A stretch of DNA of 64,000 nucleotides. Source: a virus (Duplodnaviria; Caudoviricetes). How positions within the stretch are numbered: position 1 is the first letter of the stretch; every line of letters begins with the position of its first letter. This document shows, one piece after another, positions 1 through 64,000 of the stretch. A program made the translations under genes and the position numbers. Under the pieces are notes generated by a model. That model saw nothing but the letters and a program-made list of their open reading frames with translations. It ran no database searches and had not been told where the DNA came from. Location: the IMG/VR virus record IMGVR_UViG_2974764813_000001, positions 64,001-128,000 of that record, one strand, 5' to 3'.

Positions 1-1
1 G

Positions 2-553
2 GGCGTGCACTACCACCTGGTGCGCGACACCACACTGCGCGCGGGCAGCCCGCAAGAGGTCTCCGGCATCGAGTGGGAGGACGAGGGCCCGGCCAACGGC
101 ACCGAACTGACGCTGAGCTACGTCTACAACCAGGTCCCCGAGGTCATCTCGCACGTGATGAGCGCGACCAAGCAGGTCGGCTCCGACGTCATGGTGCACC
201 AGGCCAAGTTCGTCTACCTGCGGCCGTGCCTGTCCATCGAGTACGAGCGGGCCTACTCGGTGCAGTCGGTCAACTCCGCAATCGACATCCAGCTCAAGGG
301 CTTCTTCTCCAATCAGCCCTACGGCGCCCAGATGAAGCTGTCCTCGATTGCCCTGGTGGTCCAGCAGGTGCTCGGCGTGGCCAACGTCAAGGTCACCACC
401 AGCGCCGAGGCGCCCGACGACTACGGCGTCGAGGTCTACAACAGCGCCGAGGACCCCGCCCCGGCGCAGGTCTACACCGACGACTTCAAGCTCGACGACA
501 ACGCGCTGCCGATCTTCGTGGAGGCCACCATCCTGCGAAAGGCCACGCCATGA
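2..553 (+). CDS. Baseplate J-like (wedge) protein, C-terminal part; 5'-truncated by the window
   Basis: Frame open from the window start; C-terminal pattern YGAQMKLSSIALVVQQVLGVANVKV resembles baseplate J C-termini; followed by baseplate/tail genes. Confidence 0.65.
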   Translation, partial: GVHYHLVRDTTLRAGSPQEVSGIEWEDEGPANGTELTLSYVYNQVPEVISHVMSATKQVGSDVMVHQAKFVYLRPCLSIEYERAYSVQSVNSAIDIQLKGFFSNQPYGAQMKLSSIALVVQQVLGVANVKVTTSAEAPDDYGVEVYNSAEDPAPAQVYTDDFKLDDNALPIFVEATILRKATP

Positions 554-759
554 ACGAGACCCTCAATCAGTGCAAGGATTGCGGCCATTCATCACCGCCA
601 CGTAGCTGGTTGCGGGAGGGCAGCAACAAGTACTTCTGCACCGAAGTCACCGAAGGCACCCCGGAGTCGTACTTCCACACCCTGGCCAACAAATGGGTTG
701 TTCGCTGCCGGTGTGAGCACTGCGAGTGCAAAGACCTCGGTCCTGGACAGGGGCACTGA
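550..759 (+). CDS. Small Cys-rich (Zn-binding) hypothetical protein inserted in the baseplate operon
   Basis: ATGA overlap with upstream stop; CKDC...CRCEHCEC; fills the gap exactly. Confidence 0.6.
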   Translation: MNETLNQCKDCGHSSPPRSWLREGSNKYFCTEVTEGTPESYFHTLANKWVVRCRCEHCECKDLGPGQGH

Positions 760-761
760 TC

Positions 762-2111
762 ATGGCGACCCAGGCACCATTTCCGCTCATCGCGCCGCGC
801 TCCACCGAGCTGCGCATGGCGCACTTCGACGAGCAGATCTACAAGGGCGACTCCTCGACGCTGGTCTACAAGATCGTCGACGCGCTGTGCGGCACCGTCG
901 GCGCCGGAGCGCTCGTCAACGAGGCGCTGCTGGCCCGGCTGGGCGCCGCGCTGGAGACCATCTACTTCAACGAGCTCGACTTCATCTTCGGCAAGATGAG
1001 CTTCCTGTCGCGCTCCCCGGCCGAGAGCTACCCCTACAACCCGTCGCAGGACCTGCTCACCAGCGAGCAGTGGGACGAGGTGCGGGTCAAAGACGCCTGG
1101 TACCGCGCGCGCATCTCGGAGTTTTTCGCCGCTTGCAGTAAAGGGTCCACCCCCAACGGCATCCGCGCCTGCGTGCACGCCGCGCTGGCCGTGGACGCCG
1201 ACATCTACGAGGTGTGGCGCTACGTCGACAACTTCGGTATCACCGCCGACCTCGGCCGCGCCGAGACCTCCGCGCGCAACGAGGTCGTGGTGCGCCCGCA
1301 CAAGGACACGCTCAGCCCCGGCGAGATGCGCCTGCTGCGCGACATGCTCACCAAGATGGCCTCCATCGACACCCTGATCACGATCAAGCCCGAGGGCCTG
1401 GCCGTGCACACCCCGGTGCCGATCACCGGCGCCAGCGCCGACAGCACCTACTACGAGGTGCAGAAGATGGTCACCCCGACCCCGCTGCTCGACAACCTGC
1501 CCGCCCCGGACCTGCTGGCCATCGACCTGCTCACCACCGAGCAGTGGATGTTCTCCAAGGACCCCACGCTGGCGCCGTACGCGGCGTTCAACATCACCAG
1601 CGAGTACGGCTACTTCTACCTCGTCGGCGGCGGCACCCGCAGCCCCATCGACTCGGTCACCGCCGGAACGCTGCAGGCCGACGGCAGCGTGCGCCCGGAG
1701 GCCAACTTCGAGGTCTACGAGGAGACCGGCCAGTACACCGACTGGATCCCCTACGAGAAGGCCGACTCGCCGGACAACTACCCCGGCGGCAAATACGGCC
1801 TCACGCCGTACGAGGCCCCGGCCAAGAACCCCGACGGCTCGCCCTACACCTGGCGCTACGCCTCGCAGACGGCCTACGTGACGGCCAAGAGCGCCCAGGT
1901 CATCGCCATGGGCGGCATCGCCAACGCCGACCACTACAAGCTGCCGATCACCGCCGCCGCGCAGAACCGCCGACCGTACCTGCCCGAGTACGCCGTGGCG
2001 TTCTCCGCGCCCGCGCGTGACTCCACGGTGAGCTCGTCGCTGACCCGCCGCCGCGGTGTCACCGCCTCGCCGGAACGCCGCGACCCCGCCAACTTCGTGA
2101 GGGCCTCATGA
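762..2111 (+). CDS. Baseplate wedge-like structural protein
   Basis: Follows baseplate J; N-terminal LDFIFG...YRARI...KGSTPNGIR pattern typical of P2 gpI-like wedge proteins; strong GC3 codon bias. Confidence 0.6.
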   Translation: MATQAPFPLIAPRSTELRMAHFDEQIYKGDSSTLVYKIVDALCGTVGAGALVNEALLARLGAALETIYFNELDFIFGKMSFLSRSPAESYPYNPSQDLLTSEQWDEVRVKDAWYRARISEFFAACSKGSTPNGIRACVHAALAVDADIYEVWRYVDNFGITADLGRAETSARNEVVVRPHKDTLSPGEMRLLRDMLTKMASIDTLITIKPEGLAVHTPVPITGASADSTYYEVQKMVTPTPLLDNLPAPDLLAIDLLTTEQWMFSKDPTLAPYAAFNITSEYGYFYLVGGGTRSPIDSVTAGTLQADGSVRPEANFEVYEETGQYTDWIPYEKADSPDNYPGGKYGLTPYEAPAKNPDGSPYTWRYASQTAYVTAKSAQVIAMGGIANADHYKLPITAAAQNRRPYLPEYAVAFSAPARDSTVSSSLTRRRGVTASPERRDPANFVRAS

Positions 2112-5100
2112 CGACCTACCACAACGGCCTGTACTGGGACTTCCACTGGCCACTGGCGCTGCGAGAGCTGCTGGAGGAGGCCATCGGGCGCAACAAGTCC
2201 TCGCCCAACACCCCGACGGTCAACTCCGAGCCGTCGGTGCGCCAGTGGCTATCGCAGCCGCGGCCCAACGACGACCCCACCACCGACGTCATCAGCATCA
2301 ACTTCAAGCTGCTGCTGTCGGTCAGCGAGATCACCTTCGAGGCGCTGCGGGTGCCGGTGCGCATCGAAGTGTGGTACCAGGATCGGCTCAACAACTGGCG
2401 CCAGGCGCTGGACCGCAACCACATCCCGGTGGGCCTGACGCTGACCTCGTCGTCCTCGCGCGACGCCTGGTACAAGTACCACACCACGCTCACCCCGATT
2501 GTCGCCAAGTCGGTGCAGGTGCGGTTCACCCGCGTGCCCGACCCGGCGATGGGCACCGCGCCCTACTCGGTCGGCCTGCGCAACACGCTGCTGCGCCGCA
2601 ACGTCTACGACCGCAACGACGGCCGCATGCCCTTCGAGGACGAGCAGGACGCCCTGGGCAACGTGGTGGCCAAGTACATCAAGGACTGGGACGCGCCCAA
2701 GGCCATCGACGACAACGCGATGACGTTCTGGCGCAGCGCCCCGCAGCCCGACCACCAGGCCGTGGTCAACCTGCATCTGCAGACCCGCAACTTCGACGGG
2801 TCGCCGCAGTTCATCGACACCCTGGCCATCGACCCGGTCTACACCGGCCAGAACCTCAACATCTACTACAGCAACGACGAGACGGTCGGCACCCGCAAGC
2901 TCAGCCCGATCACGCTGCCGCCGGACGAGGACGTCAACACCGAGTGGCGCTCCGGCCGCGGGCGCTGGGACATCTCCACCGGCCCCGGCGGCACCAGCTC
3001 GTACCAGTTCCCGCTGGCCATCGGCCATCTCGTCTACGACGACGTGTGGATCGGCATGGAGTGGACCCCGGACTTCTCGGCCGAAGAGGGCCCGGCGGGC
3101 AACCCGGTGCTGCTCGCGGTGACGCCGGGCACCGACCAGCAGGGCCAGTACGCGCCGAAGATCACCTACGACTCCGGCGCCGCAGAGGTCGTGCTGACCC
3201 TCAGCGACGGCACCGACAGCAAGGAGTACCGCGTCGCGCTCTCGCCGCTGTTCGTCGCAGGGGACCCGCTGCGCATCGTGGTCGGCTGGCGCTACGAGCC
3301 CGACACCGTGTTCATCAGCGTGCGCAGGCGCAACGGTGTCGAACTGGCCCGGCTGGAAGACACCGACCCGGACCTGCCCGCCTACGTCACCCTCGACGGA
3401 TCGGTCGGCTTCAGCAACTTCCGCGGCCTGTTCACCAGCCACATCATCAAGCTCGAGGACTACACCGAGGGCGCCGAGGACTACCTGACCAACCCGTCGG
3501 TCTACGTCTCGCCGGACCCGGTCGTCCCCGACAACACCGGGGCGATCCCGTCGACCACGCTGGACAACGCCGTCTACGCGGTGGACTGGACGCTGCAAAC
3601 CCACGGCTCCGGCGGCACCGACGAGAGCCACTACAACGAGAAGACCTGGACGCCGATCTGGCGGGACTACACCACCGCCAAGGGCAAACTGTACTTCCCG
3701 CAGGCGATCTCGATGAAGTATCTCAAGCTGGAGTTCACCAACCTCACCGAGGAGCCCTACCCGGTCTACGACGTCGGGGTGCAGTCCACCTACCGGGTCT
3801 ACCCGGTATCAGTGCAGCAGACCGCCACCCAGCGCCATCCCGGCCTGCTCGGCGTCGGGCTGGGCGTGCTGGAACTGGGCGCGCAGCTGCTGCTCGGCGC
3901 CGTCGGCGTGGGCGGGGTGAACTGGCTCAATCCGTCATCGGTGAGCAAGGCCGTGGACGCGATCTTCGGCCAGACCGTCTCGCCGGTCACGGTGACCACC
4001 GGCACCCCGATCACCTACTCGGAGCTGCCTGCCTCACCGACCTCGGATCTGATCGACACCACCCGCACTGAGGCGGCCAACCCGTACATCTACCGGCGCG
4101 GCAGCACCGATCCTGCTGCGCTGGCCGGGAACTCGCTCATTGAGCTGGCCGGGCAGTGGGGGCAGGCCATCGGCCACACCTCGTCGGTGATCGCCAACGC
4201 CATCGGCGACTCGTTCACCCCGCTGGTCAACTACGTGCGCAACCCGACCGCGCTGCCGGTGCAGGGCCAGGACTGGTGGCTGTTCCCCGGCGGCACGCTG
4301 GCGCTGCCCGCGGCCATCATGAACGGGCTGACCGCGGCCACCCAGGTGGTGCTGGGCCGCAAGCCCACCACCGAGACCCGCATCCGCTTCACCACCACCT
4401 CGGTGCACCGCTACGACACCCGCACGGTCACCCGCGACGCGGCGCTGGCCTACTTCGCCGGGGTGCGTGAGGTGCGGGCGCTGTCGACGACCTACATCGC
4501 CGAGCAGGACCCTCCGGCTTTCGAGTTCAGCGTCTACGACCCGGCCAAGTGGGTGCTCACCAACGTTGCGCAGCTCGACACCGGCCCGATCACCACCGCG
4601 GGCAAGGTGTACGCCGTCAAGAACCCCGGCTTCGACCTGGACCTGACCAACTGGATCGTCGACCCCGATCAGGGTTGGACCCGCGACGGCACCCAGGGCC
4701 GCTGGCACTGGGGCTCGTTGAGCGTGCAGGCCGACGGCACCGAGAAGTTCGCGCACTCCTCGCTGATCGACGTCACCCCCGGCGAGCCGGTCACCTTCTC
4801 CTGCTGGGTGCGCTGGACAGACCTGGAGGCCGAAGACGGTGAGCCGGTCATCGTGCTCGGCGGCACCACTTTCCTCGATGGCGAAGAGGTCGCCGACGTC
4901 GAGATCGCGACCATCGAATTCGAGGACTACACCGAACACGCCTACAGCTTCGATCCCGACGAGGAGCTCGAGGAGGAAGAGGAACCCACGCTGAGCTGGG
5001 TGCGCCTGACCGGCACGTGGACCCCGCCCGATGGAGTGGACCAGGTGCGGCTGCGGCCGTCGGTCACCGAGCACATGGCCGCGGGCCAGGCGTGGTTCGA

Positions 5101-5956
5101 CACCTTCGGTGGGGTCTCGGCGGTCGACGTGACCGCCACGGCCTACAAGAACTTCATCACCACCAGCACGTTCTCCAAGGTGCGGTGCAACTTCCGCGAC
5201 TCGGGCCTGGTGCGTTCGGATGCGATGTGGGCGCGCGCGGATCCGAACAACACCAACATCGACAACCTCAAGCTGGCCTACTACGTCACCACCATCCCCG
5301 ACGGCATGCCCAGCGGCACCTGGGCCGACAACTTCGGCACCTGGGCCGACGACCAGATCACCTGGGGCTCGCCGCGGGCGCTGGTGGAGATCAGCATCGA
5401 CCCCAACCGCATCTTCGACGGCCGCCGGGCCCTGAAGATGCGCCGGGTGTCCGGCGCGGGTGAGGCCGGGATCAAGATGGTCCAGCAGACCAACTTCGTC
5501 GCTGACGCGCTGGTGCGGCCCTGCGTGGTGTTCTACAAGCCGCTGGCCAACACCAACCAGATCACCCTGCGCATCCGGCGGGTCTCCGACGGCGTCTACA
5601 TCCACGAGGAGACCATCGCCAAACCCGCGGTCGGCTACTGGTACACCCACGAGGGCCAGTTCGTCGAGGTGCCGCCCGGCGACGACCAGGTCTACACCCT
5701 GGAGGTCACCACCACCGGCGACGCCGAGGACGAGCTCTACATCAACGACGCCTACTGCGAGCTGGCGCACATCCGGTACTTCATGCGGCTCGGCGGGGCG
5801 GGGGAGTTCCTGCACGACGTCACCCCGCTGCGTTACGCCGACAGCGCCCAGGTTGTCACCACCACCCCGGTCAACGAGGTGACGGTGCAGGCGGCGATCC
5901 TGAGCCCGAAGGCATTCGCCTACTCGTGCGACGTCTTGCCTGCCTACTTGAAATGA
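2108..5956 (+). CDS. Large minor tail/baseplate protein with carbohydrate-binding-like beta-sandwich domains
   Basis: 1282 aa; KAIDDNAMTFWRS (discoidin-like) and KNPGFD...VTPGEPVTFSCWV...WVRLTGTWTPPDGV (CBM4/9-like) segments. Confidence 0.7.
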   Translation: MTTYHNGLYWDFHWPLALRELLEEAIGRNKSSPNTPTVNSEPSVRQWLSQPRPNDDPTTDVISINFKLLLSVSEITFEALRVPVRIEVWYQDRLNNWRQALDRNHIPVGLTLTSSSSRDAWYKYHTTLTPIVAKSVQVRFTRVPDPAMGTAPYSVGLRNTLLRRNVYDRNDGRMPFEDEQDALGNVVAKYIKDWDAPKAIDDNAMTFWRSAPQPDHQAVVNLHLQTRNFDGSPQFIDTLAIDPVYTGQNLNIYYSNDETVGTRKLSPITLPPDEDVNTEWRSGRGRWDISTGPGGTSSYQFPLAIGHLVYDDVWIGMEWTPDFSAEEGPAGNPVLLAVTPGTDQQGQYAPKITYDSGAAEVVLTLSDGTDSKEYRVALSPLFVAGDPLRIVVGWRYEPDTVFISVRRRNGVELARLEDTDPDLPAYVTLDGSVGFSNFRGLFTSHIIKLEDYTEGAEDYLTNPSVYVSPDPVVPDNTGAIPSTTLDNAVYAVDWTLQTHGSGGTDESHYNEKTWTPIWRDYTTAKGKLYFPQAISMKYLKLEFTNLTEEPYPVYDVGVQSTYRVYPVSVQQTATQRHPGLLGVGLGVLELGAQLLLGAVGVGGVNWLNPSSVSKAVDAIFGQTVSPVTVTTGTPITYSELPASPTSDLIDTTRTEAANPYIYRRGSTDPAALAGNSLIELAGQWGQAIGHTSSVIANAIGDSFTPLVNYVRNPTALPVQGQDWWLFPGGTLALPAAIMNGLTAATQVVLGRKPTTETRIRFTTTSVHRYDTRTVTRDAALAYFAGVREVRALSTTYIAEQDPPAFEFSVYDPAKWVLTNVAQLDTGPITTAGKVYAVKNPGFDLDLTNWIVDPDQGWTRDGTQGRWHWGSLSVQADGTEKFAHSSLIDVTPGEPVTFSCWVRWTDLEAEDGEPVIVLGGTTFLDGEEVADVEIATIEFEDYTEHAYSFDPDEELEEEEEPTLSWVRLTGTWTPPDGVDQVRLRPSVTEHMAAGQAWFDTFGGVSAVDVTATAYKNFITTSTFSKVRCNFRDSGLVRSDAMWARADPNNTNIDNLKLAYYVTTIPDGMPSGTWADNFGTWADDQITWGSPRALVEISIDPNRIFDGRRALKMRRVSGAGEAGIKMVQQTNFVADALVRPCVVFYKPLANTNQITLRIRRVSDGVYIHEETIAKPAVGYWYTHEGQFVEVPPGDDQVYTLEVTTTGDAEDELYINDAYCELAHIRYFMRLGGAGEFLHDVTPLRYADSAQVVTTTPVNEVTVQAAILSPKAFAYSCDVLPAYLK

Positions 5957-5998
5957 CCAGGGGTTCTAGGTGTATACTAGACAAACGCTGTTACAAAC
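5954..5998 (+). promoter_or_regulatory. Phased 11-bp array with TGACCAGG anchor and TAGACA hexamer
   Basis: TGACCAGG-GGTT|CTAGGTGTATA|CTAGACAAACG|CTGTTACAAAC. Confidence 0.6.
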
Positions 5999-6070
5999 GG
6001 CGTAGGCCAGCAGCCGGTTCCTGCGCATTGAGAGTCTGACCCCGTACTCAAGAAGCCGACAAACGGGGTT

Positions 6071-6103
6071 GGCCCGGCCGGACTACCCCCGGTCGGGCCT
6101 TTT
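6071..6103 (+). terminator. Intrinsic terminator
   Basis: GGCCCGGCCGG-ACTACCC-CCGGTCGGGCC-TTTT. Confidence 0.8.
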
Positions 6104-6110
6104 GGTATCC

Positions 6111-6170
6111 TGACCTGCCATTCTATACGAGTACTAGACAAAGATTACCGATAGTGGTAATCTACTGTCA
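6111..6170 (+). promoter_or_regulatory. SigA-like promoter (TAGACA-N17-TAATCT) within a phased array, overlapped by the inverted repeat AGATTACC-N6-GGTAATCT
   Basis: -35 at 6135-6140, TGG-TAATCT -10 at 6158-6163, ATG 7 nt downstream. Confidence 0.7.
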
Positions 6171-6204
6171 TGAAGGCAGGGTCCACCGAAAGGGGCTGAG
6201 GCGA

Positions 6205-6456
6205 ATGAGCAACAGGGTCGTCCAGTGCAAGCGCTGCGGAGACGTCAACGTCGCCTGGGTCAAGTCCAAGAGGACCGGCCGGTTCTACCTGGCGATGACA
6301 GCCGGTCGGGCACGGTCCTCGGGGGAGTCGCCCCAGGTGCTGTCTCACCGGCCGCACCAGTGCGATCCCGCTCGGGTCGAGCAGTTCCAGGCCGAGATCG
6401 CCGGATACGCGGCGGCTCGCGGCGTCACCGTCGAGGAATGGTGGCAAGGCAAGTGA
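6205..6456 (+). CDS. Small Zn-ribbon hypothetical protein
   Basis: CKRC...HQC; RBS AAGGGG upstream. Confidence 0.7.
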   Translation: MSNRVVQCKRCGDVNVAWVKSKRTGRFYLAMTAGRARSSGESPQVLSHRPHQCDPARVEQFQAEIAGYAAARGVTVEEWWQGK

Positions 6457-6482
6457 CCAAACCGATCAACAAGGAGGCGCCC

Positions 6483-6794
6483 ATGCCGAACACCACCACC
6501 AAGCGCATCGACGAGATCGTCGGCGACATCGCCAAGGCCAACGGCTGGAAGCGCAACACCACGGTCCTCGAAAGCGACGAGACCATCATCGAGACCTACG
6601 AACGCGGCGGTCAGGCCGTGCGGGTCGAGTACCAGTGGAGCGGCTCCCTGAACGACACCGGCTGGAAGATCTGCGAGATCGCCCACCGCGCGGAGGACGC
6701 CATCTACCGCCAGTGCGTCGGGTTCGACGGCGCCACCGGCCACAGCATGCTGGGCCTGGTGGTCCTGTGGCTGGCCAGCGAGGGGCGTGAGTGA
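6483..6794 (+). CDS. Hypothetical protein
   Basis: RBS AAGGAGG; coding bias. Confidence 0.7.
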   Translation: MPNTTTKRIDEIVGDIAKANGWKRNTTVLESDETIIETYERGGQAVRVEYQWSGSLNDTGWKICEIAHRAEDAIYRQCVGFDGATGHSMLGLVVLWLASEGRE

Positions 6795-6966
6795 TCCGAT
6801 GGCGAGACCAGATCCTGATGCGATCCTGCGCGAACTTCGCGAGATGGTGTCCGACAGCGACCCAGACAGCGCCGCGCGGTCGCGACGATACTGCGAGCTG
6901 ATCGGCGAGCTCGACGACTGGTTGAGCATCGGGGGAGAGTTGCCTGCGGACTGGCAGCACAACTGA
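6787..6966 (+). CDS. Small actinophage-type hypothetical protein
   Basis: DPDAILREL...LDDWLSIGGELPADW motif; tiles between neighbours. Confidence 0.6.
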   Translation: MSDPMARPDPDAILRELREMVSDSDPDSAARSRRYCELIGELDDWLSIGGELPADWQHN

Positions 6967-7190
6967 TGCCCTACACCGAAGTATTGCTCGACGCCTTCGC
7001 TCCGGCGTGGCGCCTGGCCAACTGCACCAACGAGAGCGGCACCTTCCTGCGGCCCGACTACCGCGCCGCGCTCGCCGAGGTCTGGGAGGACATTGTCGCG
7101 GCCGCCGGGGCGAAGCAGAAGGCACCCGAGGCGTGGATGAACCTCAATGTGGCCATGACGAAGAACGGCCCGGCCGAGATCAGTCGGTGA
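6966..7190 (+). CDS. Hypothetical protein
   Basis: TGATG coupling; coding bias. Confidence 0.6.
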   Translation: MPYTEVLLDAFAPAWRLANCTNESGTFLRPDYRAALAEVWEDIVAAAGAKQKAPEAWMNLNVAMTKNGPAEISR

Positions 7191-7530
7191 GCGCGTTGAC
7201 GGCGTCGACCCCGGCCTCGGTGAGGGTGCAGACCATGCGCTGCTTTCCGGTGCGCTCCGAACGCCGGGTGACCGGCTCGCCGTCGCGCACCACCTGGGCG
7301 ATCAGCCCGGTCTCCCGCAGGTCCGAGCACCGGCGGCGGTGGCCGTCGTCGATCAGGCTGAAGCCCGCCAGCGCCATGGCCTCCTCGTCGGTGAGTCCGT
7401 CGTCGAGCTTGAGCAGCGCCTCGGCGTAGGCACACAGCAGCGTGATGCGGATGGCCTCGCGCGCGGTGCTGTCGGACGCCGCCTCCTGACTGGTCTGCGG
7501 ATCGGTGGTACGAGCACTCAGTCCGGCCAC
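7180..7530 (-). CDS. Winged-HTH DNA-binding protein
   Basis: ARTTDPQTSQEAA...GLTDEE...RRRCSDL...G motif of a common phage wHTH family. Confidence 0.7.
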   Translation of the reverse strand: MAGLSARTTDPQTSQEAASDSTAREAIRITLLCAYAEALLKLDDGLTDEEAMALAGFSLIDDGHRRRCSDLRETGLIAQVVRDGEPVTRRSERTGKQRMVCTLTEAGVDAVNALTD

Positions 7531-7904
7531 GCTGCCCTCCAGCAGTCCGTCTCCACGTCGTACTCGCCGATCCGGTAGATCACCGTGCGGTTGTCACCCT
7601 TGATCGTCAGCAGCCAGTTCTGAAAGCACGGCGATCCGGGCGGCGCGCTGCAGTCGTACTCGCCTGGGCCGTGCCCGCGGCTGCCGTGACCCTCCTCGGG
7701 CCTGCGCAGGCTGACGAACGGATGGTCGATCACGCCGCCGTCGCGCACCTCGCTCCAGGCGTCCCACAGCAGCTGGTGAGTGACCATCGTCGTCGGGTCG
7801 GCGTGGTTGACGTGCAGGACTTCGCCCTTGGTCGGGTCGCGGTAGCGCAAAATCCGGCAGACGCCGGTCTCGCCGCCACCGACGTTGCGCAGCTCGATGC
7901 TCAT
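7518..7904 (-). CDS. Hypothetical protein
   Basis: ATGA overlap with helicase stop; MSIELRNVGG... Confidence 0.65.
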   Translation of the reverse strand: MSIELRNVGGGETGVCRILRYRDPTKGEVLHVNHADPTTMVTHQLLWDAWSEVRDGGVIDHPFVSLRRPEEGHGSRGHGPGEYDCSAPPGSPCFQNWLLTIKGDNRTVIYRIGEYDVETDCWRAAWPD

Positions 7905-9805
7905 GCAGGGCCTCTCAGCAGGTTGTAGGCGTCGACTTTCTTCTCGGCGGCCTCTTCGTGCTCGCCGTAGGACAGCACCTCGCGGGCACCGGTGGTGGCC
8001 TCGACGAGCTTGCGGTCGGACATCATGCCGCGGTAGATCCGGTCTTCCACGGTGCCGTCGGTGACGTAGATGTAGCTGGTCAGCCCGTCGAGGTGGCTGT
8101 CGGCGCGGTCGATGCGCGCGTTGCGCTGCATGACCTGGTCGTAGGTGAACGGGCACTCGTAGTTGATGACGTAGCGGCACATCTGCATGTTCAGGCCGTA
8201 GGCCCCGGCGTCCGAGGACAGGAACAGCGGGATGTTGGGATCCTCGGCGAACTTCACCTGGGCCTCGTAGCCCTGCTTGTCGGTCATGCCGACGCCGTAG
8301 TGCTCGACGAAGGGGATCTTGCGGCGCTTGAGCTCGGCGGTGAGCAGGTGCAGCGTCATCGTGGTCCACTTCGTGAACGCGATGGCCTTGTCCCCGGCCT
8401 CCCAGATGGACTGCACCTTGTCGCAGAACATCTCGACCTTCGAGCTGTTGGCATTGGTGATGAGCTCGGGGTACTCCGCGGCCAGCTGGCGGCCGATCTC
8501 GTTCTCGGTGATCGCCAGCGCGGCCGGGCCGTTGCAGATGTAGCGCGCGATCTGCAGGTGCTGGGCGCAGGGTTCCTCGCGCGCCTTGGCCTCGTCGACG
8601 AGATCCATCAGCGCGTCGTAGAGCCGCCGGTCCTCGTCGGACATCTGCACGCGCTCGACCAGGACGTCGAGGCCCTTGAAGTTCTCCCGCACGCCGGGGT
8701 CGGTCTTGCGGGCGTTCTGGGTGCAGTGCGCGACACGGTGGCGCACCTCCTGGAGCCGGTCGTGGTCCCAGCTGTAGTGGGTGACGTCGAAGCGGCCGCC
8801 GTTCTTTGCCTTGAAGGTCATCGTGCGCTTCTTCGAGACGTAGCGGTCCTCGAATTCCTTCTTGGTGCCCAGCGGGTTGCCGGTGCGGCGCTGGCCCAGG
8901 CCGAGCTGGTAGGTGTCGCGGTAGCGGAACGGACTGTGGTTGACCACCGAGGCGCTCATCGGCCACACGACGGCCTCGCAGGTGTCCATGACCTTCTCGA
9001 TGGCCTTGCGCACCTTGGTCTGGCCGCCGTCGGTGAGGATCACCTGGGCCTCGTCGAACACGAACAGGGTGCGGCGGCCGCCGATGCGCTCGACGATGGC
9101 GTCGTAGTCCCACAGCATCTTGTCGGGGTTGTTGACGAAGACCTGGATGCTCGGGTCGGCCAGGCGCTTGCGGCGCTGCATGGCGGTGCCGTCGTTGACC
9201 ACCGCGTTGAGCGGGGTGGCCCGCAGGAAGAAGTCGCGCATGTTGTACTTCAGCTTGCGCAGGGTGAACACGAAGGCCAGGTCGACGATGCCGCGATTGA
9301 ACAGCTCCAGGGCGCCCGAGGAGCACGCCGCGCTCTTCCCGGCGCCCGCGCCCCAGCCGAAGAACATCTTGCGCTCGGCGTTGCTGCCGGGATTGACCGC
9401 ACGCTCCAGGGCCCGGTTGATCGTGAAGCGCTGGTAGTCGAACAGCTCGGAGGGCGAGCCGTCGCCGCGCAGCAGGGTCAGCCCCTCGATGTGCAGCGGA
9501 GCCATCCAGCGCTCGTAGTCGGCGAGCAGCTTCTCACAACTGGGAGCGAACAGCGGGACGTAGCCGTCCTCCTCCAGCTGTGCCACGAAGTAGCGCAGCA
9601 TGAACTGCTCGTTGAGGATCAGGTAGCGCGAGAGCCATTCTTCATACCGCTCGAAGAACATCTGCTCGTGCTGCATCGGCTGAAAAACCAGCTGATCCGG
9701 CCAATCCGGGCTCTGTTCCACCACGACGAGCCGACCCAAAATGTTGGGGTCGGTGTCGACGAGGTGCCCTAGATCTTGCTCCAGGTTGCGAAGTACTGGG
9801 TACAT
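7901..9805 (-). CDS. SNF2/SF2-family DNA helicase
   Basis: Walker A GAGAGKS, DEAQ box, motif III SAS, AGAYGLNMQ, QRNARIDR. Confidence 0.9.
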   Translation of the reverse strand: MYPVLRNLEQDLGHLVDTDPNILGRLVVVEQSPDWPDQLVFQPMQHEQMFFERYEEWLSRYLILNEQFMLRYFVAQLEEDGYVPLFAPSCEKLLADYERWMAPLHIEGLTLLRGDGSPSELFDYQRFTINRALERAVNPGSNAERKMFFGWGAGAGKSAACSSGALELFNRGIVDLAFVFTLRKLKYNMRDFFLRATPLNAVVNDGTAMQRRKRLADPSIQVFVNNPDKMLWDYDAIVERIGGRRTLFVFDEAQVILTDGGQTKVRKAIEKVMDTCEAVVWPMSASVVNHSPFRYRDTYQLGLGQRRTGNPLGTKKEFEDRYVSKKRTMTFKAKNGGRFDVTHYSWDHDRLQEVRHRVAHCTQNARKTDPGVRENFKGLDVLVERVQMSDEDRRLYDALMDLVDEAKAREEPCAQHLQIARYICNGPAALAITENEIGRQLAAEYPELITNANSSKVEMFCDKVQSIWEAGDKAIAFTKWTTMTLHLLTAELKRRKIPFVEHYGVGMTDKQGYEAQVKFAEDPNIPLFLSSDAGAYGLNMQMCRYVINYECPFTYDQVMQRNARIDRADSHLDGLTSYIYVTDGTVEDRIYRGMMSDRKLVEATTGAREVLSYGEHEEAAEKKVDAYNLLRGPA

Positions 9806-9855
9806 ACTGTCATCAGACTACACCGATTCTAGAACTTCCATAAGTGGAAGCGAGA

Positions 9856-10390
9856 TTGCAGTTCTGGAATGTGCGTGGTACACCTAAATGAATGAAGCCC
9901 CTGCTGTGAGGCGGGGGCTTCAAACACCGAACTTGGCTGGTTCTGATGTTACCGACGTGTCCCGTTGTGTTCAACAGGGATCTTCGCGGCGACCCCAGCG
10001 CCAGCCAGCCCGCAGTTAGGAGCTGAACCGGCGTTTCCTGGGAGAGTTCGCCTCACCAACCCAACCTCCCCGAGTAGTAATCCGACCTGAACTCGCAGGT
10101 CAGGCCCAGTGCGCACAGGCCTAGTGCTGGGTAACACCGTCTCACCGCATGCGCTCTGGAGCTCATGTGGCGATAGTCGTTTGCCTTTGCTGTGATGAAG
10201 GGCACACCGGCATGTCGCTCACAAAGCCCGCATGTAGGGGAGGGGGGTAGGGGGGAGGGGTGCGGGCACGCCCTTTTGTGCCCAAATCCGATCCACACTC
10301 TCCGAGAGACCGGAGGGACCGAGCCCTCCCAGGATCTGGTCCCCAGGCTCGGAAAATCCCAAGATGTGGTCCAGCAAAGGCTCAGCAAAC
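9856..10390 (+). ncRNA. Candidate long structured RNA or RNA-primed replication origin with a G-quadruplex tract
   Basis: No credible CDS; promoter-like TTGCAG-N17-TACACC; about 10 consecutive hairpins; G4AG6TAG6AG4 at 10237-10260. Confidence 0.45.
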
Positions 10391-10395
10391 ACCGC

Positions 10396-10462
10396 TGACC
10401 AGGCACGACGGCGCCAGATGTTGCGAAAACTAGAGAAGTTCTATAACATCACTACACATCAC
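10396..10462 (+). promoter_or_regulatory. Promoter TTGCGA-N17-TAACAT with phased array
   Basis: CTAGAGAAGTT|CTATAACATCA|CTACACATCAC, in phase with TGACCAGG at 10396. Confidence 0.6.
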
Positions 10463-10477
10463 CCCAAGGAGCCGCCC

Positions 10478-10699
10478 ATGCACACCATCCCGATTCGCGT
10501 AGCGCTCGTCCTCGCCGGTGCCGGAGCTCTTGCCATGATGGCCTTCGGGCCGACCGGCCAGGCCGACGCACCCGCCGAGCCCCCACGCAACCTCGACGTG
10601 TTCACCGACTTCCTGGTGGTCAAGCAGACCGCCACCATCCCGGTGCACGACAACCCCATCGACGAGCTGCTCGACCTCTACACGCGGGGCGCCCGATGA
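10478..10699 (+). CDS. Small membrane/secreted protein
   Basis: RBS AAGGAG; N-terminal hydrophobic segment. Confidence 0.65.
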   Translation: MHTIPIRVALVLAGAGALAMMAFGPTGQADAPAEPPRNLDVFTDFLVVKQTATIPVHDNPIDELLDLYTRGAR

Positions 10700-10896
10700 G
10701 CCGATTCCTGCGAGCGCTCGGCTCGCTGGCCATCATCGTGCTGATCGGCGTCGGCATCGCTGCGGTCATCCAGGCGCTGAGCCTGCAGATCGTCCCGCTG
10801 TCGGTCGTCGTCGCGGTGGCCATCGCCGCGGCCGTCGCCGTCATCGCCCTGGACCTGGCCGACCGCCTCGACAACTCCGAGGAGGTGACCCGGTGA
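10696..10896 (+). CDS. Two-TM membrane protein
   Basis: Two hydrophobic helices; ATGA overlap. Confidence 0.7.
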   Translation: MSRFLRALGSLAIIVLIGVGIAAVIQALSLQIVPLSVVVAVAIAAAVAVIALDLADRLDNSEEVTR

Positions 10897-11210
10897 CGAC
10901 CATGATCGCGCTCGCCGCCCGTGACGGCTTCCCGGACGACCACACCGAGTACGTCTGCCCCGGCAAGCACGAGGACGGCGGCTGGACCTGCATGTTCTGT
11001 GCCGGTGGCCTGTTCTTGTGCACCGTGTGCGGCTCGGACGAGGGTGCCTCCACTACGCAGTGTCCTGGCCGCCGGATGACCACGACCGAGAACGAGCAGG
11101 TCGACGCCGGTCGCCTGGATTTCCGCGGCGGGCGCTGGGTGGCACAGCCCAGCTACTACGCCTACGGCTACTGGTACTGGGCCTGGGACCACGAGGAGGA
11201 CGCAGCATGA
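10893..11210 (+). CDS. Cys-rich hypothetical protein
   Basis: CMFCAGGLFLCTVCG...TTQCPG. Confidence 0.65.
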   Translation: MTTMIALAARDGFPDDHTEYVCPGKHEDGGWTCMFCAGGLFLCTVCGSDEGASTTQCPGRRMTTTENEQVDAGRLDFRGGRWVAQPSYYAYGYWYWAWDHEEDAA

Positions 11211-11617
11211 AGGTCAAGAACGCCGACATCTGGCAGCAGCAGCGCGCCGAACTGCTCGCCGACGGCGAGATCGGCCCGCGGTTCCTGGAGATCCTGGAAG
11301 CCTGGGCCGAGAGCGCCGAGGAACTGATGGAGGGGGTGGTCCCCGTCCGCGATGCCGCGATGAGCGCGCTGGGCGGCGTCGAGGAGCGCTTCGGCCGGGT
11401 GAACATCGTCTACCTCGGCCAGATGCTGACCCTGCTCACCATCTTCTGGGCCCATGGCGACGAGTTCGCCGAGGAGCTCAGCGCCATCGAGCTGCGGCTG
11501 GTCCAAGACCTCACCGCACAGAAAATCCTCGAGCTCAGCGCCGAGGCCGCCACCGACACCGAAGGAGACATCGGCCTGGAGGACGCGAGCAACTACGACA
11601 AGAAGGGGGCGATCTGA
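11207..11617 (+). CDS. Hypothetical protein
   Basis: RBS GAGGAGG; ATGA overlap. Confidence 0.7.
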   Translation: MKVKNADIWQQQRAELLADGEIGPRFLEILEAWAESAEELMEGVVPVRDAAMSALGGVEERFGRVNIVYLGQMLTLLTIFWAHGDEFAEELSAIELRLVQDLTAQKILELSAEAATDTEGDIGLEDASNYDKKGAI

Positions 11618-11838
11618 TGATGACGCTCAGTGAGGTCCTGGAGCACGTCGGCGGCAAGGTCGTTTACCGCGCCCCGCACGTCGCCGACGATCAGCCCGGC
11701 GAGGAGGGCGTGATCACCGGCGCCAGCAGCATCTACGCCTTCGTGCGCTTCGGCGCCGATGTGGGCTCGATGGCGACCCCGGCCGAGAACCTGACGCTGG
11801 TGGCCCCGCCGGTCGAAGAGCCGGAGCCGGAGTCATGA
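11617..11838 (+). CDS. Small SH3-like hypothetical protein
   Basis: VGGKVVY...EEGVITG...AFVRF. Confidence 0.65.
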   Translation: MMTLSEVLEHVGGKVVYRAPHVADDQPGEEGVITGASSIYAFVRFGADVGSMATPAENLTLVAPPVEEPEPES

Positions 11839-12059
11839 TCGAGCAGGGGTACCCCGGCGGGCCCCGGCCCGAGGGTGCGCACCGCGCGGTCGACTGCCAC
11901 TGCGGCATGGGCAAGGTCGCCCGGCGCACCCTCATCGCCGACGTCAACCGCGGGTTGGCCCAGGCGATGGCACCGGCGCCGGACGGACGTCCGTGGGCCG
12001 AGCACATCCTGCGGAACGACCCTGTCCTGCGCGCGCGATTGGCCAGGGCACTGCGATGA
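11835..12059 (+). CDS. Hypothetical protein
   Basis: ATGA coupling. Confidence 0.55.
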   Translation: MIEQGYPGGPRPEGAHRAVDCHCGMGKVARRTLIADVNRGLAQAMAPAPDGRPWAEHILRNDPVLRARLARALR

Positions 12060-12181
12060 AGAGCCACAGGGCGGGGCGTCAAAGCGCCACAGTGACCGCC
12101 AAGTTCGGTTCAGGATCCGGTACCTATCACGGGGAGACCGATACTGCGCCCTGCCCTGTCTTCACCGAATACCATCCGGCG

Positions 12182-12664
12182 ATGGCATACCCACACCATC
12201 CGCAGCAACCGAACAACCACTACAACCAGCAGTACAACCAGCAGTACTACCCGCCGCAGCCACCACCGCGGCGCAAGAGCCGCACCCCGTTGGTGCTGGC
12301 CCTGGTCGCGTTGGCGGCCGTCGTCGCCGTGGTGGCCGTCGTCATCGCCTACGCGACGTCGTCGGATTCGTCGACTCAGTCGGTGGACCAGGCCTACCTG
12401 GAGGATCTGCGCGACATCGACGGTCTGGGCATCAGCGTCAACACCGGCGGCACCACCGACGAGGCGCTGATCAAGGAGGCCCACCAGGTCTGCTCGGACC
12501 TGGGCCGCGGGGTGGCCCCCATCCAGCTCGCCTACATGCTCACCCAGTTCAACGCGGGGCAGTCGGTTGACGACGCCTACCTGCAGATCAGCAGTGCAGT
12601 GAAGTTCTACTGCCCAGACCAGAAGACCAAGCTCCGTGCGGAGCTGATGGAAGGAGCCCGGTAA
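12182..12664 (+). CDS. Membrane-anchored DUF732-like protein
   Basis: Q/P/Y-rich N-terminus, TM helix, DQAYLEDL...AHQVCSDLGRG...SAVKFYCP; TACCAT -10 upstream suggests a leaderless start. Confidence 0.7.
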   Translation: MAYPHHPQQPNNHYNQQYNQQYYPPQPPPRRKSRTPLVLALVALAAVVAVVAVVIAYATSSDSSTQSVDQAYLEDLRDIDGLGISVNTGGTTDEALIKEAHQVCSDLGRGVAPIQLAYMLTQFNAGQSVDDAYLQISSAVKFYCPDQKTKLRAELMEGAR

Positions 12665-12951
12665 TGCCCAACGACACCCTCTCGGTCGTCGGCCCCGAGA
12701 ACGCCGAGGTGCTGGAGACCGAACTGACGCTGTACTTCGGTGCCACGGTCGCGGTGACCACCACGGCGTCGGGCTTCCAGGACTGGATCAAGCCCTCGGC
12801 GAGCTTCTCCACCAAGTGGAAGGGCACGCCGTCGGGGGAGCAGGTCGTCATGGCGACCCAGCAGATCCAGAACGACATCCTCGCGCCGATGCTCGAGGAG
12901 ATCATCGCGATGTGCCAGGCCCGCCTGACCCAATCGCGCCGCGGCGGCTGA
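12664..12951 (+). CDS. Hypothetical protein
   Basis: TAATG coupling; RBS AAGGAG. Confidence 0.65.
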   Translation: MPNDTLSVVGPENAEVLETELTLYFGATVAVTTTASGFQDWIKPSASFSTKWKGTPSGEQVVMATQQIQNDILAPMLEEIIAMCQARLTQSRRGG

Positions 12952-12956
12952 GCCCG

Positions 12957-13011
12957 CTATAGGAGTATTTGCAGACCTCTGTAGAACTGCTTACTCTGGA
13001 CTATGAGTAAA
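12957..13011 (+). promoter_or_regulatory. Promoter TTGCAG-N17-TACTCT within a phased 11-bp array
   Basis: CTATAGGAGTA|TTTGCAGACCT|CTGTAGAACTG|CTTACTCTGGA|CTATGAGTAAA. Confidence 0.65.
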
Positions 13012-13025
13012 TGGAGGAGGAAATC

Positions 13026-13715
13026 ATGACCGAAGTTGTGGATTTACCTGCGCTGATGCGCGACGGCGGCGAGAACGCCGTCCTGGAGGCACTGTTCGCC
13101 AGCCGCTCGACGGACACGTCGGCCGACACCGGCAAGAGCACCGCCGCCAAGCGCCGCGCCGCGCAGCGAAAGGCCATCGAGGAGTTCGACCTCGACCGGC
13201 TGCTCGACCTCCAGGAGAAGATGTCGCGCGTCATCGACACGCTGACCAAGAACGAGCTGCGCCTCGACGAGGGCGGCACGCTGACGCCCGAGCAGGCCGA
13301 GAGCCTGATGGCCGAGCACCTCGACGAGCGCGAGATCGCTGAACTGCTCGAAGTGCGCAAGGAGATGATCCGCGAGGCCGTCTACGAGCACCTCGACCAG
13401 ACCGTCGGCCCCAACACCAGCGGCGCGCTGGAGGTGCCCACGCTCGGCAAGAAGTTCTGCCGCGAGGGTGCGGGCCTCGGCACGCCCAAGGTCGACGAGC
13501 AGCGCCTGCAGGGTGTGCTCGGCGAGCGCTGGGACGAGGTCTGCGTCGAGGAGGTCATCCCGGCCCAGGTGATCCCGGAGCGCCGCGAGCGGCGATTCTC
13601 GCTGGACCGCCTGCTCGACCTGGCCCAGCGCGACCCCCAGATCCTCGAGGCCCTCGGCAGCTGCCTCGCTCCCGGAAAGCTGCGGACACCACGCTTCGTC
13701 ACTCGCGATATGTGA
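13026..13715 (+). CDS. Hypothetical coiled-coil protein
   Basis: Strong RBS GGAGGAGG; helical charged sequence. Confidence 0.75.
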   Translation: MTEVVDLPALMRDGGENAVLEALFASRSTDTSADTGKSTAAKRRAAQRKAIEEFDLDRLLDLQEKMSRVIDTLTKNELRLDEGGTLTPEQAESLMAEHLDEREIAELLEVRKEMIREAVYEHLDQTVGPNTSGALEVPTLGKKFCREGAGLGTPKVDEQRLQGVLGERWDEVCVEEVIPAQVIPERRERRFSLDRLLDLAQRDPQILEALGSCLAPGKLRTPRFVTRDM

Positions 13716-13776
13716 CGGAACTGTGCAAGAGTGGGTACGATAATTTCCAAGAACGGTTATGGGAGAGGGATAGAAG

Positions 13777-14391
13777 ATGGCTTCGGACCAGGACAAGCAG
13801 CCGGTCGTGGAGTTCGATGAGTACCCACTGTTCAGTGACGCCGACGAAGCGGCACCGAAAACGGAAACCGACCCCGAGCCGCAGCCCGCGGTCGGGCCGG
13901 TGGTTGTTCTCGACTTTGACGACGAGGACGAGCCCGCCCAGGAGGAAGAAGATGACAGTGATGAGCAGCCCGAACAGCAGGCTGTTGTCGTCCGCGACGA
14001 CCCCGCGCCGGAGCAGGCCGTGGTCGTGATGGACGAAGCGCCCGCACGCCCCGCGCCGAGCACCTCGGCACCGCTGAAGCTGGAGAAGACCTACTCCAGC
14101 GAAGAGGTGGCCAAGAAGTTCTTCGGCAAGTCCACCCAGTGGTTGTACTGGGGTATGCGCGACAAGGACGCCGAGGGCAACGCGATCACCCCGGTGTTCG
14201 TCTACGAGGACGGCACTCCGATCGAACCCAAGAAGATCGGCAAGGGGCAGCGTCGCCGCTACACCCTGCCCATCATCAAGGAGATGGCCGCCGCGTGCTA
14301 CCGCCGGGGCAACCTCAAGGAGCCCGAGCTCCGCAAGGTCTTCGCCAAGATCGAAGCCGCCGAAAAGGATGAGCTCATCCCTGTCCGGTAA
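13777..14391 (+). CDS. MerR/Xis/BldC-like HTH DNA-binding protein with acidic N-terminal extension
   Basis: KTYSSEEVAKKFFGKSTQWLYW...EPKKIGKGQRRRYTLPIIKEM matches the MerR-type wHTH pattern. Confidence 0.75.
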   Translation: MASDQDKQPVVEFDEYPLFSDADEAAPKTETDPEPQPAVGPVVVLDFDDEDEPAQEEEDDSDEQPEQQAVVVRDDPAPEQAVVVMDEAPARPAPSTSAPLKLEKTYSSEEVAKKFFGKSTQWLYWGMRDKDAEGNAITPVFVYEDGTPIEPKKIGKGQRRRYTLPIIKEMAAACYRRGNLKEPELRKVFAKIEAAEKDELIPVR

Positions 14392-14399
14392 GGGAATTC

Positions 14400-15317
14400 G
14401 TGCCAACCAACACCGCGGGTCCTGGTGACCTGCAAGCGCATCTCGACCACATGATCGAGGAGCGGCGCGCCAGCGCACGCGCCCATCTGCCCGGCCATTG
14501 GGACTTCCCGGTGGGCCGGGCAGAACGCTGTCATGTGTTCGACGAGACGGGTCGGCCCTACCTGGACTTCGGTCCCGGTGGGGCGATCAACATCCTCGGC
14601 CACCACAACGAGCAGGTCACCCACGCGCTGTGGAACCACCTGCACCAGTACAGCTACACCGGTCAGCACGCGGGCCGCTACCAGGTGGCCTACGCCGAGG
14701 CGCTGGCCGCGACTTTCCCACAGCCCGACCGCCAGGTCCTGGTGCTCTCCAGCGTCTCCGAGGCCCGCCGGATCGCCCGCGAGATGCCCGGCCGCATCCA
14801 CGACGAGTCCGGCACCGGCTTCGGTCGCACCGGGCGGATGTGGGGGAGCGACCCCGACGACGACGCCGTGGTCCTGCTCGGCCCCGCCGGAGGCGGCGGT
14901 CTGCCGTTCGCGGCGCTGGTGGCCTCGGCCGAGCAGTTCGACGGCATCAGCCCGCCGCCGATGGCCGCCCATCCGCTGGCGTGCACCGCGGGCACCGCCG
15001 TCTTGAGCCAGCTCACCCCCGAACTGCTGCAGCACGTGGCCGCGATGGGTACCGTCTTGGCTGACGGCCTGGCCGAGGTCGCCGAGCAATTCCCCGCTGT
15101 CATCAGATCTGTTGCTGGACCGCCCGATGGTGTAGGATTGCTACAGAAAATAACAACTGTTGACCTAGAAGACACGCAGCGGCTGTTCGAAGCCTGCCGT
15201 GATCGCGGCCTGTTGCTCCATCACACCCTCTACCTCACCCCACCTTTGGTGATCACAGAGCAGGAGGTGAAGCAGGCCGTCGACATCCTGGCAGATGTGT
15301 GTCTGGATTGGAGTTGA
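14400..15317 (+). CDS. Class III PLP aminotransferase-like protein, truncated and lacking the catalytic Lys
   Basis: DETGRPYLDF...NILGH; DESGTGFGRTG; LLGPAGGGGLP where xxAKxxxGGxP is expected; LTPPLVITEQEV. Confidence 0.8.
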   Translation: MPTNTAGPGDLQAHLDHMIEERRASARAHLPGHWDFPVGRAERCHVFDETGRPYLDFGPGGAINILGHHNEQVTHALWNHLHQYSYTGQHAGRYQVAYAEALAATFPQPDRQVLVLSSVSEARRIAREMPGRIHDESGTGFGRTGRMWGSDPDDDAVVLLGPAGGGGLPFAALVASAEQFDGISPPPMAAHPLACTAGTAVLSQLTPELLQHVAAMGTVLADGLAEVAEQFPAVIRSVAGPPDGVGLLQKITTVDLEDTQRLFEACRDRGLLLHHTLYLTPPLVITEQEVKQAVDILADVCLDWS

Positions 15318-15320
15318 GCC

Positions 15321-15713
15321 TTGAGCTTCACTGACCTCGACATCGCCGAGCAGACCCTGGGCAAGCCGGTCACCGCGATGACCGACACCGAGCTCGTCAG
15401 CTACCTCAAAATCGCCGTGAAGGCCCTGCAGGACATCGACCTGCCCGTCGACGGCATGCCGGAGCGCTCGGTGATGGCCGGACTCAAGCGCACCTACGGC
15501 CCGCAGGCCGGGAACATTCTCAAGTGGGTGTGCTGGCGCCACGAGGGCAAGTACCGCGGCCAGGTGATCGGCTACTTCTCGTTCGCCAAGGGCCGCAAGT
15601 GGTTCACCGACATGCTCTACACCGAACTGCAGCAGCACCTCAGCGCCGAGGCCGCCCAGGTCGCCGCCGAACGCCGCGCCGGGGACGGCTGGGGCGAACT
15701 GGCCGACCTCTGA
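15321..15713 (+). CDS. Hypothetical protein, first gene of the replication block
   Basis: TTG start with GGAG RBS; coding bias. Confidence 0.7.
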   Translation: MSFTDLDIAEQTLGKPVTAMTDTELVSYLKIAVKALQDIDLPVDGMPERSVMAGLKRTYGPQAGNILKWVCWRHEGKYRGQVIGYFSFAKGRKWFTDMLYTELQQHLSAEAAQVAAERRAGDGWGELADL

Positions 15714-15952
15714 TGGCCGAGCGGGTCTCAGCCTTCGACCTGCTCCAGCAGTACACCGCCCTGCACCTGCAGGGCACGCCACCGCTGGGCGAAGGCGCCA
15801 CCGAGCTCGACGGCAAGACGGTCTACCACCGCGAGGACCCCGACCAGACCGGCACCGTCGTCGGCCCCTCCCGCATCGACGGCTTCGCCTGGGTGCACTG
15901 GACCGACCACTACGGACTGCACCGCATCACCGACCTCCAGGAGGCATCGTGA
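15713..15952 (+). CDS. Hypothetical protein
   Basis: TGATG coupling. Confidence 0.6.
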   Translation: MAERVSAFDLLQQYTALHLQGTPPLGEGATELDGKTVYHREDPDQTGTVVGPSRIDGFAWVHWTDHYGLHRITDLQEAS

Positions 15953-16119
15953 AACACACCGGCGTCATCACCCACCGCCCGCACTGGTACCCGCGGGTGT
16001 TCATCGCCTACGGCCCCGGCCCGGTCCCGCGCGAAGAGGCGCACTGGCGCAACTGGCGCAAGTGGAACGGCCTGGGCTTTCGCATCGGCAACACCATCCA
16101 CTTCTGCGAGATCCGCTGA
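15949..16119 (+). CDS. Small hypothetical protein
   Basis: GTGA overlap; RBS AGGAGG; tiles the gap. Confidence 0.55.
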   Translation: MKHTGVITHRPHWYPRVFIAYGPGPVPREEAHWRNWRKWNGLGFRIGNTIHFCEIR

Positions 16120-16445
16120 TGGGCGACGTCGACACCAGCGCACTGACCAACGTGCACGACCCCGACAAGTGCAGCGGCTCGTGGTGTGTCGTGCACAACC
16201 CCAGCGACCACCACATGCGCGGCTGGGAGGTGGTGTGGCGCAACGACCGCGGGCTCTTCGAGCGGGTCTGCCCGCACGGCATCGGCCATCCCGACCCCGA
16301 CCAGTTCGCCCACTGGGAGAAGGCGGCTGCCACCTGGCGCCCGCCGGTCTCGTACGACGTGATCGACGACCCGCACCCACCCGGCAATCCCTATCTCGGC
16401 AAGGGCGTGCACGGCTGCGACGGCTGCTGCCGGGAGGCGATGTGA
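16119..16445 (+). CDS. His/Cys-rich metal-binding hypothetical protein
   Basis: CVVHNPSDHHM...ERVCPHGIGHPDPD...HGCDGCC. Confidence 0.65.
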   Translation: MGDVDTSALTNVHDPDKCSGSWCVVHNPSDHHMRGWEVVWRNDRGLFERVCPHGIGHPDPDQFAHWEKAAATWRPPVSYDVIDDPHPPGNPYLGKGVHGCDGCCREAM

Positions 16446-16837
16446 GCGAGTGCGACCCCTACGACCACCCGGTCGACGGCTACTGCCCGGCCTGCGGGGC
16501 CAACGCGCTGTACCTCAGCATGGGCATCCCGACCTGCATGGCCAAGGGCTGCCCCGCCTCGACCATCATCGGCGACATCCTGTCCGACCCCGAGATTCAC
16601 CACATCCTCGAGGTGCTGCCCGACGCCGAGACCGAGCAGTCGGGCCGCTGGACCCTGCAGCACCCCCTGCGCGAGCGTGTCGACGGAGCCCTGTTCAGCT
16701 GTCCGCTGCACCGGATCCTGCAGCAGCAGTTCGCGTTCCACTACCCACCGGCTCCCGGCCGCTACCGCATCCGTCACCGCGACGAGGTCGAGGGCGAAGA
16801 GAGCAACGAGTGGCCCTGGCTGATGGAGAAGCTGTGA
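16442..16837 (+). CDS. Zn-ribbon hypothetical protein
   Basis: YCPACG...CMAKGC...QHPLRER...CPLH. Confidence 0.65.
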   Translation: MSECDPYDHPVDGYCPACGANALYLSMGIPTCMAKGCPASTIIGDILSDPEIHHILEVLPDAETEQSGRWTLQHPLRERVDGALFSCPLHRILQQQFAFHYPPAPGRYRIRHRDEVEGEESNEWPWLMEKL

Positions 16838-17622
16838 CGTTCAATATCGAGACCGCCCTGCTCACCGACGCGGTGGCCGAGCGGCTCTACCGCACCCGGC
16901 CCGAACTGCGCGCCGGGCCCGACGAGTACTGCCCGACCTGCCGCAAGACCGGTGTCTACCGCTGGCAGGGTGTGGAGCACCAGTGCAACTGCGCGCGCCA
17001 ACTCCAGCTGGCCAAGCACTACTCGGCCGCCGGGATCGGCGCGACGTACCAGCGCCTGGACTGGACCGACTTCGACGGCAACGACGAACTGCTCGCCCAG
17101 ATCCTTCGCTACCTGGAGCACCACGAGCGCTACGTCACCCGCGGCATCGGCCTGATGTTCCACGGCCCCATCGGCACCGGCAAGACCATGGCCGCCAACC
17201 TGGTGCTCAAGGAGCTCATCAAACGGGGCTACAGCGGCTTCGCCACCACCTTCGCCAACACCGTGGAAGCGTTCACCTCGACGTGGGGCAACCGCGACGA
17301 GAAGGAGTGGTTCGCCCGCAAGTTCATGCAGTCGCAGGTGCTGCTGCTCGACGACCTCGGCCGCGAGTTCCGCGCCGGGGTGAACCTGCCGCAGTCCACC
17401 TTCGACATGATCCTGCGCACCCGCGTGCAGGAGGGCCGCCCCACCCTGCTCACCACCAACTGCACACTCGGCGAACTGGAGACCGGCTACGGCTCGGCGG
17501 TGCTGTCGATGCTCAAAGAGCAGAGCATCAAGCACGAGTTCCGCGGCAACGACTTCCGGCCCACCGCCAACCGCCGCACCCTCACCGAGGTCGAAGCCGA
17601 GGAGACCCGCCCCCTTGTCTGA
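16834..17622 (+). CDS. dnaC: DnaC/IstB-like helicase loader (AAA+ ATPase)
   Basis: CPTC...CNC Zn site, GPIGTGKT, LLLDDLGRE, R...PTLLTTN; adjacent to dnaB. Confidence 0.85.
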   Translation: MTFNIETALLTDAVAERLYRTRPELRAGPDEYCPTCRKTGVYRWQGVEHQCNCARQLQLAKHYSAAGIGATYQRLDWTDFDGNDELLAQILRYLEHHERYVTRGIGLMFHGPIGTGKTMAANLVLKELIKRGYSGFATTFANTVEAFTSTWGNRDEKEWFARKFMQSQVLLLDDLGREFRAGVNLPQSTFDMILRTRVQEGRPTLLTTNCTLGELETGYGSAVLSMLKEQSIKHEFRGNDFRPTANRRTLTEVEAEETRPLV

Positions 17623-18856
17623 AATCGAGCGCAAGCTGCTGACCTGCCTGACCGACCCGGCCGAGATCGCCAAGGTCTACGACCTCGGTCTGGCCTCGGA
17701 GGTCTTCGAGGAGCCGATGTGCCGCCGGGCCTACGACTTCATCGTCGGCTACTGGGCCGACAACCAGATGGCCATGGCGCCGACGCGCTTCGTCCTCGAG
17801 CAGGAACTCCCCGGCTTCCGCTTCGAGGACAATGTCGAGGAGTCGGTCACCTGGCTGGCCGAGAAACTGCGCGAGCGCTGGGTCACCAACCAGCTGCAAG
17901 AGATGCTCACCGACGCCGCGTCGCACTCGGTGTCCGATCCGTACGGCACCCTCAAGAAACTGCACCAGGTGGCCTACGACGCCGCCGAGGCCGTGGCACC
18001 GCGGCTGACCCGCTCGGACATGTCCAACATCGACGAGCGCCGCGAGCGCTACCGCAACCGCTCCGAGCGCCCCGGCGGCATCGGCCTGCCGCTGGGCATC
18101 GACGAACTCGACGCCCACCACGGCGGGGTGATGCCCGGCGAGGTGGTCGTCGTCGGCGCCTACTCCAAGGTCGGCAAGACCATGTTCCTGGTCAACACCG
18201 CCACCTCCCTGCGCAAGGCGGGCTACACCCCGATCATCTTTACCCTGGAGATGGGCATCAGCGAGATCGAGGACCGCATCGACGCGATGTTCTCCGGCGT
18301 CAGCTACAACCGCTTCACCAAGGGCGACCTGCACCTCGACGAACTGCAGGCGTGGCGCACCGCCCAGGAGCAGCTGCACGAGATGGGCGGCATCCATGTC
18401 GAGAGCCCCGAGGAGGGTCAGCGCACCGTCGCACAGCTGGCCAACCGCGCCCGCCACGTCGGCGCGGACTTTCTGATCATCGACCAGCTGTCGCATATGG
18501 AGCCCGGCAAGAACACCCGTGACCTCAAAGAGCACCACGGCACGATCATGAAGCAGATGTCGGTCGAGCTCTCCCGCCCCGGCAAGGAACTGCCGTGCCT
18601 GCTGGCCGTGCAGCTGAGCCGCGACAGCCTCAACCCGGCCGAGCCGATCAGCATGAAGCACTTCGCCAACGCCGCGGAGATCGAGCGCGAGGCCGACCTG
18701 CTGCTGGCGCTGTCGCGCACCGGCGAGGAACGCCGCAACCGCATGATGAAGCTGCACATGCTCGGCTCCCGGCGCTCTGACATCAAGGACTGGATGCTGC
18801 GCTGGGATCTCATCGACCGCACCCACATCAGCGTCCTGGAGGAGGCGAACGCCTGA
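17615..18856 (+). CDS. dnaB: DnaB-like replicative helicase
   Basis: GAYSKVGKT, FTLEM, IIDQL, AVQLSR, EIEREAD. Confidence 0.9.
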   Translation: MSEIERKLLTCLTDPAEIAKVYDLGLASEVFEEPMCRRAYDFIVGYWADNQMAMAPTRFVLEQELPGFRFEDNVEESVTWLAEKLRERWVTNQLQEMLTDAASHSVSDPYGTLKKLHQVAYDAAEAVAPRLTRSDMSNIDERRERYRNRSERPGGIGLPLGIDELDAHHGGVMPGEVVVVGAYSKVGKTMFLVNTATSLRKAGYTPIIFTLEMGISEIEDRIDAMFSGVSYNRFTKGDLHLDELQAWRTAQEQLHEMGGIHVESPEEGQRTVAQLANRARHVGADFLIIDQLSHMEPGKNTRDLKEHHGTIMKQMSVELSRPGKELPCLLAVQLSRDSLNPAEPISMKHFANAAEIEREADLLLALSRTGEERRNRMMKLHMLGSRRSDIKDWMLRWDLIDRTHISVLEEANA

Positions 18857-19317
18857 TGGAGCTCCTGTGGTGGGCCCTGGTGGCGATCCCCGAAGTGCTG
18901 CTGGCGTTCTGGGGCACTCGGTGGCTGCTGCACCCCGACCACCGCGCCGAGCGTCTGGCGTTCTTCTCCGGGCGTTGTCGGCGATCACCGGAGAAGAAGC
19001 CGAGCACCGAGGTCGCCGTGGTCCGGCGGCCGTCCCCACCACCGCGGCGGGTGCGCTCCGAGCGGATCATCGTCGAGCCCACTGCGCTGGGTCCGCTGAT
19101 CTCTGGCTACACCTGCACGTTGTGCCACACGACCGCCCATCTCGACCGGCACAGCCCCAACGTGCCCGATGACGGTCTGTGCACCCGCTGCCGCTCGGCA
19201 GAGATCGCCCGGCAGGCCGCGCTGCGGCCCTACGAGCACGCCGTGGAGAGCGGCACCCGCGGTGTGCCGATCAACGTCACCGAGATCATCCGCGCCGTGG
19301 GAGGACTGGACCAGTGA
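18856..19317 (+). CDS. Membrane-anchored Zn-finger hypothetical protein
   Basis: N-terminal hydrophobic stretch, CTLC...CTRC. Confidence 0.55.
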   Translation: MELLWWALVAIPEVLLAFWGTRWLLHPDHRAERLAFFSGRCRRSPEKKPSTEVAVVRRPSPPPRRVRSERIIVEPTALGPLISGYTCTLCHTTAHLDRHSPNVPDDGLCTRCRSAEIARQAALRPYEHAVESGTRGVPINVTEIIRAVGGLDQ

Positions 19318-20369
19318 AGACCGGGCTGCGCGAGCTGGCCAACAAGGCGCTCTACGAGGAATACCGCCGCCGCTTGGATCCGCGGGCGATCCTGGAGCAC
19401 TACTCGGCGCAGAACTGCTCGGAGCTCGGCGGCTCGGAGGGCACCACCGAGATCGTGCACAGCTGCCTGCTCGACCGCGTCGAGCCGCACCACAGCAACG
19501 GCGACCAGAGCCCCAGCGCCTGCCTCAACATCGACAAGAAGCTCTACGTCTGCTATTCGAACGGCTGGGCAGGGGACCTGTTCCACCTGGTCGCCAAGCT
19601 GGAGGGCAAGGAGACTCTCGCCGACGCGCTGCCGGTCATCGGCCAGTTCCTCACCGGCACCGTCAGCGAGAGCGACGACCTGTGCGCCCGGCTGGAGCAG
19701 CTGTTCGCCCGGCCCGACGCCGCGCTACTGGACCCGCCGACCTACCACGAGCGCATCCTCGACGCCTGGCGCGGGGTGCACCCGTACCTGTATGAGCGCG
19801 GCATCACCGACGAGGCCGCGGCCGCGCTGCGGCTGGGCTACGACGACCGCGAGAACCGCATCGTGTTCCCGCACTTTTGGGACGGCAAGCTCGTCGGCTG
19901 GCAGAAGCGCACCATCCCCGCGCGCGCCCAGTGGCCCGGCACCTGGCCGGACTACCCGAAGTACCGCAACTGCTCGGGCATGCCGAAGTCCGAGACGCTC
20001 TACCACTACGACGCCGCGCGCGCCTACACCAGTGCCATCATCGTGGAGAGCCCGATGAGCGTGGCCAAGGCCGTGAGCCTGGGTCTGGACAACGTTGTGG
20101 CGACCTTCGGCGCCAAGGTCTCCGAGCATCAGATCGCCCAGATGCGCGACTTCAAGACCGTCTACGTGTGGTTCGACTCCGACCCGTCCGGCCGGGCGGG
20201 GGAGCGCAAGATCGTCGAGGGCCTCTACCGCCACGTGGACGTCCAGGTGGTGTTGCCCGAGCAGGACAAGGACCTCGGCGACTACGACACCCTCGACGAG
20301 GTGCTGGGAATGCTCAGCACCGCCGTCCCCGCGGCGCTGCGCCGCGCCCAGTACCCCAGAAAGCGATGA
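19314..20369 (+). CDS. DNA primase (Zn-binding plus TOPRIM)
   Basis: YLYERGI, RIVFP, PKYRN, IIVES, ATFG, WFDSDPSG, KDLGD. Confidence 0.88.
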   Translation: MKTGLRELANKALYEEYRRRLDPRAILEHYSAQNCSELGGSEGTTEIVHSCLLDRVEPHHSNGDQSPSACLNIDKKLYVCYSNGWAGDLFHLVAKLEGKETLADALPVIGQFLTGTVSESDDLCARLEQLFARPDAALLDPPTYHERILDAWRGVHPYLYERGITDEAAAALRLGYDDRENRIVFPHFWDGKLVGWQKRTIPARAQWPGTWPDYPKYRNCSGMPKSETLYHYDAARAYTSAIIVESPMSVAKAVSLGLDNVVATFGAKVSEHQIAQMRDFKTVYVWFDSDPSGRAGERKIVEGLYRHVDVQVVLPEQDKDLGDYDTLDEVLGMLSTAVPAALRRAQYPRKR

Positions 20370-20701
20370 CCATGGCCTACGGCGACGACTACATCGACCA
20401 CTTCAGCAACGAGAAGTACGAGGCCCACCGCACCAACGTCGAGCAGGCCCGCGCCCTGGGCTTCCGGGACCTCTCGCCGAGGAACTCCTGGGGCACCGAC
20501 TGCGGCGAGCACGTCGCGGTGTGTCAGCAGTGCTTTGCGATGGTGCACTACCCGCTGACCGACACCAGCCAGACCTGGCCGCCCAGGACCGAATATGTGA
20601 AGGGCACCGACACGCTGCGTGCGCACCTGCAGAGCGTGCACGGTGCCTCGGCTGAGGAGGACGACCATGGAGTGCACCGAGGAGACCCTGCCCAGCGGTG
20701 A
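20366..20701 (+). CDS. Hypothetical Zn-binding protein
   Basis: VCQQCFAMV...HLQSVH. Confidence 0.55.
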   Translation: MTMAYGDDYIDHFSNEKYEAHRTNVEQARALGFRDLSPRNSWGTDCGEHVAVCQQCFAMVHYPLTDTSQTWPPRTEYVKGTDTLRAHLQSVHGASAEEDDHGVHRGDPAQR

Positions 20702-20924
20702 GCGCGTGCTGTGCCACCCGCCGTGTGAGACCTTCCCACAGGGCCGTCAGGTCCTGATCTCCGACAGCTCGGCCAGCCGGTTGCGCTCCCGGCTGCTCGC
20801 CCAGGACGCCGACCTCGCGCAGGCGCACGACGAGCTGGCGCAGGCGCAGCAGGCGCGGCTGACCGAGGCGCAGACGTCGCTGGCCACCGGCGATGCCGTG
20901 CCCCCGGAGAAGCGCTTCATCTAG
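20667..20924 (+). CDS. Hypothetical protein
   Basis: RBS GAGGAGG. Confidence 0.55.
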   Translation: MECTEETLPSGERVLCHPPCETFPQGRQVLISDSSASRLRSRLLAQDADLAQAHDELAQAQQARLTEAQTSLATGDAVPPEKRFI

Positions 20925-21044
20925 ACCAGTTCTATACGAATCCCATTCTGACTCTGTACTAAGTCGGTGTGTGGTGGTAATGTTCATGGCAGCCACCAAG
21001 AAGCACTTCGGCTAACGCAATCCGAGTACAGAGAAGGTATAGAA
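20921..21044. promoter_or_regulatory. Promoter region of the ssb-like gene with phased units on both strands
   Basis: CTAGACCAGTT|CTATACGAATC|...|CTGTACTAAGT; TGG-TAATGT -10; GTATAGAA at 21037. Confidence 0.6.
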
Positions 21045-21047
21045 TTC

Positions 21048-22028
21048 ATGCAATCTGGGTTCGCGAGCCTGCAGAAGGCCATCGAAGAGAGCAAGAACAA
21101 CGGGGACTTCTCCGGCGGTTCGCTCAGCTACTTCAGCTGGAAGGACAAGGACCGCAAGTTCGTCCGGTTCCTCACCGACGCGGTGATCACCGCCGACTTC
21201 CACGAGTTCATCATCACCAACGACGGCAAGACCAAGAGCTTCCTGATCGACCCGGACAAGGGTGACTTCGTCGCCAAGTACGCCAGCCCGGTGCCCGGCC
21301 TCGGGTGGCGCCAGGACTTCAAGACCAAGCAGGCCGCCGAGCGCAAGCCGTCGAAGAAGACCGTCGGCGTCGCTGTCCTGCGTGACCGCGTGCCCGTCGA
21401 GGGCGGCGGCTTCGAGATGGTCGACGTGCTCATCGACGCCGACGACAACGGCACCGCGGTGCGTGGCCGCAGCTTCGGCCTGATCACCCAGTCGCACGGC
21501 AACTTCTGGAAGTCGCTGATCGGCTACTTCGAGCTCTACGGCACGATCTGCGACCGCGACTACATGATCGTGCGCGAGGGCTCCGGCACCGACACCTCCT
21601 ACACGATCACCCCGGTCGACCCGATCCCCGAACTCAAGGACATCGCCGTGGTCCAGGAGTTCTACGGCTACGGCCGCCCGTGGAACAAGGACGACCCGGA
21701 GCGCTTCCTGTTCTGCCCGCAGACCCTCGAGGAGTGGGCCGACTACTACTCCGGCGAAGAGCGGGCCAAGCACTGGCTGGAGCCCAAGGACGGCACCGCC
21801 GTCGCTCCGCAGGGCCCCGCACCCTCGCTGAGCGCCCCGGTGGTCTCCACCGCCACCGGTGCCCCGGTGGTGCACCAGCAGCAGGTGCCCGCCCCGGCAC
21901 CGGCCTTCACCCCGGCCTTCGTGCCCACCGGCGCTGACGAGGCCCAGGCCGGACCGGCTCCGGCGGTCGCCGTCGGCGGCAACACCGAGTTCGCGGGACT
22001 GCGCGCACGGCTGCTCGACAAGAAGTAG
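21048..22028 (+). CDS. Single-stranded DNA-binding protein-like (gp32-type)
   Basis: SYFSWKD..RKFVRFL, DRDYMIVREGSGTDTSYTI; Pro/Ala-rich tail; sits between primase and DnaE. Confidence 0.6.
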   Translation: MQSGFASLQKAIEESKNNGDFSGGSLSYFSWKDKDRKFVRFLTDAVITADFHEFIITNDGKTKSFLIDPDKGDFVAKYASPVPGLGWRQDFKTKQAAERKPSKKTVGVAVLRDRVPVEGGGFEMVDVLIDADDNGTAVRGRSFGLITQSHGNFWKSLIGYFELYGTICDRDYMIVREGSGTDTSYTITPVDPIPELKDIAVVQEFYGYGRPWNKDDPERFLFCPQTLEEWADYYSGEERAKHWLEPKDGTAVAPQGPAPSLSAPVVSTATGAPVVHQQQVPAPAPAFTPAFVPTGADEAQAGPAPAVAVGGNTEFAGLRARLLDKK

Positions 22029-22071
22029 CCACCGCGCAACCCCTCAGACCCGTTATGGGGCGGTGATGAAC

Positions 22072-22117
22072 GAGAGCCCAGGACCCTGCTTTGGGAGGCG
22101 AGGGGTCCTGGGCTCTC
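22072..22117. terminator. 15-bp perfect inverted repeat (terminator/attenuator-like) before dnaE
   Basis: GAGAGCCCAGGACCC / GGGTCCTGGGCTCTC; no U-tract. Confidence 0.55.
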
Positions 22118-22144
22118 CATCTCTGCCTGCGAACAGGAGGCACC

Positions 22145-25100
22145 GTGAGCAAACAGGTCCATCTGCACAATCACAGCGAAGGCTCATTCCTCGACGGCTA
22201 CGCCACCGTCACCGACATGGCCAAGCGCACCGTCGAACTCGGCCAGGGCGCCGCGGCGATCACTGACCACGGCGAGTGCGTCAACCACCTGGCCTTCCAG
22301 AAGGCGTGCCTGGCCGAGGGCATCAAGCCCATCTTCGGCATGGAGGGCTACCTCCACCATGACATCGGCGCCGCGATGGCCGCGGGCGTCTACCCCTCAG
22401 ACCTGTCGCACCTGTGCCTGCTGGCCAAGGACCAGAAGGGTCTGAGCAACCTGTGGGCGATCTCTTCGATTGCCTACGACTCCCGGCACTTCTACTACCG
22501 GCCGCTGGCCGACCACGCGCTGCTGCGTGAGTACTCCGAGGGCATCTACGCCTCCGATGGCTGCATGATGACCACTCTCGGCCGCGCCATCATCAACGGC
22601 GACGAGGACACCGCACGTCAGTACGCCGCGGGCCTGCTCGACATCTACGGCGACAACTTCTACATCGAGCTGCACACCTGGCAGTTCATGAACCCCAGCG
22701 TCGACGACGAGGTCGAGTTCTTCAAGAAGAAGATGTCCACGGTCGCGGCCAACCAGCTGATGACCGACGTCAACCAGGCCAAGCTGCGCTTCGCCCGTGA
22801 GATGGGCGTGCCCTTCGTCGTCGTCAACGACGCACACCACGTGCGGCCGGAGGACTGGCTCAAGAAGGACATGGCCAACAAGATCAACAAGGACAAGGGT
22901 GACCAGCTGGCCGACGGCCAAAAGGCCGACCACCTCATGGGCGAAGACGAGCTCGTCTACTGGATGGCCCGCCATGGCATCGGCGCCGACGTGGTCGCCG
23001 AGGCCATCGAGAACTCCTACCGCATCGCCGAGAACTGCAACGCCGAGATCAAGCCGATGCTGAAGATGCCCACCTTCACCACCGGCGAGCACGACGACAT
23101 GGTCGCCTTCATCGACGCCGTCGAGCAGGGCTTCAAGCGCAAGGTGATCGAGGGCGGCCTGGACGCCGAGACCTACTTTCGGCGCATGGAGTACGAGGTC
23201 GAACTGATCTGCCAGCGCCGCTTCGCGGGCTACTTCCTCACCGTGGCCGACTACGTGCGCGCGGCCAAGGACGGCAGCTGGAAGCAGTACGTGGTCTCCG
23301 GCGCCGAGCGCGACCCGATGCGCTGCGGGCCCGGCCGCGGCTCTGCCGGTGGCGCGCTGGTGTCGTGGCTGATGGGCATCACCGCGGTGGATCCGATCAA
23401 GTACGACCTGCTCTTCGAGCGGTTCCTCAACCCCGACCGCAAGGGCTTCCCCGACATCGACGTCGACTTCCCGCAGTCGCGACTGCGCGACATGTACCGC
23501 TACCTGCAGGCCCGTCACGGTGCCGACCACGTCTGCGCGCTGGCCACCGTCGGCCGCAACGGACCCAAGGGCATGCTCAAAGACCTCGGCCGCGCGATGA
23601 AGATCCCGTACGCCGACATCGAGGCGATGAGCAAGATCATCGAGTCGGCCATCGAGATCGTCGCCGCCGAACAAGAGGCCGCCGACGAGCAGACCGGCCA
23701 GGACGCCGAGGACGAGCTCACCTGGGACCGGGTGCTCTCGGAGAAGGGCGGCGACCTCGCGCCCTACGCCAAGCGCCACCCCGAACTGTTCAACCTGCTC
23801 GGCGAGATGGTCGGCGTCGCGCGCAACTCCGGCAAGCACGCCTCGGGAGTGCTGATCAACGACGACCCCCTGCTGGGCGTCATCCCGCTGCGCACCCGCA
23901 AGCACCGCACCGCCGACGAGATCGTCACCACCCAGTGGGACATGTGGGAGATCGAGGAGATGGGCGGGGTGAAGTTCGACCTGCTGGGCCTGCGCCACCT
24001 CGACACCCTCGACGGCGCGGCCAAACAGGTCGCCAAGCGCCACGGCATCGACCTGGACTTCGAGGCGTTCGACGCCGAGTTGAGCGAGCCCGCCATCTGG
24101 GAGCCCATCGACCAGGGCCGCACTACTGGCATCTTCCAGATCGAGACGCCCGGCACCACCCGCACCGCGGTGGACCTCAAGCCGCGCAACGAGCTCGACC
24201 TGGCCGCCCTGGTGAGCATCATCCGACCCGGCGTCAAGGACGCGGGGGAGACCGAGCGCTTCCTCAAGCGCCGCGCCGGACTGGAGCCGGTGCGCTACGA
24301 CCACCCGCTGATGGAGCCGATCACCTCCGAGACCTACGGCATCCTGGTCTACCAGGAGCAGATGATCCGCGCAGCCAAGGACCTGGCCGGATTCACCGCC
24401 GGTGAGGCCGACGAGCTGCGCAAGGTCACCGCCAAGAAGCTCGCCGACAAGATCGCGCCCTTCGAGGCCAAGTTCCGCGACGGCTGCCTGGCCAACCCGG
24501 AGTTCATGGCCGCGGTCAACGGCAACCAGAAGGCCGCCGAGAAGGCGATCACCAAGATCTGGGCGTCGATCAACGCCTCGGCGCGGTACTCGTTCAACAA
24601 GTCCCACGCCGTGGGCTACTCGCTGATCTCCAACTGGGAGACGTGGCTGAGCTACCACTACCCGCCGGAGTACGTCGTCGAGCTCATGGCCACCGACTCC
24701 AAGAACATCAATCGCTACGTGCGCGAGGCCCGGCGCCAGGGCATCCCGATCCTGCCGCCGGACATCAACGAGAGCGGCCGCAAGTTCACCCTCACCGACG
24801 ACGCCATCCGCTACGGCCTGGACACCGTGGACAAGGTCGGCGACGCGGCGGCGGCCGACATCCTGGAGAAGCGCCCCTACACCAGCTACACCGACTTCCT
24901 GGAGCGCACCAAGCTCAACAAGACTCAGATCATCAACCTGATCCGCATCGGGGCCTTCGACAGCCTGGCGTATGACCCGGAGCGTGACGGCGACTGGATC
25001 CCGACGTGTCGCACCCGGCTGCTGCAGCAGTACCACGAGCACCGGGTGTGGATGAAGGTTGCACCGGGCAAGCGCGCCAAGCTCGAGGAGAGCAACCAGC

Positions 25101-25597
25101 GCGCGGCGCACCTGGAGACCTGGTTCGCCAACTTCGTCACGCGCAAAGGTCAGGCCGCCTTCGACGCCGAGTTCGGCCTGCCCGACTTCACCGACCCCGA
25201 CGTCATCTACGAGATCGAGCAGGAGCTCGTCGGCAACTACGTGCTTGTCGACCCGATGGAGCCGTACCTGGCGGCGCTGGACGCGGTCGCGATCAAGGAC
25301 CCCTCCGAGCTCACCGAGCGCACCGTCGGCGACGTGTTCGTCATCGGCGGGCAGGTCTCCAAGGTCAAGAAGCACATCGTCAAGAACGGCCGCAGCGCCG
25401 GGCAGGAGATGGCCTTCATCGGCGTCACCTTCAACGAGACCGACTTCGACATCACGGTGTTCTCCGAGACCTGGCGCGAGGTCAAGTCGATCATCAAGGA
25501 GGGCGTGCCGGTGGCCTGCCAGGTCATCCGCGACAACCGCGGCTGCCACCTGTCCAGCGTGGAGCGCCTGGACCTGCTGTGGGCCGAGGCCAGCTGA
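22145..25597 (+). CDS. dnaE: DNA polymerase III alpha subunit (family C) with intact PHP motifs
   Basis: HLHNHS..SFLDG, AITDHG, GPGRGSAGG, FERFLNPDR..PDIDVDF, KFDLLGL, YSFNKSHA, C-terminal OB fold. Confidence 0.95.
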   Translation: MSKQVHLHNHSEGSFLDGYATVTDMAKRTVELGQGAAAITDHGECVNHLAFQKACLAEGIKPIFGMEGYLHHDIGAAMAAGVYPSDLSHLCLLAKDQKGLSNLWAISSIAYDSRHFYYRPLADHALLREYSEGIYASDGCMMTTLGRAIINGDEDTARQYAAGLLDIYGDNFYIELHTWQFMNPSVDDEVEFFKKKMSTVAANQLMTDVNQAKLRFAREMGVPFVVVNDAHHVRPEDWLKKDMANKINKDKGDQLADGQKADHLMGEDELVYWMARHGIGADVVAEAIENSYRIAENCNAEIKPMLKMPTFTTGEHDDMVAFIDAVEQGFKRKVIEGGLDAETYFRRMEYEVELICQRRFAGYFLTVADYVRAAKDGSWKQYVVSGAERDPMRCGPGRGSAGGALVSWLMGITAVDPIKYDLLFERFLNPDRKGFPDIDVDFPQSRLRDMYRYLQARHGADHVCALATVGRNGPKGMLKDLGRAMKIPYADIEAMSKIIESAIEIVAAEQEAADEQTGQDAEDELTWDRVLSEKGGDLAPYAKRHPELFNLLGEMVGVARNSGKHASGVLINDDPLLGVIPLRTRKHRTADEIVTTQWDMWEIEEMGGVKFDLLGLRHLDTLDGAAKQVAKRHGIDLDFEAFDAELSEPAIWEPIDQGRTTGIFQIETPGTTRTAVDLKPRNELDLAALVSIIRPGVKDAGETERFLKRRAGLEPVRYDHPLMEPITSETYGILVYQEQMIRAAKDLAGFTAGEADELRKVTAKKLADKIAPFEAKFRDGCLANPEFMAAVNGNQKAAEKAITKIWASINASARYSFNKSHAVGYSLISNWETWLSYHYPPEYVVELMATDSKNINRYVREARRQGIPILPPDINESGRKFTLTDDAIRYGLDTVDKVGDAAAADILEKRPYTSYTDFLERTKLNKTQIINLIRIGAFDSLAYDPERDGDWIPTCRTRLLQQYHEHRVWMKVAPGKRAKLEESNQRAAHLETWFANFVTRKGQAAFDAEFGLPDFTDPDVIYEIEQELVGNYVLVDPMEPYLAALDAVAIKDPSELTERTVGDVFVIGGQVSKVKKHIVKNGRSAGQEMAFIGVTFNETDFDITVFSETWREVKSIIKEGVPVACQVIRDNRGCHLSSVERLDLLWAEAS

Positions 25598-25941
25598 TGA
25601 AACTCGAGTTCACCATCGAGCACGTTTCGCCCGAAGAAGACCTGGCCAACCGTGCGATGTCGCTGGTCATGGGCTACCAGCAGCGCCGCCTCGGACCGCG
25701 CCAAGAGCAGATGCTGCTCGACATGGCCGCCCACGGCAGGCCCGGCTTCTTCGGCGACAGTGCCGCCAACCGCGACGTGCTCGCCCGCCTGGAACGTCGC
25801 GGCCTGGTCCGCGTGCAGCCCGGCACCCCTGACCTCCAACCCGGCTGGGCCGCTTCCCGGCCCTGGCGACTGACCAAGTTCGGCAAAGCCGTCGCCGCCG
25901 CCCTCACCACAGTTAGGAGCCCCCATGACCACAGCAGCTGA
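25597..25941 (+). CDS. Winged-helix hypothetical protein
   Basis: LARLERRGLV...WRLTKFG. Confidence 0.6.
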   Translation: MKLEFTIEHVSPEEDLANRAMSLVMGYQQRRLGPRQEQMLLDMAAHGRPGFFGDSAANRDVLARLERRGLVRVQPGTPDLQPGWAASRPWRLTKFGKAVAAALTTVRSPHDHSS

Positions 25942-27058
25942 CCGCCTTCTGAGCGGCATGCGCAAACAGTTCGGCGACGACGCCAAGATCGGGTTCGCCG
26001 CCGACATGGTGGCCGACCGCAGCTTCCGCTCGTCGGGCTCGCTGGCTCTGGACGTCGCGCTGGGCAACGGCGGGTTCCCCACCAACCGCGTGGTGGAGAT
26101 CTGCGGCGCCGAGCACGTCGGCAAGACCTCGCTGGCCATGCTCACCATGAAGACCTTCCTGCACGCCCAGCCCGACCGGCTCGGCCTGCTGCTGGACTGC
26201 GAGCACAAGAGCGACGCGCACTGGGTCTCGCAGCTGATCGGCGAGGACCTCATGGAGCGGGTGATGATCGTGCAGCCGCTGCACATCGAGCAGGCCACCG
26301 ACATGTACGTCAAGGCTGTGGCCGGTGACCCCAAGGAGGGCATCCCGCCGGGTATCACCTCGATTGCCGTGCTCGACTCCATCGGCGGTGCGCCCAGCAT
26401 GCAGTCGGTGAACAAGTCGGCCGAGATCGGCACCATGGGCGGCAACGCTATCGGCGTCGGCCGGTTCTCCCGGCTGGCCGCCAGCCACTCCAACATCTTC
26501 AACTGCCTGACCATTGGCATCAACCAGGTGCGCGACGACTTCTCGGGCATGCACCAGATCAACCGGCCCGGCGGGCACGCCTGGAAGCACGCCATCACCC
26601 AGAGCGTGCACCTGCGCAAGGCTGCGGGCCGAGTCACCGAGAAGCAGGACGGCGTGGATGTGCCGGTTGGCCAGGAGGTCAAGGGCCGCCTGATCAAGAA
26701 CGGCTGCGCCCCGCCATACCGCGTGGCCACCTGGTGGTTCTTCAACGTGCCCACCGAGGGCCGCGGGGTCGGCATCGACACCATGGAGGAGATCGAGCGC
26801 CTGTCGATCCTCACCGGCGTGGTCACCCAGGGCGGCGGCTGGTACAACCACCCGGCCATCGACGGCGGCAAGATCAAGGGCAAGGACGCCTTCAAGGCCG
26901 CCATGCGTGCCGACGCCGCGCTGCAGGCCACCATCGTCAGCGAGACCCGCGCTCGCCTGGCCGAGGTCGCCGGTCAGGTCGCGCCGGTCGAGGCCGACCC
27001 CGAGGCCGCGCCGATGACCACCGGCATGAGCGCGCTGGCCGAACGGATCGGCTCATGA
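25925..27058 (+). CDS. recA: RecA-like recombinase
   Basis: SSGSLALDVALG.GGFP..RVVEICGAEHVGKT, VLDSI, INQVR, PGGHAWKH. Confidence 0.93.
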   Translation: MTTAADRLLSGMRKQFGDDAKIGFAADMVADRSFRSSGSLALDVALGNGGFPTNRVVEICGAEHVGKTSLAMLTMKTFLHAQPDRLGLLLDCEHKSDAHWVSQLIGEDLMERVMIVQPLHIEQATDMYVKAVAGDPKEGIPPGITSIAVLDSIGGAPSMQSVNKSAEIGTMGGNAIGVGRFSRLAASHSNIFNCLTIGINQVRDDFSGMHQINRPGGHAWKHAITQSVHLRKAAGRVTEKQDGVDVPVGQEVKGRLIKNGCAPPYRVATWWFFNVPTEGRGVGIDTMEEIERLSILTGVVTQGGGWYNHPAIDGGKIKGKDAFKAAMRADAALQATIVSETRARLAEVAGQVAPVEADPEAAPMTTGMSALAERIGS

Positions 27059-27186
27059 TCCGCTGGTGGCACCGCGCGGTGCTGGGCCACACCCAGGAGC
27101 ACCGCCGGGTGACGGTGCCGCTGTTCGACCCGTTCGCCAAGGGCGAGCTCATCGTGTGCAGCTGTCATCGGAGCTGGGCGCGGTGA
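27055..27186 (+). CDS. Small hypothetical protein
   Basis: ATGA/GTGA overlaps on both sides. Confidence 0.45.
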   Translation: MIRWWHRAVLGHTQEHRRVTVPLFDPFAKGELIVCSCHRSWAR

Positions 27187-27551
27187 AGCACTGGGAGGAG
27201 CACGAGGGCTTCGTCAACGAGTACCTCGGCATCAGCGGAACCCCGGCGTCGGGCTCGCAGTGGCACGCCGAGGGCGACGGGGTCGACAACCGCCACCCCG
27301 ACGAGGCGGTGTTCCCGCTCATCGTCGACTGCAAGCTCACCGAGAAGAAGAGCTTCAGCCTCAAGGCCCAGGTGCTGGAGCAGTGGCACCAGAAGGCCAT
27401 GCTGCTCGGCAAACGCTTCGCTATGCCGATCCGGTTCTGGAAGCCCGGCTCGCGCGTTTACGCCGACTACATCCTGGTCGGCCTGCCGGACTTCAAGGAG
27501 GTCCTCGACGCCGCCCGCCAGCACTGGGCCCACGAGAGAGGCCAGTCGTGA
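27183..27551 (+). CDS. PD-(D/E)xK nuclease, Holliday junction resolvase-like
   Basis: HWEEHE, TPASGS...GDG, IVDCKLT. Confidence 0.65.
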   Translation: MKHWEEHEGFVNEYLGISGTPASGSQWHAEGDGVDNRHPDEAVFPLIVDCKLTEKKSFSLKAQVLEQWHQKAMLLGKRFAMPIRFWKPGSRVYADYILVGLPDFKEVLDAARQHWAHERGQS

Positions 27552-27892
27552 GCGGACCGAGCCTGCAGCCGCCGGACCTCGACACGGTGGACCAGGCCGT
27601 CGAGGGGATGAAGGCGGTGACCCGCAAGTTCCTGGGCTACCACGCCCGGCTGCACCCCGAGAGCATCGTGGACGCCAAGCGGGTGGCGCCCCACATCGAG
27701 GACATGTGGGACGTCACCCTCACCGACGGGCGCACCGTGCGCGTGCAGGCACCCAACAGCCTGCCGTTCCGCATCAGCACCGTCGCCTGGCCCGAGGTGC
27801 GCGACGGCGTGGTCCTCGACCCCGACCAGCGCTGCGCGGCCTGCCGCGGCACCGGCGTCAACATCCACCCCACCACCGGAGACACCGACTGA
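27548..27892 (+). CDS. Hypothetical protein
   Basis: GTGA overlap; CAACRGTG. Confidence 0.55.
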   Translation: MSGPSLQPPDLDTVDQAVEGMKAVTRKFLGYHARLHPESIVDAKRVAPHIEDMWDVTLTDGRTVRVQAPNSLPFRISTVAWPEVRDGVVLDPDQRCAACRGTGVNIHPTTGDTD

Positions 27893-28680
27893 TGGCTTAC
27901 GACAGCATCCTCAAGAGCCTCGCCAACCGCGAGGTGATCCTGCCGATCCTGGAAAATCAGATGCGCGCCGACGCCTGGCCGGAGAAGTTCACCGTCGAGG
28001 TGGACTCCTCGCCGTACTACGGCCTCAACCCCGACGGCACGCCGGACGGCTACTTCCACCCCAGCACCCACCCGCTGCGCACCGCACGCCAGCTGTACTA
28101 CGAGTTCCACCCCGACCACCGCCACCTCATCGAGCACGAGCCCTACAGCATGCAGCGGCTGATGACGGTGTCGGTGGGCTCGTCGCTGCACGCCATCCTG
28201 CAGACCCAGTTCCAGATGACCGGCCTGATCACCGACCCCGCTGACATCGAGGCTGAGTACATCAACAAGGAGCACCACGTGCGCGGGCGCACCGACGCGG
28301 TGGTGCATCACCCCACGCTGGGCCCGGTCATCGTCGAGATCAAGTCGCGCACCGGCTTCAAGTTTGACAAGACCACCATCGCCGACATGCCCAGCTGGGA
28401 GATCCAGACCTCGCTGGCGTGCGACAACCTCAGCGAGCGCTACGACACCGATTTCACCTACGCGATCCTGCTGATGGTGGAGACGGGCTGGCCGTTCCGC
28501 ATGAAGGAACTGCGCGTCGAGCGCAACGACGCGCTGCTGCGCGAGGTCTACGACAAGTTCGACCTGGTGCGCGCGGCGATTGCCGCCAACACCCCACCCC
28601 CGTATTGCTGTGCCCTCAATTCCAAAGAGATGAAGTCGTGCCACGCCCGGCACGCCTGTTGGCTCAGGGAGGCCGCGTGA
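27892..28680 (+). CDS. Cas4/RecB-family PD-(D/E)xK exonuclease
   Basis: FHPS, GSSLH, GRTD, VEIKS, Q; C-terminal CC...C...C. Confidence 0.75.
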   Translation: MAYDSILKSLANREVILPILENQMRADAWPEKFTVEVDSSPYYGLNPDGTPDGYFHPSTHPLRTARQLYYEFHPDHRHLIEHEPYSMQRLMTVSVGSSLHAILQTQFQMTGLITDPADIEAEYINKEHHVRGRTDAVVHHPTLGPVIVEIKSRTGFKFDKTTIADMPSWEIQTSLACDNLSERYDTDFTYAILLMVETGWPFRMKELRVERNDALLREVYDKFDLVRAAIAANTPPPYCCALNSKEMKSCHARHACWLREAA

Positions 28681-28982
28681 AGACAGGATTCGGTGGCCCG
28701 GCCACCTTCACCGCCCGCTACGGCGGGCCCTGCGCGGCCGACTGCGGCCAGGACATCGAGGTCGGGGACGACGCCTGCTACAACGAGGACGACCTGGTCG
28801 TGCACGCCGAGTGCTACGGCCGGGTGACCGTCGACGACGGCTACCGGCGCGGCAGCGGCTACGCGCCGGAGGACCTGGAGACCTCGCGGCTGGGCTACAT
28901 CCCCGAGGACCACTCCACCCCGCCCAAGGAGCCCGAACTGTGCATGTCGTGCTTCCTGCAGCACGCCGGTGAGTGCATGTGA
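28677..28982 (+). CDS. Zn-finger hypothetical protein
   Basis: ARYGGPCAADCG...VHAEC; CMSCFLQHAGEC. Confidence 0.6.
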   Translation: MKTGFGGPATFTARYGGPCAADCGQDIEVGDDACYNEDDLVVHAECYGRVTVDDGYRRGSGYAPEDLETSRLGYIPEDHSTPPKEPELCMSCFLQHAGECM

Positions 28983-29443
28983 AACCATGTAAGGACTGTG
29001 TGGCCGAGGGGCGCATCGAAGGTGTGCCCCAGCACAAGTGGCGCGTTGCATCATGGCCCGGCCCGCGGTGCTGGACCCACCACCGGGCCAAGGAGAAGGC
29101 CGACAAGCTGCGCACCCACGCCAAACACGTCGAGCGCACCTTCAGCATCTCCGGCGACGACTACTGGTTTCTCTACGAGGCCCAGGGCGGGCTGTGCTTC
29201 GTGTGCCGTAAGGCCAAGGGCATCGCCCGGCGCCTGGCCGTCGATCATGAGCACGGCCTGTGCGACGACCACCCGCCGGACAAAGGCTGCCCACGGTGCA
29301 TCCGCGCGCTGCTGTGCTCGCGGTGCAACGATCTGATCGGGTGGCTGTCGCCGGAGGCGCTGTTCCGCGCCGTCGCGGTGCTGACCCGACCCCCCGCCCG
29401 GAAACTTCTCGCCGAGAGGCAGGCCAAGAGTGAGTATTTGTGA
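28979..29443 (+). CDS. Recombination endonuclease VII
   Basis: YEAQGGLCFVC...LAVDHEH...IRALLCSRCN. Confidence 0.88.
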   Translation: MKPCKDCVAEGRIEGVPQHKWRVASWPGPRCWTHHRAKEKADKLRTHAKHVERTFSISGDDYWFLYEAQGGLCFVCRKAKGIARRLAVDHEHGLCDDHPPDKGCPRCIRALLCSRCNDLIGWLSPEALFRAVAVLTRPPARKLLAERQAKSEYL

Positions 29444-29546
29444 GCAGTGTCAGGGAGCCCAGCAGCGTCAGCACGAGCCGCTGCGCTACCTCGCGGTCGT
29501 CCGGCGGTGGCTGTGCGCGGTATGTCGCGAGGCCATCGCGAAGTGA
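29430..29546 (+). CDS. 38-aa mini zinc-finger protein
   Basis: CEQC...WLCAVC; below the ORF-track cutoff. Confidence 0.45.
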   Translation: MSICEQCQGAQQRQHEPLRYLAVVRRWLCAVCREAIAK

Positions 29547-29648
29547 TGTCTTTGCTCTTCTGCGTGTGAACCCACGCAGAACTACTCCGGTGTTATTCTG
29601 GTAGTCGTACAGCATTGGTGTGGTTTTGAGAAAGGTTCCCCCAAGAGC

Positions 29649-30329
29649 GTGTCAAGTCTGGGTGATCTAGCCGAGAAGACGGCCGTCGGGCTCGAGGTCG
29701 CGATGTCGTCGGCTCTCGACGAGGTCCTCGACTCCAATCCGCTCGAAGAACAGAGCATCTTCTCCCGGATGCGGTTCTCGTTTCGCTCGGAGGACAAGTC
29801 GATCCTCGAGCGCATCGAGGCCGGGTCCGACGCAGTGTTCCTGGAGCTGTTCGCCGACATGATCGGAGTCGTCGACAACTTCTACGCCAGCCTGCGGGTG
29901 CCGAAGGTCAACGACCTCGGGATGACGATGCTCGACGCGCACCAGCGCCCGGTCTGGGAGACCGACCCCGGCAGCGGCGAGCCCATCCTCAAGCTCAGTC
30001 AGCTCACCGGCCAGGACGTTGACCAGGCACTGCTGGAGCTGGAGAGGGTGCTGCTGGAGGTCACCCCGCGGGTGGAGAAGTTGCACCTGGAGGCCATCAT
30101 GGCCCACAACATCGCCAAGGACACCTACGACGACGCCTGGTTCGGCGTGGTCGAGGGCACCCAGGGCGACCGCACCGCCCGCGCCAACCGCGAAGCCCGT
30201 CAGGACCGCTGGCTGGCGTTCTTCCGCTTCTACATCTACCGCCACGCCAAGGTGTTCCTCGACGAGCTCAACGCCTTCGCCCGGCGTCTGGACAACGTCA
30301 GCTACCGCACCTCACGAGCGCAGTCGTAG
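29649..30329 (+). CDS. Hypothetical helical protein
   Basis: RBS AAAGG; coding bias. Confidence 0.7.
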   Translation: MSSLGDLAEKTAVGLEVAMSSALDEVLDSNPLEEQSIFSRMRFSFRSEDKSILERIEAGSDAVFLELFADMIGVVDNFYASLRVPKVNDLGMTMLDAHQRPVWETDPGSGEPILKLSQLTGQDVDQALLELERVLLEVTPRVEKLHLEAIMAHNIAKDTYDDAWFGVVEGTQGDRTARANREARQDRWLAFFRFYIYRHAKVFLDELNAFARRLDNVSYRTSRAQS

Positions 30330-30332
30330 GCC

Positions 30333-30962
30333 ATGCCCCGTCAGCTCCCCGATGATCCCGTCAAGCGGCGCCTCGCCGTCTTCCGGTCGCTCTACCAGCA
30401 CATGAACCACTGGCGGGAGCAGATCGAGTGCGGGCTGATGGAGGACATCATCATCGACCCCGCCAGCGGCGAGGAGATCTACTTCGGCGACCTGCTCGTC
30501 GGCATCGACGACTTGCCCCCACGCCAGCGCGAGGCCTTCGCCCTGATCTGCCTGGAGGGCTACACCGAGACCGCGGCGGCCAAGGTCATGCTGCCCAACT
30601 CGAAATACTCGACCACCGTGCAGCAGCACCTCAACGCTGCCTTGGAGCGCATGGTCATCCGCTACGACGAACAGCAAACCGGTGTTCGTCAGCTCATCAG
30701 GAAATGGAGGGTTGTCATGTCGACGCTGCACCCAGTGGTCGAGTCACATCTCAAGGACGCACTCAAGACGGCCCGCGCTGACATCGACGAGCAGCTGCAC
30801 GAGCTCAGCCTCAAGCAGGCCGACCTCAAGGCCGCCCGCTCCCAGGTCGAGCAGCTGCTCAAAAACGAGGTCCCGTTCGCGGTCAAGAAGCCCAAGACCG
30901 AGGACACCGACGCCGCCGAGGCCCCTGCGGAGGAGGCGGCGCCCGAGAAGGTCGCGGTCTAG
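30333..30962 (+). CDS. Sigma-70 region 4-like HTH regulator with C-terminal coiled coil
   Basis: LPPRQREAFALICLEGYTETAAAKVM...TVQQHLNAALERM. Confidence 0.75.
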   Translation: MPRQLPDDPVKRRLAVFRSLYQHMNHWREQIECGLMEDIIIDPASGEEIYFGDLLVGIDDLPPRQREAFALICLEGYTETAAAKVMLPNSKYSTTVQQHLNAALERMVIRYDEQQTGVRQLIRKWRVVMSTLHPVVESHLKDALKTARADIDEQLHELSLKQADLKAARSQVEQLLKNEVPFAVKKPKTEDTDAAEAPAEEAAPEKVAV

Positions 30963-30972
30963 CGCTGCGGCC

Positions 30973-31254
30973 ATGGCGGGCAAGACGAAGGACTCCTCGA
31001 CGATGACTCTCAAGAGCGGGGTCGACTGGTCGCTGGAGGAGCAGGCCGACGCGATTCTGTCCAAGGACCGCGGTGATGCACGCTCGTCGGACTACCTGTC
31101 CCAGGACCAACTGGACCTGCGTGCGCGCCGTGAAATCTCCAACCAGCTCGGGGTGGCCGACGCCGCCCTGATGCGCGGGATGTACCGGCGGGCGCACAAC
31201 CCGCTCGCCGGGACGCGCCCGACCAAGCTGGGCCGAAGCCACGACGACGGGTGA
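30973..31254 (+). CDS. Hypothetical protein
   Basis: Tiles between neighbours. Confidence 0.6.
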   Translation: MAGKTKDSSTMTLKSGVDWSLEEQADAILSKDRGDARSSDYLSQDQLDLRARREISNQLGVADAALMRGMYRRAHNPLAGTRPTKLGRSHDDG

Positions 31255-31976
31255 AAGCGGTGACGGTAATTTCTGACGACGACATCACCCCGGAGATTGA
31301 GGCGGCCGTCGCCAAGGAGATCGAGCAGCTCAAGGCCGAGGGCAAGCTGGCCCGTATCGAGCCGCGCTGCAAGATCTGCCGCGAGAAGCCGCTGCGTGAG
31401 GTGGTCAACAAGCTGCTGAGCATGGGCCTAACCCGCCCGGCCATCGTCGACCTGGTCGCCACGATCAACGAGGGCCGCGAGGGCAAAGACCAGATCAGCT
31501 ACGACAACGTCTACCACCACCAGAAGCGGCACTTCGACGTCTCCCAGCCCGCCCAGGCGGTCTACGAGGCCATCGTGCGCAAGCGCGCCGCCGAGGGGGA
31601 GGCCGACTTCGAGGCCGGGGTGGGCGCGGCGGTCAACGTGCTGTCCTACCTGGAAACCATGATGGTCAAGGGTTGGAACCACCTGATCGACGACACCACG
31701 GTGGTGCCCTACAACGACGGCGCCAAGGCTGCGATGAAGCTGCACGAGCTCACCCGCAAAGAGGCAGGCGCCCAGCAGATCGCCGAGATCATGGCCCGCC
31801 AGAACCGCATCATCGCGGCCATGCAGGAGTTCGTGCCCTCCGACAAGGTGCAGGCGATGCTGGCCCGCATCGAGAGCGGCGAGGCCCCGGCCATCGAAGG
31901 CGAGGTCGTGGACTCGGCCGAAGGATTTGATCCCGACCTGATCGGGGACGACGACGATGACGACGACGGGGACTAA
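31251..31976 (+). CDS. Zn/HTH DNA-binding protein (possibly terminase small subunit-like)
   Basis: RCKIC...ISYDNVYHHQKRH; acidic tail. Confidence 0.55.
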   Translation: MKAVTVISDDDITPEIEAAVAKEIEQLKAEGKLARIEPRCKICREKPLREVVNKLLSMGLTRPAIVDLVATINEGREGKDQISYDNVYHHQKRHFDVSQPAQAVYEAIVRKRAAEGEADFEAGVGAAVNVLSYLETMMVKGWNHLIDDTTVVPYNDGAKAAMKLHELTRKEAGAQQIAEIMARQNRIIAAMQEFVPSDKVQAMLARIESGEAPAIEGEVVDSAEGFDPDLIGDDDDDDDGD

Positions 31977-33007
31977 TGGGCACCGTACGCACGCAGACCT
32001 CGGCCACCTCACTGGATGCCGACGGCATCACCGAGGTGACCGCGACGCGCACCGACGGGATGGGCCACCGCGGCATCATCTACGACGCCGAGACGCTCGC
32101 CGCGGCGGTGCCGGTTCACTTCCACCCGCTCACCCCCGGCCGCTACCTGATGGCCTTCGCCGAGCGCTGGCACGGCGCCATCCCGTCGGAGTCCGATCCG
32201 GGCGCCTTCACCGACTACGCGCGCGACCTGACGCCGGGCTGGATCATCGTCGGCGCCAGCGGTACCCGCACCCCGCCGGGGCGCGGCATGGCCATCCCCG
32301 GTGCCACCGGCCAGCTCACCGCCGCCTGCAGCCGCGGCAACACCTACCTTTACGTGCTGACCTCCTCGCTCGACGGCCTGCAGGCCCGCGTGCAGCTGTT
32401 TCGCTGGTCGCCGGATCGTGACATCGTGGTGGCGGTCAGCGAGGAGATCCTGCCCCGCGTCGGTAACGTCGTGTTCGACCTCGGCCTGTTCCTCACCGGC
32501 ACCCAGCTGACCTTCGTCGGCAGCGACCGGCTCACCGGTCAGCTGTTCTTCGCCCGCAAGCCCTGGGGACGCATCGGGGCCAACCGCACCGCGATGCGCG
32601 GCCAGGACCGCAGCGAGATCGACGACCCATCGTGGCAGTACTACACCGGCACCGGCTGGAGCCGTGATCCCGGAGAACTGGCCCCGCTGCCGATGACCTC
32701 GCACGGCCCGGTGTCGATGGCGGCCTACCGCGACACGATCTACCTGGCCGTGGTCGGCGAGCAGGAAGACGAGCGGCTCGGGCAGGTGTGGGCCTCCACC
32801 AAGGGCCGCCCGTACCGGTCGGTGGGGGAGCCGGTCTCGCTGGGTACGACCGGCGAGGGCTACGTCGGGGCCGGTCTGCAGCTGCAGCCGCAGCTGCGCG
32901 CGCAGGCCAGCGAGTTGTCCATCCCCTACGTCACCACCGTCCATGAGATTGACGGCGACGCGCACCGGCTGAACACCAGCTGGGGCCTTTGGCAAGTGTT
33001 AACATAG
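31976..33007 (+). CDS. Beta-rich protein, possible beta-propeller (DUF4185/DUF5005-like)
   Basis: LFFARKP...DPSWQYYTGTGWSRDP. Confidence 0.5.
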   Translation: MGTVRTQTSATSLDADGITEVTATRTDGMGHRGIIYDAETLAAAVPVHFHPLTPGRYLMAFAERWHGAIPSESDPGAFTDYARDLTPGWIIVGASGTRTPPGRGMAIPGATGQLTAACSRGNTYLYVLTSSLDGLQARVQLFRWSPDRDIVVAVSEEILPRVGNVVFDLGLFLTGTQLTFVGSDRLTGQLFFARKPWGRIGANRTAMRGQDRSEIDDPSWQYYTGTGWSRDPGELAPLPMTSHGPVSMAAYRDTIYLAVVGEQEDERLGQVWASTKGRPYRSVGEPVSLGTTGEGYVGAGLQLQPQLRAQASELSIPYVTTVHEIDGDAHRLNTSWGLWQVLT

Positions 33008-33040
33008 AACCATCGCAGTTTTCATCTAGAAACCCTCTAG
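32994..33040 (-). promoter_or_regulatory. Phased 11-bp array upstream of the DUF932-like gene
   Basis: Minus strand CTAGAGGGTTT|CTAGATGAAAA|CTGCGATGGTT|CTATGTTAACA|CTT. Confidence 0.6.
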
Positions 33041-33059
33041 CAGCCACGGGAGACACCAC

Positions 33060-34058
33060 GTGAAGGTCGATGAGCTGACCACCAAACTCGCCACTCGCGA
33101 TGAGCGTCGGCTCGTCGTCAAGCTCGGCGCGATCCAGATCGCCAAGGACGCCTCGGCGATCTCGGTCGACGGGCAGGACTTCTTCCTCGATGAGCAGGCC
33201 ACCGCCATGTTCGCCAAGTACCTGAAGATCCCCGGTCCCTACATCAAGAACTGCCCGCCGGAGTTTCGCGCCCAGACCTTCGAGTTCTGGCGCGACAAGC
33301 ACGCCGAGGCCGTCACCGTGCTGGAGGTCGTCGCCGGGGACCTGGTCAGTATCCACGCCCACGGCCTGCTCATGCTGCCGCTCGACGCGGTGGTCGACGT
33401 GATCACCAGGGTGTTCCCGCCGACCGCCGACGTGCGCACCTTCATGCGTGACGAGCGCCGCCTGCACATCGACATCACCAGCGACCGCTACCTGGTGGAC
33501 ATCCCCAACCCCAACGGCGTGGCCGGGCGCCCGGAGAACGGCGACCTCACCAGCGCCGGGGTGCGGGTGCTGGTCTACCCAAACCAGGTCAAGGCCCCCA
33601 TCGCGGCGACCTACCTGCACCGCCACCACAACAACGGCGGCATGACCACCGACCTCAAGGAAGGTCAGATCACCCTCAAAGGCCGCACGGTCGACGAGGT
33701 GCTCGAAGGCATGGAGGTCGCCGCCAACGAGATCCTGACCACCCTCGACGACCAGCTGGCCCGCTACGCCAAGACCGTCGAGACCGACGTGCCCGGCACC
33801 CCACTGGCCTTCGCCATGGCCCTGGCCCGCGAAGCCAAGCTGCCGGTGAGCGTGCGCGAGTCGGTGATGGACCTGGTCAACCAGCTTCCCGAGGACGCCA
33901 GCGTCTACGACGTCAAGCAGGCCTTCGTCACCGTGGCCAGCCGCGGGGTCAAGTACAACACCCAGCTGGTGCTCCAGGAGCTCGGCGGCCGCCTGGCCAT
34001 GGACACCCAGCGCGCCATCGAGCGGTGCAGTTCCTGCGAACAGCTGCTGGCGTCATGA
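33060..34058 (+). CDS. DUF932/DUF945-like protein
   Basis: Size and pattern (LKIP..Y, GDL..AGV, NGG, YDV.QAF, LQELGG). Confidence 0.55.
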   Translation: MKVDELTTKLATRDERRLVVKLGAIQIAKDASAISVDGQDFFLDEQATAMFAKYLKIPGPYIKNCPPEFRAQTFEFWRDKHAEAVTVLEVVAGDLVSIHAHGLLMLPLDAVVDVITRVFPPTADVRTFMRDERRLHIDITSDRYLVDIPNPNGVAGRPENGDLTSAGVRVLVYPNQVKAPIAATYLHRHHNNGGMTTDLKEGQITLKGRTVDEVLEGMEVAANEILTTLDDQLARYAKTVETDVPGTPLAFAMALAREAKLPVSVRESVMDLVNQLPEDASVYDVKQAFVTVASRGVKYNTQLVLQELGGRLAMDTQRAIERCSSCEQLLAS

Positions 34059-34165
34059 GCTGGACAGTGGCCGCGGTCTTCGCGCTCGTGGCCTACTTCG
34101 CCTGGGAGCGCTACCTGGAATACCAGACCGACATCAAGCTGGGGAAGAGGAGCAAGGATGGCTAA
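34055..34165 (+). CDS. Small membrane peptide
   Basis: ATGA overlap; hydrophobic N-terminus. Confidence 0.45.
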   Translation: MSWTVAAVFALVAYFAWERYLEYQTDIKLGKRSKDG

Positions 34166-34340
34166 CCGCTTTGCCGAGGTCACCGACGTCGAGACACTGG
34201 TGTACCAGCTCGTCGGCGCCGGATCGGCCTGCTGGGAAAACCCCGGCGGCGCCGGGCAATTCGACACCGACGCCGCCGCGACCATCGCCGAAGACGGCGT
34301 GGAGCGACTCAACCAACTGATCGGAGCGACGACACCGTGA
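34158..34340 (+). CDS. Small hypothetical protein
   Basis: GAGSACWENP.GAGQFD motif; RBS GAGGAG. Confidence 0.6.
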   Translation: MANRFAEVTDVETLVYQLVGAGSACWENPGGAGQFDTDAAATIAEDGVERLNQLIGATTP

Positions 34341-34873
34341 CCAACCCGATGGCTGGCAGCGACGGTATCCAGGACCTCTACGACTCCGAGCGCGCGGCGC
34401 TGCGCGACATCGAGCGGGTGCTGCGCCAGCGGCACTCGTTCAAGGGCGTGATGACCATCGACCAGGAGGACGCGATCAAGCGGACCTTCGAGCAGGAGGC
34501 CCGCGAACGTTGCGCCGAGATCGGCCTGGTCGTCGACATCCAGTGGCACTGGGAGAAGCACGGCTGCCCCACCTGCAGTGCGCGGCAGGGCCGCCCGATC
34601 ACCTTCGACGGCACCCTCAAGTGCCCCGCCTGCGGCCAGGAGGGCCAGCGTGTGGGCGGCAGCCCCGACGTCTCCGACGATCCCGCCGACAACAACCTGT
34701 ACTGGAACCCGCGGCTGATCGTCACCGACCGGATCAACAAGCTCAAGATCGGCGAGTACGACCACGACCGTCAGCGCCATGAAATCCGCTCCGGTCTCCT
34801 GGACGGCAACGTCGGAACCATCCGCGAAGACGGTAGCTGGCGCGAGGATCCGAAGCGCAAAGACATCTACTGA
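34337..34873 (+). CDS. Hypothetical protein with Zn-ribbon
   Basis: CPTC...CPAC. Confidence 0.65.
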   Translation: MTNPMAGSDGIQDLYDSERAALRDIERVLRQRHSFKGVMTIDQEDAIKRTFEQEARERCAEIGLVVDIQWHWEKHGCPTCSARQGRPITFDGTLKCPACGQEGQRVGGSPDVSDDPADNNLYWNPRLIVTDRINKLKIGEYDHDRQRHEIRSGLLDGNVGTIREDGSWREDPKRKDIY

Positions 34874-34919
34874 CGCCCCCGTAATAGGTGAGAGACCCAC
34901 ATCACACGAAGGGGCGTCA
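34871..34919 (+). promoter_or_regulatory. Putative late promoter core (TAATAGGTGA) inside an RBS-occluding inverted repeat
   Basis: TGACGCCCC...GGGGCGTCA arms; ATG at 34922. Confidence 0.55.
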
Positions 34920-34921
34920 CC

Positions 34922-35071
34922 ATGGCTGATTTCGACGACTACGACGAGGACCCGACCGGCGAGGTGCCGACCCTGAGCCCCGAGGAGATCGCCCAGCTGC
35001 GCACCCGGCCGCGGCTGCTGATGCCCGCGGACTCCTCGCTGGTCACCGAGCACCGGCTCGGCCTGCAGTGA
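34922..35071 (+). CDS. Small acidic hypothetical protein
   Basis: RBS AAGGGG; tiles the gap. Confidence 0.5.
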   Translation: MADFDDYDEDPTGEVPTLSPEEIAQLRTRPRLLMPADSSLVTEHRLGLQ

Positions 35072-35199
35072 ACTGGAGCTGGGAGGTCCCACCGGCACTG
35101 ATCTGGTGGGGCCTCACCGTGGCAGCCGTGGTGGTCCTCGTCGCCATCGGCCTGGAGCTCGCCGAACTGATCGACCGCTGGCGAGGAGCCCGGCGGTGA
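35068..35199 (+). CDS. Small membrane protein
   Basis: GTGA overlaps; one TM helix. Confidence 0.5.
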   Translation: MNWSWEVPPALIWWGLTVAAVVVLVAIGLELAELIDRWRGARR

Positions 35200-35438
35200 C
35201 CTACCGCAACGATTGGATGATCTGGATGATCCTGGCAACACAGGGGATTCGCCTGGCGCACCGAGTGGCCTACGCCCTCGGTGCGCTGGTGGGCGGCGCC
35301 CTCAACGCGGTCTGCCCGCTCTACAACCCGATGCCGGTCGAGCCCATCGGCGACGAGGCCCTGCTGCTGGAGGCCGAGGAGGACCTCGACCACCTCGAGC
35401 CCACCGTCGGCGACGAGGACCGACGGGAGGCCCAGTGA
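35196..35438 (+). CDS. Hypothetical protein
   Basis: GTGA overlaps. Confidence 0.5.
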   Translation: MTYRNDWMIWMILATQGIRLAHRVAYALGALVGGALNAVCPLYNPMPVEPIGDEALLLEAEEDLDHLEPTVGDEDRREAQ

Positions 35439-35845
35439 CCGGGCAGCTCTACCGCGTGCTGATCACCGGCAGCCGCGAGTGGCATGACGAGGGCACGCTC
35501 TACGGCGCTCTGCAGACCCAGTGGACCATCGCCCAGGGCGCCGGGAAGTCGCTGATGGTCATCCACGGTGCCGCCCGCGGCGCGGACACCCTGGCCAGCG
35601 AGTGGGCCGCCAGCGTGGGTTTGCCCGGCATCTTCCAGATGGCCTACCCCGCCGAGTGGGAGCGCTACGGCCAGCGCGCCGGATTCGAGCGCAACCAGAA
35701 GATGGTCGACGACGGCGCCGACGTGTGCCTGGCGTTCGTCATCAAGTCGCCCGGCAAGAGCAAGGGCACCCGCGACTGCATGCGCCGCGCCAAGAAGGCA
35801 GGCATCCCGATCATCGAGCACACCCAGGGGGCGATCCGTGGCTGA
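35435..35845 (+). CDS. SLOG-family (DUF2493/YspA-like) nucleotide-binding protein
   Basis: VLITGSREW, IHGAARGAD, AEWERYGQRAGFERNQKM, SKGT. Confidence 0.85.
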   Translation: MTGQLYRVLITGSREWHDEGTLYGALQTQWTIAQGAGKSLMVIHGAARGADTLASEWAASVGLPGIFQMAYPAEWERYGQRAGFERNQKMVDDGADVCLAFVIKSPGKSKGTRDCMRRAKKAGIPIIEHTQGAIRG

Positions 35846-36437
35846 GTGCATCCCGCGGCGGCTCATCCGTACCGTGCCCGAGCAGCTCGACGACGAAGCC
35901 GAGCGGCTGTGGACCATCGCCACCGAACTGCACCCCGACTGGGAGCACGTCACGCTGCGCGACCCCATCGACCGCAGCCTGTTCCCGATCACCAGCCCGC
36001 ACTGGGACGCCTGCGAGACCGGCGCCCAGCTCGCCGACCTGGTCCGCGCCGAGGAGCTCTACTGGCGGGGCGGGGTCTACATCGACTCCGACGTCGAGTG
36101 CTACCGGAGCTTCGACCCGCTACTGGGCGTGCAAGGCTTCGCCGCCTGGGAGGACAGCGACCACATCCCCAACGCCGTCATGGGATTCACGCCCTGGCAC
36201 CCTGCGATCCGCGCCGTCGTCGACCTGGCCGTGGCCCGCCAGGGCGAGGGCACCTGGGCCGCCGGGGTCGGGGTCACCACCGAGGTGTTCGCCGGGCGCG
36301 ACGACATGCTGCTGCTGCCACCGGCCAGTTTCTACCCGTACCACTACACGATGAAGACGGTGGCGCAGCCGGAGATGATTCAGCGTCAGAACCCCTGGGC
36401 GTTTTGCGCCCATCACTGGAAGCACAGTTGGGCATGA
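35838..36437 (+). CDS. Glycosyltransferase, DxD sugar-binding (GT32-like)
   Basis: IPRRL, LHPDWE, ADLVR..ELY..GGVYIDSDVE, FCAHHWKHSW. Confidence 0.85.
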   Translation: MAECIPRRLIRTVPEQLDDEAERLWTIATELHPDWEHVTLRDPIDRSLFPITSPHWDACETGAQLADLVRAEELYWRGGVYIDSDVECYRSFDPLLGVQGFAAWEDSDHIPNAVMGFTPWHPAIRAVVDLAVARQGEGTWAAGVGVTTEVFAGRDDMLLLPPASFYPYHYTMKTVAQPEMIQRQNPWAFCAHHWKHSWA

Positions 36438-37129
36438 GGACCGTCATCTGCACGCCCTACCGCAGTGTCGACGCGCGCCGGGATCGCCTGTGGGAGTTCA
36501 CCCGTGGCTGGATCGCCGACCACTACCCCTACGAGGTGTTCGTCGGCGACCACGACGGCCCGTTCAGCCGGGCACGGGCCCGCAACCTCGCCGCGGCGGC
36601 CGCGGGGGACTGGGACATCGCGATCTTCCATGACGCCGACACCCTGGCCCACCCCGAGGCCATCGAAGAGGCCATCGACATGGCCGCGGCCACCAATCGC
36701 ATGGTGGTGGCAGGGGATTCGTTCATGTACGTCAACGAGTTCTCCACCAACCGCATCCTCGACAGCGGCGTACCGATGTTCGCCCGCCCGGCCAGCTTCG
36801 ACGAGCACGGGATCTACTCGCTGCCATGCTCGGGAGTGTTCGCGGTGAGCCGCAAGCTCTTCGACGCCGTCGGCGGCTACGTCGAGAACTTGCACGGCTG
36901 GGGCTATGAGGACCTGATCTTCCTCACCAGCTGCGGCATCTTCGGCGAGGGCAATGCGTGGGTGCCCCACCACATCCTGCTGCACCTGTGGCACGAGCCC
37001 TCGCCGCGCACCGCCGACACCGCACGCAACAAGGCGCTGTGGGAGCAGCTCGCCAACATCAGAAACCGCGAAGACACCGCGGCGGCCGTGGAATTCCTGA
37101 CCGCCCTTGGACATGAGGTAGGCCGATGA
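36434..37129 (+). CDS. Glycosyltransferase (GT2/GT7 galactosyltransferase-like)
   Basis: FSRARARN, FHDAD, VGGYVENLHGWGYED, HLWH. Confidence 0.85.
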   Translation: MRTVICTPYRSVDARRDRLWEFTRGWIADHYPYEVFVGDHDGPFSRARARNLAAAAAGDWDIAIFHDADTLAHPEAIEEAIDMAAATNRMVVAGDSFMYVNEFSTNRILDSGVPMFARPASFDEHGIYSLPCSGVFAVSRKLFDAVGGYVENLHGWGYEDLIFLTSCGIFGEGNAWVPHHILLHLWHEPSPRTADTARNKALWEQLANIRNREDTAAAVEFLTALGHEVGR

Positions 37130-37848
37130 AGGTCCCCGTGCTCGTTCCGTACCGCCCCGACGGCGGCCACCGTGACCGGCTGTGGAAATGGCTGCAGGAC
37201 GTCTACTGGCTTCCCTACCCGCTGTGCACCGAGTACACCGTCGTCGAAGGCACCAGCTACCCGCCCGAGGAGCCGTTCAACCGCAGCGCGGCCATCAACC
37301 GCGCCGCCAGGCTGGCCGACCTCGACGCCGACGAGGGCACCCTGTGGGATGTTGCTGTCATCGCCGACGCCGACACCTGGGTGCCCCGGCGGCAGCTCGA
37401 CGAGGCTGTGACCCTCGCCCGGCGCACCGGGCGCCTGGTCTCGGCGCTGACCAGCGTCATCGAGCTCAACGAAGCCTGCACCGAGACCCTGCTCAAGTGG
37501 GGCGAGGATGCCCCGCTGCTTGACCTGGGCATCGAGCGGGTGCGCACCGACGACTTTGCCACCCAGTCCTCCATGCTGGTGGTGCCCCGCACTCTGTGGG
37601 AGCGCATCGGCGGCTTTGACGAAGGCTTCGTCGGCTGGGGAGCCGAGGACAATGCCTTCTGGAAGGCCGCGGAGATCCTCGGCGGCACGCCGCTGCGCAT
37701 CGAGGGCGCGGCTCTGCACCTGTGGCATGCGGCCACCGATCCCATCGCGCGGCTGCAGGACCCGCAGTGGCGGGCCAACTGGGCGCGCTGGCAGCGCTAC
37801 AACGACGCCGTCTGCGAGTGCACGTTGCGCCGGGCCCAACGATCCTGA
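37126..37848 (+). CDS. Glycosyltransferase (GT2/GT7 galactosyltransferase-like)
   Basis: FNRSAAIN, IADAD, IGGFDEGFVGWGAED, HLWH. Confidence 0.87.
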   Translation: MKVPVLVPYRPDGGHRDRLWKWLQDVYWLPYPLCTEYTVVEGTSYPPEEPFNRSAAINRAARLADLDADEGTLWDVAVIADADTWVPRRQLDEAVTLARRTGRLVSALTSVIELNEACTETLLKWGEDAPLLDLGIERVRTDDFATQSSMLVVPRTLWERIGGFDEGFVGWGAEDNAFWKAAEILGGTPLRIEGAALHLWHAATDPIARLQDPQWRANWARWQRYNDAVCECTLRRAQRS

Positions 37849-37862
37849 CCCCAAGGAGCACC

Positions 37863-38378
37863 ATGCCGACCTCACATCCCGAAGGCCGCGACTGGGTCGC
37901 CGAGCACGTGCGCTGGACCACCGCGCCGGTCATCGTCGACATCGGCTGCGGCATGGGCACCTACAGCGACGTGGCCCGTGGCTGGCGCCCGGAGGCGCAC
38001 TGGATCGGGGTGGAGATCCACCTGCCCTATGTCAAGCGCTACGAGCTGATGCGCAAGTACGACACCGTGGTGATCGGGGACCTGCGCAGCTACGTGTTCC
38101 CGCGGGAGCCGTTCGTGTTGCTGGCCGGGGACGTCATCGAGCACGTGCACCGCGAGGAGGCGCTGGCGTTCCTGGCGCGTGCCCGCGAGGCCGCCGAGGA
38201 GATCATGATCTCGGTGCCCATCGTGCACTATCCGCAGGGTCCGCTGGAGGGCAACGAGCACGAGACCCACCTCGATCAGTGGACCTTCGAGGAGATGGCC
38301 GAGCAGCTGCCCGGCTGCGAAACGTGGTGCGGTGACGTCGTCGGCCGCTACTGGTGGAAGCGCTCAGAATCGGTATAG
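37863..38378 (+). CDS. Class I SAM-dependent methyltransferase
   Basis: IVDIGCGMG, IGVEI, GDVIEH. Confidence 0.87.
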   Translation: MPTSHPEGRDWVAEHVRWTTAPVIVDIGCGMGTYSDVARGWRPEAHWIGVEIHLPYVKRYELMRKYDTVVIGDLRSYVFPREPFVLLAGDVIEHVHREEALAFLARAREAAEEIMISVPIVHYPQGPLEGNEHETHLDQWTFEEMAEQLPGCETWCGDVVGRYWWKRSESV

Positions 38379-38450
38379 AAACTAGCTAGAAACACGCGGC
38401 TGTGGAGCGTGACTTGCCTCTAGATGTGCTGTAGGATTCCTACAGAATCA
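38366..38450. promoter_or_regulatory. Promoter/operator region with phased units and the palindrome CTGTAGGA-T-TCCTACAG
   Basis: Minus CTAGCTAGTTT|CTATACCGATT; plus CTGTAGGATTC|CTACAGAATCA. Confidence 0.6.
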
Positions 38451-38470
38451 CAGGCAGGAGACCATCTTTC

Positions 38471-38701
38471 ATGACCGTCCGCATCAACAACGTCAGCCTC
38501 GAAGTCGACGGGGCCGTGGTCCGCAAGTTCGACGGCGCCACGACCTCGCTCACCGTCACCGGCGAGCAGGCACACTCCCTGTACCGGGACCTGTCGGCTG
38601 TCATCGGGCTGCTCGACGACGGCACCGGGCCCGATGAGCAGGTCGCCGCCGGGCCCATGTCCATCGCTCCGTCGGCCGAGGCCCTCGGGGTCCTGGAGTG
38701 A
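38471..38701 (+). CDS. Hypothetical protein
   Basis: RBS AGGAG. Confidence 0.6.
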   Translation: MTVRINNVSLEVDGAVVRKFDGATTSLTVTGEQAHSLYRDLSAVIGLLDDGTGPDEQVAAGPMSIAPSAEALGVLE

Positions 38702-39132
38702 GCGCGCCCAACCTGCTCGACGCCACCGAGACCTTCATGTGGAAGGCCGGACAGCTCGACGCCGCACCGCTGAGCGATCACTGGGGCGATGCCCGCTTCG
38801 CCGACCAGCACGACCAGCGCCGCGCGATGCGGGTCCGGCTGATCCGCGAGGAGATCGAGGAGTACCTCGACGCCGAAGACGAAGACGACCTCGTCGAGAT
38901 CGTCGACGGCCTGCTCGACATCATCGTCGTGGCCTGGGGCACGCTGCTCGACTACGTCGGGCCCCGCGCGGCCCTGCGCGCCGCCAGCGAGGTGGTCCGC
39001 ACCAACCTCGCCAAGGTGCTCGGCCCTGGCCTGCCGCTCAAGCGCGCCGACGGCAAGGTGCTCAAGCCCGAGGGGTGGACCCCGCCCGACATCGCCAAGG
39101 CGATTGGCTGGGTGACCCGTGCTCACTCCTGA
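38698..39132 (+). CDS. MazG-like (DR2231-type) nucleotide pyrophosphohydrolase
   Basis: LIREEIEE...EIVDGLLD, TNLAK, DGKVLKPEGWTPPDI. Confidence 0.85.
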   Translation: MSAPNLLDATETFMWKAGQLDAAPLSDHWGDARFADQHDQRRAMRVRLIREEIEEYLDAEDEDDLVEIVDGLLDIIVVAWGTLLDYVGPRAALRAASEVVRTNLAKVLGPGLPLKRADGKVLKPEGWTPPDIAKAIGWVTRAHS

Positions 39133-39508
39133 CCAGATCCGCGAGGCCACCCCCGCCGAGCTCTACGACGACATGGCGCTGCGCTTCGGCCGCGACCTGC
39201 TCACCAGCATCTACAACGCGGGCAACCCGCGCACCCTGATCGGATGCACCCTCACCCACCTGCCCACCGGCAAGGAGGTCGTCGAGCGCGGCCACCCCAA
39301 CGCCTTCAAGGCACGTCGCGCCGCCTACGCCCGGCTCGTCGAGCTGATCATGCCCGACGAGACCAACTACGTGCGCCCCGAGACCGACGACGAGGCCCGC
39401 ATCGTCGCCGACCTGGTGTTCGGCCCGCGCCCGGACCTGGTCACCGTCGCCGACGTGCGCGCCGAGGCCAACCTGCTCATCCAACTGCACCGGAGGAAGA
39501 CCGCATGA
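39119..39508 (+). CDS. Protein with a degenerate release-factor (RF-1 domain 3)-like segment
   Basis: CTLTHLPTGKEV...FKARRAAYARL; no GGQ. Confidence 0.5.
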   Translation: MLTPDQIREATPAELYDDMALRFGRDLLTSIYNAGNPRTLIGCTLTHLPTGKEVVERGHPNAFKARRAAYARLVELIMPDETNYVRPETDDEARIVADLVFGPRPDLVTVADVRAEANLLIQLHRRKTA

Positions 39509-39975
39509 CCATCCCGAACAACACCCCCGGCGAGCGCCGCGGACCCCAGTCGGTGCAGTGGGCCGGACGTGCCGGTGAGCACATCTCCGCACCGACCTCC
39601 GTCTCATCGCTGCCCGAGGTGAACAACTCCTGCCCCGAGTGCGGCGGCGGCATCCCCGACGGCTCGGCCTGGCGCCTGGATCCCGACGCGAAGATCCCCA
39701 CCCGGCTGCACACCGGGTGCCTGGACAAGCTCAAGGCCCGCAGGCGCCAGGGGGCGCCCGAGGTGATCTCCTCGGCGCTCTTCGAGACACCGCCCGCTGA
39801 ACCCATTCTCAACGGCACCCCGCTTTCCGAACTGCAGGCCCAGGTGGTCCGGCCCTACCTGGTCGGCGCCCGCAACCAGGTCAACAAGGCCGCCGCCGCG
39901 GCCAACAACGACACCGCGATCCTGCACCTGTCGGCCGCCATCAGCAGCATCCTCACCCACCTGGAGAACATGTGA
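39505..39975 (+). CDS. Zn-finger hypothetical protein
   Basis: CPECG...LHTGC; RBS GGAGG. Confidence 0.6.
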   Translation: MTIPNNTPGERRGPQSVQWAGRAGEHISAPTSVSSLPEVNNSCPECGGGIPDGSAWRLDPDAKIPTRLHTGCLDKLKARRRQGAPEVISSALFETPPAEPILNGTPLSELQAQVVRPYLVGARNQVNKAAAAANNDTAILHLSAAISSILTHLENM

Positions 39976-40616
39976 CCGACGACGACATCATCAACGAGTC
40001 CCGCGTCATCCCGCTGGTCAGCGGCTCGGGCGAGGTCGTCCTCGGTGCCGACGGCTCCATCTGGGCGCCGCTGCTGCCCGGCGGCATCCCGCAGCTGGAC
40101 AAGGACCTCTCACCACTGGTCGCCGCCGCCGTCGCGCACGACTGGCTGTTCTACCATGACTACGTCGAGGGCCAGTTCGGCGGCTGGCTGGTCAAAGACG
40201 AGACCCACATCTGGATCGCCTTTGACCTGGTCCAGTTCCCCAACAGCCCCGTGGAGTGGTTCAAGGCCCTGCGCTGGATCGTCGATGACGAGGTGGTCGA
40301 AGACCTGCACTCCGGCGACGAGCTCACCACCGCGCTGCTGCTGGAGCTGCTCGGCAGCTGGCTGGGCCAGACCGTGGTCGACGAGGCCGACGGTCTGCGC
40401 GAGCAGTTGGGGTGGGCGCCCGAACCCGAAGACCCCGACGAGGAAGAGCCCGAGGGGCCCGAAGACCCCGACGAGGAAGAGCCCGAGCCCGAAGATCCCG
40501 ACGAGCCACCGGTCGACGAGGAGCCCGAAGAGCCGGGCGACGAAGACCCCGAGCCCGAGCCGGAGCCGGAAGAGCCGGTGGAAGATCCCGAGGACCCGGA
40601 GGTGGGGGAGCAGTGA
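39972..40616 (+). CDS. Hypothetical protein with acidic Pro/Glu/Asp repeat tail
   Basis: PEDPDEEEPE repeats. Confidence 0.7.
   Translation: MTDDDIINESRVIPLVSGSGEVVLGADGSIWAPLLPGGIPQLDKDLSPLVAAAVAHDWLFYHDYVEGQFGGWLVKDETHIWIAFDLVQFPNSPVEWFKALRWIVDDEVVEDLHSGDELTTALLLELLGSWLGQTVVDEADGLREQLGWAPEPEDPDEEEPEGPEDPDEEEPEPEDPDEPPVDEEPEEPGDEDPEPEPEPEEPVEDPEDPEVGEQ
40425..40505 (+). repeat. 30-bp direct repeat (2 exact copies plus a partial copy) encoding the acidic tail
   Basis: CCCGAAGACCCCGACGAGGAAGAGCCCGAG at 40425 and 40458. Confidence 0.8.
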
Positions 40617-41200
40617 AGACCGTCTTCGACATCACCGCGCTGGCCGAGCGCGTCGGCCGCTTGCCCGACGGCGATGCCCCGCAGGCCTGGTTCGTCAGCG
40701 ACGCCCCCGAGGTGCTCGCCGCCTACGAGAAGGCCCACGTCGACTACAAGCACTGGGTGAAGCGCACCCAGGAACTGGCCAAGGATCTGGGCATCACCGG
40801 CGACCGCGCCTACTTCTCGGGTTTCAACGGCGAGTACCTGAAGGGCCTGTACCCCGACACCAGCTACGGCCCGGTGCCCGAGGGCTGGCGCCGGGAGAAG
40901 AAGGGCTACCTGGTGCCGGTGCGCAAGACCAAGGCCGACCGCACCTCCGAAGCCAACAAACGGATGAACGCCGTGCGCAAGGTCCCGCGCACCATCTGCT
41001 ACCTGCCGGGCATGCCCGACTACGCCTGGGGCGATCACCGCATCTTCAGCGGCAGGCCCGTCCGCGACGGCGACAAGGCGGTGGTGGTGCTCTTCGGTTA
41101 CGACCCGTTCGCCGACGAGCGCTTCGCCGAGAGGCTCGACACCGACACCTGGGACCAGTACCCGCTGTCGGTCTACCACCTGCTCAAGGAGAACCAGTAG
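40613..41200 (+). CDS. Hypothetical protein
   Basis: GTGA overlap; coding bias. Confidence 0.7.
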   Translation: MKTVFDITALAERVGRLPDGDAPQAWFVSDAPEVLAAYEKAHVDYKHWVKRTQELAKDLGITGDRAYFSGFNGEYLKGLYPDTSYGPVPEGWRREKKGYLVPVRKTKADRTSEANKRMNAVRKVPRTICYLPGMPDYAWGDHRIFSGRPVRDGDKAVVVLFGYDPFADERFAERLDTDTWDQYPLSVYHLLKENQ

Positions 41201-41397
41201 TGGTCAGCACCTCGCAGGCGGTCAAGACGACGGTGCGCGCTGAGGCCGACAAGGGCAAGGACGGCCTGAGCATCCGCGACATCGAGCGCTTCTGCGCCCA
41301 GGCCCGTGAGGCCGGATTCTCCGGGGAGGACATCCCCATCTCCAACGTCGAGCTGGGTCTGCAGCACCTGGCACTGGTGCGCGAGGACGCGGTCTAG
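41200..41397 (+). CDS. Small hypothetical protein
   Basis: TAGTG coupling; RBS AAGGAG. Confidence 0.55.
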   Translation: MVSTSQAVKTTVRAEADKGKDGLSIRDIERFCAQAREAGFSGEDIPISNVELGLQHLALVREDAV

Positions 41398-41477
41398 TCC
41401 TTGCACTTGGCCCTCGGCAAGTTCAAACGCGCACTGGCGCAGAACGCACCAAAAACTCACCAACCCTTTCCTTATAA

Positions 41478-41546
41478 TCACATCCCTGTAATTTTGTGAT
41501 AGAATGCGTATAGAAATCCGGTAGTAAGTACATCGGATTGCGATAG
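41478..41546 (-). promoter_or_regulatory. Phased 11-bp array over a TAGAAT -10 promoter
   Basis: TAG at 41500, 41511, 41522 and 41544. Confidence 0.62.
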
Positions 41547-41572
41547 TCACGCAGATGGGAGACACCAGCACA

Positions 41573-41857
41573 ATGGGCTACCGCAAGATCACCAAGTTCG
41601 ACGACACCAGTCATCTCACCCCTGAGCTCCAGGAGGCCATCCGACTGCTCGGCCTCGACAAGGGTGACGTCATCATCGTCAGCGGCTTCGAGCAGCGCCG
41701 CCAAGCACTGACCATGGCCATCGACGCCTACAAGGACGCCGTGCCCGCTGCCGCCCTGGTGAATTACGCCGACACCTTCGCCCGCTACCTCGCCGACGGC
41801 CTGCCGGTCAAGGACACCGAGGATGCCCAGGACGCCCCCACCCCCACAGGCAACTGA
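41573..41857 (+). CDS. Hypothetical protein
   Basis: RBS GGGAG. Confidence 0.65.
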   Translation: MGYRKITKFDDTSHLTPELQEAIRLLGLDKGDVIIVSGFEQRRQALTMAIDAYKDAVPAAALVNYADTFARYLADGLPVKDTEDAQDAPTPTGN

Positions 41858-42741
41858 TGGCCAAGCTCTGCGAATACTGCGACCAGCCCGCCCGCACGCT
41901 GGGCATGTGCAAGATGCACTACGACCGCCAGCGCTCCGGCCGGGACATGTATGCCCCCAAGGGCGCGTGGAACCGGCGCACCAAGGATGACGCGACCAAG
42001 GCCCGGCGCCACCTCGCCATCGTCGCCCAGCCCCCGGTCCCCGCCCCGTGGAAGACCGGCGCGGTCTCGATGGCCATCGTCGCCGACGAACGCCGCCGCA
42101 CCCAGGCCGAGTCGCTGTGCGACCGCACCGCCGCCGAGGCCATCGTCTGGGACAACGAGACCTACCGCTTCGGCTGCGAGGCCAACCACCGCCGCGCCTG
42201 GAACTGGCTGGCCGGATCCGGTGAGCAGTGGGGCCTGGTCCTCGAAGACGACATCGCCATCCCCAGGAACTTCCGCGCCCAGGTGCAGCAGGCCCTGGCC
42301 GTCGCGCCCACCGGCGTGGTCAGCCTCTACCTGGGCCGCGGACGCCCGCCGCACTGGCAGCCCGCCATCGCCCGCGCCATCACCGCCCGCGCCACCGACA
42401 CCTGCTGGTTCACCGGACCGGCCCTGCTCAGTGCCCAGGCCTACGCGGTGCGCGCCGACCTGTGGCCCGCGCTGCTGAGCCTGCCGCCCGACGACACCAC
42501 CCCCATCGACGAGCAGATCACCGCCTGGCTGATCGCCAGCGGCATCGAGGTGTCCTACAGCTGGCCCTCTCTGGTCGACCACCGCACCGACCTGGCCCCG
42601 CTGATCGCCGCCCGCGCCGACGGCCAGTCCCGCACCGAACGCCGGGTGGCCTGGAAGACCGGCGTCCGCAAGCACTGGGACGCCAGCAGTGCACCGCTGC
42701 ACACCCCGGAGCAACTCGGCATGCAGGTGGTGCACGCATGA
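41857..42741 (+). CDS. Glycosyltransferase (GT25-like actinophage family) with N-terminal CxxC...CxxH module
   Basis: GCEANH, WGLVLEDD, VVSLYLG, PIDE, WPSLVDH. Confidence 0.78.
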   Translation: MAKLCEYCDQPARTLGMCKMHYDRQRSGRDMYAPKGAWNRRTKDDATKARRHLAIVAQPPVPAPWKTGAVSMAIVADERRRTQAESLCDRTAAEAIVWDNETYRFGCEANHRRAWNWLAGSGEQWGLVLEDDIAIPRNFRAQVQQALAVAPTGVVSLYLGRGRPPHWQPAIARAITARATDTCWFTGPALLSAQAYAVRADLWPALLSLPPDDTTPIDEQITAWLIASGIEVSYSWPSLVDHRTDLAPLIAARADGQSRTERRVAWKTGVRKHWDASSAPLHTPEQLGMQVVHA

Positions 42742-43289
42742 GCACCTCGGTCACCAGCTCGGTCAAAGGCACGCTCGCCACGGTGCATGTCGACGCCGAC
42801 GGCCGTGTCCGGCTGGGACGGCTGCACCGCCACCGCGACCTGTCCGGCGACTACAGCGTGCAGGTGCGCCCCGACGGCACCATGCTGTGGACCCCGCTGC
42901 CGACTGAGCCCGAGGACGAGACCACCTGGGTGCCGGTCAAGGGCTTTCGCGGCTACCAGGCCAGCGACACCGGCTTCATCAAGCGCACCGCCACCGGCAA
43001 GGTCCTGGTGCCCCGGTTCTACGGCGACAACCCCAACGACGGCGGCGCCTCGGTGCGGCTGCGGACCGACGAGGCCGACGATCCCGCAGCGCTCAGCGGC
43101 TACGGACACGGCTTCGTGGTGCGCAGTGTCGCCGTGCTGGTGCTGGAGTCCTTCGGCCAGCCCTGCCCCGGCGACGGCTACGCCCCCTACCGCCGCGACC
43201 GCGACAAGACCAACAACGCGCTGGCCAACCTGTACTGGGACCGCGTCGGGCGCACCTACACCTGGAAGTCCATTCGGGAGACCCGATGA
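42738..43289 (+). CDS. AbrB-like domain fused to a degenerate NUMOD4-HNH domain
   Basis: VDADGRVRL; WVPVKGFRGYQASDTG; DKTNNALANLYW without catalytic His. Confidence 0.65.
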   Translation: MSTSVTSSVKGTLATVHVDADGRVRLGRLHRHRDLSGDYSVQVRPDGTMLWTPLPTEPEDETTWVPVKGFRGYQASDTGFIKRTATGKVLVPRFYGDNPNDGGASVRLRTDEADDPAALSGYGHGFVVRSVAVLVLESFGQPCPGDGYAPYRRDRDKTNNALANLYWDRVGRTYTWKSIRETR

Positions 43290-43305
43290 GCATTGGAGAG
43301 TTCGC

Positions 43306-43746
43306 ATGAGGCTACTGGTCTGGGACTTCACCCGCCGGGCCGTGCGGTGCCAGCCGGTCATCGACGCCACGACCAAAGACGACGGCACCGGCCGGGTGCT
43401 GGGCGGCCCGCACTTCGACCGCCGCGACGACACCTGGGGACTGGCCTGGCACCTGCCCGGCGCCCAGATGTACCTGCAGATGAACGACGCCGAGGCCCGC
43501 GCGGTGCTGGAGGTCATGCAGGACAAACTCACCCCCGAGGAGACACCGATGGACCCCGACACCTCCCCCGACACCCCGGCCAAGCCCTACACCATCTGGC
43601 TGGACTACGGCAGCGAGGGGTGGCACCCCAGCGAGCCGCAGGCCAGCATCCTCGACTGCTTCAACTACATGCGCGACCGCGCCCACTGCGGCGCCTACCG
43701 CATCACCCGCGACGTGGCCTTCGAGGTCCGCGAGGTCCAGGGGTGA
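43306..43746 (+). CDS. Hypothetical protein (possible second internal start at 43549)
   Basis: RBS GGAG; internal GGAGACACCG-ATG. Confidence 0.55.
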   Translation: MRLLVWDFTRRAVRCQPVIDATTKDDGTGRVLGGPHFDRRDDTWGLAWHLPGAQMYLQMNDAEARAVLEVMQDKLTPEETPMDPDTSPDTPAKPYTIWLDYGSEGWHPSEPQASILDCFNYMRDRAHCGAYRITRDVAFEVREVQG

Positions 43747-44006
43747 GCACCACCTACTACGCCGTCGTCGAGGTCACCGAGGACAGCGGGCCGTTCTGCG
43801 GCGGGCACATCGACCTTCTCGGCCGCATGTTGGGGCGGCACGAGGGCGTCACCGGCCGCACCCCTCTGGAGATCTGGGTGCGCGGCAACGAGGTCGGGGT
43901 GTTCGCGGGGGACACCTCCTACCTGCGGTCCGAAGGCTGGAAACCGGCTGTCGGCCATCACGGCGCCCCGCGGCGCTGGTGGCAGCGATGGCGCAACCAC
44001 CACTGA
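43743..44006 (+). CDS. Hypothetical protein
   Basis: GTGA overlap. Confidence 0.55.
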   Translation: MSTTYYAVVEVTEDSGPFCGGHIDLLGRMLGRHEGVTGRTPLEIWVRGNEVGVFAGDTSYLRSEGWKPAVGHHGAPRRWWQRWRNHH

Positions 44007-44017
44007 GAGGAGACACC

Positions 44018-44230
44018 ATGCCCGAAACCACCTACACCATCGGCATCTGGCGGCCCTGGGGTGTGCCCGCGCGCTGTGAGGCGCTCACCCACCGGCGCAC
44101 CCGCTGCCGCCGCGGCTCCAACACCGTGCTGTCGGTTCCCGACCGCCGCGGCATGATCACCCGGCGCGCGGTGTGCGACATGCACTGGCACCACCGGCCC
44201 GCCGAGTTCTGGCCCCGGCGCCGGTCCTGA
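44018..44230 (+). CDS. Small Cys/His protein
   Basis: RBS GAGGAG; CEA...RC...CDMH. Confidence 0.55.
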   Translation: MPETTYTIGIWRPWGVPARCEALTHRRTRCRRGSNTVLSVPDRRGMITRRAVCDMHWHHRPAEFWPRRRS

Positions 44231-44260
44231 CCCCACCCCACCCATCCCGAGGAGACACCC

Positions 44261-44728
44261 ATGGCATCGACCCCGATCACCTTCCGCACCACCGAGCTGG
44301 CCAAGGTGGTGCAGCGCGCCATCGACAGCCACGCCGAGGCGCTGCGCGACTACAACCGCCAGGCTGACCAACACCGGCGCGCCCACCGCCGCCAGTGGCT
44401 GGCCGACCACGCCGCGCAGGTCAAGGCCCACCGTGACTACCTGACCCGCTGCCTGCGCAACGGCACCGCGCCGACGAGCGCCGGGGTGCGCACGGCCACC
44501 GGCATGTCCGCGGCCGACCTGGTCTACGACGAGGTCGGCGACTACGTCATCAGGCGCTTGTTCGGCAACCCGCCGGTGCTGCCCACCGCCGAGTACCAGG
44601 GTCTGGTGGAGCTGCTCAAGGCCCACACCGGGGAGACCATCAGCGCCAACCAGCTGCACGCGCTGGGCTTCCGCACCTCCCGGCTGCAGCAGCTGTTCCG
44701 CGACGCCGCCACCGGAGCCGCCGCGTGA
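44261..44728 (+). CDS. Hypothetical protein
   Basis: RBS GAGGAG. Confidence 0.7.
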   Translation: MASTPITFRTTELAKVVQRAIDSHAEALRDYNRQADQHRRAHRRQWLADHAAQVKAHRDYLTRCLRNGTAPTSAGVRTATGMSAADLVYDEVGDYVIRRLFGNPPVLPTAEYQGLVELLKAHTGETISANQLHALGFRTSRLQQLFRDAATGAAA

Positions 44729-45009
44729 TGATCGTCTCGCCGCCGAGCGTCGCCACCGTGCGCCGCACCGAGTTCGCGGTGAACCTGCCCGGCCTGGGGA
44801 TGGTGAGCGCGCAGGCCGCCGTCACCACCGACCCCGAGGACCCCTCGGTGTGGACCGACCGGGCGGTGGCCTCGATCCGGCGCGCCGACTACGCCGAGCG
44901 ACTGGGCAAGCTGGGCCTGGACAGCCTCGCGGCCACCTTGGTGGTGATGAGCCGCGAGGTGACCACTACCTACACCGACCCCACCGTGGTGCAGGAGGAT
45001 GCGCCGTGA
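44725..45009 (+). CDS. Hypothetical protein
   Basis: GTGA overlap. Confidence 0.6.
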   Translation: MMIVSPPSVATVRRTEFAVNLPGLGMVSAQAAVTTDPEDPSVWTDRAVASIRRADYAERLGKLGLDSLAATLVVMSREVTTTYTDPTVVQEDAP

Positions 45010-45311
45010 ACCCCGAGGACCTGGAGCACCACAACGCCCTCGAAGACCTCAAGCTGCGCGCCAGCCTGGTGCAGTGCCGCCTGGCCGCCGGGCTGAGCAT
45101 CGCCGACCTGGCCACCGCGCTGGGCGTGGACCCGCTGGCCATCGAGGCGCTGGAGGACGTCAGCACCGACCTGCCCCTGGGCCTGGTGCGCCGCTACGCC
45201 GGGGCGGTCGGGGCGATCTACCGCCACCACGTCCAGCAGCTGCACCTGCCGCTGGCATCCGAGGACCCGGTGGGCGCGCCGCAAGACAGCGTGCCCGCAC
45301 CGGCCGAGTAA
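45006..45311 (+). CDS. XRE-family HTH protein
   Basis: LVQCRLAAGLSIADLATALGV...IEALE...RRYAGAVGA. Confidence 0.75.
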   Translation: MNPEDLEHHNALEDLKLRASLVQCRLAAGLSIADLATALGVDPLAIEALEDVSTDLPLGLVRRYAGAVGAIYRHHVQQLHLPLASEDPVGAPQDSVPAPAE

Positions 45312-45338
45312 CCATCCACACATCGACGGGGGAATTCG

Positions 45339-45698
45339 ATGAAACACGTCATCTCGCTGGTGCCCTCGGGCCGGGGCGCCGGACTGAGCACCGCACTGCT
45401 GGACATCGCGCTGGCCAACGCCAGCCGCGGGGATCTGGTGTGGATGCTGGCCGGGACACCGGCGGTCAGCCGCGCGCACCAGCGCCGGGTGCTCGAGCTG
45501 CTCAAAGAGGGCAGCCATCCGCACGCGCGGGTCAACGCCCAGGGCACCGAGGTGGCCTTCGACAACGGCGGGCGGGTGCTGTTCTTCGACCCGGTCAACT
45601 CGCCGCCGCGGGGCTCGGCGGTGGCCGACATGGAGATCACCGACCGTGAGGACCTGGCCCGTGTGGTCCGCACCGGCCAGGCACCGTCTGCATTCTGA
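45339..45698 (+). CDS. Miniature degenerate terminase-ATPase-like protein
   Basis: GRGAGLST, VAFDNGGRVLF, PRG...DMEITDRE. Confidence 0.5.
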   Translation: MKHVISLVPSGRGAGLSTALLDIALANASRGDLVWMLAGTPAVSRAHQRRVLELLKEGSHPHARVNAQGTEVAFDNGGRVLFFDPVNSPPRGSAVADMEITDREDLARVVRTGQAPSAF

Positions 45699-45746
45699 CG
45701 TGCGGGACTATACGAAAACTGCTGCAATGCTGTAGCATTGCTAGCA
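45696..45746 (+). promoter_or_regulatory. Phased array/promoter for a leaderless gene
   Basis: TGACGTGC-GGGA|CTATACGAAAA|CTGCTGCAATG|CTGTAGCATTG|CTAGC-ATG. Confidence 0.65.
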
Positions 45747-46012
45747 TGACGCTGCAACTTCGACTCGACCCCGCCCACCCGCTCTACGACCCGGTGCGCA
45801 CCGCGGTGAGGCAGAAGGAGCCGCCGTACTGGTGGCGCGGCCCGCTCAAGCGCGAGGAGATGATCACCGCCACCGTGACCTTCGGCGAGCACACCGCCGA
45901 GTACGCCCTGGTCGGCATCGACGAGGCGGTCGGCAGCCCCACCTACGACTTCATCACCACCTGGCAGCCGCTCTACAACGGCTCGCTCATCGGACCCAGG
46001 AGGGGCGCATGA
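45746..46012 (+). CDS. Hypothetical protein (probably leaderless)
   Basis: ATG just downstream of TAGCAT -10. Confidence 0.6.
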   Translation: MTLQLRLDPAHPLYDPVRTAVRQKEPPYWWRGPLKREEMITATVTFGEHTAEYALVGIDEAVGSPTYDFITTWQPLYNGSLIGPRRGA

Positions 46013-46161
46013 ACGTCATCGTGGTGGTGCCGATGCACCGACGGTCGCTGGCCCCCGACAAGGTCGCCGAGGCGATGGAGTTCATGCTCAATGCCCACGT
46101 GCTCACCGTGACGGTCGTCGACCACGACGGCGAGGTGCTCACCTACGAGGCGGGCGCATGA
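46009..46161 (+). CDS. Small hypothetical protein
   Basis: ATGA overlaps. Confidence 0.55.
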   Translation: MNVIVVVPMHRRSLAPDKVAEAMEFMLNAHVLTVTVVDHDGEVLTYEAGA

Positions 46162-46505
46162 ACCGCAGCCACACCGAGCGCCGCCGCCTGGTGGTGGCGA
46201 TGACCCGCGACGGGCACTCGATCCGCGAGATCGCCGAGGTCCTCGACCTCACCCCGCGCAGCGTGCAGCGCCACCGCCACGACGCTGGGATCACCCGCCC
46301 GCCCAACAACGACCCGCTCACCGCCGAGGAGTGCGCCACCGCGCGCGCCCTGCTCGAAGACGGCGCCAGCTACCGCGAGGTCGCGCGCACCCTGGGCCGC
46401 TCGGCGGTCACCCTGCGCCGCCGCCTGCCCGGCTACGGCTGGGACCGCGAGCAGTTGCTGGACTACCTGACCACCACCAAGCCCCTGGAAGGAGCCCTGG
46501 CATGA
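46158..46505 (+). CDS. Tandem HTH DNA-binding protein
   Basis: GHSIREIAEVLDLTPRSVQR; GASYREVARTLG...PGYGW. Confidence 0.85.
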   Translation: MNRSHTERRRLVVAMTRDGHSIREIAEVLDLTPRSVQRHRHDAGITRPPNNDPLTAEECATARALLEDGASYREVARTLGRSAVTLRRRLPGYGWDREQLLDYLTTTKPLEGALA

Positions 46506-46702
46506 CCCAGCCCCGCATCCGCATCGAGACCACGGTGCGCTTCGAGAACATCGACGGCCTCGCCGAGCACAGCCCGCTGTGCACCAACGCCTACCGCGAC
46601 TTCGACGACCCCGACAAGGTGCTCGACGTGCTGGGGGCGTTGTTCGACGGGGCGCGCGAGGCCACCCTCAAATCCACCGCGGTGCGCAGGGGCAAGTCGT
46701 GA
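46502..46702 (+). CDS. Small hypothetical protein
   Basis: ATGA overlap; RBS AAGGAG. Confidence 0.55.
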   Translation: MTQPRIRIETTVRFENIDGLAEHSPLCTNAYRDFDDPDKVLDVLGALFDGAREATLKSTAVRRGKS

Positions 46703-47055
46703 TCCTGACCGCCGAGCAGATCCGCGCGGCCAACACCTGCCCGGACTGCGCCAAGCGCCAGGTCGACGTGGACGTCTGCGAGGACTTCACCGCCCTGCAC
46801 GACGCGGTGTGGCGCAAGTTCGGCTTCTGCGCCTGCGCGCTGGCCGAGCACCTCGAGGGCACCTACCCGCGGGTGATCATCGAGGTGCTGCACGACCCCG
46901 GCTGCCCGCGCATCGAGCAGGAGTTCCCCGGCCTGTGGGAGGCCCAGATCCACCCGCTGGACCTGCCCGCCGAGCACCCCTGGGTGCTCAAGGCCATCGC
47001 CCGCGGCGTGCTCGACCCCGCCGACACCCTGCCCCCGCCGGAGAACACGCGATGA
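46699..47055 (+). CDS. Cys/His hypothetical protein
   Basis: CPDC...HDPGCP. Confidence 0.6.
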   Translation: MILTAEQIRAANTCPDCAKRQVDVDVCEDFTALHDAVWRKFGFCACALAEHLEGTYPRVIIEVLHDPGCPRIEQEFPGLWEAQIHPLDLPAEHPWVLKAIARGVLDPADTLPPPENTR

Positions 47056-47992
47056 CCTTCTGGTGCGCCACCCTGGGCGGGTCGAATGTGCGCCGCGCGG
47101 TGCAGGTGCTGCTGGGCCGGGTGGCCGACGCGCTGGAGGTGGTCGGCGATGCCCAAGTACCACGATGACCTGTTATTGACGGTCACCGCCATTAATCAGT
47201 GGGCGGCCAGTGAGGATCGGCGGGTGTTCGCCGCCGGTGGCCGGGTGGAGTCCTCGCGTGCCGCGTTCAGACGGGCCATGTCCCGACTGATCGACGATCT
47301 CGAGCACCAGATTTTCGGAGGACCCTGATGAAGAAGCTGCACCGCGCGCTGCACCTGTGTATCGCCGCGCTCTACGTCGCGATGATGGTCGCGCTGCTGA
47401 TGAACGCCGTCGCGCTGGGCACCATCCTGCTCCTGCTCGTGCTCGGCGGCATCGCCGCGCTCTACGTCCTCGACCGGCGCCTGAGCGCCGACGGGTGCAC
47501 CAGGGAGCGCCCATGAAAGGGCGGCGGTTGTGGCGCTGGGAGCGTGACTGGTGATCACCTGCCCGTTCTGCGGCCGTCGCTACGGCACCCCGCGCGAGTC
47601 CAGGGTGCACCTGTTGGCCTTCACCGCGGCCAAGGAGCGTTGCGACGAGTTCCCGCCTGCCCACGAGTACCGGCGCTACCGCTACGGGAGGCCGCTGCCG
47701 TGCTGATGCCCTACTGCAACGGCCGCCCGCTCATCCAGCTCATCCCCGTCGAGGTCGACGACGACGCCGACTGGGTGCGCAACAAGGCCGGGCGCTGGCA
47801 CCCCGAGCACGGCTGGGTCTACCACGACGAGGTCCCGCTGCCGTGAGACGCCTGCACGCCTGGGCCGAGGACCACCCGTGGTGGCACCGGCTGTGCGCGC
47901 ACCGCGTCGAACGCGGCTACACCGAGCTGCTCTACGCGCGGCTGCGCACCTGGCGCGCGTTCTGCCACACCTGCGACATCGCCTGGGACTGA
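47052..47992 (+). other. Run of very small coupled ORFs (47052-47168, 47149-47328, 47328-47516 TM, 47551-47706, 47706-47846, 47843-47992)
   Basis: Chained ATGA/GTGA/TGATG overlaps; individual calls uncertain. Confidence 0.45.
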
Positions 47993-47995
47993 GCG

Positions 47996-48060
47996 CCTGT
48001 CGCCGCAGGTGTCCCCGACCGGAATAGGGGAAGGGGCAGCACCGGACGAGGGACTGAGGC
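47996..48060 (+). promoter_or_regulatory. Putative late promoter CCTGTC-N21-AATAGGGGA with imperfect RBS-occluding hairpin
   Basis: Same spacing as 58817-58852; GTCCC/GGGAC and CCGG/CCGG arms. Confidence 0.55.
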
Positions 48061-50916
48061 ATGGCGCGCAAACTGCTGGGCACCGCCGCGAGCAGCGACC
48101 CGGACGCGGTCACCAAGAAGGTGCTCGACGCCGCGGTCGCCGACGTGGAGGCCGGAGCGGGGCTGTCCGAGGACGACATCGTCGCGTTCCTCGACGACGA
48201 GAACTCCGAGCTGCGCCAGGCCCTCGACGCGCTCTACGAGGACGGCGGCTCCGGCGGGGGCGGCACCTGGGGCACCATCGTCGGGGATCTGGCCGACCAG
48301 ACCGACCTGGCCGCCGCGCTGGACGACAAGGCCGACGCCGATCAGCTGCCCACCGACGCCACCGTGGGGCATCTGGTCACCGTCGGACCCGACGACACCC
48401 TCGAAGACGCCGGGGTCGGCCCCGAGGACTTCGCCACCGCCGCTCAGGGCGCCAAGGCCGACACCGCGGTGCAGGCGCTGGCCGACCTGGGCATCACCAC
48501 CACCGCCGCCGAGCTCAACCACACCGCCGGGGTCACCGGGCCGATCCAGGACCAGCTCGACGCCAAGGTCCCGGCCGCGCGCACCGTCAACGGCCAGGCG
48601 CTGTCGGCCGATGTCACCCTGACCCTCGACGACGTGCCCGAGGGCACCACCAACAAGGCGTTCACCGCCACCGACCAGGCCGCGCTGGCCAGCCTGCAGA
48701 CCGGCCTGGCCGCCAAGGTCGACACCGTCGGCACCGCCAGCCGCCTCTACGCCACCGACGGCTCCGGCGCGCAGACCACCGTGCCGTACGCGAACTCCGG
48801 CACCACCTCGGGCACCGTGGTGATGCGCGGCACCGGCGGCACCATCACCGCGGGCACCCCGACGGCCACCGGCCACGCCGCCACCAAGGGCTACGTCGAC
48901 ACCGCCCTGGAGGGCAAGGCCGCCGCCACCCACACCCACACCGTGGCTGCGCTGACCGACCTGAGCGTCAGCGCCACCGAGCTCAACCAGCTCGCCGGGG
49001 TCAGCAGCCCGGTGCAGACCCAGCTCAACGGCAAGCAGGCCACCCTCGGTTTCACCCCGGAGAACGTCGCCAACCGCAACGAGCCCAACGGCTACTGCGG
49101 CCTGGACGAGGCCGGGCGCATCTCCCCGGCGCAGCTGCCCAGCTACGTCGACGACGTGCTGGAGGTCGACACCTTCGACGACCTGGACAATCCCGGCGAG
49201 CCCGGCAAGATCTACATCACCGTCGACACCAATGAGGTGTGGCGCTGGTCGGGCTCGGGCTACATGCAGATCGTCGGCTCGCCGGGCACCACCGATGAGA
49301 TCGCCGAGGGCAGCACCAACCGCTACTTCACCGCCGAGCGCGCGGTGGCCGCCCTGGGCGCGCTGACTGCCAGCGACAACCAGATCCTGCAGCGCAAGTC
49401 CGGCGCGCTGACCGCGCGCACCCCCGCCGAGTTCAAGACCGACCTCGCCCTGGTGGCCGCCGACATCGGCTCGGGCACCTTCGACGCCGCGCGCATCCCC
49501 GGCGGGACCACCGGCAAGGCGGTGCTGGCCAGTGCCACCCCCGAGGCCGCCCTCACCGCGCTGCAGCCCGATCTGGACAACAAGATCTACGGCATCATCG
49601 ACTTCTACGCCACCGAGGAAACCGCGACCTTCGCCAACAAGATCCTCTCCGGCGCCACCAACACCTTCACCGACATCAGCGCCGACGCGCTGGTCGACGG
49701 CGCCACCAACAAGGTGTTCACCACCGCGGAGAAGACCAAGCTGGGCACGGTCGCGACCAACGCGGATGTCACCAACGCCGCCAGCGTGGACGCCGCGGGT
49801 GCGGTGATGAACACCGACACCTCCACCGCCGCCATGGCCTTCGTGCTCGACGAGGACGACCTGGCCAGCGACTCGGCGACCAAGGTGCCCACCCAGCAGT
49901 CGGTGAAGGCCTACGTCGACGCCCACGCCAGCGCCGGGGGCGGGATGCGGGTGCTGTACTACAGCGACGACGACGGCTGGCCGGACCGCCCCGACGACGA
50001 CACCCCGACGTTGTTCCTCGGCGGCACCGAGGACACCCCGCCCACCGACGTCGATGTGCACGCCGGGGACGTGTGGATCGCCGACGGCGAGGTGGCCTCG
50101 GCGCTGGCCGACCTCACCGACGTCGTCGTCGGCGACCCGCAGCCTCTGGATCTGCTGGCCTATTCCGGGGAGGCGGGCTGGGCCAATACGCCGCGCGAGG
50201 AGCTCGGGCTGGCGATGCAGACCGTCGTCACGGTGGCCACCGAGGACACCGAGGTCGAGGTCGACCGTCACGTGCTGGCACTGACCTTCGACTCCGAGGG
50301 CTTCACCCTCACCCTGCCCGCGCAGCCGCGCGTCGGCGCGCGGGTGAAGATCACCAACTTCCTCTCAGCCGGGCCGGTCCACGTCGCCGCCGGTGACGGG
50401 GATCTGATCGCCACCGACCTGTTCGACCCGGTGGTCCTGGCCACCAACGTGGTGCCCAAGCAGCACGACAGCATCACCCTGTACTACATCCAGGCGCCCG
50501 CCGAGGGCGACGACGGCCCGGAGCCGGGCCAGTGGTTCGTCGAAGACGTCATTCTCGCCCCGTCGACCGACCCGAAGGTCTCGGTGATCGAGACCCTGGT
50601 CGGGGGCACCACCGCCCAGTGGAACACCTCCGGCGGCCTGGAGATCGCCCGCCTGCACAATCCCACCCAGTCGTCGTGCACGATCAACCTCACCACCGAC
50701 CCCGGCGCCACCGTGCCGCACGGGCAGCGCGTCACCCTGGAGTTCTACCGGGCCGCCGGGGCGCTGACCCTGTCCTGGCCCACCCAGTTCCTCGCCTCCG
50801 GCGTGGCGCAGCTGCCGACCACGGTGCCCGCGGGCAAGACCGTGCGCGTCGGGGTGATGTATGACGCCTACGTCGAGAAGTGGGTCGCCATGGCCGCAGA
50901 CCCCGTGGGGTACTGA
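48061..50916 (+). CDS. Fibre-like virion protein
   Basis: 951 aa, Ala/Thr-rich; ELN..GV...QxQL repeats, RTVNGQALSADVTL, HAATKGYVD, QLPSYVDDV, SDSATKVPTQQSVKAYVD. Confidence 0.8.
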   Translation: MARKLLGTAASSDPDAVTKKVLDAAVADVEAGAGLSEDDIVAFLDDENSELRQALDALYEDGGSGGGGTWGTIVGDLADQTDLAAALDDKADADQLPTDATVGHLVTVGPDDTLEDAGVGPEDFATAAQGAKADTAVQALADLGITTTAAELNHTAGVTGPIQDQLDAKVPAARTVNGQALSADVTLTLDDVPEGTTNKAFTATDQAALASLQTGLAAKVDTVGTASRLYATDGSGAQTTVPYANSGTTSGTVVMRGTGGTITAGTPTATGHAATKGYVDTALEGKAAATHTHTVAALTDLSVSATELNQLAGVSSPVQTQLNGKQATLGFTPENVANRNEPNGYCGLDEAGRISPAQLPSYVDDVLEVDTFDDLDNPGEPGKIYITVDTNEVWRWSGSGYMQIVGSPGTTDEIAEGSTNRYFTAERAVAALGALTASDNQILQRKSGALTARTPAEFKTDLALVAADIGSGTFDAARIPGGTTGKAVLASATPEAALTALQPDLDNKIYGIIDFYATEETATFANKILSGATNTFTDISADALVDGATNKVFTTAEKTKLGTVATNADVTNAASVDAAGAVMNTDTSTAAMAFVLDEDDLASDSATKVPTQQSVKAYVDAHASAGGGMRVLYYSDDDGWPDRPDDDTPTLFLGGTEDTPPTDVDVHAGDVWIADGEVASALADLTDVVVGDPQPLDLLAYSGEAGWANTPREELGLAMQTVVTVATEDTEVEVDRHVLALTFDSEGFTLTLPAQPRVGARVKITNFLSAGPVHVAAGDGDLIATDLFDPVVLATNVVPKQHDSITLYYIQAPAEGDDGPEPGQWFVEDVILAPSTDPKVSVIETLVGGTTAQWNTSGGLEIARLHNPTQSSCTINLTTDPGATVPHGQRVTLEFYRAAGALTLSWPTQFLASGVAQLPTTVPAGKTVRVGVMYDAYVEKWVAMAADPVGY

Positions 50917-51800
50917 TGGGCCAGCAGGTTCGGATCTTCGACGGCACGAGCTGGCGTACCGCGCGGGCGTCGACCCGCCGCAACGCGCTGTGGGTGCCCG
51001 GTGCGGCCAGGGTGCTGCACGGGCCGGTGCCGGTCATCCGGGCGCTGCCGATTGACTCCGAGGAAGCCTGGGGCCTGCCCAGCATCGCCCAGGGCATCCA
51101 GGCGCTGTCGATCCCCAGCGCCGAAGCCTGGGGCACCCCGACGGTGGTGCCCGGCCCGGTCAGCATCGCCGCGCTGTCGATCCCCAGCGCCGAAGAGTGG
51201 GGCCTGGCCAGGGTGCGCAACCCGCACGACGCCGAGCTCACCACCTATGCCACCGCGGGCACCTACGTCTACAACATCCCGCCCTGGTGCACCCACATCG
51301 ACGGGGTCCTGCTGGGCGGCGGTGGCGGCGGCCGCGAAGGCAACGGCGCTATCCCCCAGACCGGCAACGGCGGCGGGCCCGGCGTCTACGTCACCTTCAC
51401 CTGGTTCCGCGGGGTGGACATCCCGTGGGAGGTCACCACCCTGGTCATCGTGGTCGGCGCCGGAGGTCCCGCAGGCGCCAAAGGCGCAGGCGATGTCACC
51501 ACCTCCAGCCGCGGCGGCGAGACCACCATCAGCGTCAACGGCACCGTGATGCGCACCGCCACCGGTGGCAACGGCGGCTCGGGCACCAACGGCACCGTGG
51601 GCCAGTCGCCGGGCAACCGCAGCTACCAGGGCATCGAGGCCATCGGTGGGGCGACCGCGCCCTCGGGCTCGGGCCGCACCGTGGGCAACCCGCCCGGCGG
51701 CGGCGGTGGTGGTGGTGCGGGCGGCATCTTCAACGGACAGACGGCCGGAATGGCGGGCGCGGCGGGCTGCGCCTGGCTGCAGGCACGACGAGTGGTTTAG
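50916..51800 (+). CDS. Glycine-rich minor tail protein
   Basis: Three IxSxExWG repeats; YNIPPWC..ID.VLLGGGGGG; GNPPGGGGGGG. Confidence 0.82.
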   Translation: MGQQVRIFDGTSWRTARASTRRNALWVPGAARVLHGPVPVIRALPIDSEEAWGLPSIAQGIQALSIPSAEAWGTPTVVPGPVSIAALSIPSAEEWGLARVRNPHDAELTTYATAGTYVYNIPPWCTHIDGVLLGGGGGGREGNGAIPQTGNGGGPGVYVTFTWFRGVDIPWEVTTLVIVVGAGGPAGAKGAGDVTTSSRGGETTISVNGTVMRTATGGNGGSGTNGTVGQSPGNRSYQGIEAIGGATAPSGSGRTVGNPPGGGGGGGAGGIFNGQTAGMAGAAGCAWLQARRVV

Positions 51801-51818
51801 GGACAGGAGCACACAACC

Positions 51819-52232
51819 ATGGCCAATGCGCTGTACGACCTCGGACGCGAGGCGTTCCTCAACGGCGAGATCAGCTGGCGTGACCACGTCATCAAGGCGG
51901 TGCTCATCGACACCGACGCCTACACGGTGAACCTGGCCACCCACCAGTACCTGTCGGCCATCGGCTCGGGGGCGCAGATCGCCATCTCCCCGGCGCTGAC
52001 CAGCAAGACCTGGGCGGCCGGGGTGGCCGGGGCGGCGAATCTGACCTTCCCGGCGCCGGTGACCGGACCGACCGGGGAGGCGCTGGCGCTGTTCTGCGAC
52101 ACCGGCACGGCCTCGACCAGCCCGCTGATCGGTTACGTGGACACGGTGGCCTCCGGCCTGCCGGTCACCCCCAACGGCGGGCCCATCGTCATCGAGTGGT
52201 CCACCGGGTCCAACAAGATCTTCAAGCTCTGA
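51819..52232 (+). CDS. Small virion structural (tail/fibre-associated) protein
   Basis: MANALY..GREAFL...LPVTPNGG..I.W...NKIFKL. Confidence 0.72.
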   Translation: MANALYDLGREAFLNGEISWRDHVIKAVLIDTDAYTVNLATHQYLSAIGSGAQIAISPALTSKTWAAGVAGAANLTFPAPVTGPTGEALALFCDTGTASTSPLIGYVDTVASGLPVTPNGGPIVIEWSTGSNKIFKL

Positions 52233-52242
52233 GGGGCGCGCT

Positions 52243-54018
52243 GTGGCGATCACACGGGTGGGTGCCACCTCGGCGACCGGCACCACGGCCTCCCTGCCCG
52301 CCGGGGTGCAGGCTGGGGATCTCATCGTCGTGGTGGCCTGGCGCAACAACAGCACCTCTGCACCGGCGGTACCGGCGGGCTACGCCGCCTACGGCCCGAT
52401 TGCGGGGCCCACGTGCTCGATGGTCGCGGGGATCAAGCTCGCCTCCGGCCCGTCGGACACCGTGGGCACCTGGTCTCCGGCCACCGGCGTGGTCGTGCAC
52501 GTCTACCGCGGGGGCATCGGCATCCTCGGCATCTCCAATACCGGCACCAGTGCGTTGATGGGCTTCATCAGCTCCTCGGTGCTCTCGCCGAACAGCTCGT
52601 GGGTGATGCGGGTGGGCGCGCACCGCACCGCCACCAACCTGGTCAACGGCGACCTCAGCGACCGCTACGAGTTCGTCACCGGTGTGACCAATCAGCTGGT
52701 CTCCTACGACACCGCCGGGCCGATCACCTCCGGCAGCACTGGGGCCAACAACCAGGCTGTCAATGCCAGCAGCGGCTGGATCACCTTGACCATCGAGATC
52801 GTGGAGGCCGGGCAGGACATCTCCACCGGCCTGGTCGACACCTTCGACGAGGCCTTCACCCTCGAGGACATCACGACGCTGGCGAAGTGGCGCAAGGCCG
52901 TGGGCACCGGCGAGAGCTACGCCAGGATGCACCAGGGCTATCTCGACACCTACGCCGACGGCACCCTCAACGGCACCACGGTGGTCTGGAGCCAGTCGCA
53001 CTACAGCGTGCAGGGCACGCGGTGCTACGTGCGGCCCCGCTCGATGAACGGCGGCCAGCCGCTGTGGGGGCTGCAGGAGAGCGAGGCCGACCTCTCCCGC
53101 GGCGCGTACTGGGGCTGGTCGGGTCTGGGTATGTTCGCCGGGTACGGCCAGTGGACGCAGGTTCGGTTCGGCTTCAACAACCTCGACGTGCGGTTCTCCA
53201 GCGGCATCGCCCTGGGCATCGCACCGCCGCTGCTGTCGATCCGCGAGTCCGGCGGCACCGTGTACTGGGAGTACTCCAGCGACAGCGGGGCGACCTGGAC
53301 CGAGGTGGGCTCGGCGCCCACGGCCACGGTGTTCCCCGAGTGGTCGGGGCGCCGGGTCAAGGCCGTGATTGGGGTCGGCCGTCAGACCAGCGGCGATGCG
53401 GGTCTGAGCCGGTGGGACAACTTCAACACCACTCAGACGTTCACCCGCGGCCTGAAGGCCAAAGACTTCTCCGACCCCTTCAACGAGCCGACGCTCAACC
53501 CCGACCGCTGGCTGCAGTACCCGAACTCGGAGCCGGTGGCGATCATCGACGGCGAGCTGCAGATCACCGGGGGCAGCGGGGTCTACTCCACCGCGCTGGA
53601 CATGGACGAGGGAGAACTGCGCTTCCAGGTCACCAAGGCGAGCTGGGGCGGGGAGCTGTTCAGCGAGGTCTTCGTGAGCCTGGCGGGAGCACTGTTGTCC
53701 CCGCCGCTGATCGTGTTCGACATGAACTCGATGACCGCACGGGTGCAGTTCGACGTGACCGAGGACTACGTCGGGCCGTTCGACTACGTCGAGGGGGACT
53801 GGTTCCGCTTCAGAGAGGTGTCCAACACGCTCTACATCGAGCAGTCCAGCGACGGGCACGAGTGGACCACGCTGGGCAGCACCACCCTGGCCTACGTCAT
53901 CGCCAACCTGTCCCGCACTCGGCTGTGGATCATCCCGTTCACTGACGGGCCGGTGGACTTCCGGCTGGACAACTTCAACGCCTCCGGCAGTGCGGGACAG
54001 TTCTTTTTCCTGTTCTGA
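52243..54018 (+). CDS. Minor tail/receptor-binding protein with two lectin-like beta-sandwich repeats
   Basis: LPAGVQAGDLIVV; duplicated (I/F)RE....Y.E.SSD...WT..GS. Confidence 0.72.
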   Translation: MAITRVGATSATGTTASLPAGVQAGDLIVVVAWRNNSTSAPAVPAGYAAYGPIAGPTCSMVAGIKLASGPSDTVGTWSPATGVVVHVYRGGIGILGISNTGTSALMGFISSSVLSPNSSWVMRVGAHRTATNLVNGDLSDRYEFVTGVTNQLVSYDTAGPITSGSTGANNQAVNASSGWITLTIEIVEAGQDISTGLVDTFDEAFTLEDITTLAKWRKAVGTGESYARMHQGYLDTYADGTLNGTTVVWSQSHYSVQGTRCYVRPRSMNGGQPLWGLQESEADLSRGAYWGWSGLGMFAGYGQWTQVRFGFNNLDVRFSSGIALGIAPPLLSIRESGGTVYWEYSSDSGATWTEVGSAPTATVFPEWSGRRVKAVIGVGRQTSGDAGLSRWDNFNTTQTFTRGLKAKDFSDPFNEPTLNPDRWLQYPNSEPVAIIDGELQITGGSGVYSTALDMDEGELRFQVTKASWGGELFSEVFVSLAGALLSPPLIVFDMNSMTARVQFDVTEDYVGPFDYVEGDWFRFREVSNTLYIEQSSDGHEWTTLGSTTLAYVIANLSRTRLWIIPFTDGPVDFRLDNFNASGSAGQFFFLF

Positions 54019-54076
54019 CCTGCTAATCTATAGCAATACTAGACAAACGCTATACCAATGGGGTACGCTAGTGTCA
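54016..54076 (+). promoter_or_regulatory. Promoter TAGACA-N18-TACGCT with phased array; leaderless start
   Basis: TGACCTGC-TAAT|CTATAGCAATA|CTAGACAAACG|CTATACCAATG ... GTC-ATG. Confidence 0.72.
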
Positions 54077-54318
54077 TGACGAACACAGCAGCCACCCCCG
54101 CCCCCGCCCTCAAGTGGACCGTCGTCCGGCCCGGCACCCACGCCAGCACCGACGGCGCCTACGTCATCGAGCGCGCCACCACCGTGACCAACGGCTGGGT
54201 CGGCGTGGAATGGCGGGTGTTCTTCCGCGGCGAGCAGGTGCGCACCGGCAGCTACCTGTCCGACGCCAAGCGCGAGGCCTCGGCGCACGCCTCCCAGTTC
54301 GCCGCCGGACTTGTCTGA
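54076..54318 (+). CDS. Hypothetical protein (leaderless)
   Basis: ATG 7 nt after -10. Confidence 0.65.
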   Translation: MTNTAATPAPALKWTVVRPGTHASTDGAYVIERATTVTNGWVGVEWRVFFRGEQVRTGSYLSDAKREASAHASQFAAGLV

Positions 54319-54360
54319 ACTGCGTTTCTAGACAAAGTCTAGACAAACGCTACTATTTCC
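54316..54360 (+). promoter_or_regulatory. Phased array/promoter (TAGACA-N16-TACTAT)
   Basis: TGAACTGC-GTTT|CTAGACAAAGT|CTAGACAAACG|CTACTATTTCC. Confidence 0.68.
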
Positions 54361-54374
54361 CCAGGAGGCACCAC

Positions 54375-54887
54375 ATGAGCGAGAAGTGCGAGAAGGCCCG
54401 CAAGGCCAACTACCTGACCGGCGCGGTGCGCGTCACCACCTGCACGTACCAGGACGGCGGCGTCGGCGTGGAGGCCAGCATGTACTTCGACGAGGGCTGC
54501 GAGGCCGAGCGCGACGCCTGGATCGCCCAGTTCCCCAAGAGCTACCGCATCCGCAGCAACACCCTCAACGGCCAGGAGCAGAACTACTACGCCGACCGCC
54601 CGTTCCCGACCGGCTTCGTCGCGGTGGACAAGGTGACCGGCGAGGAGCTCTCGGCCGAGGAGAAGAGCGCCAACCCCCGCCGCTACCAGTGGCGGCTGCC
54701 GATGGCCCAGTTCCGGGTCGTGCTGGCCGCCACCGGCGTCACCGGCGACAAGAACGAGACCGGCTACAAGCGCCTGGTGGGCTTCCTGCGCAAGCTCGAC
54801 ACCCTGGGCATCCAGTGGGAGCACGAGATGCAGCGCGTCGCCACCGAGCAGCCCACCATCGAACAGATCCTGGCGCGCTACGCATGA
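54375..54887 (+). CDS. Hypothetical protein
   Basis: RBS AGGAGG. Confidence 0.72.
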   Translation: MSEKCEKARKANYLTGAVRVTTCTYQDGGVGVEASMYFDEGCEAERDAWIAQFPKSYRIRSNTLNGQEQNYYADRPFPTGFVAVDKVTGEELSAEEKSANPRRYQWRLPMAQFRVVLAATGVTGDKNETGYKRLVGFLRKLDTLGIQWEHEMQRVATEQPTIEQILARYA

Positions 54888-55135
54888 GCATCGGAGAGGA
54901 GGTGGCGATGCTCGACATCGTCACCGGGGAGCCCACCGACGCCGGGTACGACGCCGCCGACGCCATCGAGCTGTGGCTGGAGAACCACCCCGGCAAGCAC
55001 ACCCCGAGCCGCATCGCCCGCGGGGTGCACATCGACACCAGCCAGGCCCGAGCGATCCTGTGCTGGCTCGACGAGCACGTCTACGTCGCCGCCACCGGCA
55101 ACGGCTGCTGGCGCCGCTACGGAGCGCGTCGCTGA
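54884..55135 (+). CDS. Small winged-HTH-like protein
   Basis: TPSRIARGVHIDTSQARAILCWL. Confidence 0.6.
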   Translation: MSIGEEVAMLDIVTGEPTDAGYDAADAIELWLENHPGKHTPSRIARGVHIDTSQARAILCWLDEHVYVAATGNGCWRRYGARR

Positions 55136-55193
55136 CCTGCGTATCTAGGTTAAAACTAGGCATAAACTATACGGATCTGATAGAATCGGGTCA
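55133..55193 (+). promoter_or_regulatory. Promoter TAGGCA-N18-TAGAAT with phased array
   Basis: TGACCTGC-GTAT|CTAGGTTAAAA|CTAGGCATAAA|CTATACGGATC. Confidence 0.72.
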
Positions 55194-55231
55194 TCGAGTT
55201 GAGCTACTGAAATTCCCCGCAGGAGGCCCTC

Positions 55232-55453
55232 ATGAGCAACTTCCAGTCGCGTCTGTACCGCACCGCCACCGCCCGCGCCATCGCCCAGGCCGGAGACGGC
55301 TGGGACTTGATCGGCAAGCGCTTCCAGCGGGCCCTGATCGCCGAGGAGATCCTGATCCTGGTCAACTCCCAGGACGAGGACATCCCCGACTCCACGGTGC
55401 GCGCGCTGGCCGACGACCTGATGCGCACCCTCAACGCCGAATACCGCGACTGA
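55232..55453 (+). CDS. Hypothetical protein
   Basis: RBS AGGAGG. Confidence 0.68.
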   Translation: MSNFQSRLYRTATARAIAQAGDGWDLIGKRFQRALIAEEILILVNSQDEDIPDSTVRALADDLMRTLNAEYRD

Positions 55454-55467
55454 CCCCAGGAGGACCG

Positions 55468-55575
55468 ATGACCGCACGCGACCGCTACCAGAACAAGGCC
55501 TACACCGCGCCCCGCGACAAGGCCCGCGACGAGCACGAGGCCCAGGACCTCGCCGACCGCGACGAGGAGGACTGA
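55468..55575 (+). CDS. Small charged peptide
   Basis: RBS AGGAGG. Confidence 0.5.
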   Translation: MTARDRYQNKAYTAPRDKARDEHEAQDLADRDEED

Positions 55576-55577
55576 GC

Positions 55578-55832
55578 GTGGCCCGCCTCAACCGGCTCTA
55601 CCGCACCGCCACCGAGAACGGCTGGACGCTCAAGCCCCACAACCTCTTCGACTACTGGGGCGTGATCTACACCCGCGGCGCCGAGACGCTGTGCCTGCGC
55701 TCCACCAACGGCCGCCTGACCGCCGTGCAGCACACCCGCGGCGACGGCATCGTCTTCGCCCCCAAGCGCGACAAGTTCGACACCACCCTCGAGATCCTCA
55801 CCGCCACCCCCGCACCCCAGGAGGCCCGATGA
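55578..55832 (+). CDS. Hypothetical protein
   Basis: RBS GAGGAGG. Confidence 0.62.
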   Translation: MARLNRLYRTATENGWTLKPHNLFDYWGVIYTRGAETLCLRSTNGRLTAVQHTRGDGIVFAPKRDKFDTTLEILTATPAPQEAR

Positions 55833-56152
55833 CCACATCCCTGTCCGAGAAGGTCGCCAAGCTGCTTAACCAGGCCGAGCGCGCCGGAACCGAGGCCGAG
55901 GCCCGCGCCAACGCTCTCGCCAACCAGGTGGGCCTCACCCACATCTGGCACGGCGACTACAAGGCGCCGATCTACGTGCCCTCCCAGCACCGGCGTGTGC
56001 ACTTCGACCTCGGCGCCCCCGGCGAGCACTACACCGAGATCCAGGTCGGCTTCACCGCCGACGGCCGCCTGGAGATCCAGGGCGGCCATGAGCTCAGCGT
56101 CGACATGCAGTCGTCGAATACCTTCCAGGTCCGGTTCAAGGAGCAGCGATGA
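55829..56152 (+). CDS. Hypothetical protein with DUF2786-like N-terminus
   Basis: EKVAKLLNQAE...TEAEA. Confidence 0.55.
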   Translation: MTTSLSEKVAKLLNQAERAGTEAEARANALANQVGLTHIWHGDYKAPIYVPSQHRRVHFDLGAPGEHYTEIQVGFTADGRLEIQGGHELSVDMQSSNTFQVRFKEQR

Positions 56153-56544
56153 AACTCTGGGTAGACGACGAGCGCACCCCGCCCGAAGGTGACGACTGGG
56201 TCTGGGTGCTCACCGTCAGCGACGCCATCGACGTGCTGACCAACACCGAGGTCGCCCCCGAGGTGATGAGCCTGGACTACGTGCTCAAGCGCGGCGAGAC
56301 CGCCGACGACATCCTCTACTGGCTCAAAGACCAGCCCGCCGACCGCTGGCCCACCGAGATCCTCGCGCACTCGTCGAGCGCCGCGGCCCGCGAGCTCATC
56401 ATGCAGCTGGTCGAGGACTTCCGGCGTGCAGGCCTGGCTCAAAGACAAGCTCTGACCATGGGCGATCTGCACACCGAGTGCCCGGACTGCCACGAGCGCT
56501 GGGAGGATTGCCAGTGCGACGAGAACTTCGACGAGGAGGGCTGA
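56149..56544 (+). CDS. Cyclic-phosphate-processing receiver (cREC)-like protein
   Basis: KLWVDDERTPP..DWVW...AI..L...MSLD...HSS. Confidence 0.7.
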   Translation: MKLWVDDERTPPEGDDWVWVLTVSDAIDVLTNTEVAPEVMSLDYVLKRGETADDILYWLKDQPADRWPTEILAHSSSAAARELIMQLVEDFRRAGLAQRQALTMGDLHTECPDCHERWEDCQCDENFDEEG

Positions 56545-56545
56545 C

Positions 56546-57074
56546 GTGACCGAGTGCTGCGCGTCCGGCTCGTGCGAGGTCTGTCGTGGCCCCTCGGGCT
56601 ACAGCAGCGAGCGCCGCGAGCAGATTAGGCGTGACCTGGCCGATTACGACCCGCCCTGGGTCCGCGAGCATCGACGAGAGGGTTGGACATGACCGCACTG
56701 CTGGCTGTGCTCATCGCGCTGTCGCCGGACAACACGGCCCCGCCGACACCGGAGATCCCGCCGCCGCTGCCGACCTACATCGTCAACGGCGACGGCTCGC
56801 GGATGAACTGCACGCCCACCTACAGCTACTGCTGGCCGGGGCAGCCGTGAGTCACCGCGACGAGGTGGCCAGTCTGTGGCTGCGCGCTGCCGGAGAGCCC
56901 GACATCCACCAGGGCGTGGTGGAGCTGCGCGCGGCCGGAACCGACCGGGACTTCTCGCTCTTCGGCGACGACGAGGAGGAGCAGGTCATCGAGCTCACCA
57001 TCGACCGCGAGCGCGCCGAGTGGCTCCGCGACCAGCTCACCAAGTGGCTGGACGGCGCTGACCTCGACGACTAG
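56546..57074 (+). other. Three small coupled ORFs (56546-56692, 56689-56850, 56847-57074)
   Basis: ATGA/GTGA overlaps. Confidence 0.5.
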
Positions 57075-57108
57075 ACGTTTTCTATACCAATGCTGTATGA
57101 TTGAGTCA
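57059..57108 (+). promoter_or_regulatory. Promoter TAGACG-N18-TATGAT with phased array; leaderless start
   Basis: TGACCTCG-ACGA|CTAGACGTTTT|CTATACCAATG|CTGTATGATTG-AGTC-ATG. Confidence 0.72.
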
Positions 57109-57248
57109 TGATGCAAAACACCGACGTCTACACCATGGCCGAGATCATCGGCCGCCGCAGCAACCTGGACTGGGCCGCCGCGGTCGCCGCCGCCGAGGAC
57201 GCCATCGCCCACGGCTTCACCGTCGACGAACTGAGGCCCGTGCGGTGA
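57108..57248 (+). CDS. Small hypothetical protein (leaderless)
   Basis: ATG 7 nt after -10; GTGA overlap with the next gene. Confidence 0.55.
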   Translation: MMQNTDVYTMAEIIGRRSNLDWAAAVAAAEDAIAHGFTVDELRPVR

Positions 57249-57463
57249 GCGCCGCCGAGACCCGCGCAGTCAACCGGCTGCGCAAGGCGCAGGCCGCCTA
57301 CGACGAGGTCATGGCCAAGTACGCCACCGCTGCCAGCATCACCGGCAGCCCCATCCACCTCGAGAAGCTCGCTGTCTTCAACGAGCTTCAGGCGGCCCTC
57401 TGGCCGTTCACCACCGGCAAGTACGAACTGCCCGAAGACCTCAAGGGGTCCGGGTTGACCTGA
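57245..57463 (+). CDS. Hypothetical protein
   Basis: GTGA overlap. Confidence 0.58.
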   Translation: MSAAETRAVNRLRKAQAAYDEVMAKYATAASITGSPIHLEKLAVFNELQAALWPFTTGKYELPEDLKGSGLT

Positions 57464-57513
57464 CTGCCGCCCACCTACAGGGCCGCCCCGCGCGGACCGG
57501 AAACGGAGCACCC

Positions 57514-58515
57514 ATGACCATCTTCGACCTGGCTCCCTCGATCCAGCGCAACATCCTGCTCGGTATCGCCTACGGCGATGCCTGGGGCTACCCCAACGAA
57601 TTCCACTCCTACGCTGAGCTCACCAAGAAGACTCCGCACGGGCCCGACGTGCCCAAGAAGCTCTTCGTCTCCGACGACACCCAGATGGCGCTCGCGCTCG
57701 CCCAGGCGCTGACCTACCTGCGCGAAGACACCGAGCCCGAGGTGACGCAGTTCCTCATCATCGACGAGTTCATCAAGTGGTCGGAGGACAAGGACAACAA
57801 CCGCGCACCCGGCCACACCTGCATGAGCTCCTGCTACAACCTCAAGGAGGGCATGAGCTGGGAGCGCGCCCACGGTGTCGCCTCCAAGGGCTGCGGCGCG
57901 GTGATGCGCGTGGCCCCCGCGGCATTCCTGCCCGAGGGCCTGTGGCAGCCGGTCGCGATGTGGCAGGCCGCCGCCACCCACGGTCACCCCGCGGCCATCG
58001 CCGCGTCGCTGATCCTGGCCGCGGTCGTCCGACGCAAGGCGACGGGCGGGGCGTTCCCCGAGGGCGTGCTGGCCGGTGCCATCGAGCTCACCTGCAACAT
58101 CGCCCCACGCGGGGTCGGCTCGGACTGGCTCATCGACCACCGTCTCGCTGGAAGCTCGCGGGCCGCGGCGGCGATGGTGAGCTTCGGCATGACGCTGGTG
58201 CGCGACAAACTGATCGAGGCCGCCGCCAAGCTCACCGCGTTCCGCAGCGACCCCTGGCACGACGATCCGTCCAAGGACCTGCCCGGCTGGTACTCCGACG
58301 ACGCGCTGGCCTGCGCGCTGCTGTGCGTGGACATGGTCGACGACCCGGTGGAGGCGCTGCGCCGTGCGGCCACCACCGAGGGCGACTCCGACTCGATTGC
58401 CGCCATCGCCGGTGCCGTGCTCGGCGCCGACCCCGCCATCACCTGGCCCGCCGAGTGGTACGCACGGCTGGAGCCGCGCTACCGCACGTGGATCGACACG
58501 TTCGGAAAGGAGTGA
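57514..58515 (+). CDS. ADP-ribosylglycohydrolase (DraG/ARH family)
   Basis: LLGIAYGDAWG..EF, SDDTQM, GCGAVMRVAP, THGHP, GDSDSIAAIAGA. Confidence 0.92.
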   Translation: MTIFDLAPSIQRNILLGIAYGDAWGYPNEFHSYAELTKKTPHGPDVPKKLFVSDDTQMALALAQALTYLREDTEPEVTQFLIIDEFIKWSEDKDNNRAPGHTCMSSCYNLKEGMSWERAHGVASKGCGAVMRVAPAAFLPEGLWQPVAMWQAAATHGHPAAIAASLILAAVVRRKATGGAFPEGVLAGAIELTCNIAPRGVGSDWLIDHRLAGSSRAAAAMVSFGMTLVRDKLIEAAAKLTAFRSDPWHDDPSKDLPGWYSDDALACALLCVDMVDDPVEALRRAATTEGDSDSIAAIAGAVLGADPAITWPAEWYARLEPRYRTWIDTFGKE

Positions 58516-58517
58516 CC

Positions 58518-58676
58518 ATGCGTACAGGGATGGGGCAGATCTTCTACTGCTCGCGCCACGGCGACTACAGTGACAACCGCGTGGTGAGCATCGGAAGCCG
58601 CATCGGCGAGGACGGCGAAGCCATCGCCGACCAGTGCGCCGACTGCATCGACGAGTGCGAGGCCGCGACGTGGTGA
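58518..58676 (+). CDS. Small Zn-binding protein
   Basis: CSRHG...CADC; RBS AAGGAG. Confidence 0.55.
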   Translation: MRTGMGQIFYCSRHGDYSDNRVVSIGSRIGEDGEAIADQCADCIDECEAATW

Positions 58677-58816
58677 TCCCCGACGACTTGGACCTCAACG
58701 ATCCCAACGCGGTCTACGACTGGCTGCGCGCTGAGTCCGATCCCGGCATGCACTACGAGTCCGAGACCGAGCGGTTCTACGAGCGGCTGGGCCGGGGAGG
58801 GCCTCCCGCGCCGTGA
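58673..58816 (+). CDS. Small hypothetical protein
   Basis: GTGA overlap. Confidence 0.45.
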   Translation: MIPDDLDLNDPNAVYDWLRAESDPGMHYESETERFYERLGRGGPPAP

Positions 58817-58869
58817 CCTGTCTCCCTCTGTCCTGCCGCACCTAATAGGTGAGGGCAGGCAGAGGGAGA
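58817..58869 (+). promoter_or_regulatory. Putative late promoter CCTGTC-N21-AATAGGTGA embedded in a long RBS-sequestering hairpin
   Basis: TCTCCCTCTG(T)CCTGCC...CACCT-AAT-AGGTG...GGCAGGCAGAGGGAGA; GTG at 58876. Confidence 0.65.
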
Positions 58870-58875
58870 ATCACG

Positions 58876-61800
58876 GTGACAGAACCCCAGGTGATCTGGC
58901 GAAAGCTCAGGGTGCCCTTTGCACGCTCGGTCACCTTCCCGGATCAGGTCCCCGCCGTCATGCAGGTGATGGTGTATCCGCTGGCAGAGCCCTCGGCGCC
59001 GGAGATCACCACCACCTTCGTCAACCCGCCCGGCGTCCAGGACGTCGTGCTGGCCCGCGACACCGAGGTCGTCTTCGAGCTCATCCCGTCGCACCTGGCG
59101 GGCATGACCGAGCCGCTGCTCTACCGCATCCAGTGGCGCGCCGGGGTCACCGGCCGCACCTTCACCTACGACTTCGCGATGCCCGACCAGGACATCGCCT
59201 TCGGCCAGCTCGCCAACCTCGGCAACATCATCGACGGCCAGGTCTACCTGCGCCAACAGGACCTCGGCGTGCCCGGCCGGGTCGCCCGGCTCAACGTCGA
59301 CGGCCACGTCGTGGACGCCTCCGGCCAGGTGGTCGCCACCGTCGGCGCCCTCGACACCCTCAGCGGCCAGCTGCAGGCCGAACGCCTCTTTCGCCAGCAG
59401 GCCGACGCCGCGGTCGCCGCAGCCGCCCAGTCGGCGCTGGAAACCCAGATCACCTCGGTGCTGTCCACCACCGCGGCGAACCTGGAGAGCACCCGCCAGA
59501 CCCTCGCCGCGGCCGACAGCTCCGAGCGCAGCGCCCGCATCGCGGCCGACGCCGGACTGTCCGACCGCATCGACAGCGCCAACACCGAGATCGCCGCGAT
59601 TACCGACCGCGTGGAGGCCAACGAGGCCGCGCTCGACGGCAAGGCCGACGTCGTCAACGGCAAGATCGCCCTGTCGCTGATCCCCGACGCCGCCCGCACC
59701 CAGGGCGTGCAGGTGCCCGACGAGGCCGCGATGCTCGCCCTGACCCTCGACCAGGTCCAGCAGTTCGACTTCGCGATCCGGCCCGACGGCATCTGGGCGC
59801 TGATGGGCACCGACCCGTCCAACATCAACCACTGGGTGCAGCTGAACAAGGTGCTCAGCGTCAACGGCGAGATCGGCAACGTCGTGATCGACCTCGACGA
59901 CGTCGCGGCCGAGGGCGGCACCGTCGCGATCTCCCAGGTCGAAGGTCTCGACGACGCCCTCGCCGAGGCGGGCAACGCCGCCGACCTGGAAGCCCTGACC
60001 GGCCGGGTCGCGGCCATCGAGGACGATGACACCCTCGTCAGGACCGAGGACGGCGTCATCTCCCACGAGCTCAACGACGAGCACATGGCCTACCTCAACT
60101 CCGAGGGCAAGGTCACCAACAAGGCAGGCGAGATCGTCGTCGTGCCCGGCTCCGGCTCGGTGACCCAGGTCAACGGCAAAGACGGCATCGTCGAGCTCAC
60201 CCTGTCCGACGTCGCCGCGGCAGGCGGCGAGGTCCCCATCGTCCAGGTCGCCGAGCTGTCTGAGGCGCTCGAAAGCAAGGTCGACGCCACCGACGAGCGT
60301 CTCAGCGACGCCCGCCCCCCGACCAGCCACGCCGCCAGCCACGCCGCTGACGGCGACGACCCGCTCGAGGTGACCCGCTCCCAGGTGCAGGGCCTCGACG
60401 CCATCCTGACCAACAACGGCCTGACCCCGACCAGCAATCACGAGACCCGGATCCAGACCCTGGAGCTCGGCGGCGGCACCCCCGGCGGCGGGGGAGAGAT
60501 CGCCAAGGCCAACTGGTTCGACGGCACCGAGGAGTTCACCGTCAGCGACCCCGCGGCGCTGCAGACCGACCACAACGTGCTGCTCAAGGGCCCGTTCTCG
60601 CGCAAGACCAACGGCGACGTGGTCTACAACGCCGACGGCGTCCCCGCGGTCGGCGAGACCCCGGTGTGGGCCTACATCACGCCCAACGGCCACCTGCAGC
60701 TGCGCGAGTGGAACGAGTCCAACCCACCGGACCCGGAGATGGCCACCAAGGCGTCGGTGGACGCGCTGAGTTCCGCACTGGGCACCAAGGCCAGCCAGGG
60801 CGCGCTGGACCTGCTCGCAGGCGAGGTCGCCGACAAGGCCGACCAGTCCTCGCTGGAGTCGCTGAGCGGCACCATCGCCGACAAGGCCGACCAGTCCACC
60901 GTCTCCGCGCTGGCCACCGAGGTGGAGGGCAAGGCCGACCAGTCCGAGATCACCGACCTCACCGAGGCGATCAACACCAAGGCCAGCGCCTCGGATCTGG
61001 CCGCGGCGCAGAGCGCCATCACCGCGCTGCAGGGCGGCAAGGCCGACCTGTCCGGGGGCACCGTCCCGCTGTCCCAGCTACCCACCATCCCCCGCAGCAA
61101 GGTGGATGGCCTCGACGCGATCCTGACCGCCAAGGCCGATCTCAGTGGCAGCGGTGCCACCGTGCCGCTGACCCAGCTACCCACCTACCCGCGCTCCAAG
61201 GTCGAGGGCCTCAACGCCGCGCTGGCGGGCAAGGCCGACCTCGACGCCAACGGCAAGGTGCTGGCCAGCCAGATGCCCCCGCTGGCACTCAACACCATCA
61301 CCGTGGTGTCCAACCGCGGCGCCATGCTGGCCCAGACCAGCGCCCAGGTGCAGCCCGGCGACTTCACGATCATCAACGCCACCTCCGACACCGGCACCTA
61401 CGCCCTGATCGCGCCGGACCCGAGCAACTTCGCCAACTGGGCCAAGCTGCCGGTGCCCGACGGCAGCGTATCCAGCGTCAACGGTCAGACCGGCACCGTC
61501 ACCCTGACCGCGGCCGACGTCGGCGCCCGCAGCCTCGGAGACCTGCTCAACATCTCCGACATCAACACGCTGCAGAGCACCCTGGACAACAAGGCGTCGA
61601 CCACGGCACTGTCCACCGGCCTGGCCAGCAAGACCAGCCCCCTCGACGTGCAGAACCTGGTGTCCGGGGCCACCCCGGTCAAGCAGCAGGTCTCACGGGT
61701 GGCCACCAGCGCCATCGCTAGCCTGTCCGGCGCCCAATCGGTGGACGGCGCCCTGGCCACCGCGGGCACCCTGGTGCTGCTCACTGCCCAGCCGTCCTCG

Positions 61801-62331
61801 GTGAGCAACGGTGTGTGGCAAGTCAATTCGGGCGCCTGGACCCGCCCGGCCGACTTCGCCAACGGCTCCTACCTGCTGCGCGGCACGCTGGTGTTCGTCT
61901 CTGACGGCAACACCAACGCCAACACCATCTGGCAGCAGACCGCGGCCTCGGGCTCGGTGGGCACCAACAACAACAACTGGGCCCGGATCGGTTACAGCGC
62001 GCCGCCGTTCGCGCCTGTGCAGGGCAACGGCATGGCCATCACCGGCAATAGCTTCGCGGTGCGGCCCGCCACCGGTGTCTCGGTGTCGACCGCCGGTGTC
62101 GGTGCCGACTTCGAGGTGGTCGCCCGCAAGGCCCGCGGCACCGTCCCGCCCGGCAACGCCAACACCACCATCGTGCACAACCTCAACACCAACTCGCCGA
62201 TGGTCCAGATCATCGACAGCGGAGGAAATCTCGTGATGGCAGGTGTCACCGTGACGGGGCTCAACTCCGTCTCCGTCGAGTTCGGCACCCCACCGGCCAG
62301 CGGCCAGTACCGCTACGTCGTCATCGGCTGA
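58876..62331 (+). CDS. Long fibre-like virion protein
   Basis: 1151 aa; KAD coiled-coil repeats, three VxxVNGxxGxVxL/I repeats, SGAWTRPADF, C-terminal HNLNT...YRYVVIG. Confidence 0.82.
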   Translation: MTEPQVIWRKLRVPFARSVTFPDQVPAVMQVMVYPLAEPSAPEITTTFVNPPGVQDVVLARDTEVVFELIPSHLAGMTEPLLYRIQWRAGVTGRTFTYDFAMPDQDIAFGQLANLGNIIDGQVYLRQQDLGVPGRVARLNVDGHVVDASGQVVATVGALDTLSGQLQAERLFRQQADAAVAAAAQSALETQITSVLSTTAANLESTRQTLAAADSSERSARIAADAGLSDRIDSANTEIAAITDRVEANEAALDGKADVVNGKIALSLIPDAARTQGVQVPDEAAMLALTLDQVQQFDFAIRPDGIWALMGTDPSNINHWVQLNKVLSVNGEIGNVVIDLDDVAAEGGTVAISQVEGLDDALAEAGNAADLEALTGRVAAIEDDDTLVRTEDGVISHELNDEHMAYLNSEGKVTNKAGEIVVVPGSGSVTQVNGKDGIVELTLSDVAAAGGEVPIVQVAELSEALESKVDATDERLSDARPPTSHAASHAADGDDPLEVTRSQVQGLDAILTNNGLTPTSNHETRIQTLELGGGTPGGGGEIAKANWFDGTEEFTVSDPAALQTDHNVLLKGPFSRKTNGDVVYNADGVPAVGETPVWAYITPNGHLQLREWNESNPPDPEMATKASVDALSSALGTKASQGALDLLAGEVADKADQSSLESLSGTIADKADQSTVSALATEVEGKADQSEITDLTEAINTKASASDLAAAQSAITALQGGKADLSGGTVPLSQLPTIPRSKVDGLDAILTAKADLSGSGATVPLTQLPTYPRSKVEGLNAALAGKADLDANGKVLASQMPPLALNTITVVSNRGAMLAQTSAQVQPGDFTIINATSDTGTYALIAPDPSNFANWAKLPVPDGSVSSVNGQTGTVTLTAADVGARSLGDLLNISDINTLQSTLDNKASTTALSTGLASKTSPLDVQNLVSGATPVKQQVSRVATSAIASLSGAQSVDGALATAGTLVLLTAQPSSVSNGVWQVNSGAWTRPADFANGSYLLRGTLVFVSDGNTNANTIWQQTAASGSVGTNNNNWARIGYSAPPFAPVQGNGMAITGNSFAVRPATGVSVSTAGVGADFEVVARKARGTVPPGNANTTIVHNLNTNSPMVQIIDSGGNLVMAGVTVTGLNSVSVEFGTPPASGQYRYVVIG

Positions 62332-62356
62332 CCGCCACCAACCAGAGGGAGACACC

Positions 62357-64000
62357 ATGAGCCGATCCGTGCTCACCCAGCGCGAGCAGTTCGCGGTGGT
62401 CGGACGACGCACGGCTGCCGCCCCGTCGGAGCTGACCCCCACCGGGCAGTTCCTCGACGGCGTGAGCCAGCCGCAGGTCTACAGCGACCCCGACGGCGGC
62501 CGGTGGGTCGGCAAGAAGGGCCCGAAAGGACGCAGCTTCCCGCCGCTGCTCGACGCGGCCACCTCCCAGATCCAGCAGCGCGCCGGGCTGTCCACGCCCG
62601 AGACGCATTTCACCACCCTCGACGGCGGCCCGGCCTCGGTGCAGCGCATGATCGACGCTGACCCGGCCTTCCCCGACCACCGCGTCGACCTGGCCTCGAT
62701 GCACCCGCAGGACGCTCTGACGCTGCAGAAGCACATGGCCCTGGACTGGATGCTGTCCAACCACGACCCGCACTCGGGCAACTTCCTGCGCGACCGCAAC
62801 ACCGGCGAGCTGGTCGGCATCGACAAGGGTCAGGCGTTCAAGTACTTCGGCCAGGACCGGCTGACCCCGCGGTTCGGCGAGGACCTCAACCCGCCGCTGC
62901 ACCCGAACGTGCCGGTGTACTCCCAGATGCTCAACCAGTTCTCCCAGGGCCAGGGGCATCTGCACGATCCGCGCTCCGGCGAGTACGGCGAGTTCGTCAA
63001 CGGCCTGCAGTCCATCCCCGACGACGAGTACAAGAACTACCTGCGGCCCTACGCTCAGGCCGCCGCCGAGTCCGGCAAGCTGTCCATGGGCGACCCCGAG
63101 GAGTTCCTCAACGCCGCCACCGCCCGCAAGAACAACCTGGTCAACGACCTGGGCTCGCTGTATGACCGGGTGGCCCCGCAGCAGCAGGCCCGCATCGCCG
63201 CGCTGCTGGCCGAGGTCGGCATCGAGCGCACCGCGGCGCCCTTCACCGAGCAGTATTTCCGCGAGCTTGGCCAGAAGGTGCTTGACCGCGACCCTGAGCT
63301 GCGCGCCAAGGCCGAAGCCTGGGAGCGCCGCCAGGCCAAACTCCCCGAGGGCCAGAAGTGTGAGTACTGCTCACAGCAGGCCACCAAGCGCATCCTGCAC
63401 TCCGAGGGCATGGCCTACACCCCGGTCTGCGACAAGCACCTCGACAAGGGCAAGGACGCCGCCGAGCACTGCACGCCCGACGGCAGCCGCGACCCGTCGA
63501 ACATCGTGCGCATCGAGAAGATCGGCGCCTCGCAGTTCATCGTGGACAACTTCGGCCCGCACTACGAGCCCGGTCACGATCCGGCGGTGGACAGTGCCGC
63601 CAATGCGTGGGCCATGTGGGCAGGACGCACTGATGACCGCGACTTCGACGACCTGAGCAGCAAGCTCATTGACGCTGTCGGGGCCGCAGGGCTGCGCCAC
63701 AAGAACAGCCACGAAGACCCCTATGACGCCTCGATGGCACTGCAGAACCACCTGCGCCGCCGCCAGGCCGCCGCATCCGGCGACCACATCCCCAGCTACG
63801 AGGCGTACTGGATGCCGTTCGACGAGAGCGGCGACAACCCGCTGCAGACCGAGCTCGACCCCTGGGAGGACGGCACCTACCCGCGCCCGCACCGCGGCAA
63901 CACCGTGCCCGGCGCTCCCGGCGAGCTTGACCCGTTCCGCGGTCTGGGCCCCGACTCCCTGGCTCATCACCACATGAAGAACCAGGACGACGCCATCGCC
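62357..64000 (+). CDS. Multidomain (polyvalent-type) protein with N-terminal PI3/4-kinase/HipA-like kinase; 3'-truncated by the window and absent from the ORF track
   Basis: RBS GGGAG; open for 548 codons; WVGK, DWMLSNHDPHSGNFL, LVGIDKG. Confidence 0.82.
   Translation, partial: MSRSVLTQREQFAVVGRRTAAAPSELTPTGQFLDGVSQPQVYSDPDGGRWVGKKGPKGRSFPPLLDAATSQIQQRAGLSTPETHFTTLDGGPASVQRMIDADPAFPDHRVDLASMHPQDALTLQKHMALDWMLSNHDPHSGNFLRDRNTGELVGIDKGQAFKYFGQDRLTPRFGEDLNPPLHPNVPVYSQMLNQFSQGQGHLHDPRSGEYGEFVNGLQSIPDDEYKNYLRPYAQAAAESGKLSMGDPEEFLNAATARKNNLVNDLGSLYDRVAPQQQARIAALLAEVGIERTAAPFTEQYFRELGQKVLDRDPELRAKAEAWERRQAKLPEGQKCEYCSQQATKRILHSEGMAYTPVCDKHLDKGKDAAEHCTPDGSRDPSNIVRIEKIGASQFIVDNFGPHYEPGHDPAVDSAANAWAMWAGRTDDRDFDDLSSKLIDAVGAAGLRHKNSHEDPYDASMALQNHLRRRQAAASGDHIPSYEAYWMPFDESGDNPLQTELDPWEDGTYPRPHRGNTVPGAPGELDPFRGLGPDSLAHHHMKNQDDAIA

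Follow-up and report, generated by a model that had tools for sequence, protein, structure and literature searches.

Directly in front of late genes in an uncultured 136-kb phage, we find a short element that occurs in one orientation and sits between the arms of a hairpin predicted to mask the ribosome site. The element is most likely an undescribed late promoter of the Bxz1/Alice group, arranged as in phage T4. Its occurrence is best explained as a late-gene expression signal common to the Bxz1-like actinobacterial myoviruses, by which we mean the Cluster C mycobacteriophages, the Gordonia phages Skog and Pupper, and the phage studied here. The logic of a late promoter within a hairpin is known from T4.

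The core was initially recognized as AATAGGKGA at positions 34883, 48023, and 58844 of the window (the whole 64-kb stretch of DNA that was analysed), and the coordinates and sequences given in a first-pass annotation all check. These three matches, all on the + strand, compare with 0.11 expected, and none of 100 shuffled versions of the window reached three. AATAGG alone is not enriched in the window (four found, 3.46 expected). Across the whole genome, the 9-mer occurs five times, always on the + strand and each time just 5′ of a ribosome site. The three loci of the first-pass annotation are real but belong to a larger family, with about 12 members in this genome, and its core, AATAGG[T/G]GA, stands as a 9-mer but is stricter than the consensus, CCTGT-N22-AA[T/G/A]AG[G/A]T[G/A][A/G] followed by purines. 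CC at −5/−4 precedes the core. A weight matrix, at a score of at least 12, gave 11 forward and 0 reverse matches in this genome, 5 and 0 in Alice, and 3 and 0 in Skog; 2 of the 11 matches were outside its training set, and the site lists were partly curated by eye. Neither the 9-mer nor the weight-matrix search found an antisense copy of the core.

An upstream box, CCTGT, is usual, if not universal, with its 5′ C 27 nt before the core and a box-core gap of 22 nt. Over 16 sites, columns −27 to −23 read C13 C10 T10 G11 T13. For the pattern CTGT-Nx-AANA, the peak in this genome is at x = 22, with 9 matches versus 0 to 5 at ten other spacings; in Alice, the same spacing gives 14 versus 0 to 9 at others, and the bipartite pattern has six forward, no reverse, and no control matches in Tonenili. 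The CCTGTC seen earlier 21 nt 5′ of AATAGG at 47996 and 58817 is indeed there, with 0.00 expected. In G001, a close relative, the core and hairpins are kept, but there is no CCTGT box.

The RNA context of the core, in predicted folds, differs between sites. At the first site in the window (34871 to 34921, + strand), the core AATAGGTGA at 34883 to 34891 lies in a 31-nt loop. The 5′ arm TGACGCCCC (34871 to 34879), which contains the TGA stop of the upstream gene, pairs over 9 bp with GGGGCGTCA (34911 to 34919), and this 3′ arm covers the GAAGGGG ribosome site before ATG 34922, as had been described. The Shine-Dalgarno sequence (SD) is predicted to pair with a partner 5′ of the core with a probability of 0.67. 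The gene that follows is a 49-aa ORF (34922 to 35071, + strand), leading through small ORFs into a block of glycosyltransferase genes (35846 to 37129 and 37126 to 37848). At the second site (47996 to 48060, + strand), a CCTGT box (47996 to 48000) precedes the core AATAGGGGA at 48023 to 48031. The hairpin, at 48002 to 48060, is imperfect, as first reported, with the SD unpaired at 0.47 in the predicted fold of the long leader and 0.77 in that of the short leader. ATG 48061 begins a 951-aa minor-tail-like protein (48061 to 50916, + strand) that matches PHROG minor tail and tail protein families and has a Pfam PTR match below that family's cutoff.

The third site (58817 to 58875, + strand) has its CCTGT box at 58817 to 58821 and the core AATAGGTGA at 58844 to 58852, at the hairpin apex. 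The near-perfect stem originally seen at 58821 to 58869 consists of TCTCCCTCTGTCCTGCC (58821 to 58837) paired with GGCAGGCAGAGGGAGA (58853 to 58869) over 16 bp with one bulged T, in addition to an inner CACCT/AGGTG stem that takes in part of the core. The 3′ arm carries GGGAGA, and predicted SD accessibility goes from 0.01 unpaired in the long leader to 0.89 in the short leader. GTG 58876 is the start codon of a 1151-aa virion structural protein (58876 to 62331, + strand), the orthologue of Alice gp232, which matches phrog_2824 over its full length (1053 bits). All three sites are without CTA arrays, as had been noted; such arrays are present at other promoters.

Across sites, the core-aligned profile has a predicted 5′-arm probability of 0.6 to 0.9 at −15 to −2, an unpaired apex at AAnA (unpaired probability, 0.82 to 0.93), and a 3′-arm probability that rises from +4, the 3′ arm carrying the SD. 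The expected number of base pairs enclosing the apex is 19.7, versus 9.8 at 1,000 random AA[ATG]A sites (p = 4e-12), and this excess is significant separately in four of four genomes. The placement of the core between inverted-repeat arms, with the 3′ arm on the SD, is thus far above chance, as the first-pass annotation had proposed from its three loci. Pairing of the SD to an upstream partner has a median of 0.82, versus 0.49 in 223 control leaders (p = 2e-4), and this partner is found 5′ of the core (median, 0.81) and not in the stretch that separates core from SD (0.00). When long and short leaders were folded, a check suggested at the outset, the short ones had the freer SD (median unpaired, 0.54 in leaders modelled from core +4 versus 0.17 in the long leader). 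These models point to sequestration of the SD in an RNA helix of a longer read-through transcript. At short sites the stem is simply anti-SD:SD (CCTCCTC/GAGGAGG), several stems are only 5 to 7 bp, and at four sites the SD is outside the core hairpin (genome positions 23787 and 132643, Alice 67257, and Skog 98917). Neither the G-U content (8%) nor the sense-versus-antisense folding energy (p = 0.087) separates RNA from DNA structure.

Early-type SigA-like promoters drive small genes directly 5′ of several sites, AT-rich early-type arrays also lie upstream, and no terminator-like sites were found between those early promoters and the elements. At the third site, a SigA-type promoter-like sequence, TAGACG-18-TATGAT (57072 to 57101, + strand), lies upstream, again with no terminator-like site found between it and 58876, and this is a candidate source of early read-through transcripts into the element. 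For the earlier idea that virion genes sit among early genes without premature translation, the SigA-type promoters upstream and the terminator-less stretches are a fitting context, in which early read-through may occur.

We would give about an even chance to the specific proposal that the element is a phage-specific late promoter with its start in or just after the core, as the sequence and the folding models together suggest. Late mRNAs would start in the hairpin loop, roughly at core +4 to +9, lack the anti-SD arm, and be translated. Read-through transcripts from upstream SigA-type early promoters would have both arms, fold, and go untranslated. The logic would be that of T4 genes e, soc, 49, and I-TevI, put to use at many late genes in a single genome.

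This would not be a housekeeping SigA/sigma-70 promoter: the sites match neither TANNNT with a −35 at 16 to 18 nt nor an extended −10, no register of the core puts a T at the last −10 position, and the 22-nt box-core gap is too long for −35/−10. The core is also not a classical −10, because the SD abuts it in 7 of 25 sites, beginning 5 to 8 nt after the first core base; a start 6 to 8 nt 3′ of a −10 would delete the ribosome site, which would put the start within the core or at its 3′ edge. A start so near the most conserved bases would be unusual and is seen more often with single-subunit or non-canonical polymerases; the conservation next to the proposed start resembles TATA|GGGAGA in a comparison with T7-like promoters. 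A search of Alice, Skog, and this genome for a T7-like polymerase (PF00940) gave no match; it gave none in the control set either, so this result is weak. The four sites at which the core hairpin leaves the gene's SD unmasked count for a role at the DNA level, as does the variable RNA context of the core.

A candidate, if unproven, reader of the CCTGT box is a 209-aa protein (30333 to 30962, + strand) with a sigma region-4 (ECF −35-binding)-like domain at residues ~55 to 115, encoded by a signature gene of the phage group. The first-pass annotation was right about its sigma-4-like fold; that it reads the motif did not gain from our analysis, co-occurrence being the sole link. The protein is itself without region 2, the search for sigma region 2 (Sigma70_r2) found none, and the neighbouring gene is not sigma-like. 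In the literature searched, we found no transcription start, timing, or protein-binding data for these phages and no prior description of the element; promoter activity, start position, timing, and the role of this protein are what we infer.

Regulation of the RNA rather than of its synthesis is the chief alternative, less likely but one we take seriously. Late genes would then be expressed from upstream promoters, and AAUAGGUGA at the apex would be recognised by a late factor, of phage or perhaps host origin, that opens the anti-SD:SD hairpin or cuts the loop, freeing the ribosome site only late. The model is phage Mu, in which Com activates mom translation at a single site; a stem-loop recognised by a protein, beside a structure masking the ribosome site, would allow translation to be activated late. 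No Com-like protein and no consistent RNA presentation were found here. Such a factor would fit the constant nearness of the core to the start codon (always 17 to 52 nt) and its position exactly at the unpaired apex with the SD in the 3′ arm. An AAnA-centred hairpin suits an RNA recognition element equally well, an SD abutting the core would no longer be a problem, and G001 has core and hairpin without the upstream DNA box. However, the fixed 22-nt CCTGT spacing, independent of hairpin geometry, is hard to explain in this way, and presentation of the core varies from the inner stem at 58844 to the 31-nt loop at 34883. The sites with the gene SD outside the core hairpin also argue against it. 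The Alice gp95 site, which lacks a clear anti-SD arm, is preceded by a strong terminator-like hairpin, so a new promoter would be needed there. Nor was there a match to any Rfam family (Rfam 15, gathering score, 64-kb window), an antisense copy of the core, or a candidate RNA-binding protein.

More tentatively still, late transcription in the Bxz1-like actinophages may start within a conserved AATA|GG initiator that caps a hairpin able to extrude and is read in a way unlike that of sigma-70, or else the apex loops may form a genome-wide RNA regulon. In the first case, the reader would be either host polymerase remodelled with the sigma-4-like protein or a phage polymerase that has gone unrecognised; in the second, a single late factor would unmask the ribosome site of every virion and lysis gene. 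If true, either would be a new mode of late control in a phage group with >200 sequenced members.

It seems improbable that the hairpins are mainly transcription insulators, such as the terminators lacking a U-tract that have been proposed for actinobacteria, or stem-loops that stabilise mRNA where early and late units meet, with the SD overlap a by-product of 50- to 70-nt intergenic spaces and the core happening to lie between the arms as a promoter or other signal. The hairpins do sit in short gaps between a stop codon and the next start, and no canonical U-tract terminators were found in 46 to 60 kb, so another form of termination might serve. Against this, the SD passes over closer sequence to pair specifically with the arm located 5′ of the core and is sequestered above the level of other GC-rich leaders of the same genomes; the stem at short sites is simply anti-SD:SD, and several stems of 5 to 7 bp are weak for termination. 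That an AT-rich word recurs by chance in GC-rich intergenic DNA, among hairpins of the kind predicted for any GC-rich leader, would suit the near-expected count of AATAGG alone and the ready folding of GC-rich leaders (control SD pairing, 0.49) but has practically no prospect of being right, being refuted by the counts (the shuffles, the strict strand bias, and the apex-pairing p value) and by the conservation of orthologous sites across genera.

Returning to the late promoter, a genome scan, also suggested early on, finds the motif to be specific to late (virion and lysis) genes and conserved at orthologous positions in distant relatives. In this genome, the element precedes baseplate, holin, endolysin, head-module, tail-like, and glycosyltransferase genes, as well as virion structural and minor-tail-like genes and that of a LysM protein heading the head operon. 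In Alice, the genes behind it are gp89, gp90, gp95 (head fibre), gp120 (tail sheath), gp159 (minor tail protein, inside the tRNA cluster), gp232, and gp236 (endolysin). It is found at orthologous sites in the Mycobacterium phages Alice and Tonenili, the Gordonia phages Skog and Pupper, and three metagenomic relatives. At the gp232-like gene of eight phages, the core is kept, and the arm sequences differ yet still pair.

Large lytic phages commonly have late promoters of their own, such as TATAAATA in T4, the gp33/34-dependent promoters of SPO1, and those of phiKZ and AR9 close to the start site. The element resembles these in being a short phage-specific consensus, unlike the host housekeeping promoter, with about 10 to 40 forward copies directly 5′ of late genes. 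It differs in a geometry that would call for initiation almost at the conserved bases themselves and in its systematic coupling to an anti-SD hairpin.

As the first-pass annotation stated, T4 genes e, soc, 49, and I-TevI have a late promoter within an inhibitory hairpin (PMC3014915). There, as predicted here, an upstream strand hides the SD or start codon in long early transcripts, the late-gene signal lies within the structure immediately 5′ of the ribosome site, and virion and lysis genes behind early promoters are translated only from late transcripts. Unlike T4, the phages here have actinobacteria, an unrelated group, as hosts; the signal is CCTGT-N22-AATAGGTGA and not TATAAATA, occupies the apex of the hairpin rather than its 5′ strand, and serves about 10 to 20 late genes per genome, compared with a few. 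Membership in the T4 system (TATAAATA, gp55/gp33, and the sliding clamp) was rejected on the different consensus, the lack of Sigma70_r2, and the non-sigma neighbour; no gp55/gp33-type factors were detected here. The element is analogous to the T4 system without belonging to it, and the anti-SD logic here would be a general architecture instead of the device of a handful of genes.

A 2022 review notes that few mycobacteriophage late promoters are known and calls for their study (PMC9262239). The element is a concrete candidate late signal for the whole Cluster C/Bxz1 group and its Gordonia and metagenomic relatives, and it would explain how virion genes placed directly behind early-type promoters, tRNA clusters, and metabolic genes could stay silent early on. 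If confirmed, it would supply mycobacterial genetics with strong signals for late-specific expression and open a route to the factor behind the switch of these phages to late transcription.

The start-associated sequences (SAS/ESAS) of Cluster K mycobacteriophages comprise a 13-bp repeat, GGGATAGGAGCCC, located 3 to 7 bp 5′ of start codons, in the position of the ribosome site and at non-structural genes only; its authors concluded that the ESAS inverted repeats do not support RNA pairing (PMC3203893, Pope et al. 2011). Membership in this family was ruled out for our element by a core that lies 17 to 52 nt from the start codon and is distinct from the SD, by the virion and lysis genes behind it, and by arms that pair with variable sequence. 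Both are nonetheless short asymmetric repeats in one orientation, in 11 to 19 copies, just 5′ of mycobacteriophage start codons; some SAS have upstream inverted repeats, and an ATAGG core is common to the two.

The window contains three copies of the word AATAGGKGA (0.11 expected), each on the forward strand, and every coordinate and sequence that the first-pass annotation gave for these sites (34883, 48023 and 58844) was correct. The spaced pair CCTGTC-N21-AATAGG is found there twice, against 0.00 expected. The inverted repeats, too, were as described: 9-bp arms at 34871/34911, a 16-bp stem with one bulge plus an inner 5-bp stem at 58821/58853, and an imperfect structure around 48023. The family of sites is larger than had been reported. 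Across the whole phage genome (an IMG/VR viral contig of 136,361 bp, 67% G+C, with the window spanning its bases 64001-128000), the exact 9-mer is present in five copies, all forward, the two additional ones standing 5′ of the gene for a 1088-aa protein and, over the contig junction, of the endolysin gene. Variants known from relatives added sites at genome positions 42582, 44505, 62364 and 132643; a weight matrix together with the pattern CTGT-N22-AANA added 16817 and 30802 and, more weakly, 23787. At a matrix score of at least 12, forward and reverse hits numbered 11 and 0 in this genome, 5 and 0 in Mycobacterium phage Alice, and 3 and 0 in Gordonia phage Skog. The resulting consensus is a CCTGT box at −27 to −23 relative to the first base of the core, then N22, the core AA[T/G/A]AG[G/A]T[G/A][A/G] and further purines, with CC at −5/−4; enrichment of CTGT-Nx-AANA is specific to x = 22. 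The bipartite pattern was seen six times forward, never in reverse and never in the control in Mycobacterium phage Tonenili, while Rhodococcus phage E3 has one convincing site, the pattern being no higher than control there.

The core sits in a characteristic predicted hairpin. For 25 sites in three genomes, predicted pairing of the Shine-Dalgarno (SD) sequence with an upstream partner in 75-nt leaders had a median of 0.82, compared to 0.49 in 223 control intergenic leaders from the same genomes (Mann-Whitney p = 2e-4). At these 25 sites, sequence 5′ of the core supplies the predicted partner (median, 0.81), and the stretch separating core from SD scores 0.00, even where the SD is 20 to 26 nt downstream. 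When the predictions for the same sites are aligned on the core, positions −15 to −2 form the 5′ arms (0.6 to 0.9), AAnA is unpaired (0.82 to 0.93), and the 3′ arms run from +4 onward. Predicted base pairs enclosing this apex averaged 19.7 for 45 sites in four genomes versus 9.8 for 1000 random AA[ATG]A sites (p = 4e-12), and the excess was significant in each of the four. At the Alice endolysin site (L016:2990-3040; Alice 139989-140039), the SD that is masked, GAGGAGG, belongs to a short upstream ORF of 9 codons (GTG...TGA). The stop of this ORF overlaps the ATG annotated for endolysin (TGATG), which suggests coupling via a leader peptide. At the holin site (L010:6643-6693; genome 132643-132693), GTGCCCC can pair with GGGGCAC, which directly follows the core, or alternatively with the ribosome-site sequence TGGGGCAC. 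One can envision that this could be a three-segment switch; predicted energies keep the SD masked even in the short leader.

Several sites are conserved. The one 5′ of the gp232-like gene is also found in Alice, Tonenili, Skog, Gordonia phage Pupper and three IMG/VR relatives, with core variants AATAGGTGA, AATAGATGA, AATAGATAG, AATAGGGGA, AATCAGTAG or AATAAGGGA and constant CCTGT spacing in seven of eight phages. Between lineages the arms have no sequence relation and pairing is retained: for example, this phage has TCTCCCTCTGTCCTGCC/GGCAGGCAGAGGGAGA, Skog has CTGATCAGCG/CGTGATCAG, and Alice combines GCAGCA/TGCTGC with CACTCC/GGAGTG. Alice and this phage also have orthologous sites at the endolysin and gp89-like genes. 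Another relative, G001 (147.5 kb; loci L050-L057 and L036; labeled "provirus" by IMG/VR), has about 19 forward CCTG-AATAGGTGA-GGAGG cores with hairpins and no box at −27; at its gp232-like site, the 5′ arm is apparently deleted relative to this phage.

In this genome, the element precedes the baseplate operon (genome 62364), holin (132643) and endolysin (136328) genes, the genes for the gp232-like virion protein (window 58844) and a minor-tail-like protein (window 48023), a LysM/transglycosylase gene heading the protease and major-capsid operon (genome 30802), the gene preceding portal (genome 23787), and a small ORF leading to glycosyltransferases (window 34883). In Alice, by GenBank annotation, it lies upstream of gp69 and gp98 (hypothetical proteins), gp89 (LysM domain) and gp90 ahead of the major head protein gene, gp95 (head fiber), gp120 (tail sheath), gp159 (a minor tail protein within the tRNA cluster), gp232 (virion structural protein) and gp236 (endolysin). 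The window itself carries virion and tail genes at 1 to 6 kb, replication genes (helicases, primase, SSB, DNA polymerase, recombinase and exonuclease) from about 8 to 34 kb, and then glycosyltransferase genes, small genes and two large genes of virion type. Because only one site, window 34883, falls in the region of replication and early genes, which spans roughly 45 kb, the element is specific to late genes.

The 1151-aa protein encoded at window 58876-62331 gives a full-length match to phrog_2824 (virion structural protein) and is 42 to 44% identical to orthologs in Skog, Pupper and Cluster C mycobacteriophages such as Alice, Tonenili and LinStu. Directly 5′ of this gene is one for an ADP-ribosylglycohydrolase (window 57514-58515; Pfam E = 6e-47), with a SigA-like promoter upstream (57072-57101). 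Two very large proteins with ParB-like segments are found among the virion genes, one of 1088 aa with a C-terminal Zeta-toxin/AAA_33 kinase domain (L008:2600-5866) and one of 2030 aa (window 62357-64000, on to genome 132449 in L010); both have the late element 5′ or at the head of their operon. The contig is circularly permuted, its final intergenic region running on into the first gene: the endolysin gene (peptidase C39-like plus GH19) begins at base 1 and its element lies at the contig end (L006:1-4911; L010:10328-10361). The gene after it encodes a large terminase split by an intein (Hint plus LAGLIDADG; L006:1-4911). By its proteins, the phage belongs with the Bxz1-like actinobacterial myoviruses. 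No GenBank phage matched the window by megablast.

For T4 genes e, soc, 49 and I-TevI, the ribosome site is sequestered in long early transcripts, and late promoters directly upstream yield transcripts without the 5′ strand (PMC3014915), a precedent that had been cited accurately. The element would work alike, as a candidate late promoter using a known regulatory logic in a new variant, and this reading is partly supported. Early-type AT-rich SigA promoters, several with leaderless starts, drive small genes directly 5′ of several sites, and no terminator-like sites were found between these promoters and the late genes; the Alice gp95 site, preceded by a strong terminator-like hairpin, has no clear anti-SD arm. 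These observations are consistent with the T4-like part of the earlier proposal. The start position calls for an amendment: initiation 6 to 8 nt beyond a −10-like core would lose the ribosome site at the 7 of 25 sites where GGAGG abuts the core and the start codon is 17 to 22 nt from its first base. The core fits the SigA −10 in no register, and no sigma-70-type site was called here. If the element is a promoter, transcription must start within the core or at its edge; CCTGT would then lie at roughly −31 to −35, where a −35 element is normally found.

A signal in the hairpin apex that acts on RNA, as an operator or a processing site, would sidestep this start-site problem and account for the close tie to start codons and the precise hairpin centering. 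It leaves unexplained why the DNA box keeps a fixed distance, why the RNA context varies and why some sites lack SD masking; we consider it possible, if doubtful. Recognition on DNA is favored because four sites retain the core though its predicted hairpin leaves the gene's SD unmasked, and because RNA presentation of the core differs among sites. G-U content and sense-versus-antisense stability, compared for RNA versus DNA structure, do not separate the two. That the hairpins are insulators whose SD overlap is merely incidental seems improbable, and chance recurrence is excluded. Other readings were rejected. AGGUGA matches the 16S tail as an SD-like or standby site would, yet the orthologous sites in Alice and Skog read AGAUGA or AGAUAG. 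Alternative CCUGU:AUAGG pairing is not backed by covariation in AAGAGG variants, and G001, whose CCTG directly adjoins the core, could not form it. Counted from the core, stops of the upstream gene fall anywhere between about −21 and −51, too variable for translational coupling as a general rule. For an antisense sRNA partner, the core has no reverse-strand copy (matrix maximum about 10 reverse versus at least 18 forward). The divergent gene upstream of 23787 was dropped as proof of a promoter need, the region being poorly resolved, and a supposed 1.3-kb gap before genome 62364 is actually a gene missed in gene calling.

The element is not homologous to the T4 arrangement: the consensus differs, and gp55/gp33-type factors were not found. 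Position, gene class and pairing set it apart from the start-associated sequences of Cluster K (PMC3203893), and no Rfam family matches it. According to a 2022 review, few mycobacteriophage late promoters are characterized (PMC9262239); in the literature searched for Cluster C phages we found neither transcript mapping nor a motif description, and no prior description of the element was found. The original observation is confirmed and extended, its interpretation partly supported.

By co-occurrence only, the 209-aa sigma-4-like protein encoded at window 30333-30962 is a plausible candidate for recognizing the CCTGT box. Its structure model is confident (pLDDT 86), and residues from about 55 to 115 superpose on region 4, the −35-binding domain, of ECF sigma factors (Mycobacterium tuberculosis SigC and SigD, Escherichia coli sigma-E) at rmsd 1.7 to 2.7 Å over 56 to 61 aligned columns, as local matches with weak Foldseek E-values. 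Homologs occur in five of five relatives tested and in 217 phages from GenBank, each one a phage of Mycobacterium, Mycolicibacterium, Gordonia or Rhodococcus. The Alice homolog is encoded at 119892-120227. A split sigma was rejected: no Sigma70_r2 was found, and the gene directly 5′ has no sigma-like match. That gene (window 29649-30329, its stop at 30329 and the sigma-4-like start at 30333) encodes a conserved 226-aa protein, confidently folded into long helical hairpins without a clear match among solved structures. A search for a T7-like polymerase gave no match, its control being uninformative. Another candidate DNA-binding regulator, perhaps of the CTA arrays, is a 115-aa protein carrying a pair of helix-turn-helix motifs (HTH_23/Sigma70_r4_2 and HTH_38; window 46158-46505). 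These arrays belong to a distinct promoter class, in which TGACCTGC precedes three CTA(T/G)A words, phased at 11 bp, and a SigA-like −35/−10 (window 6111, 54016 and 55133; genome 13656, L006:13656). In several cases the −10 sits 6 nt 5′ of the ATG, implying leaderless mRNAs. The word CCTG is common to this class and the late-type box.
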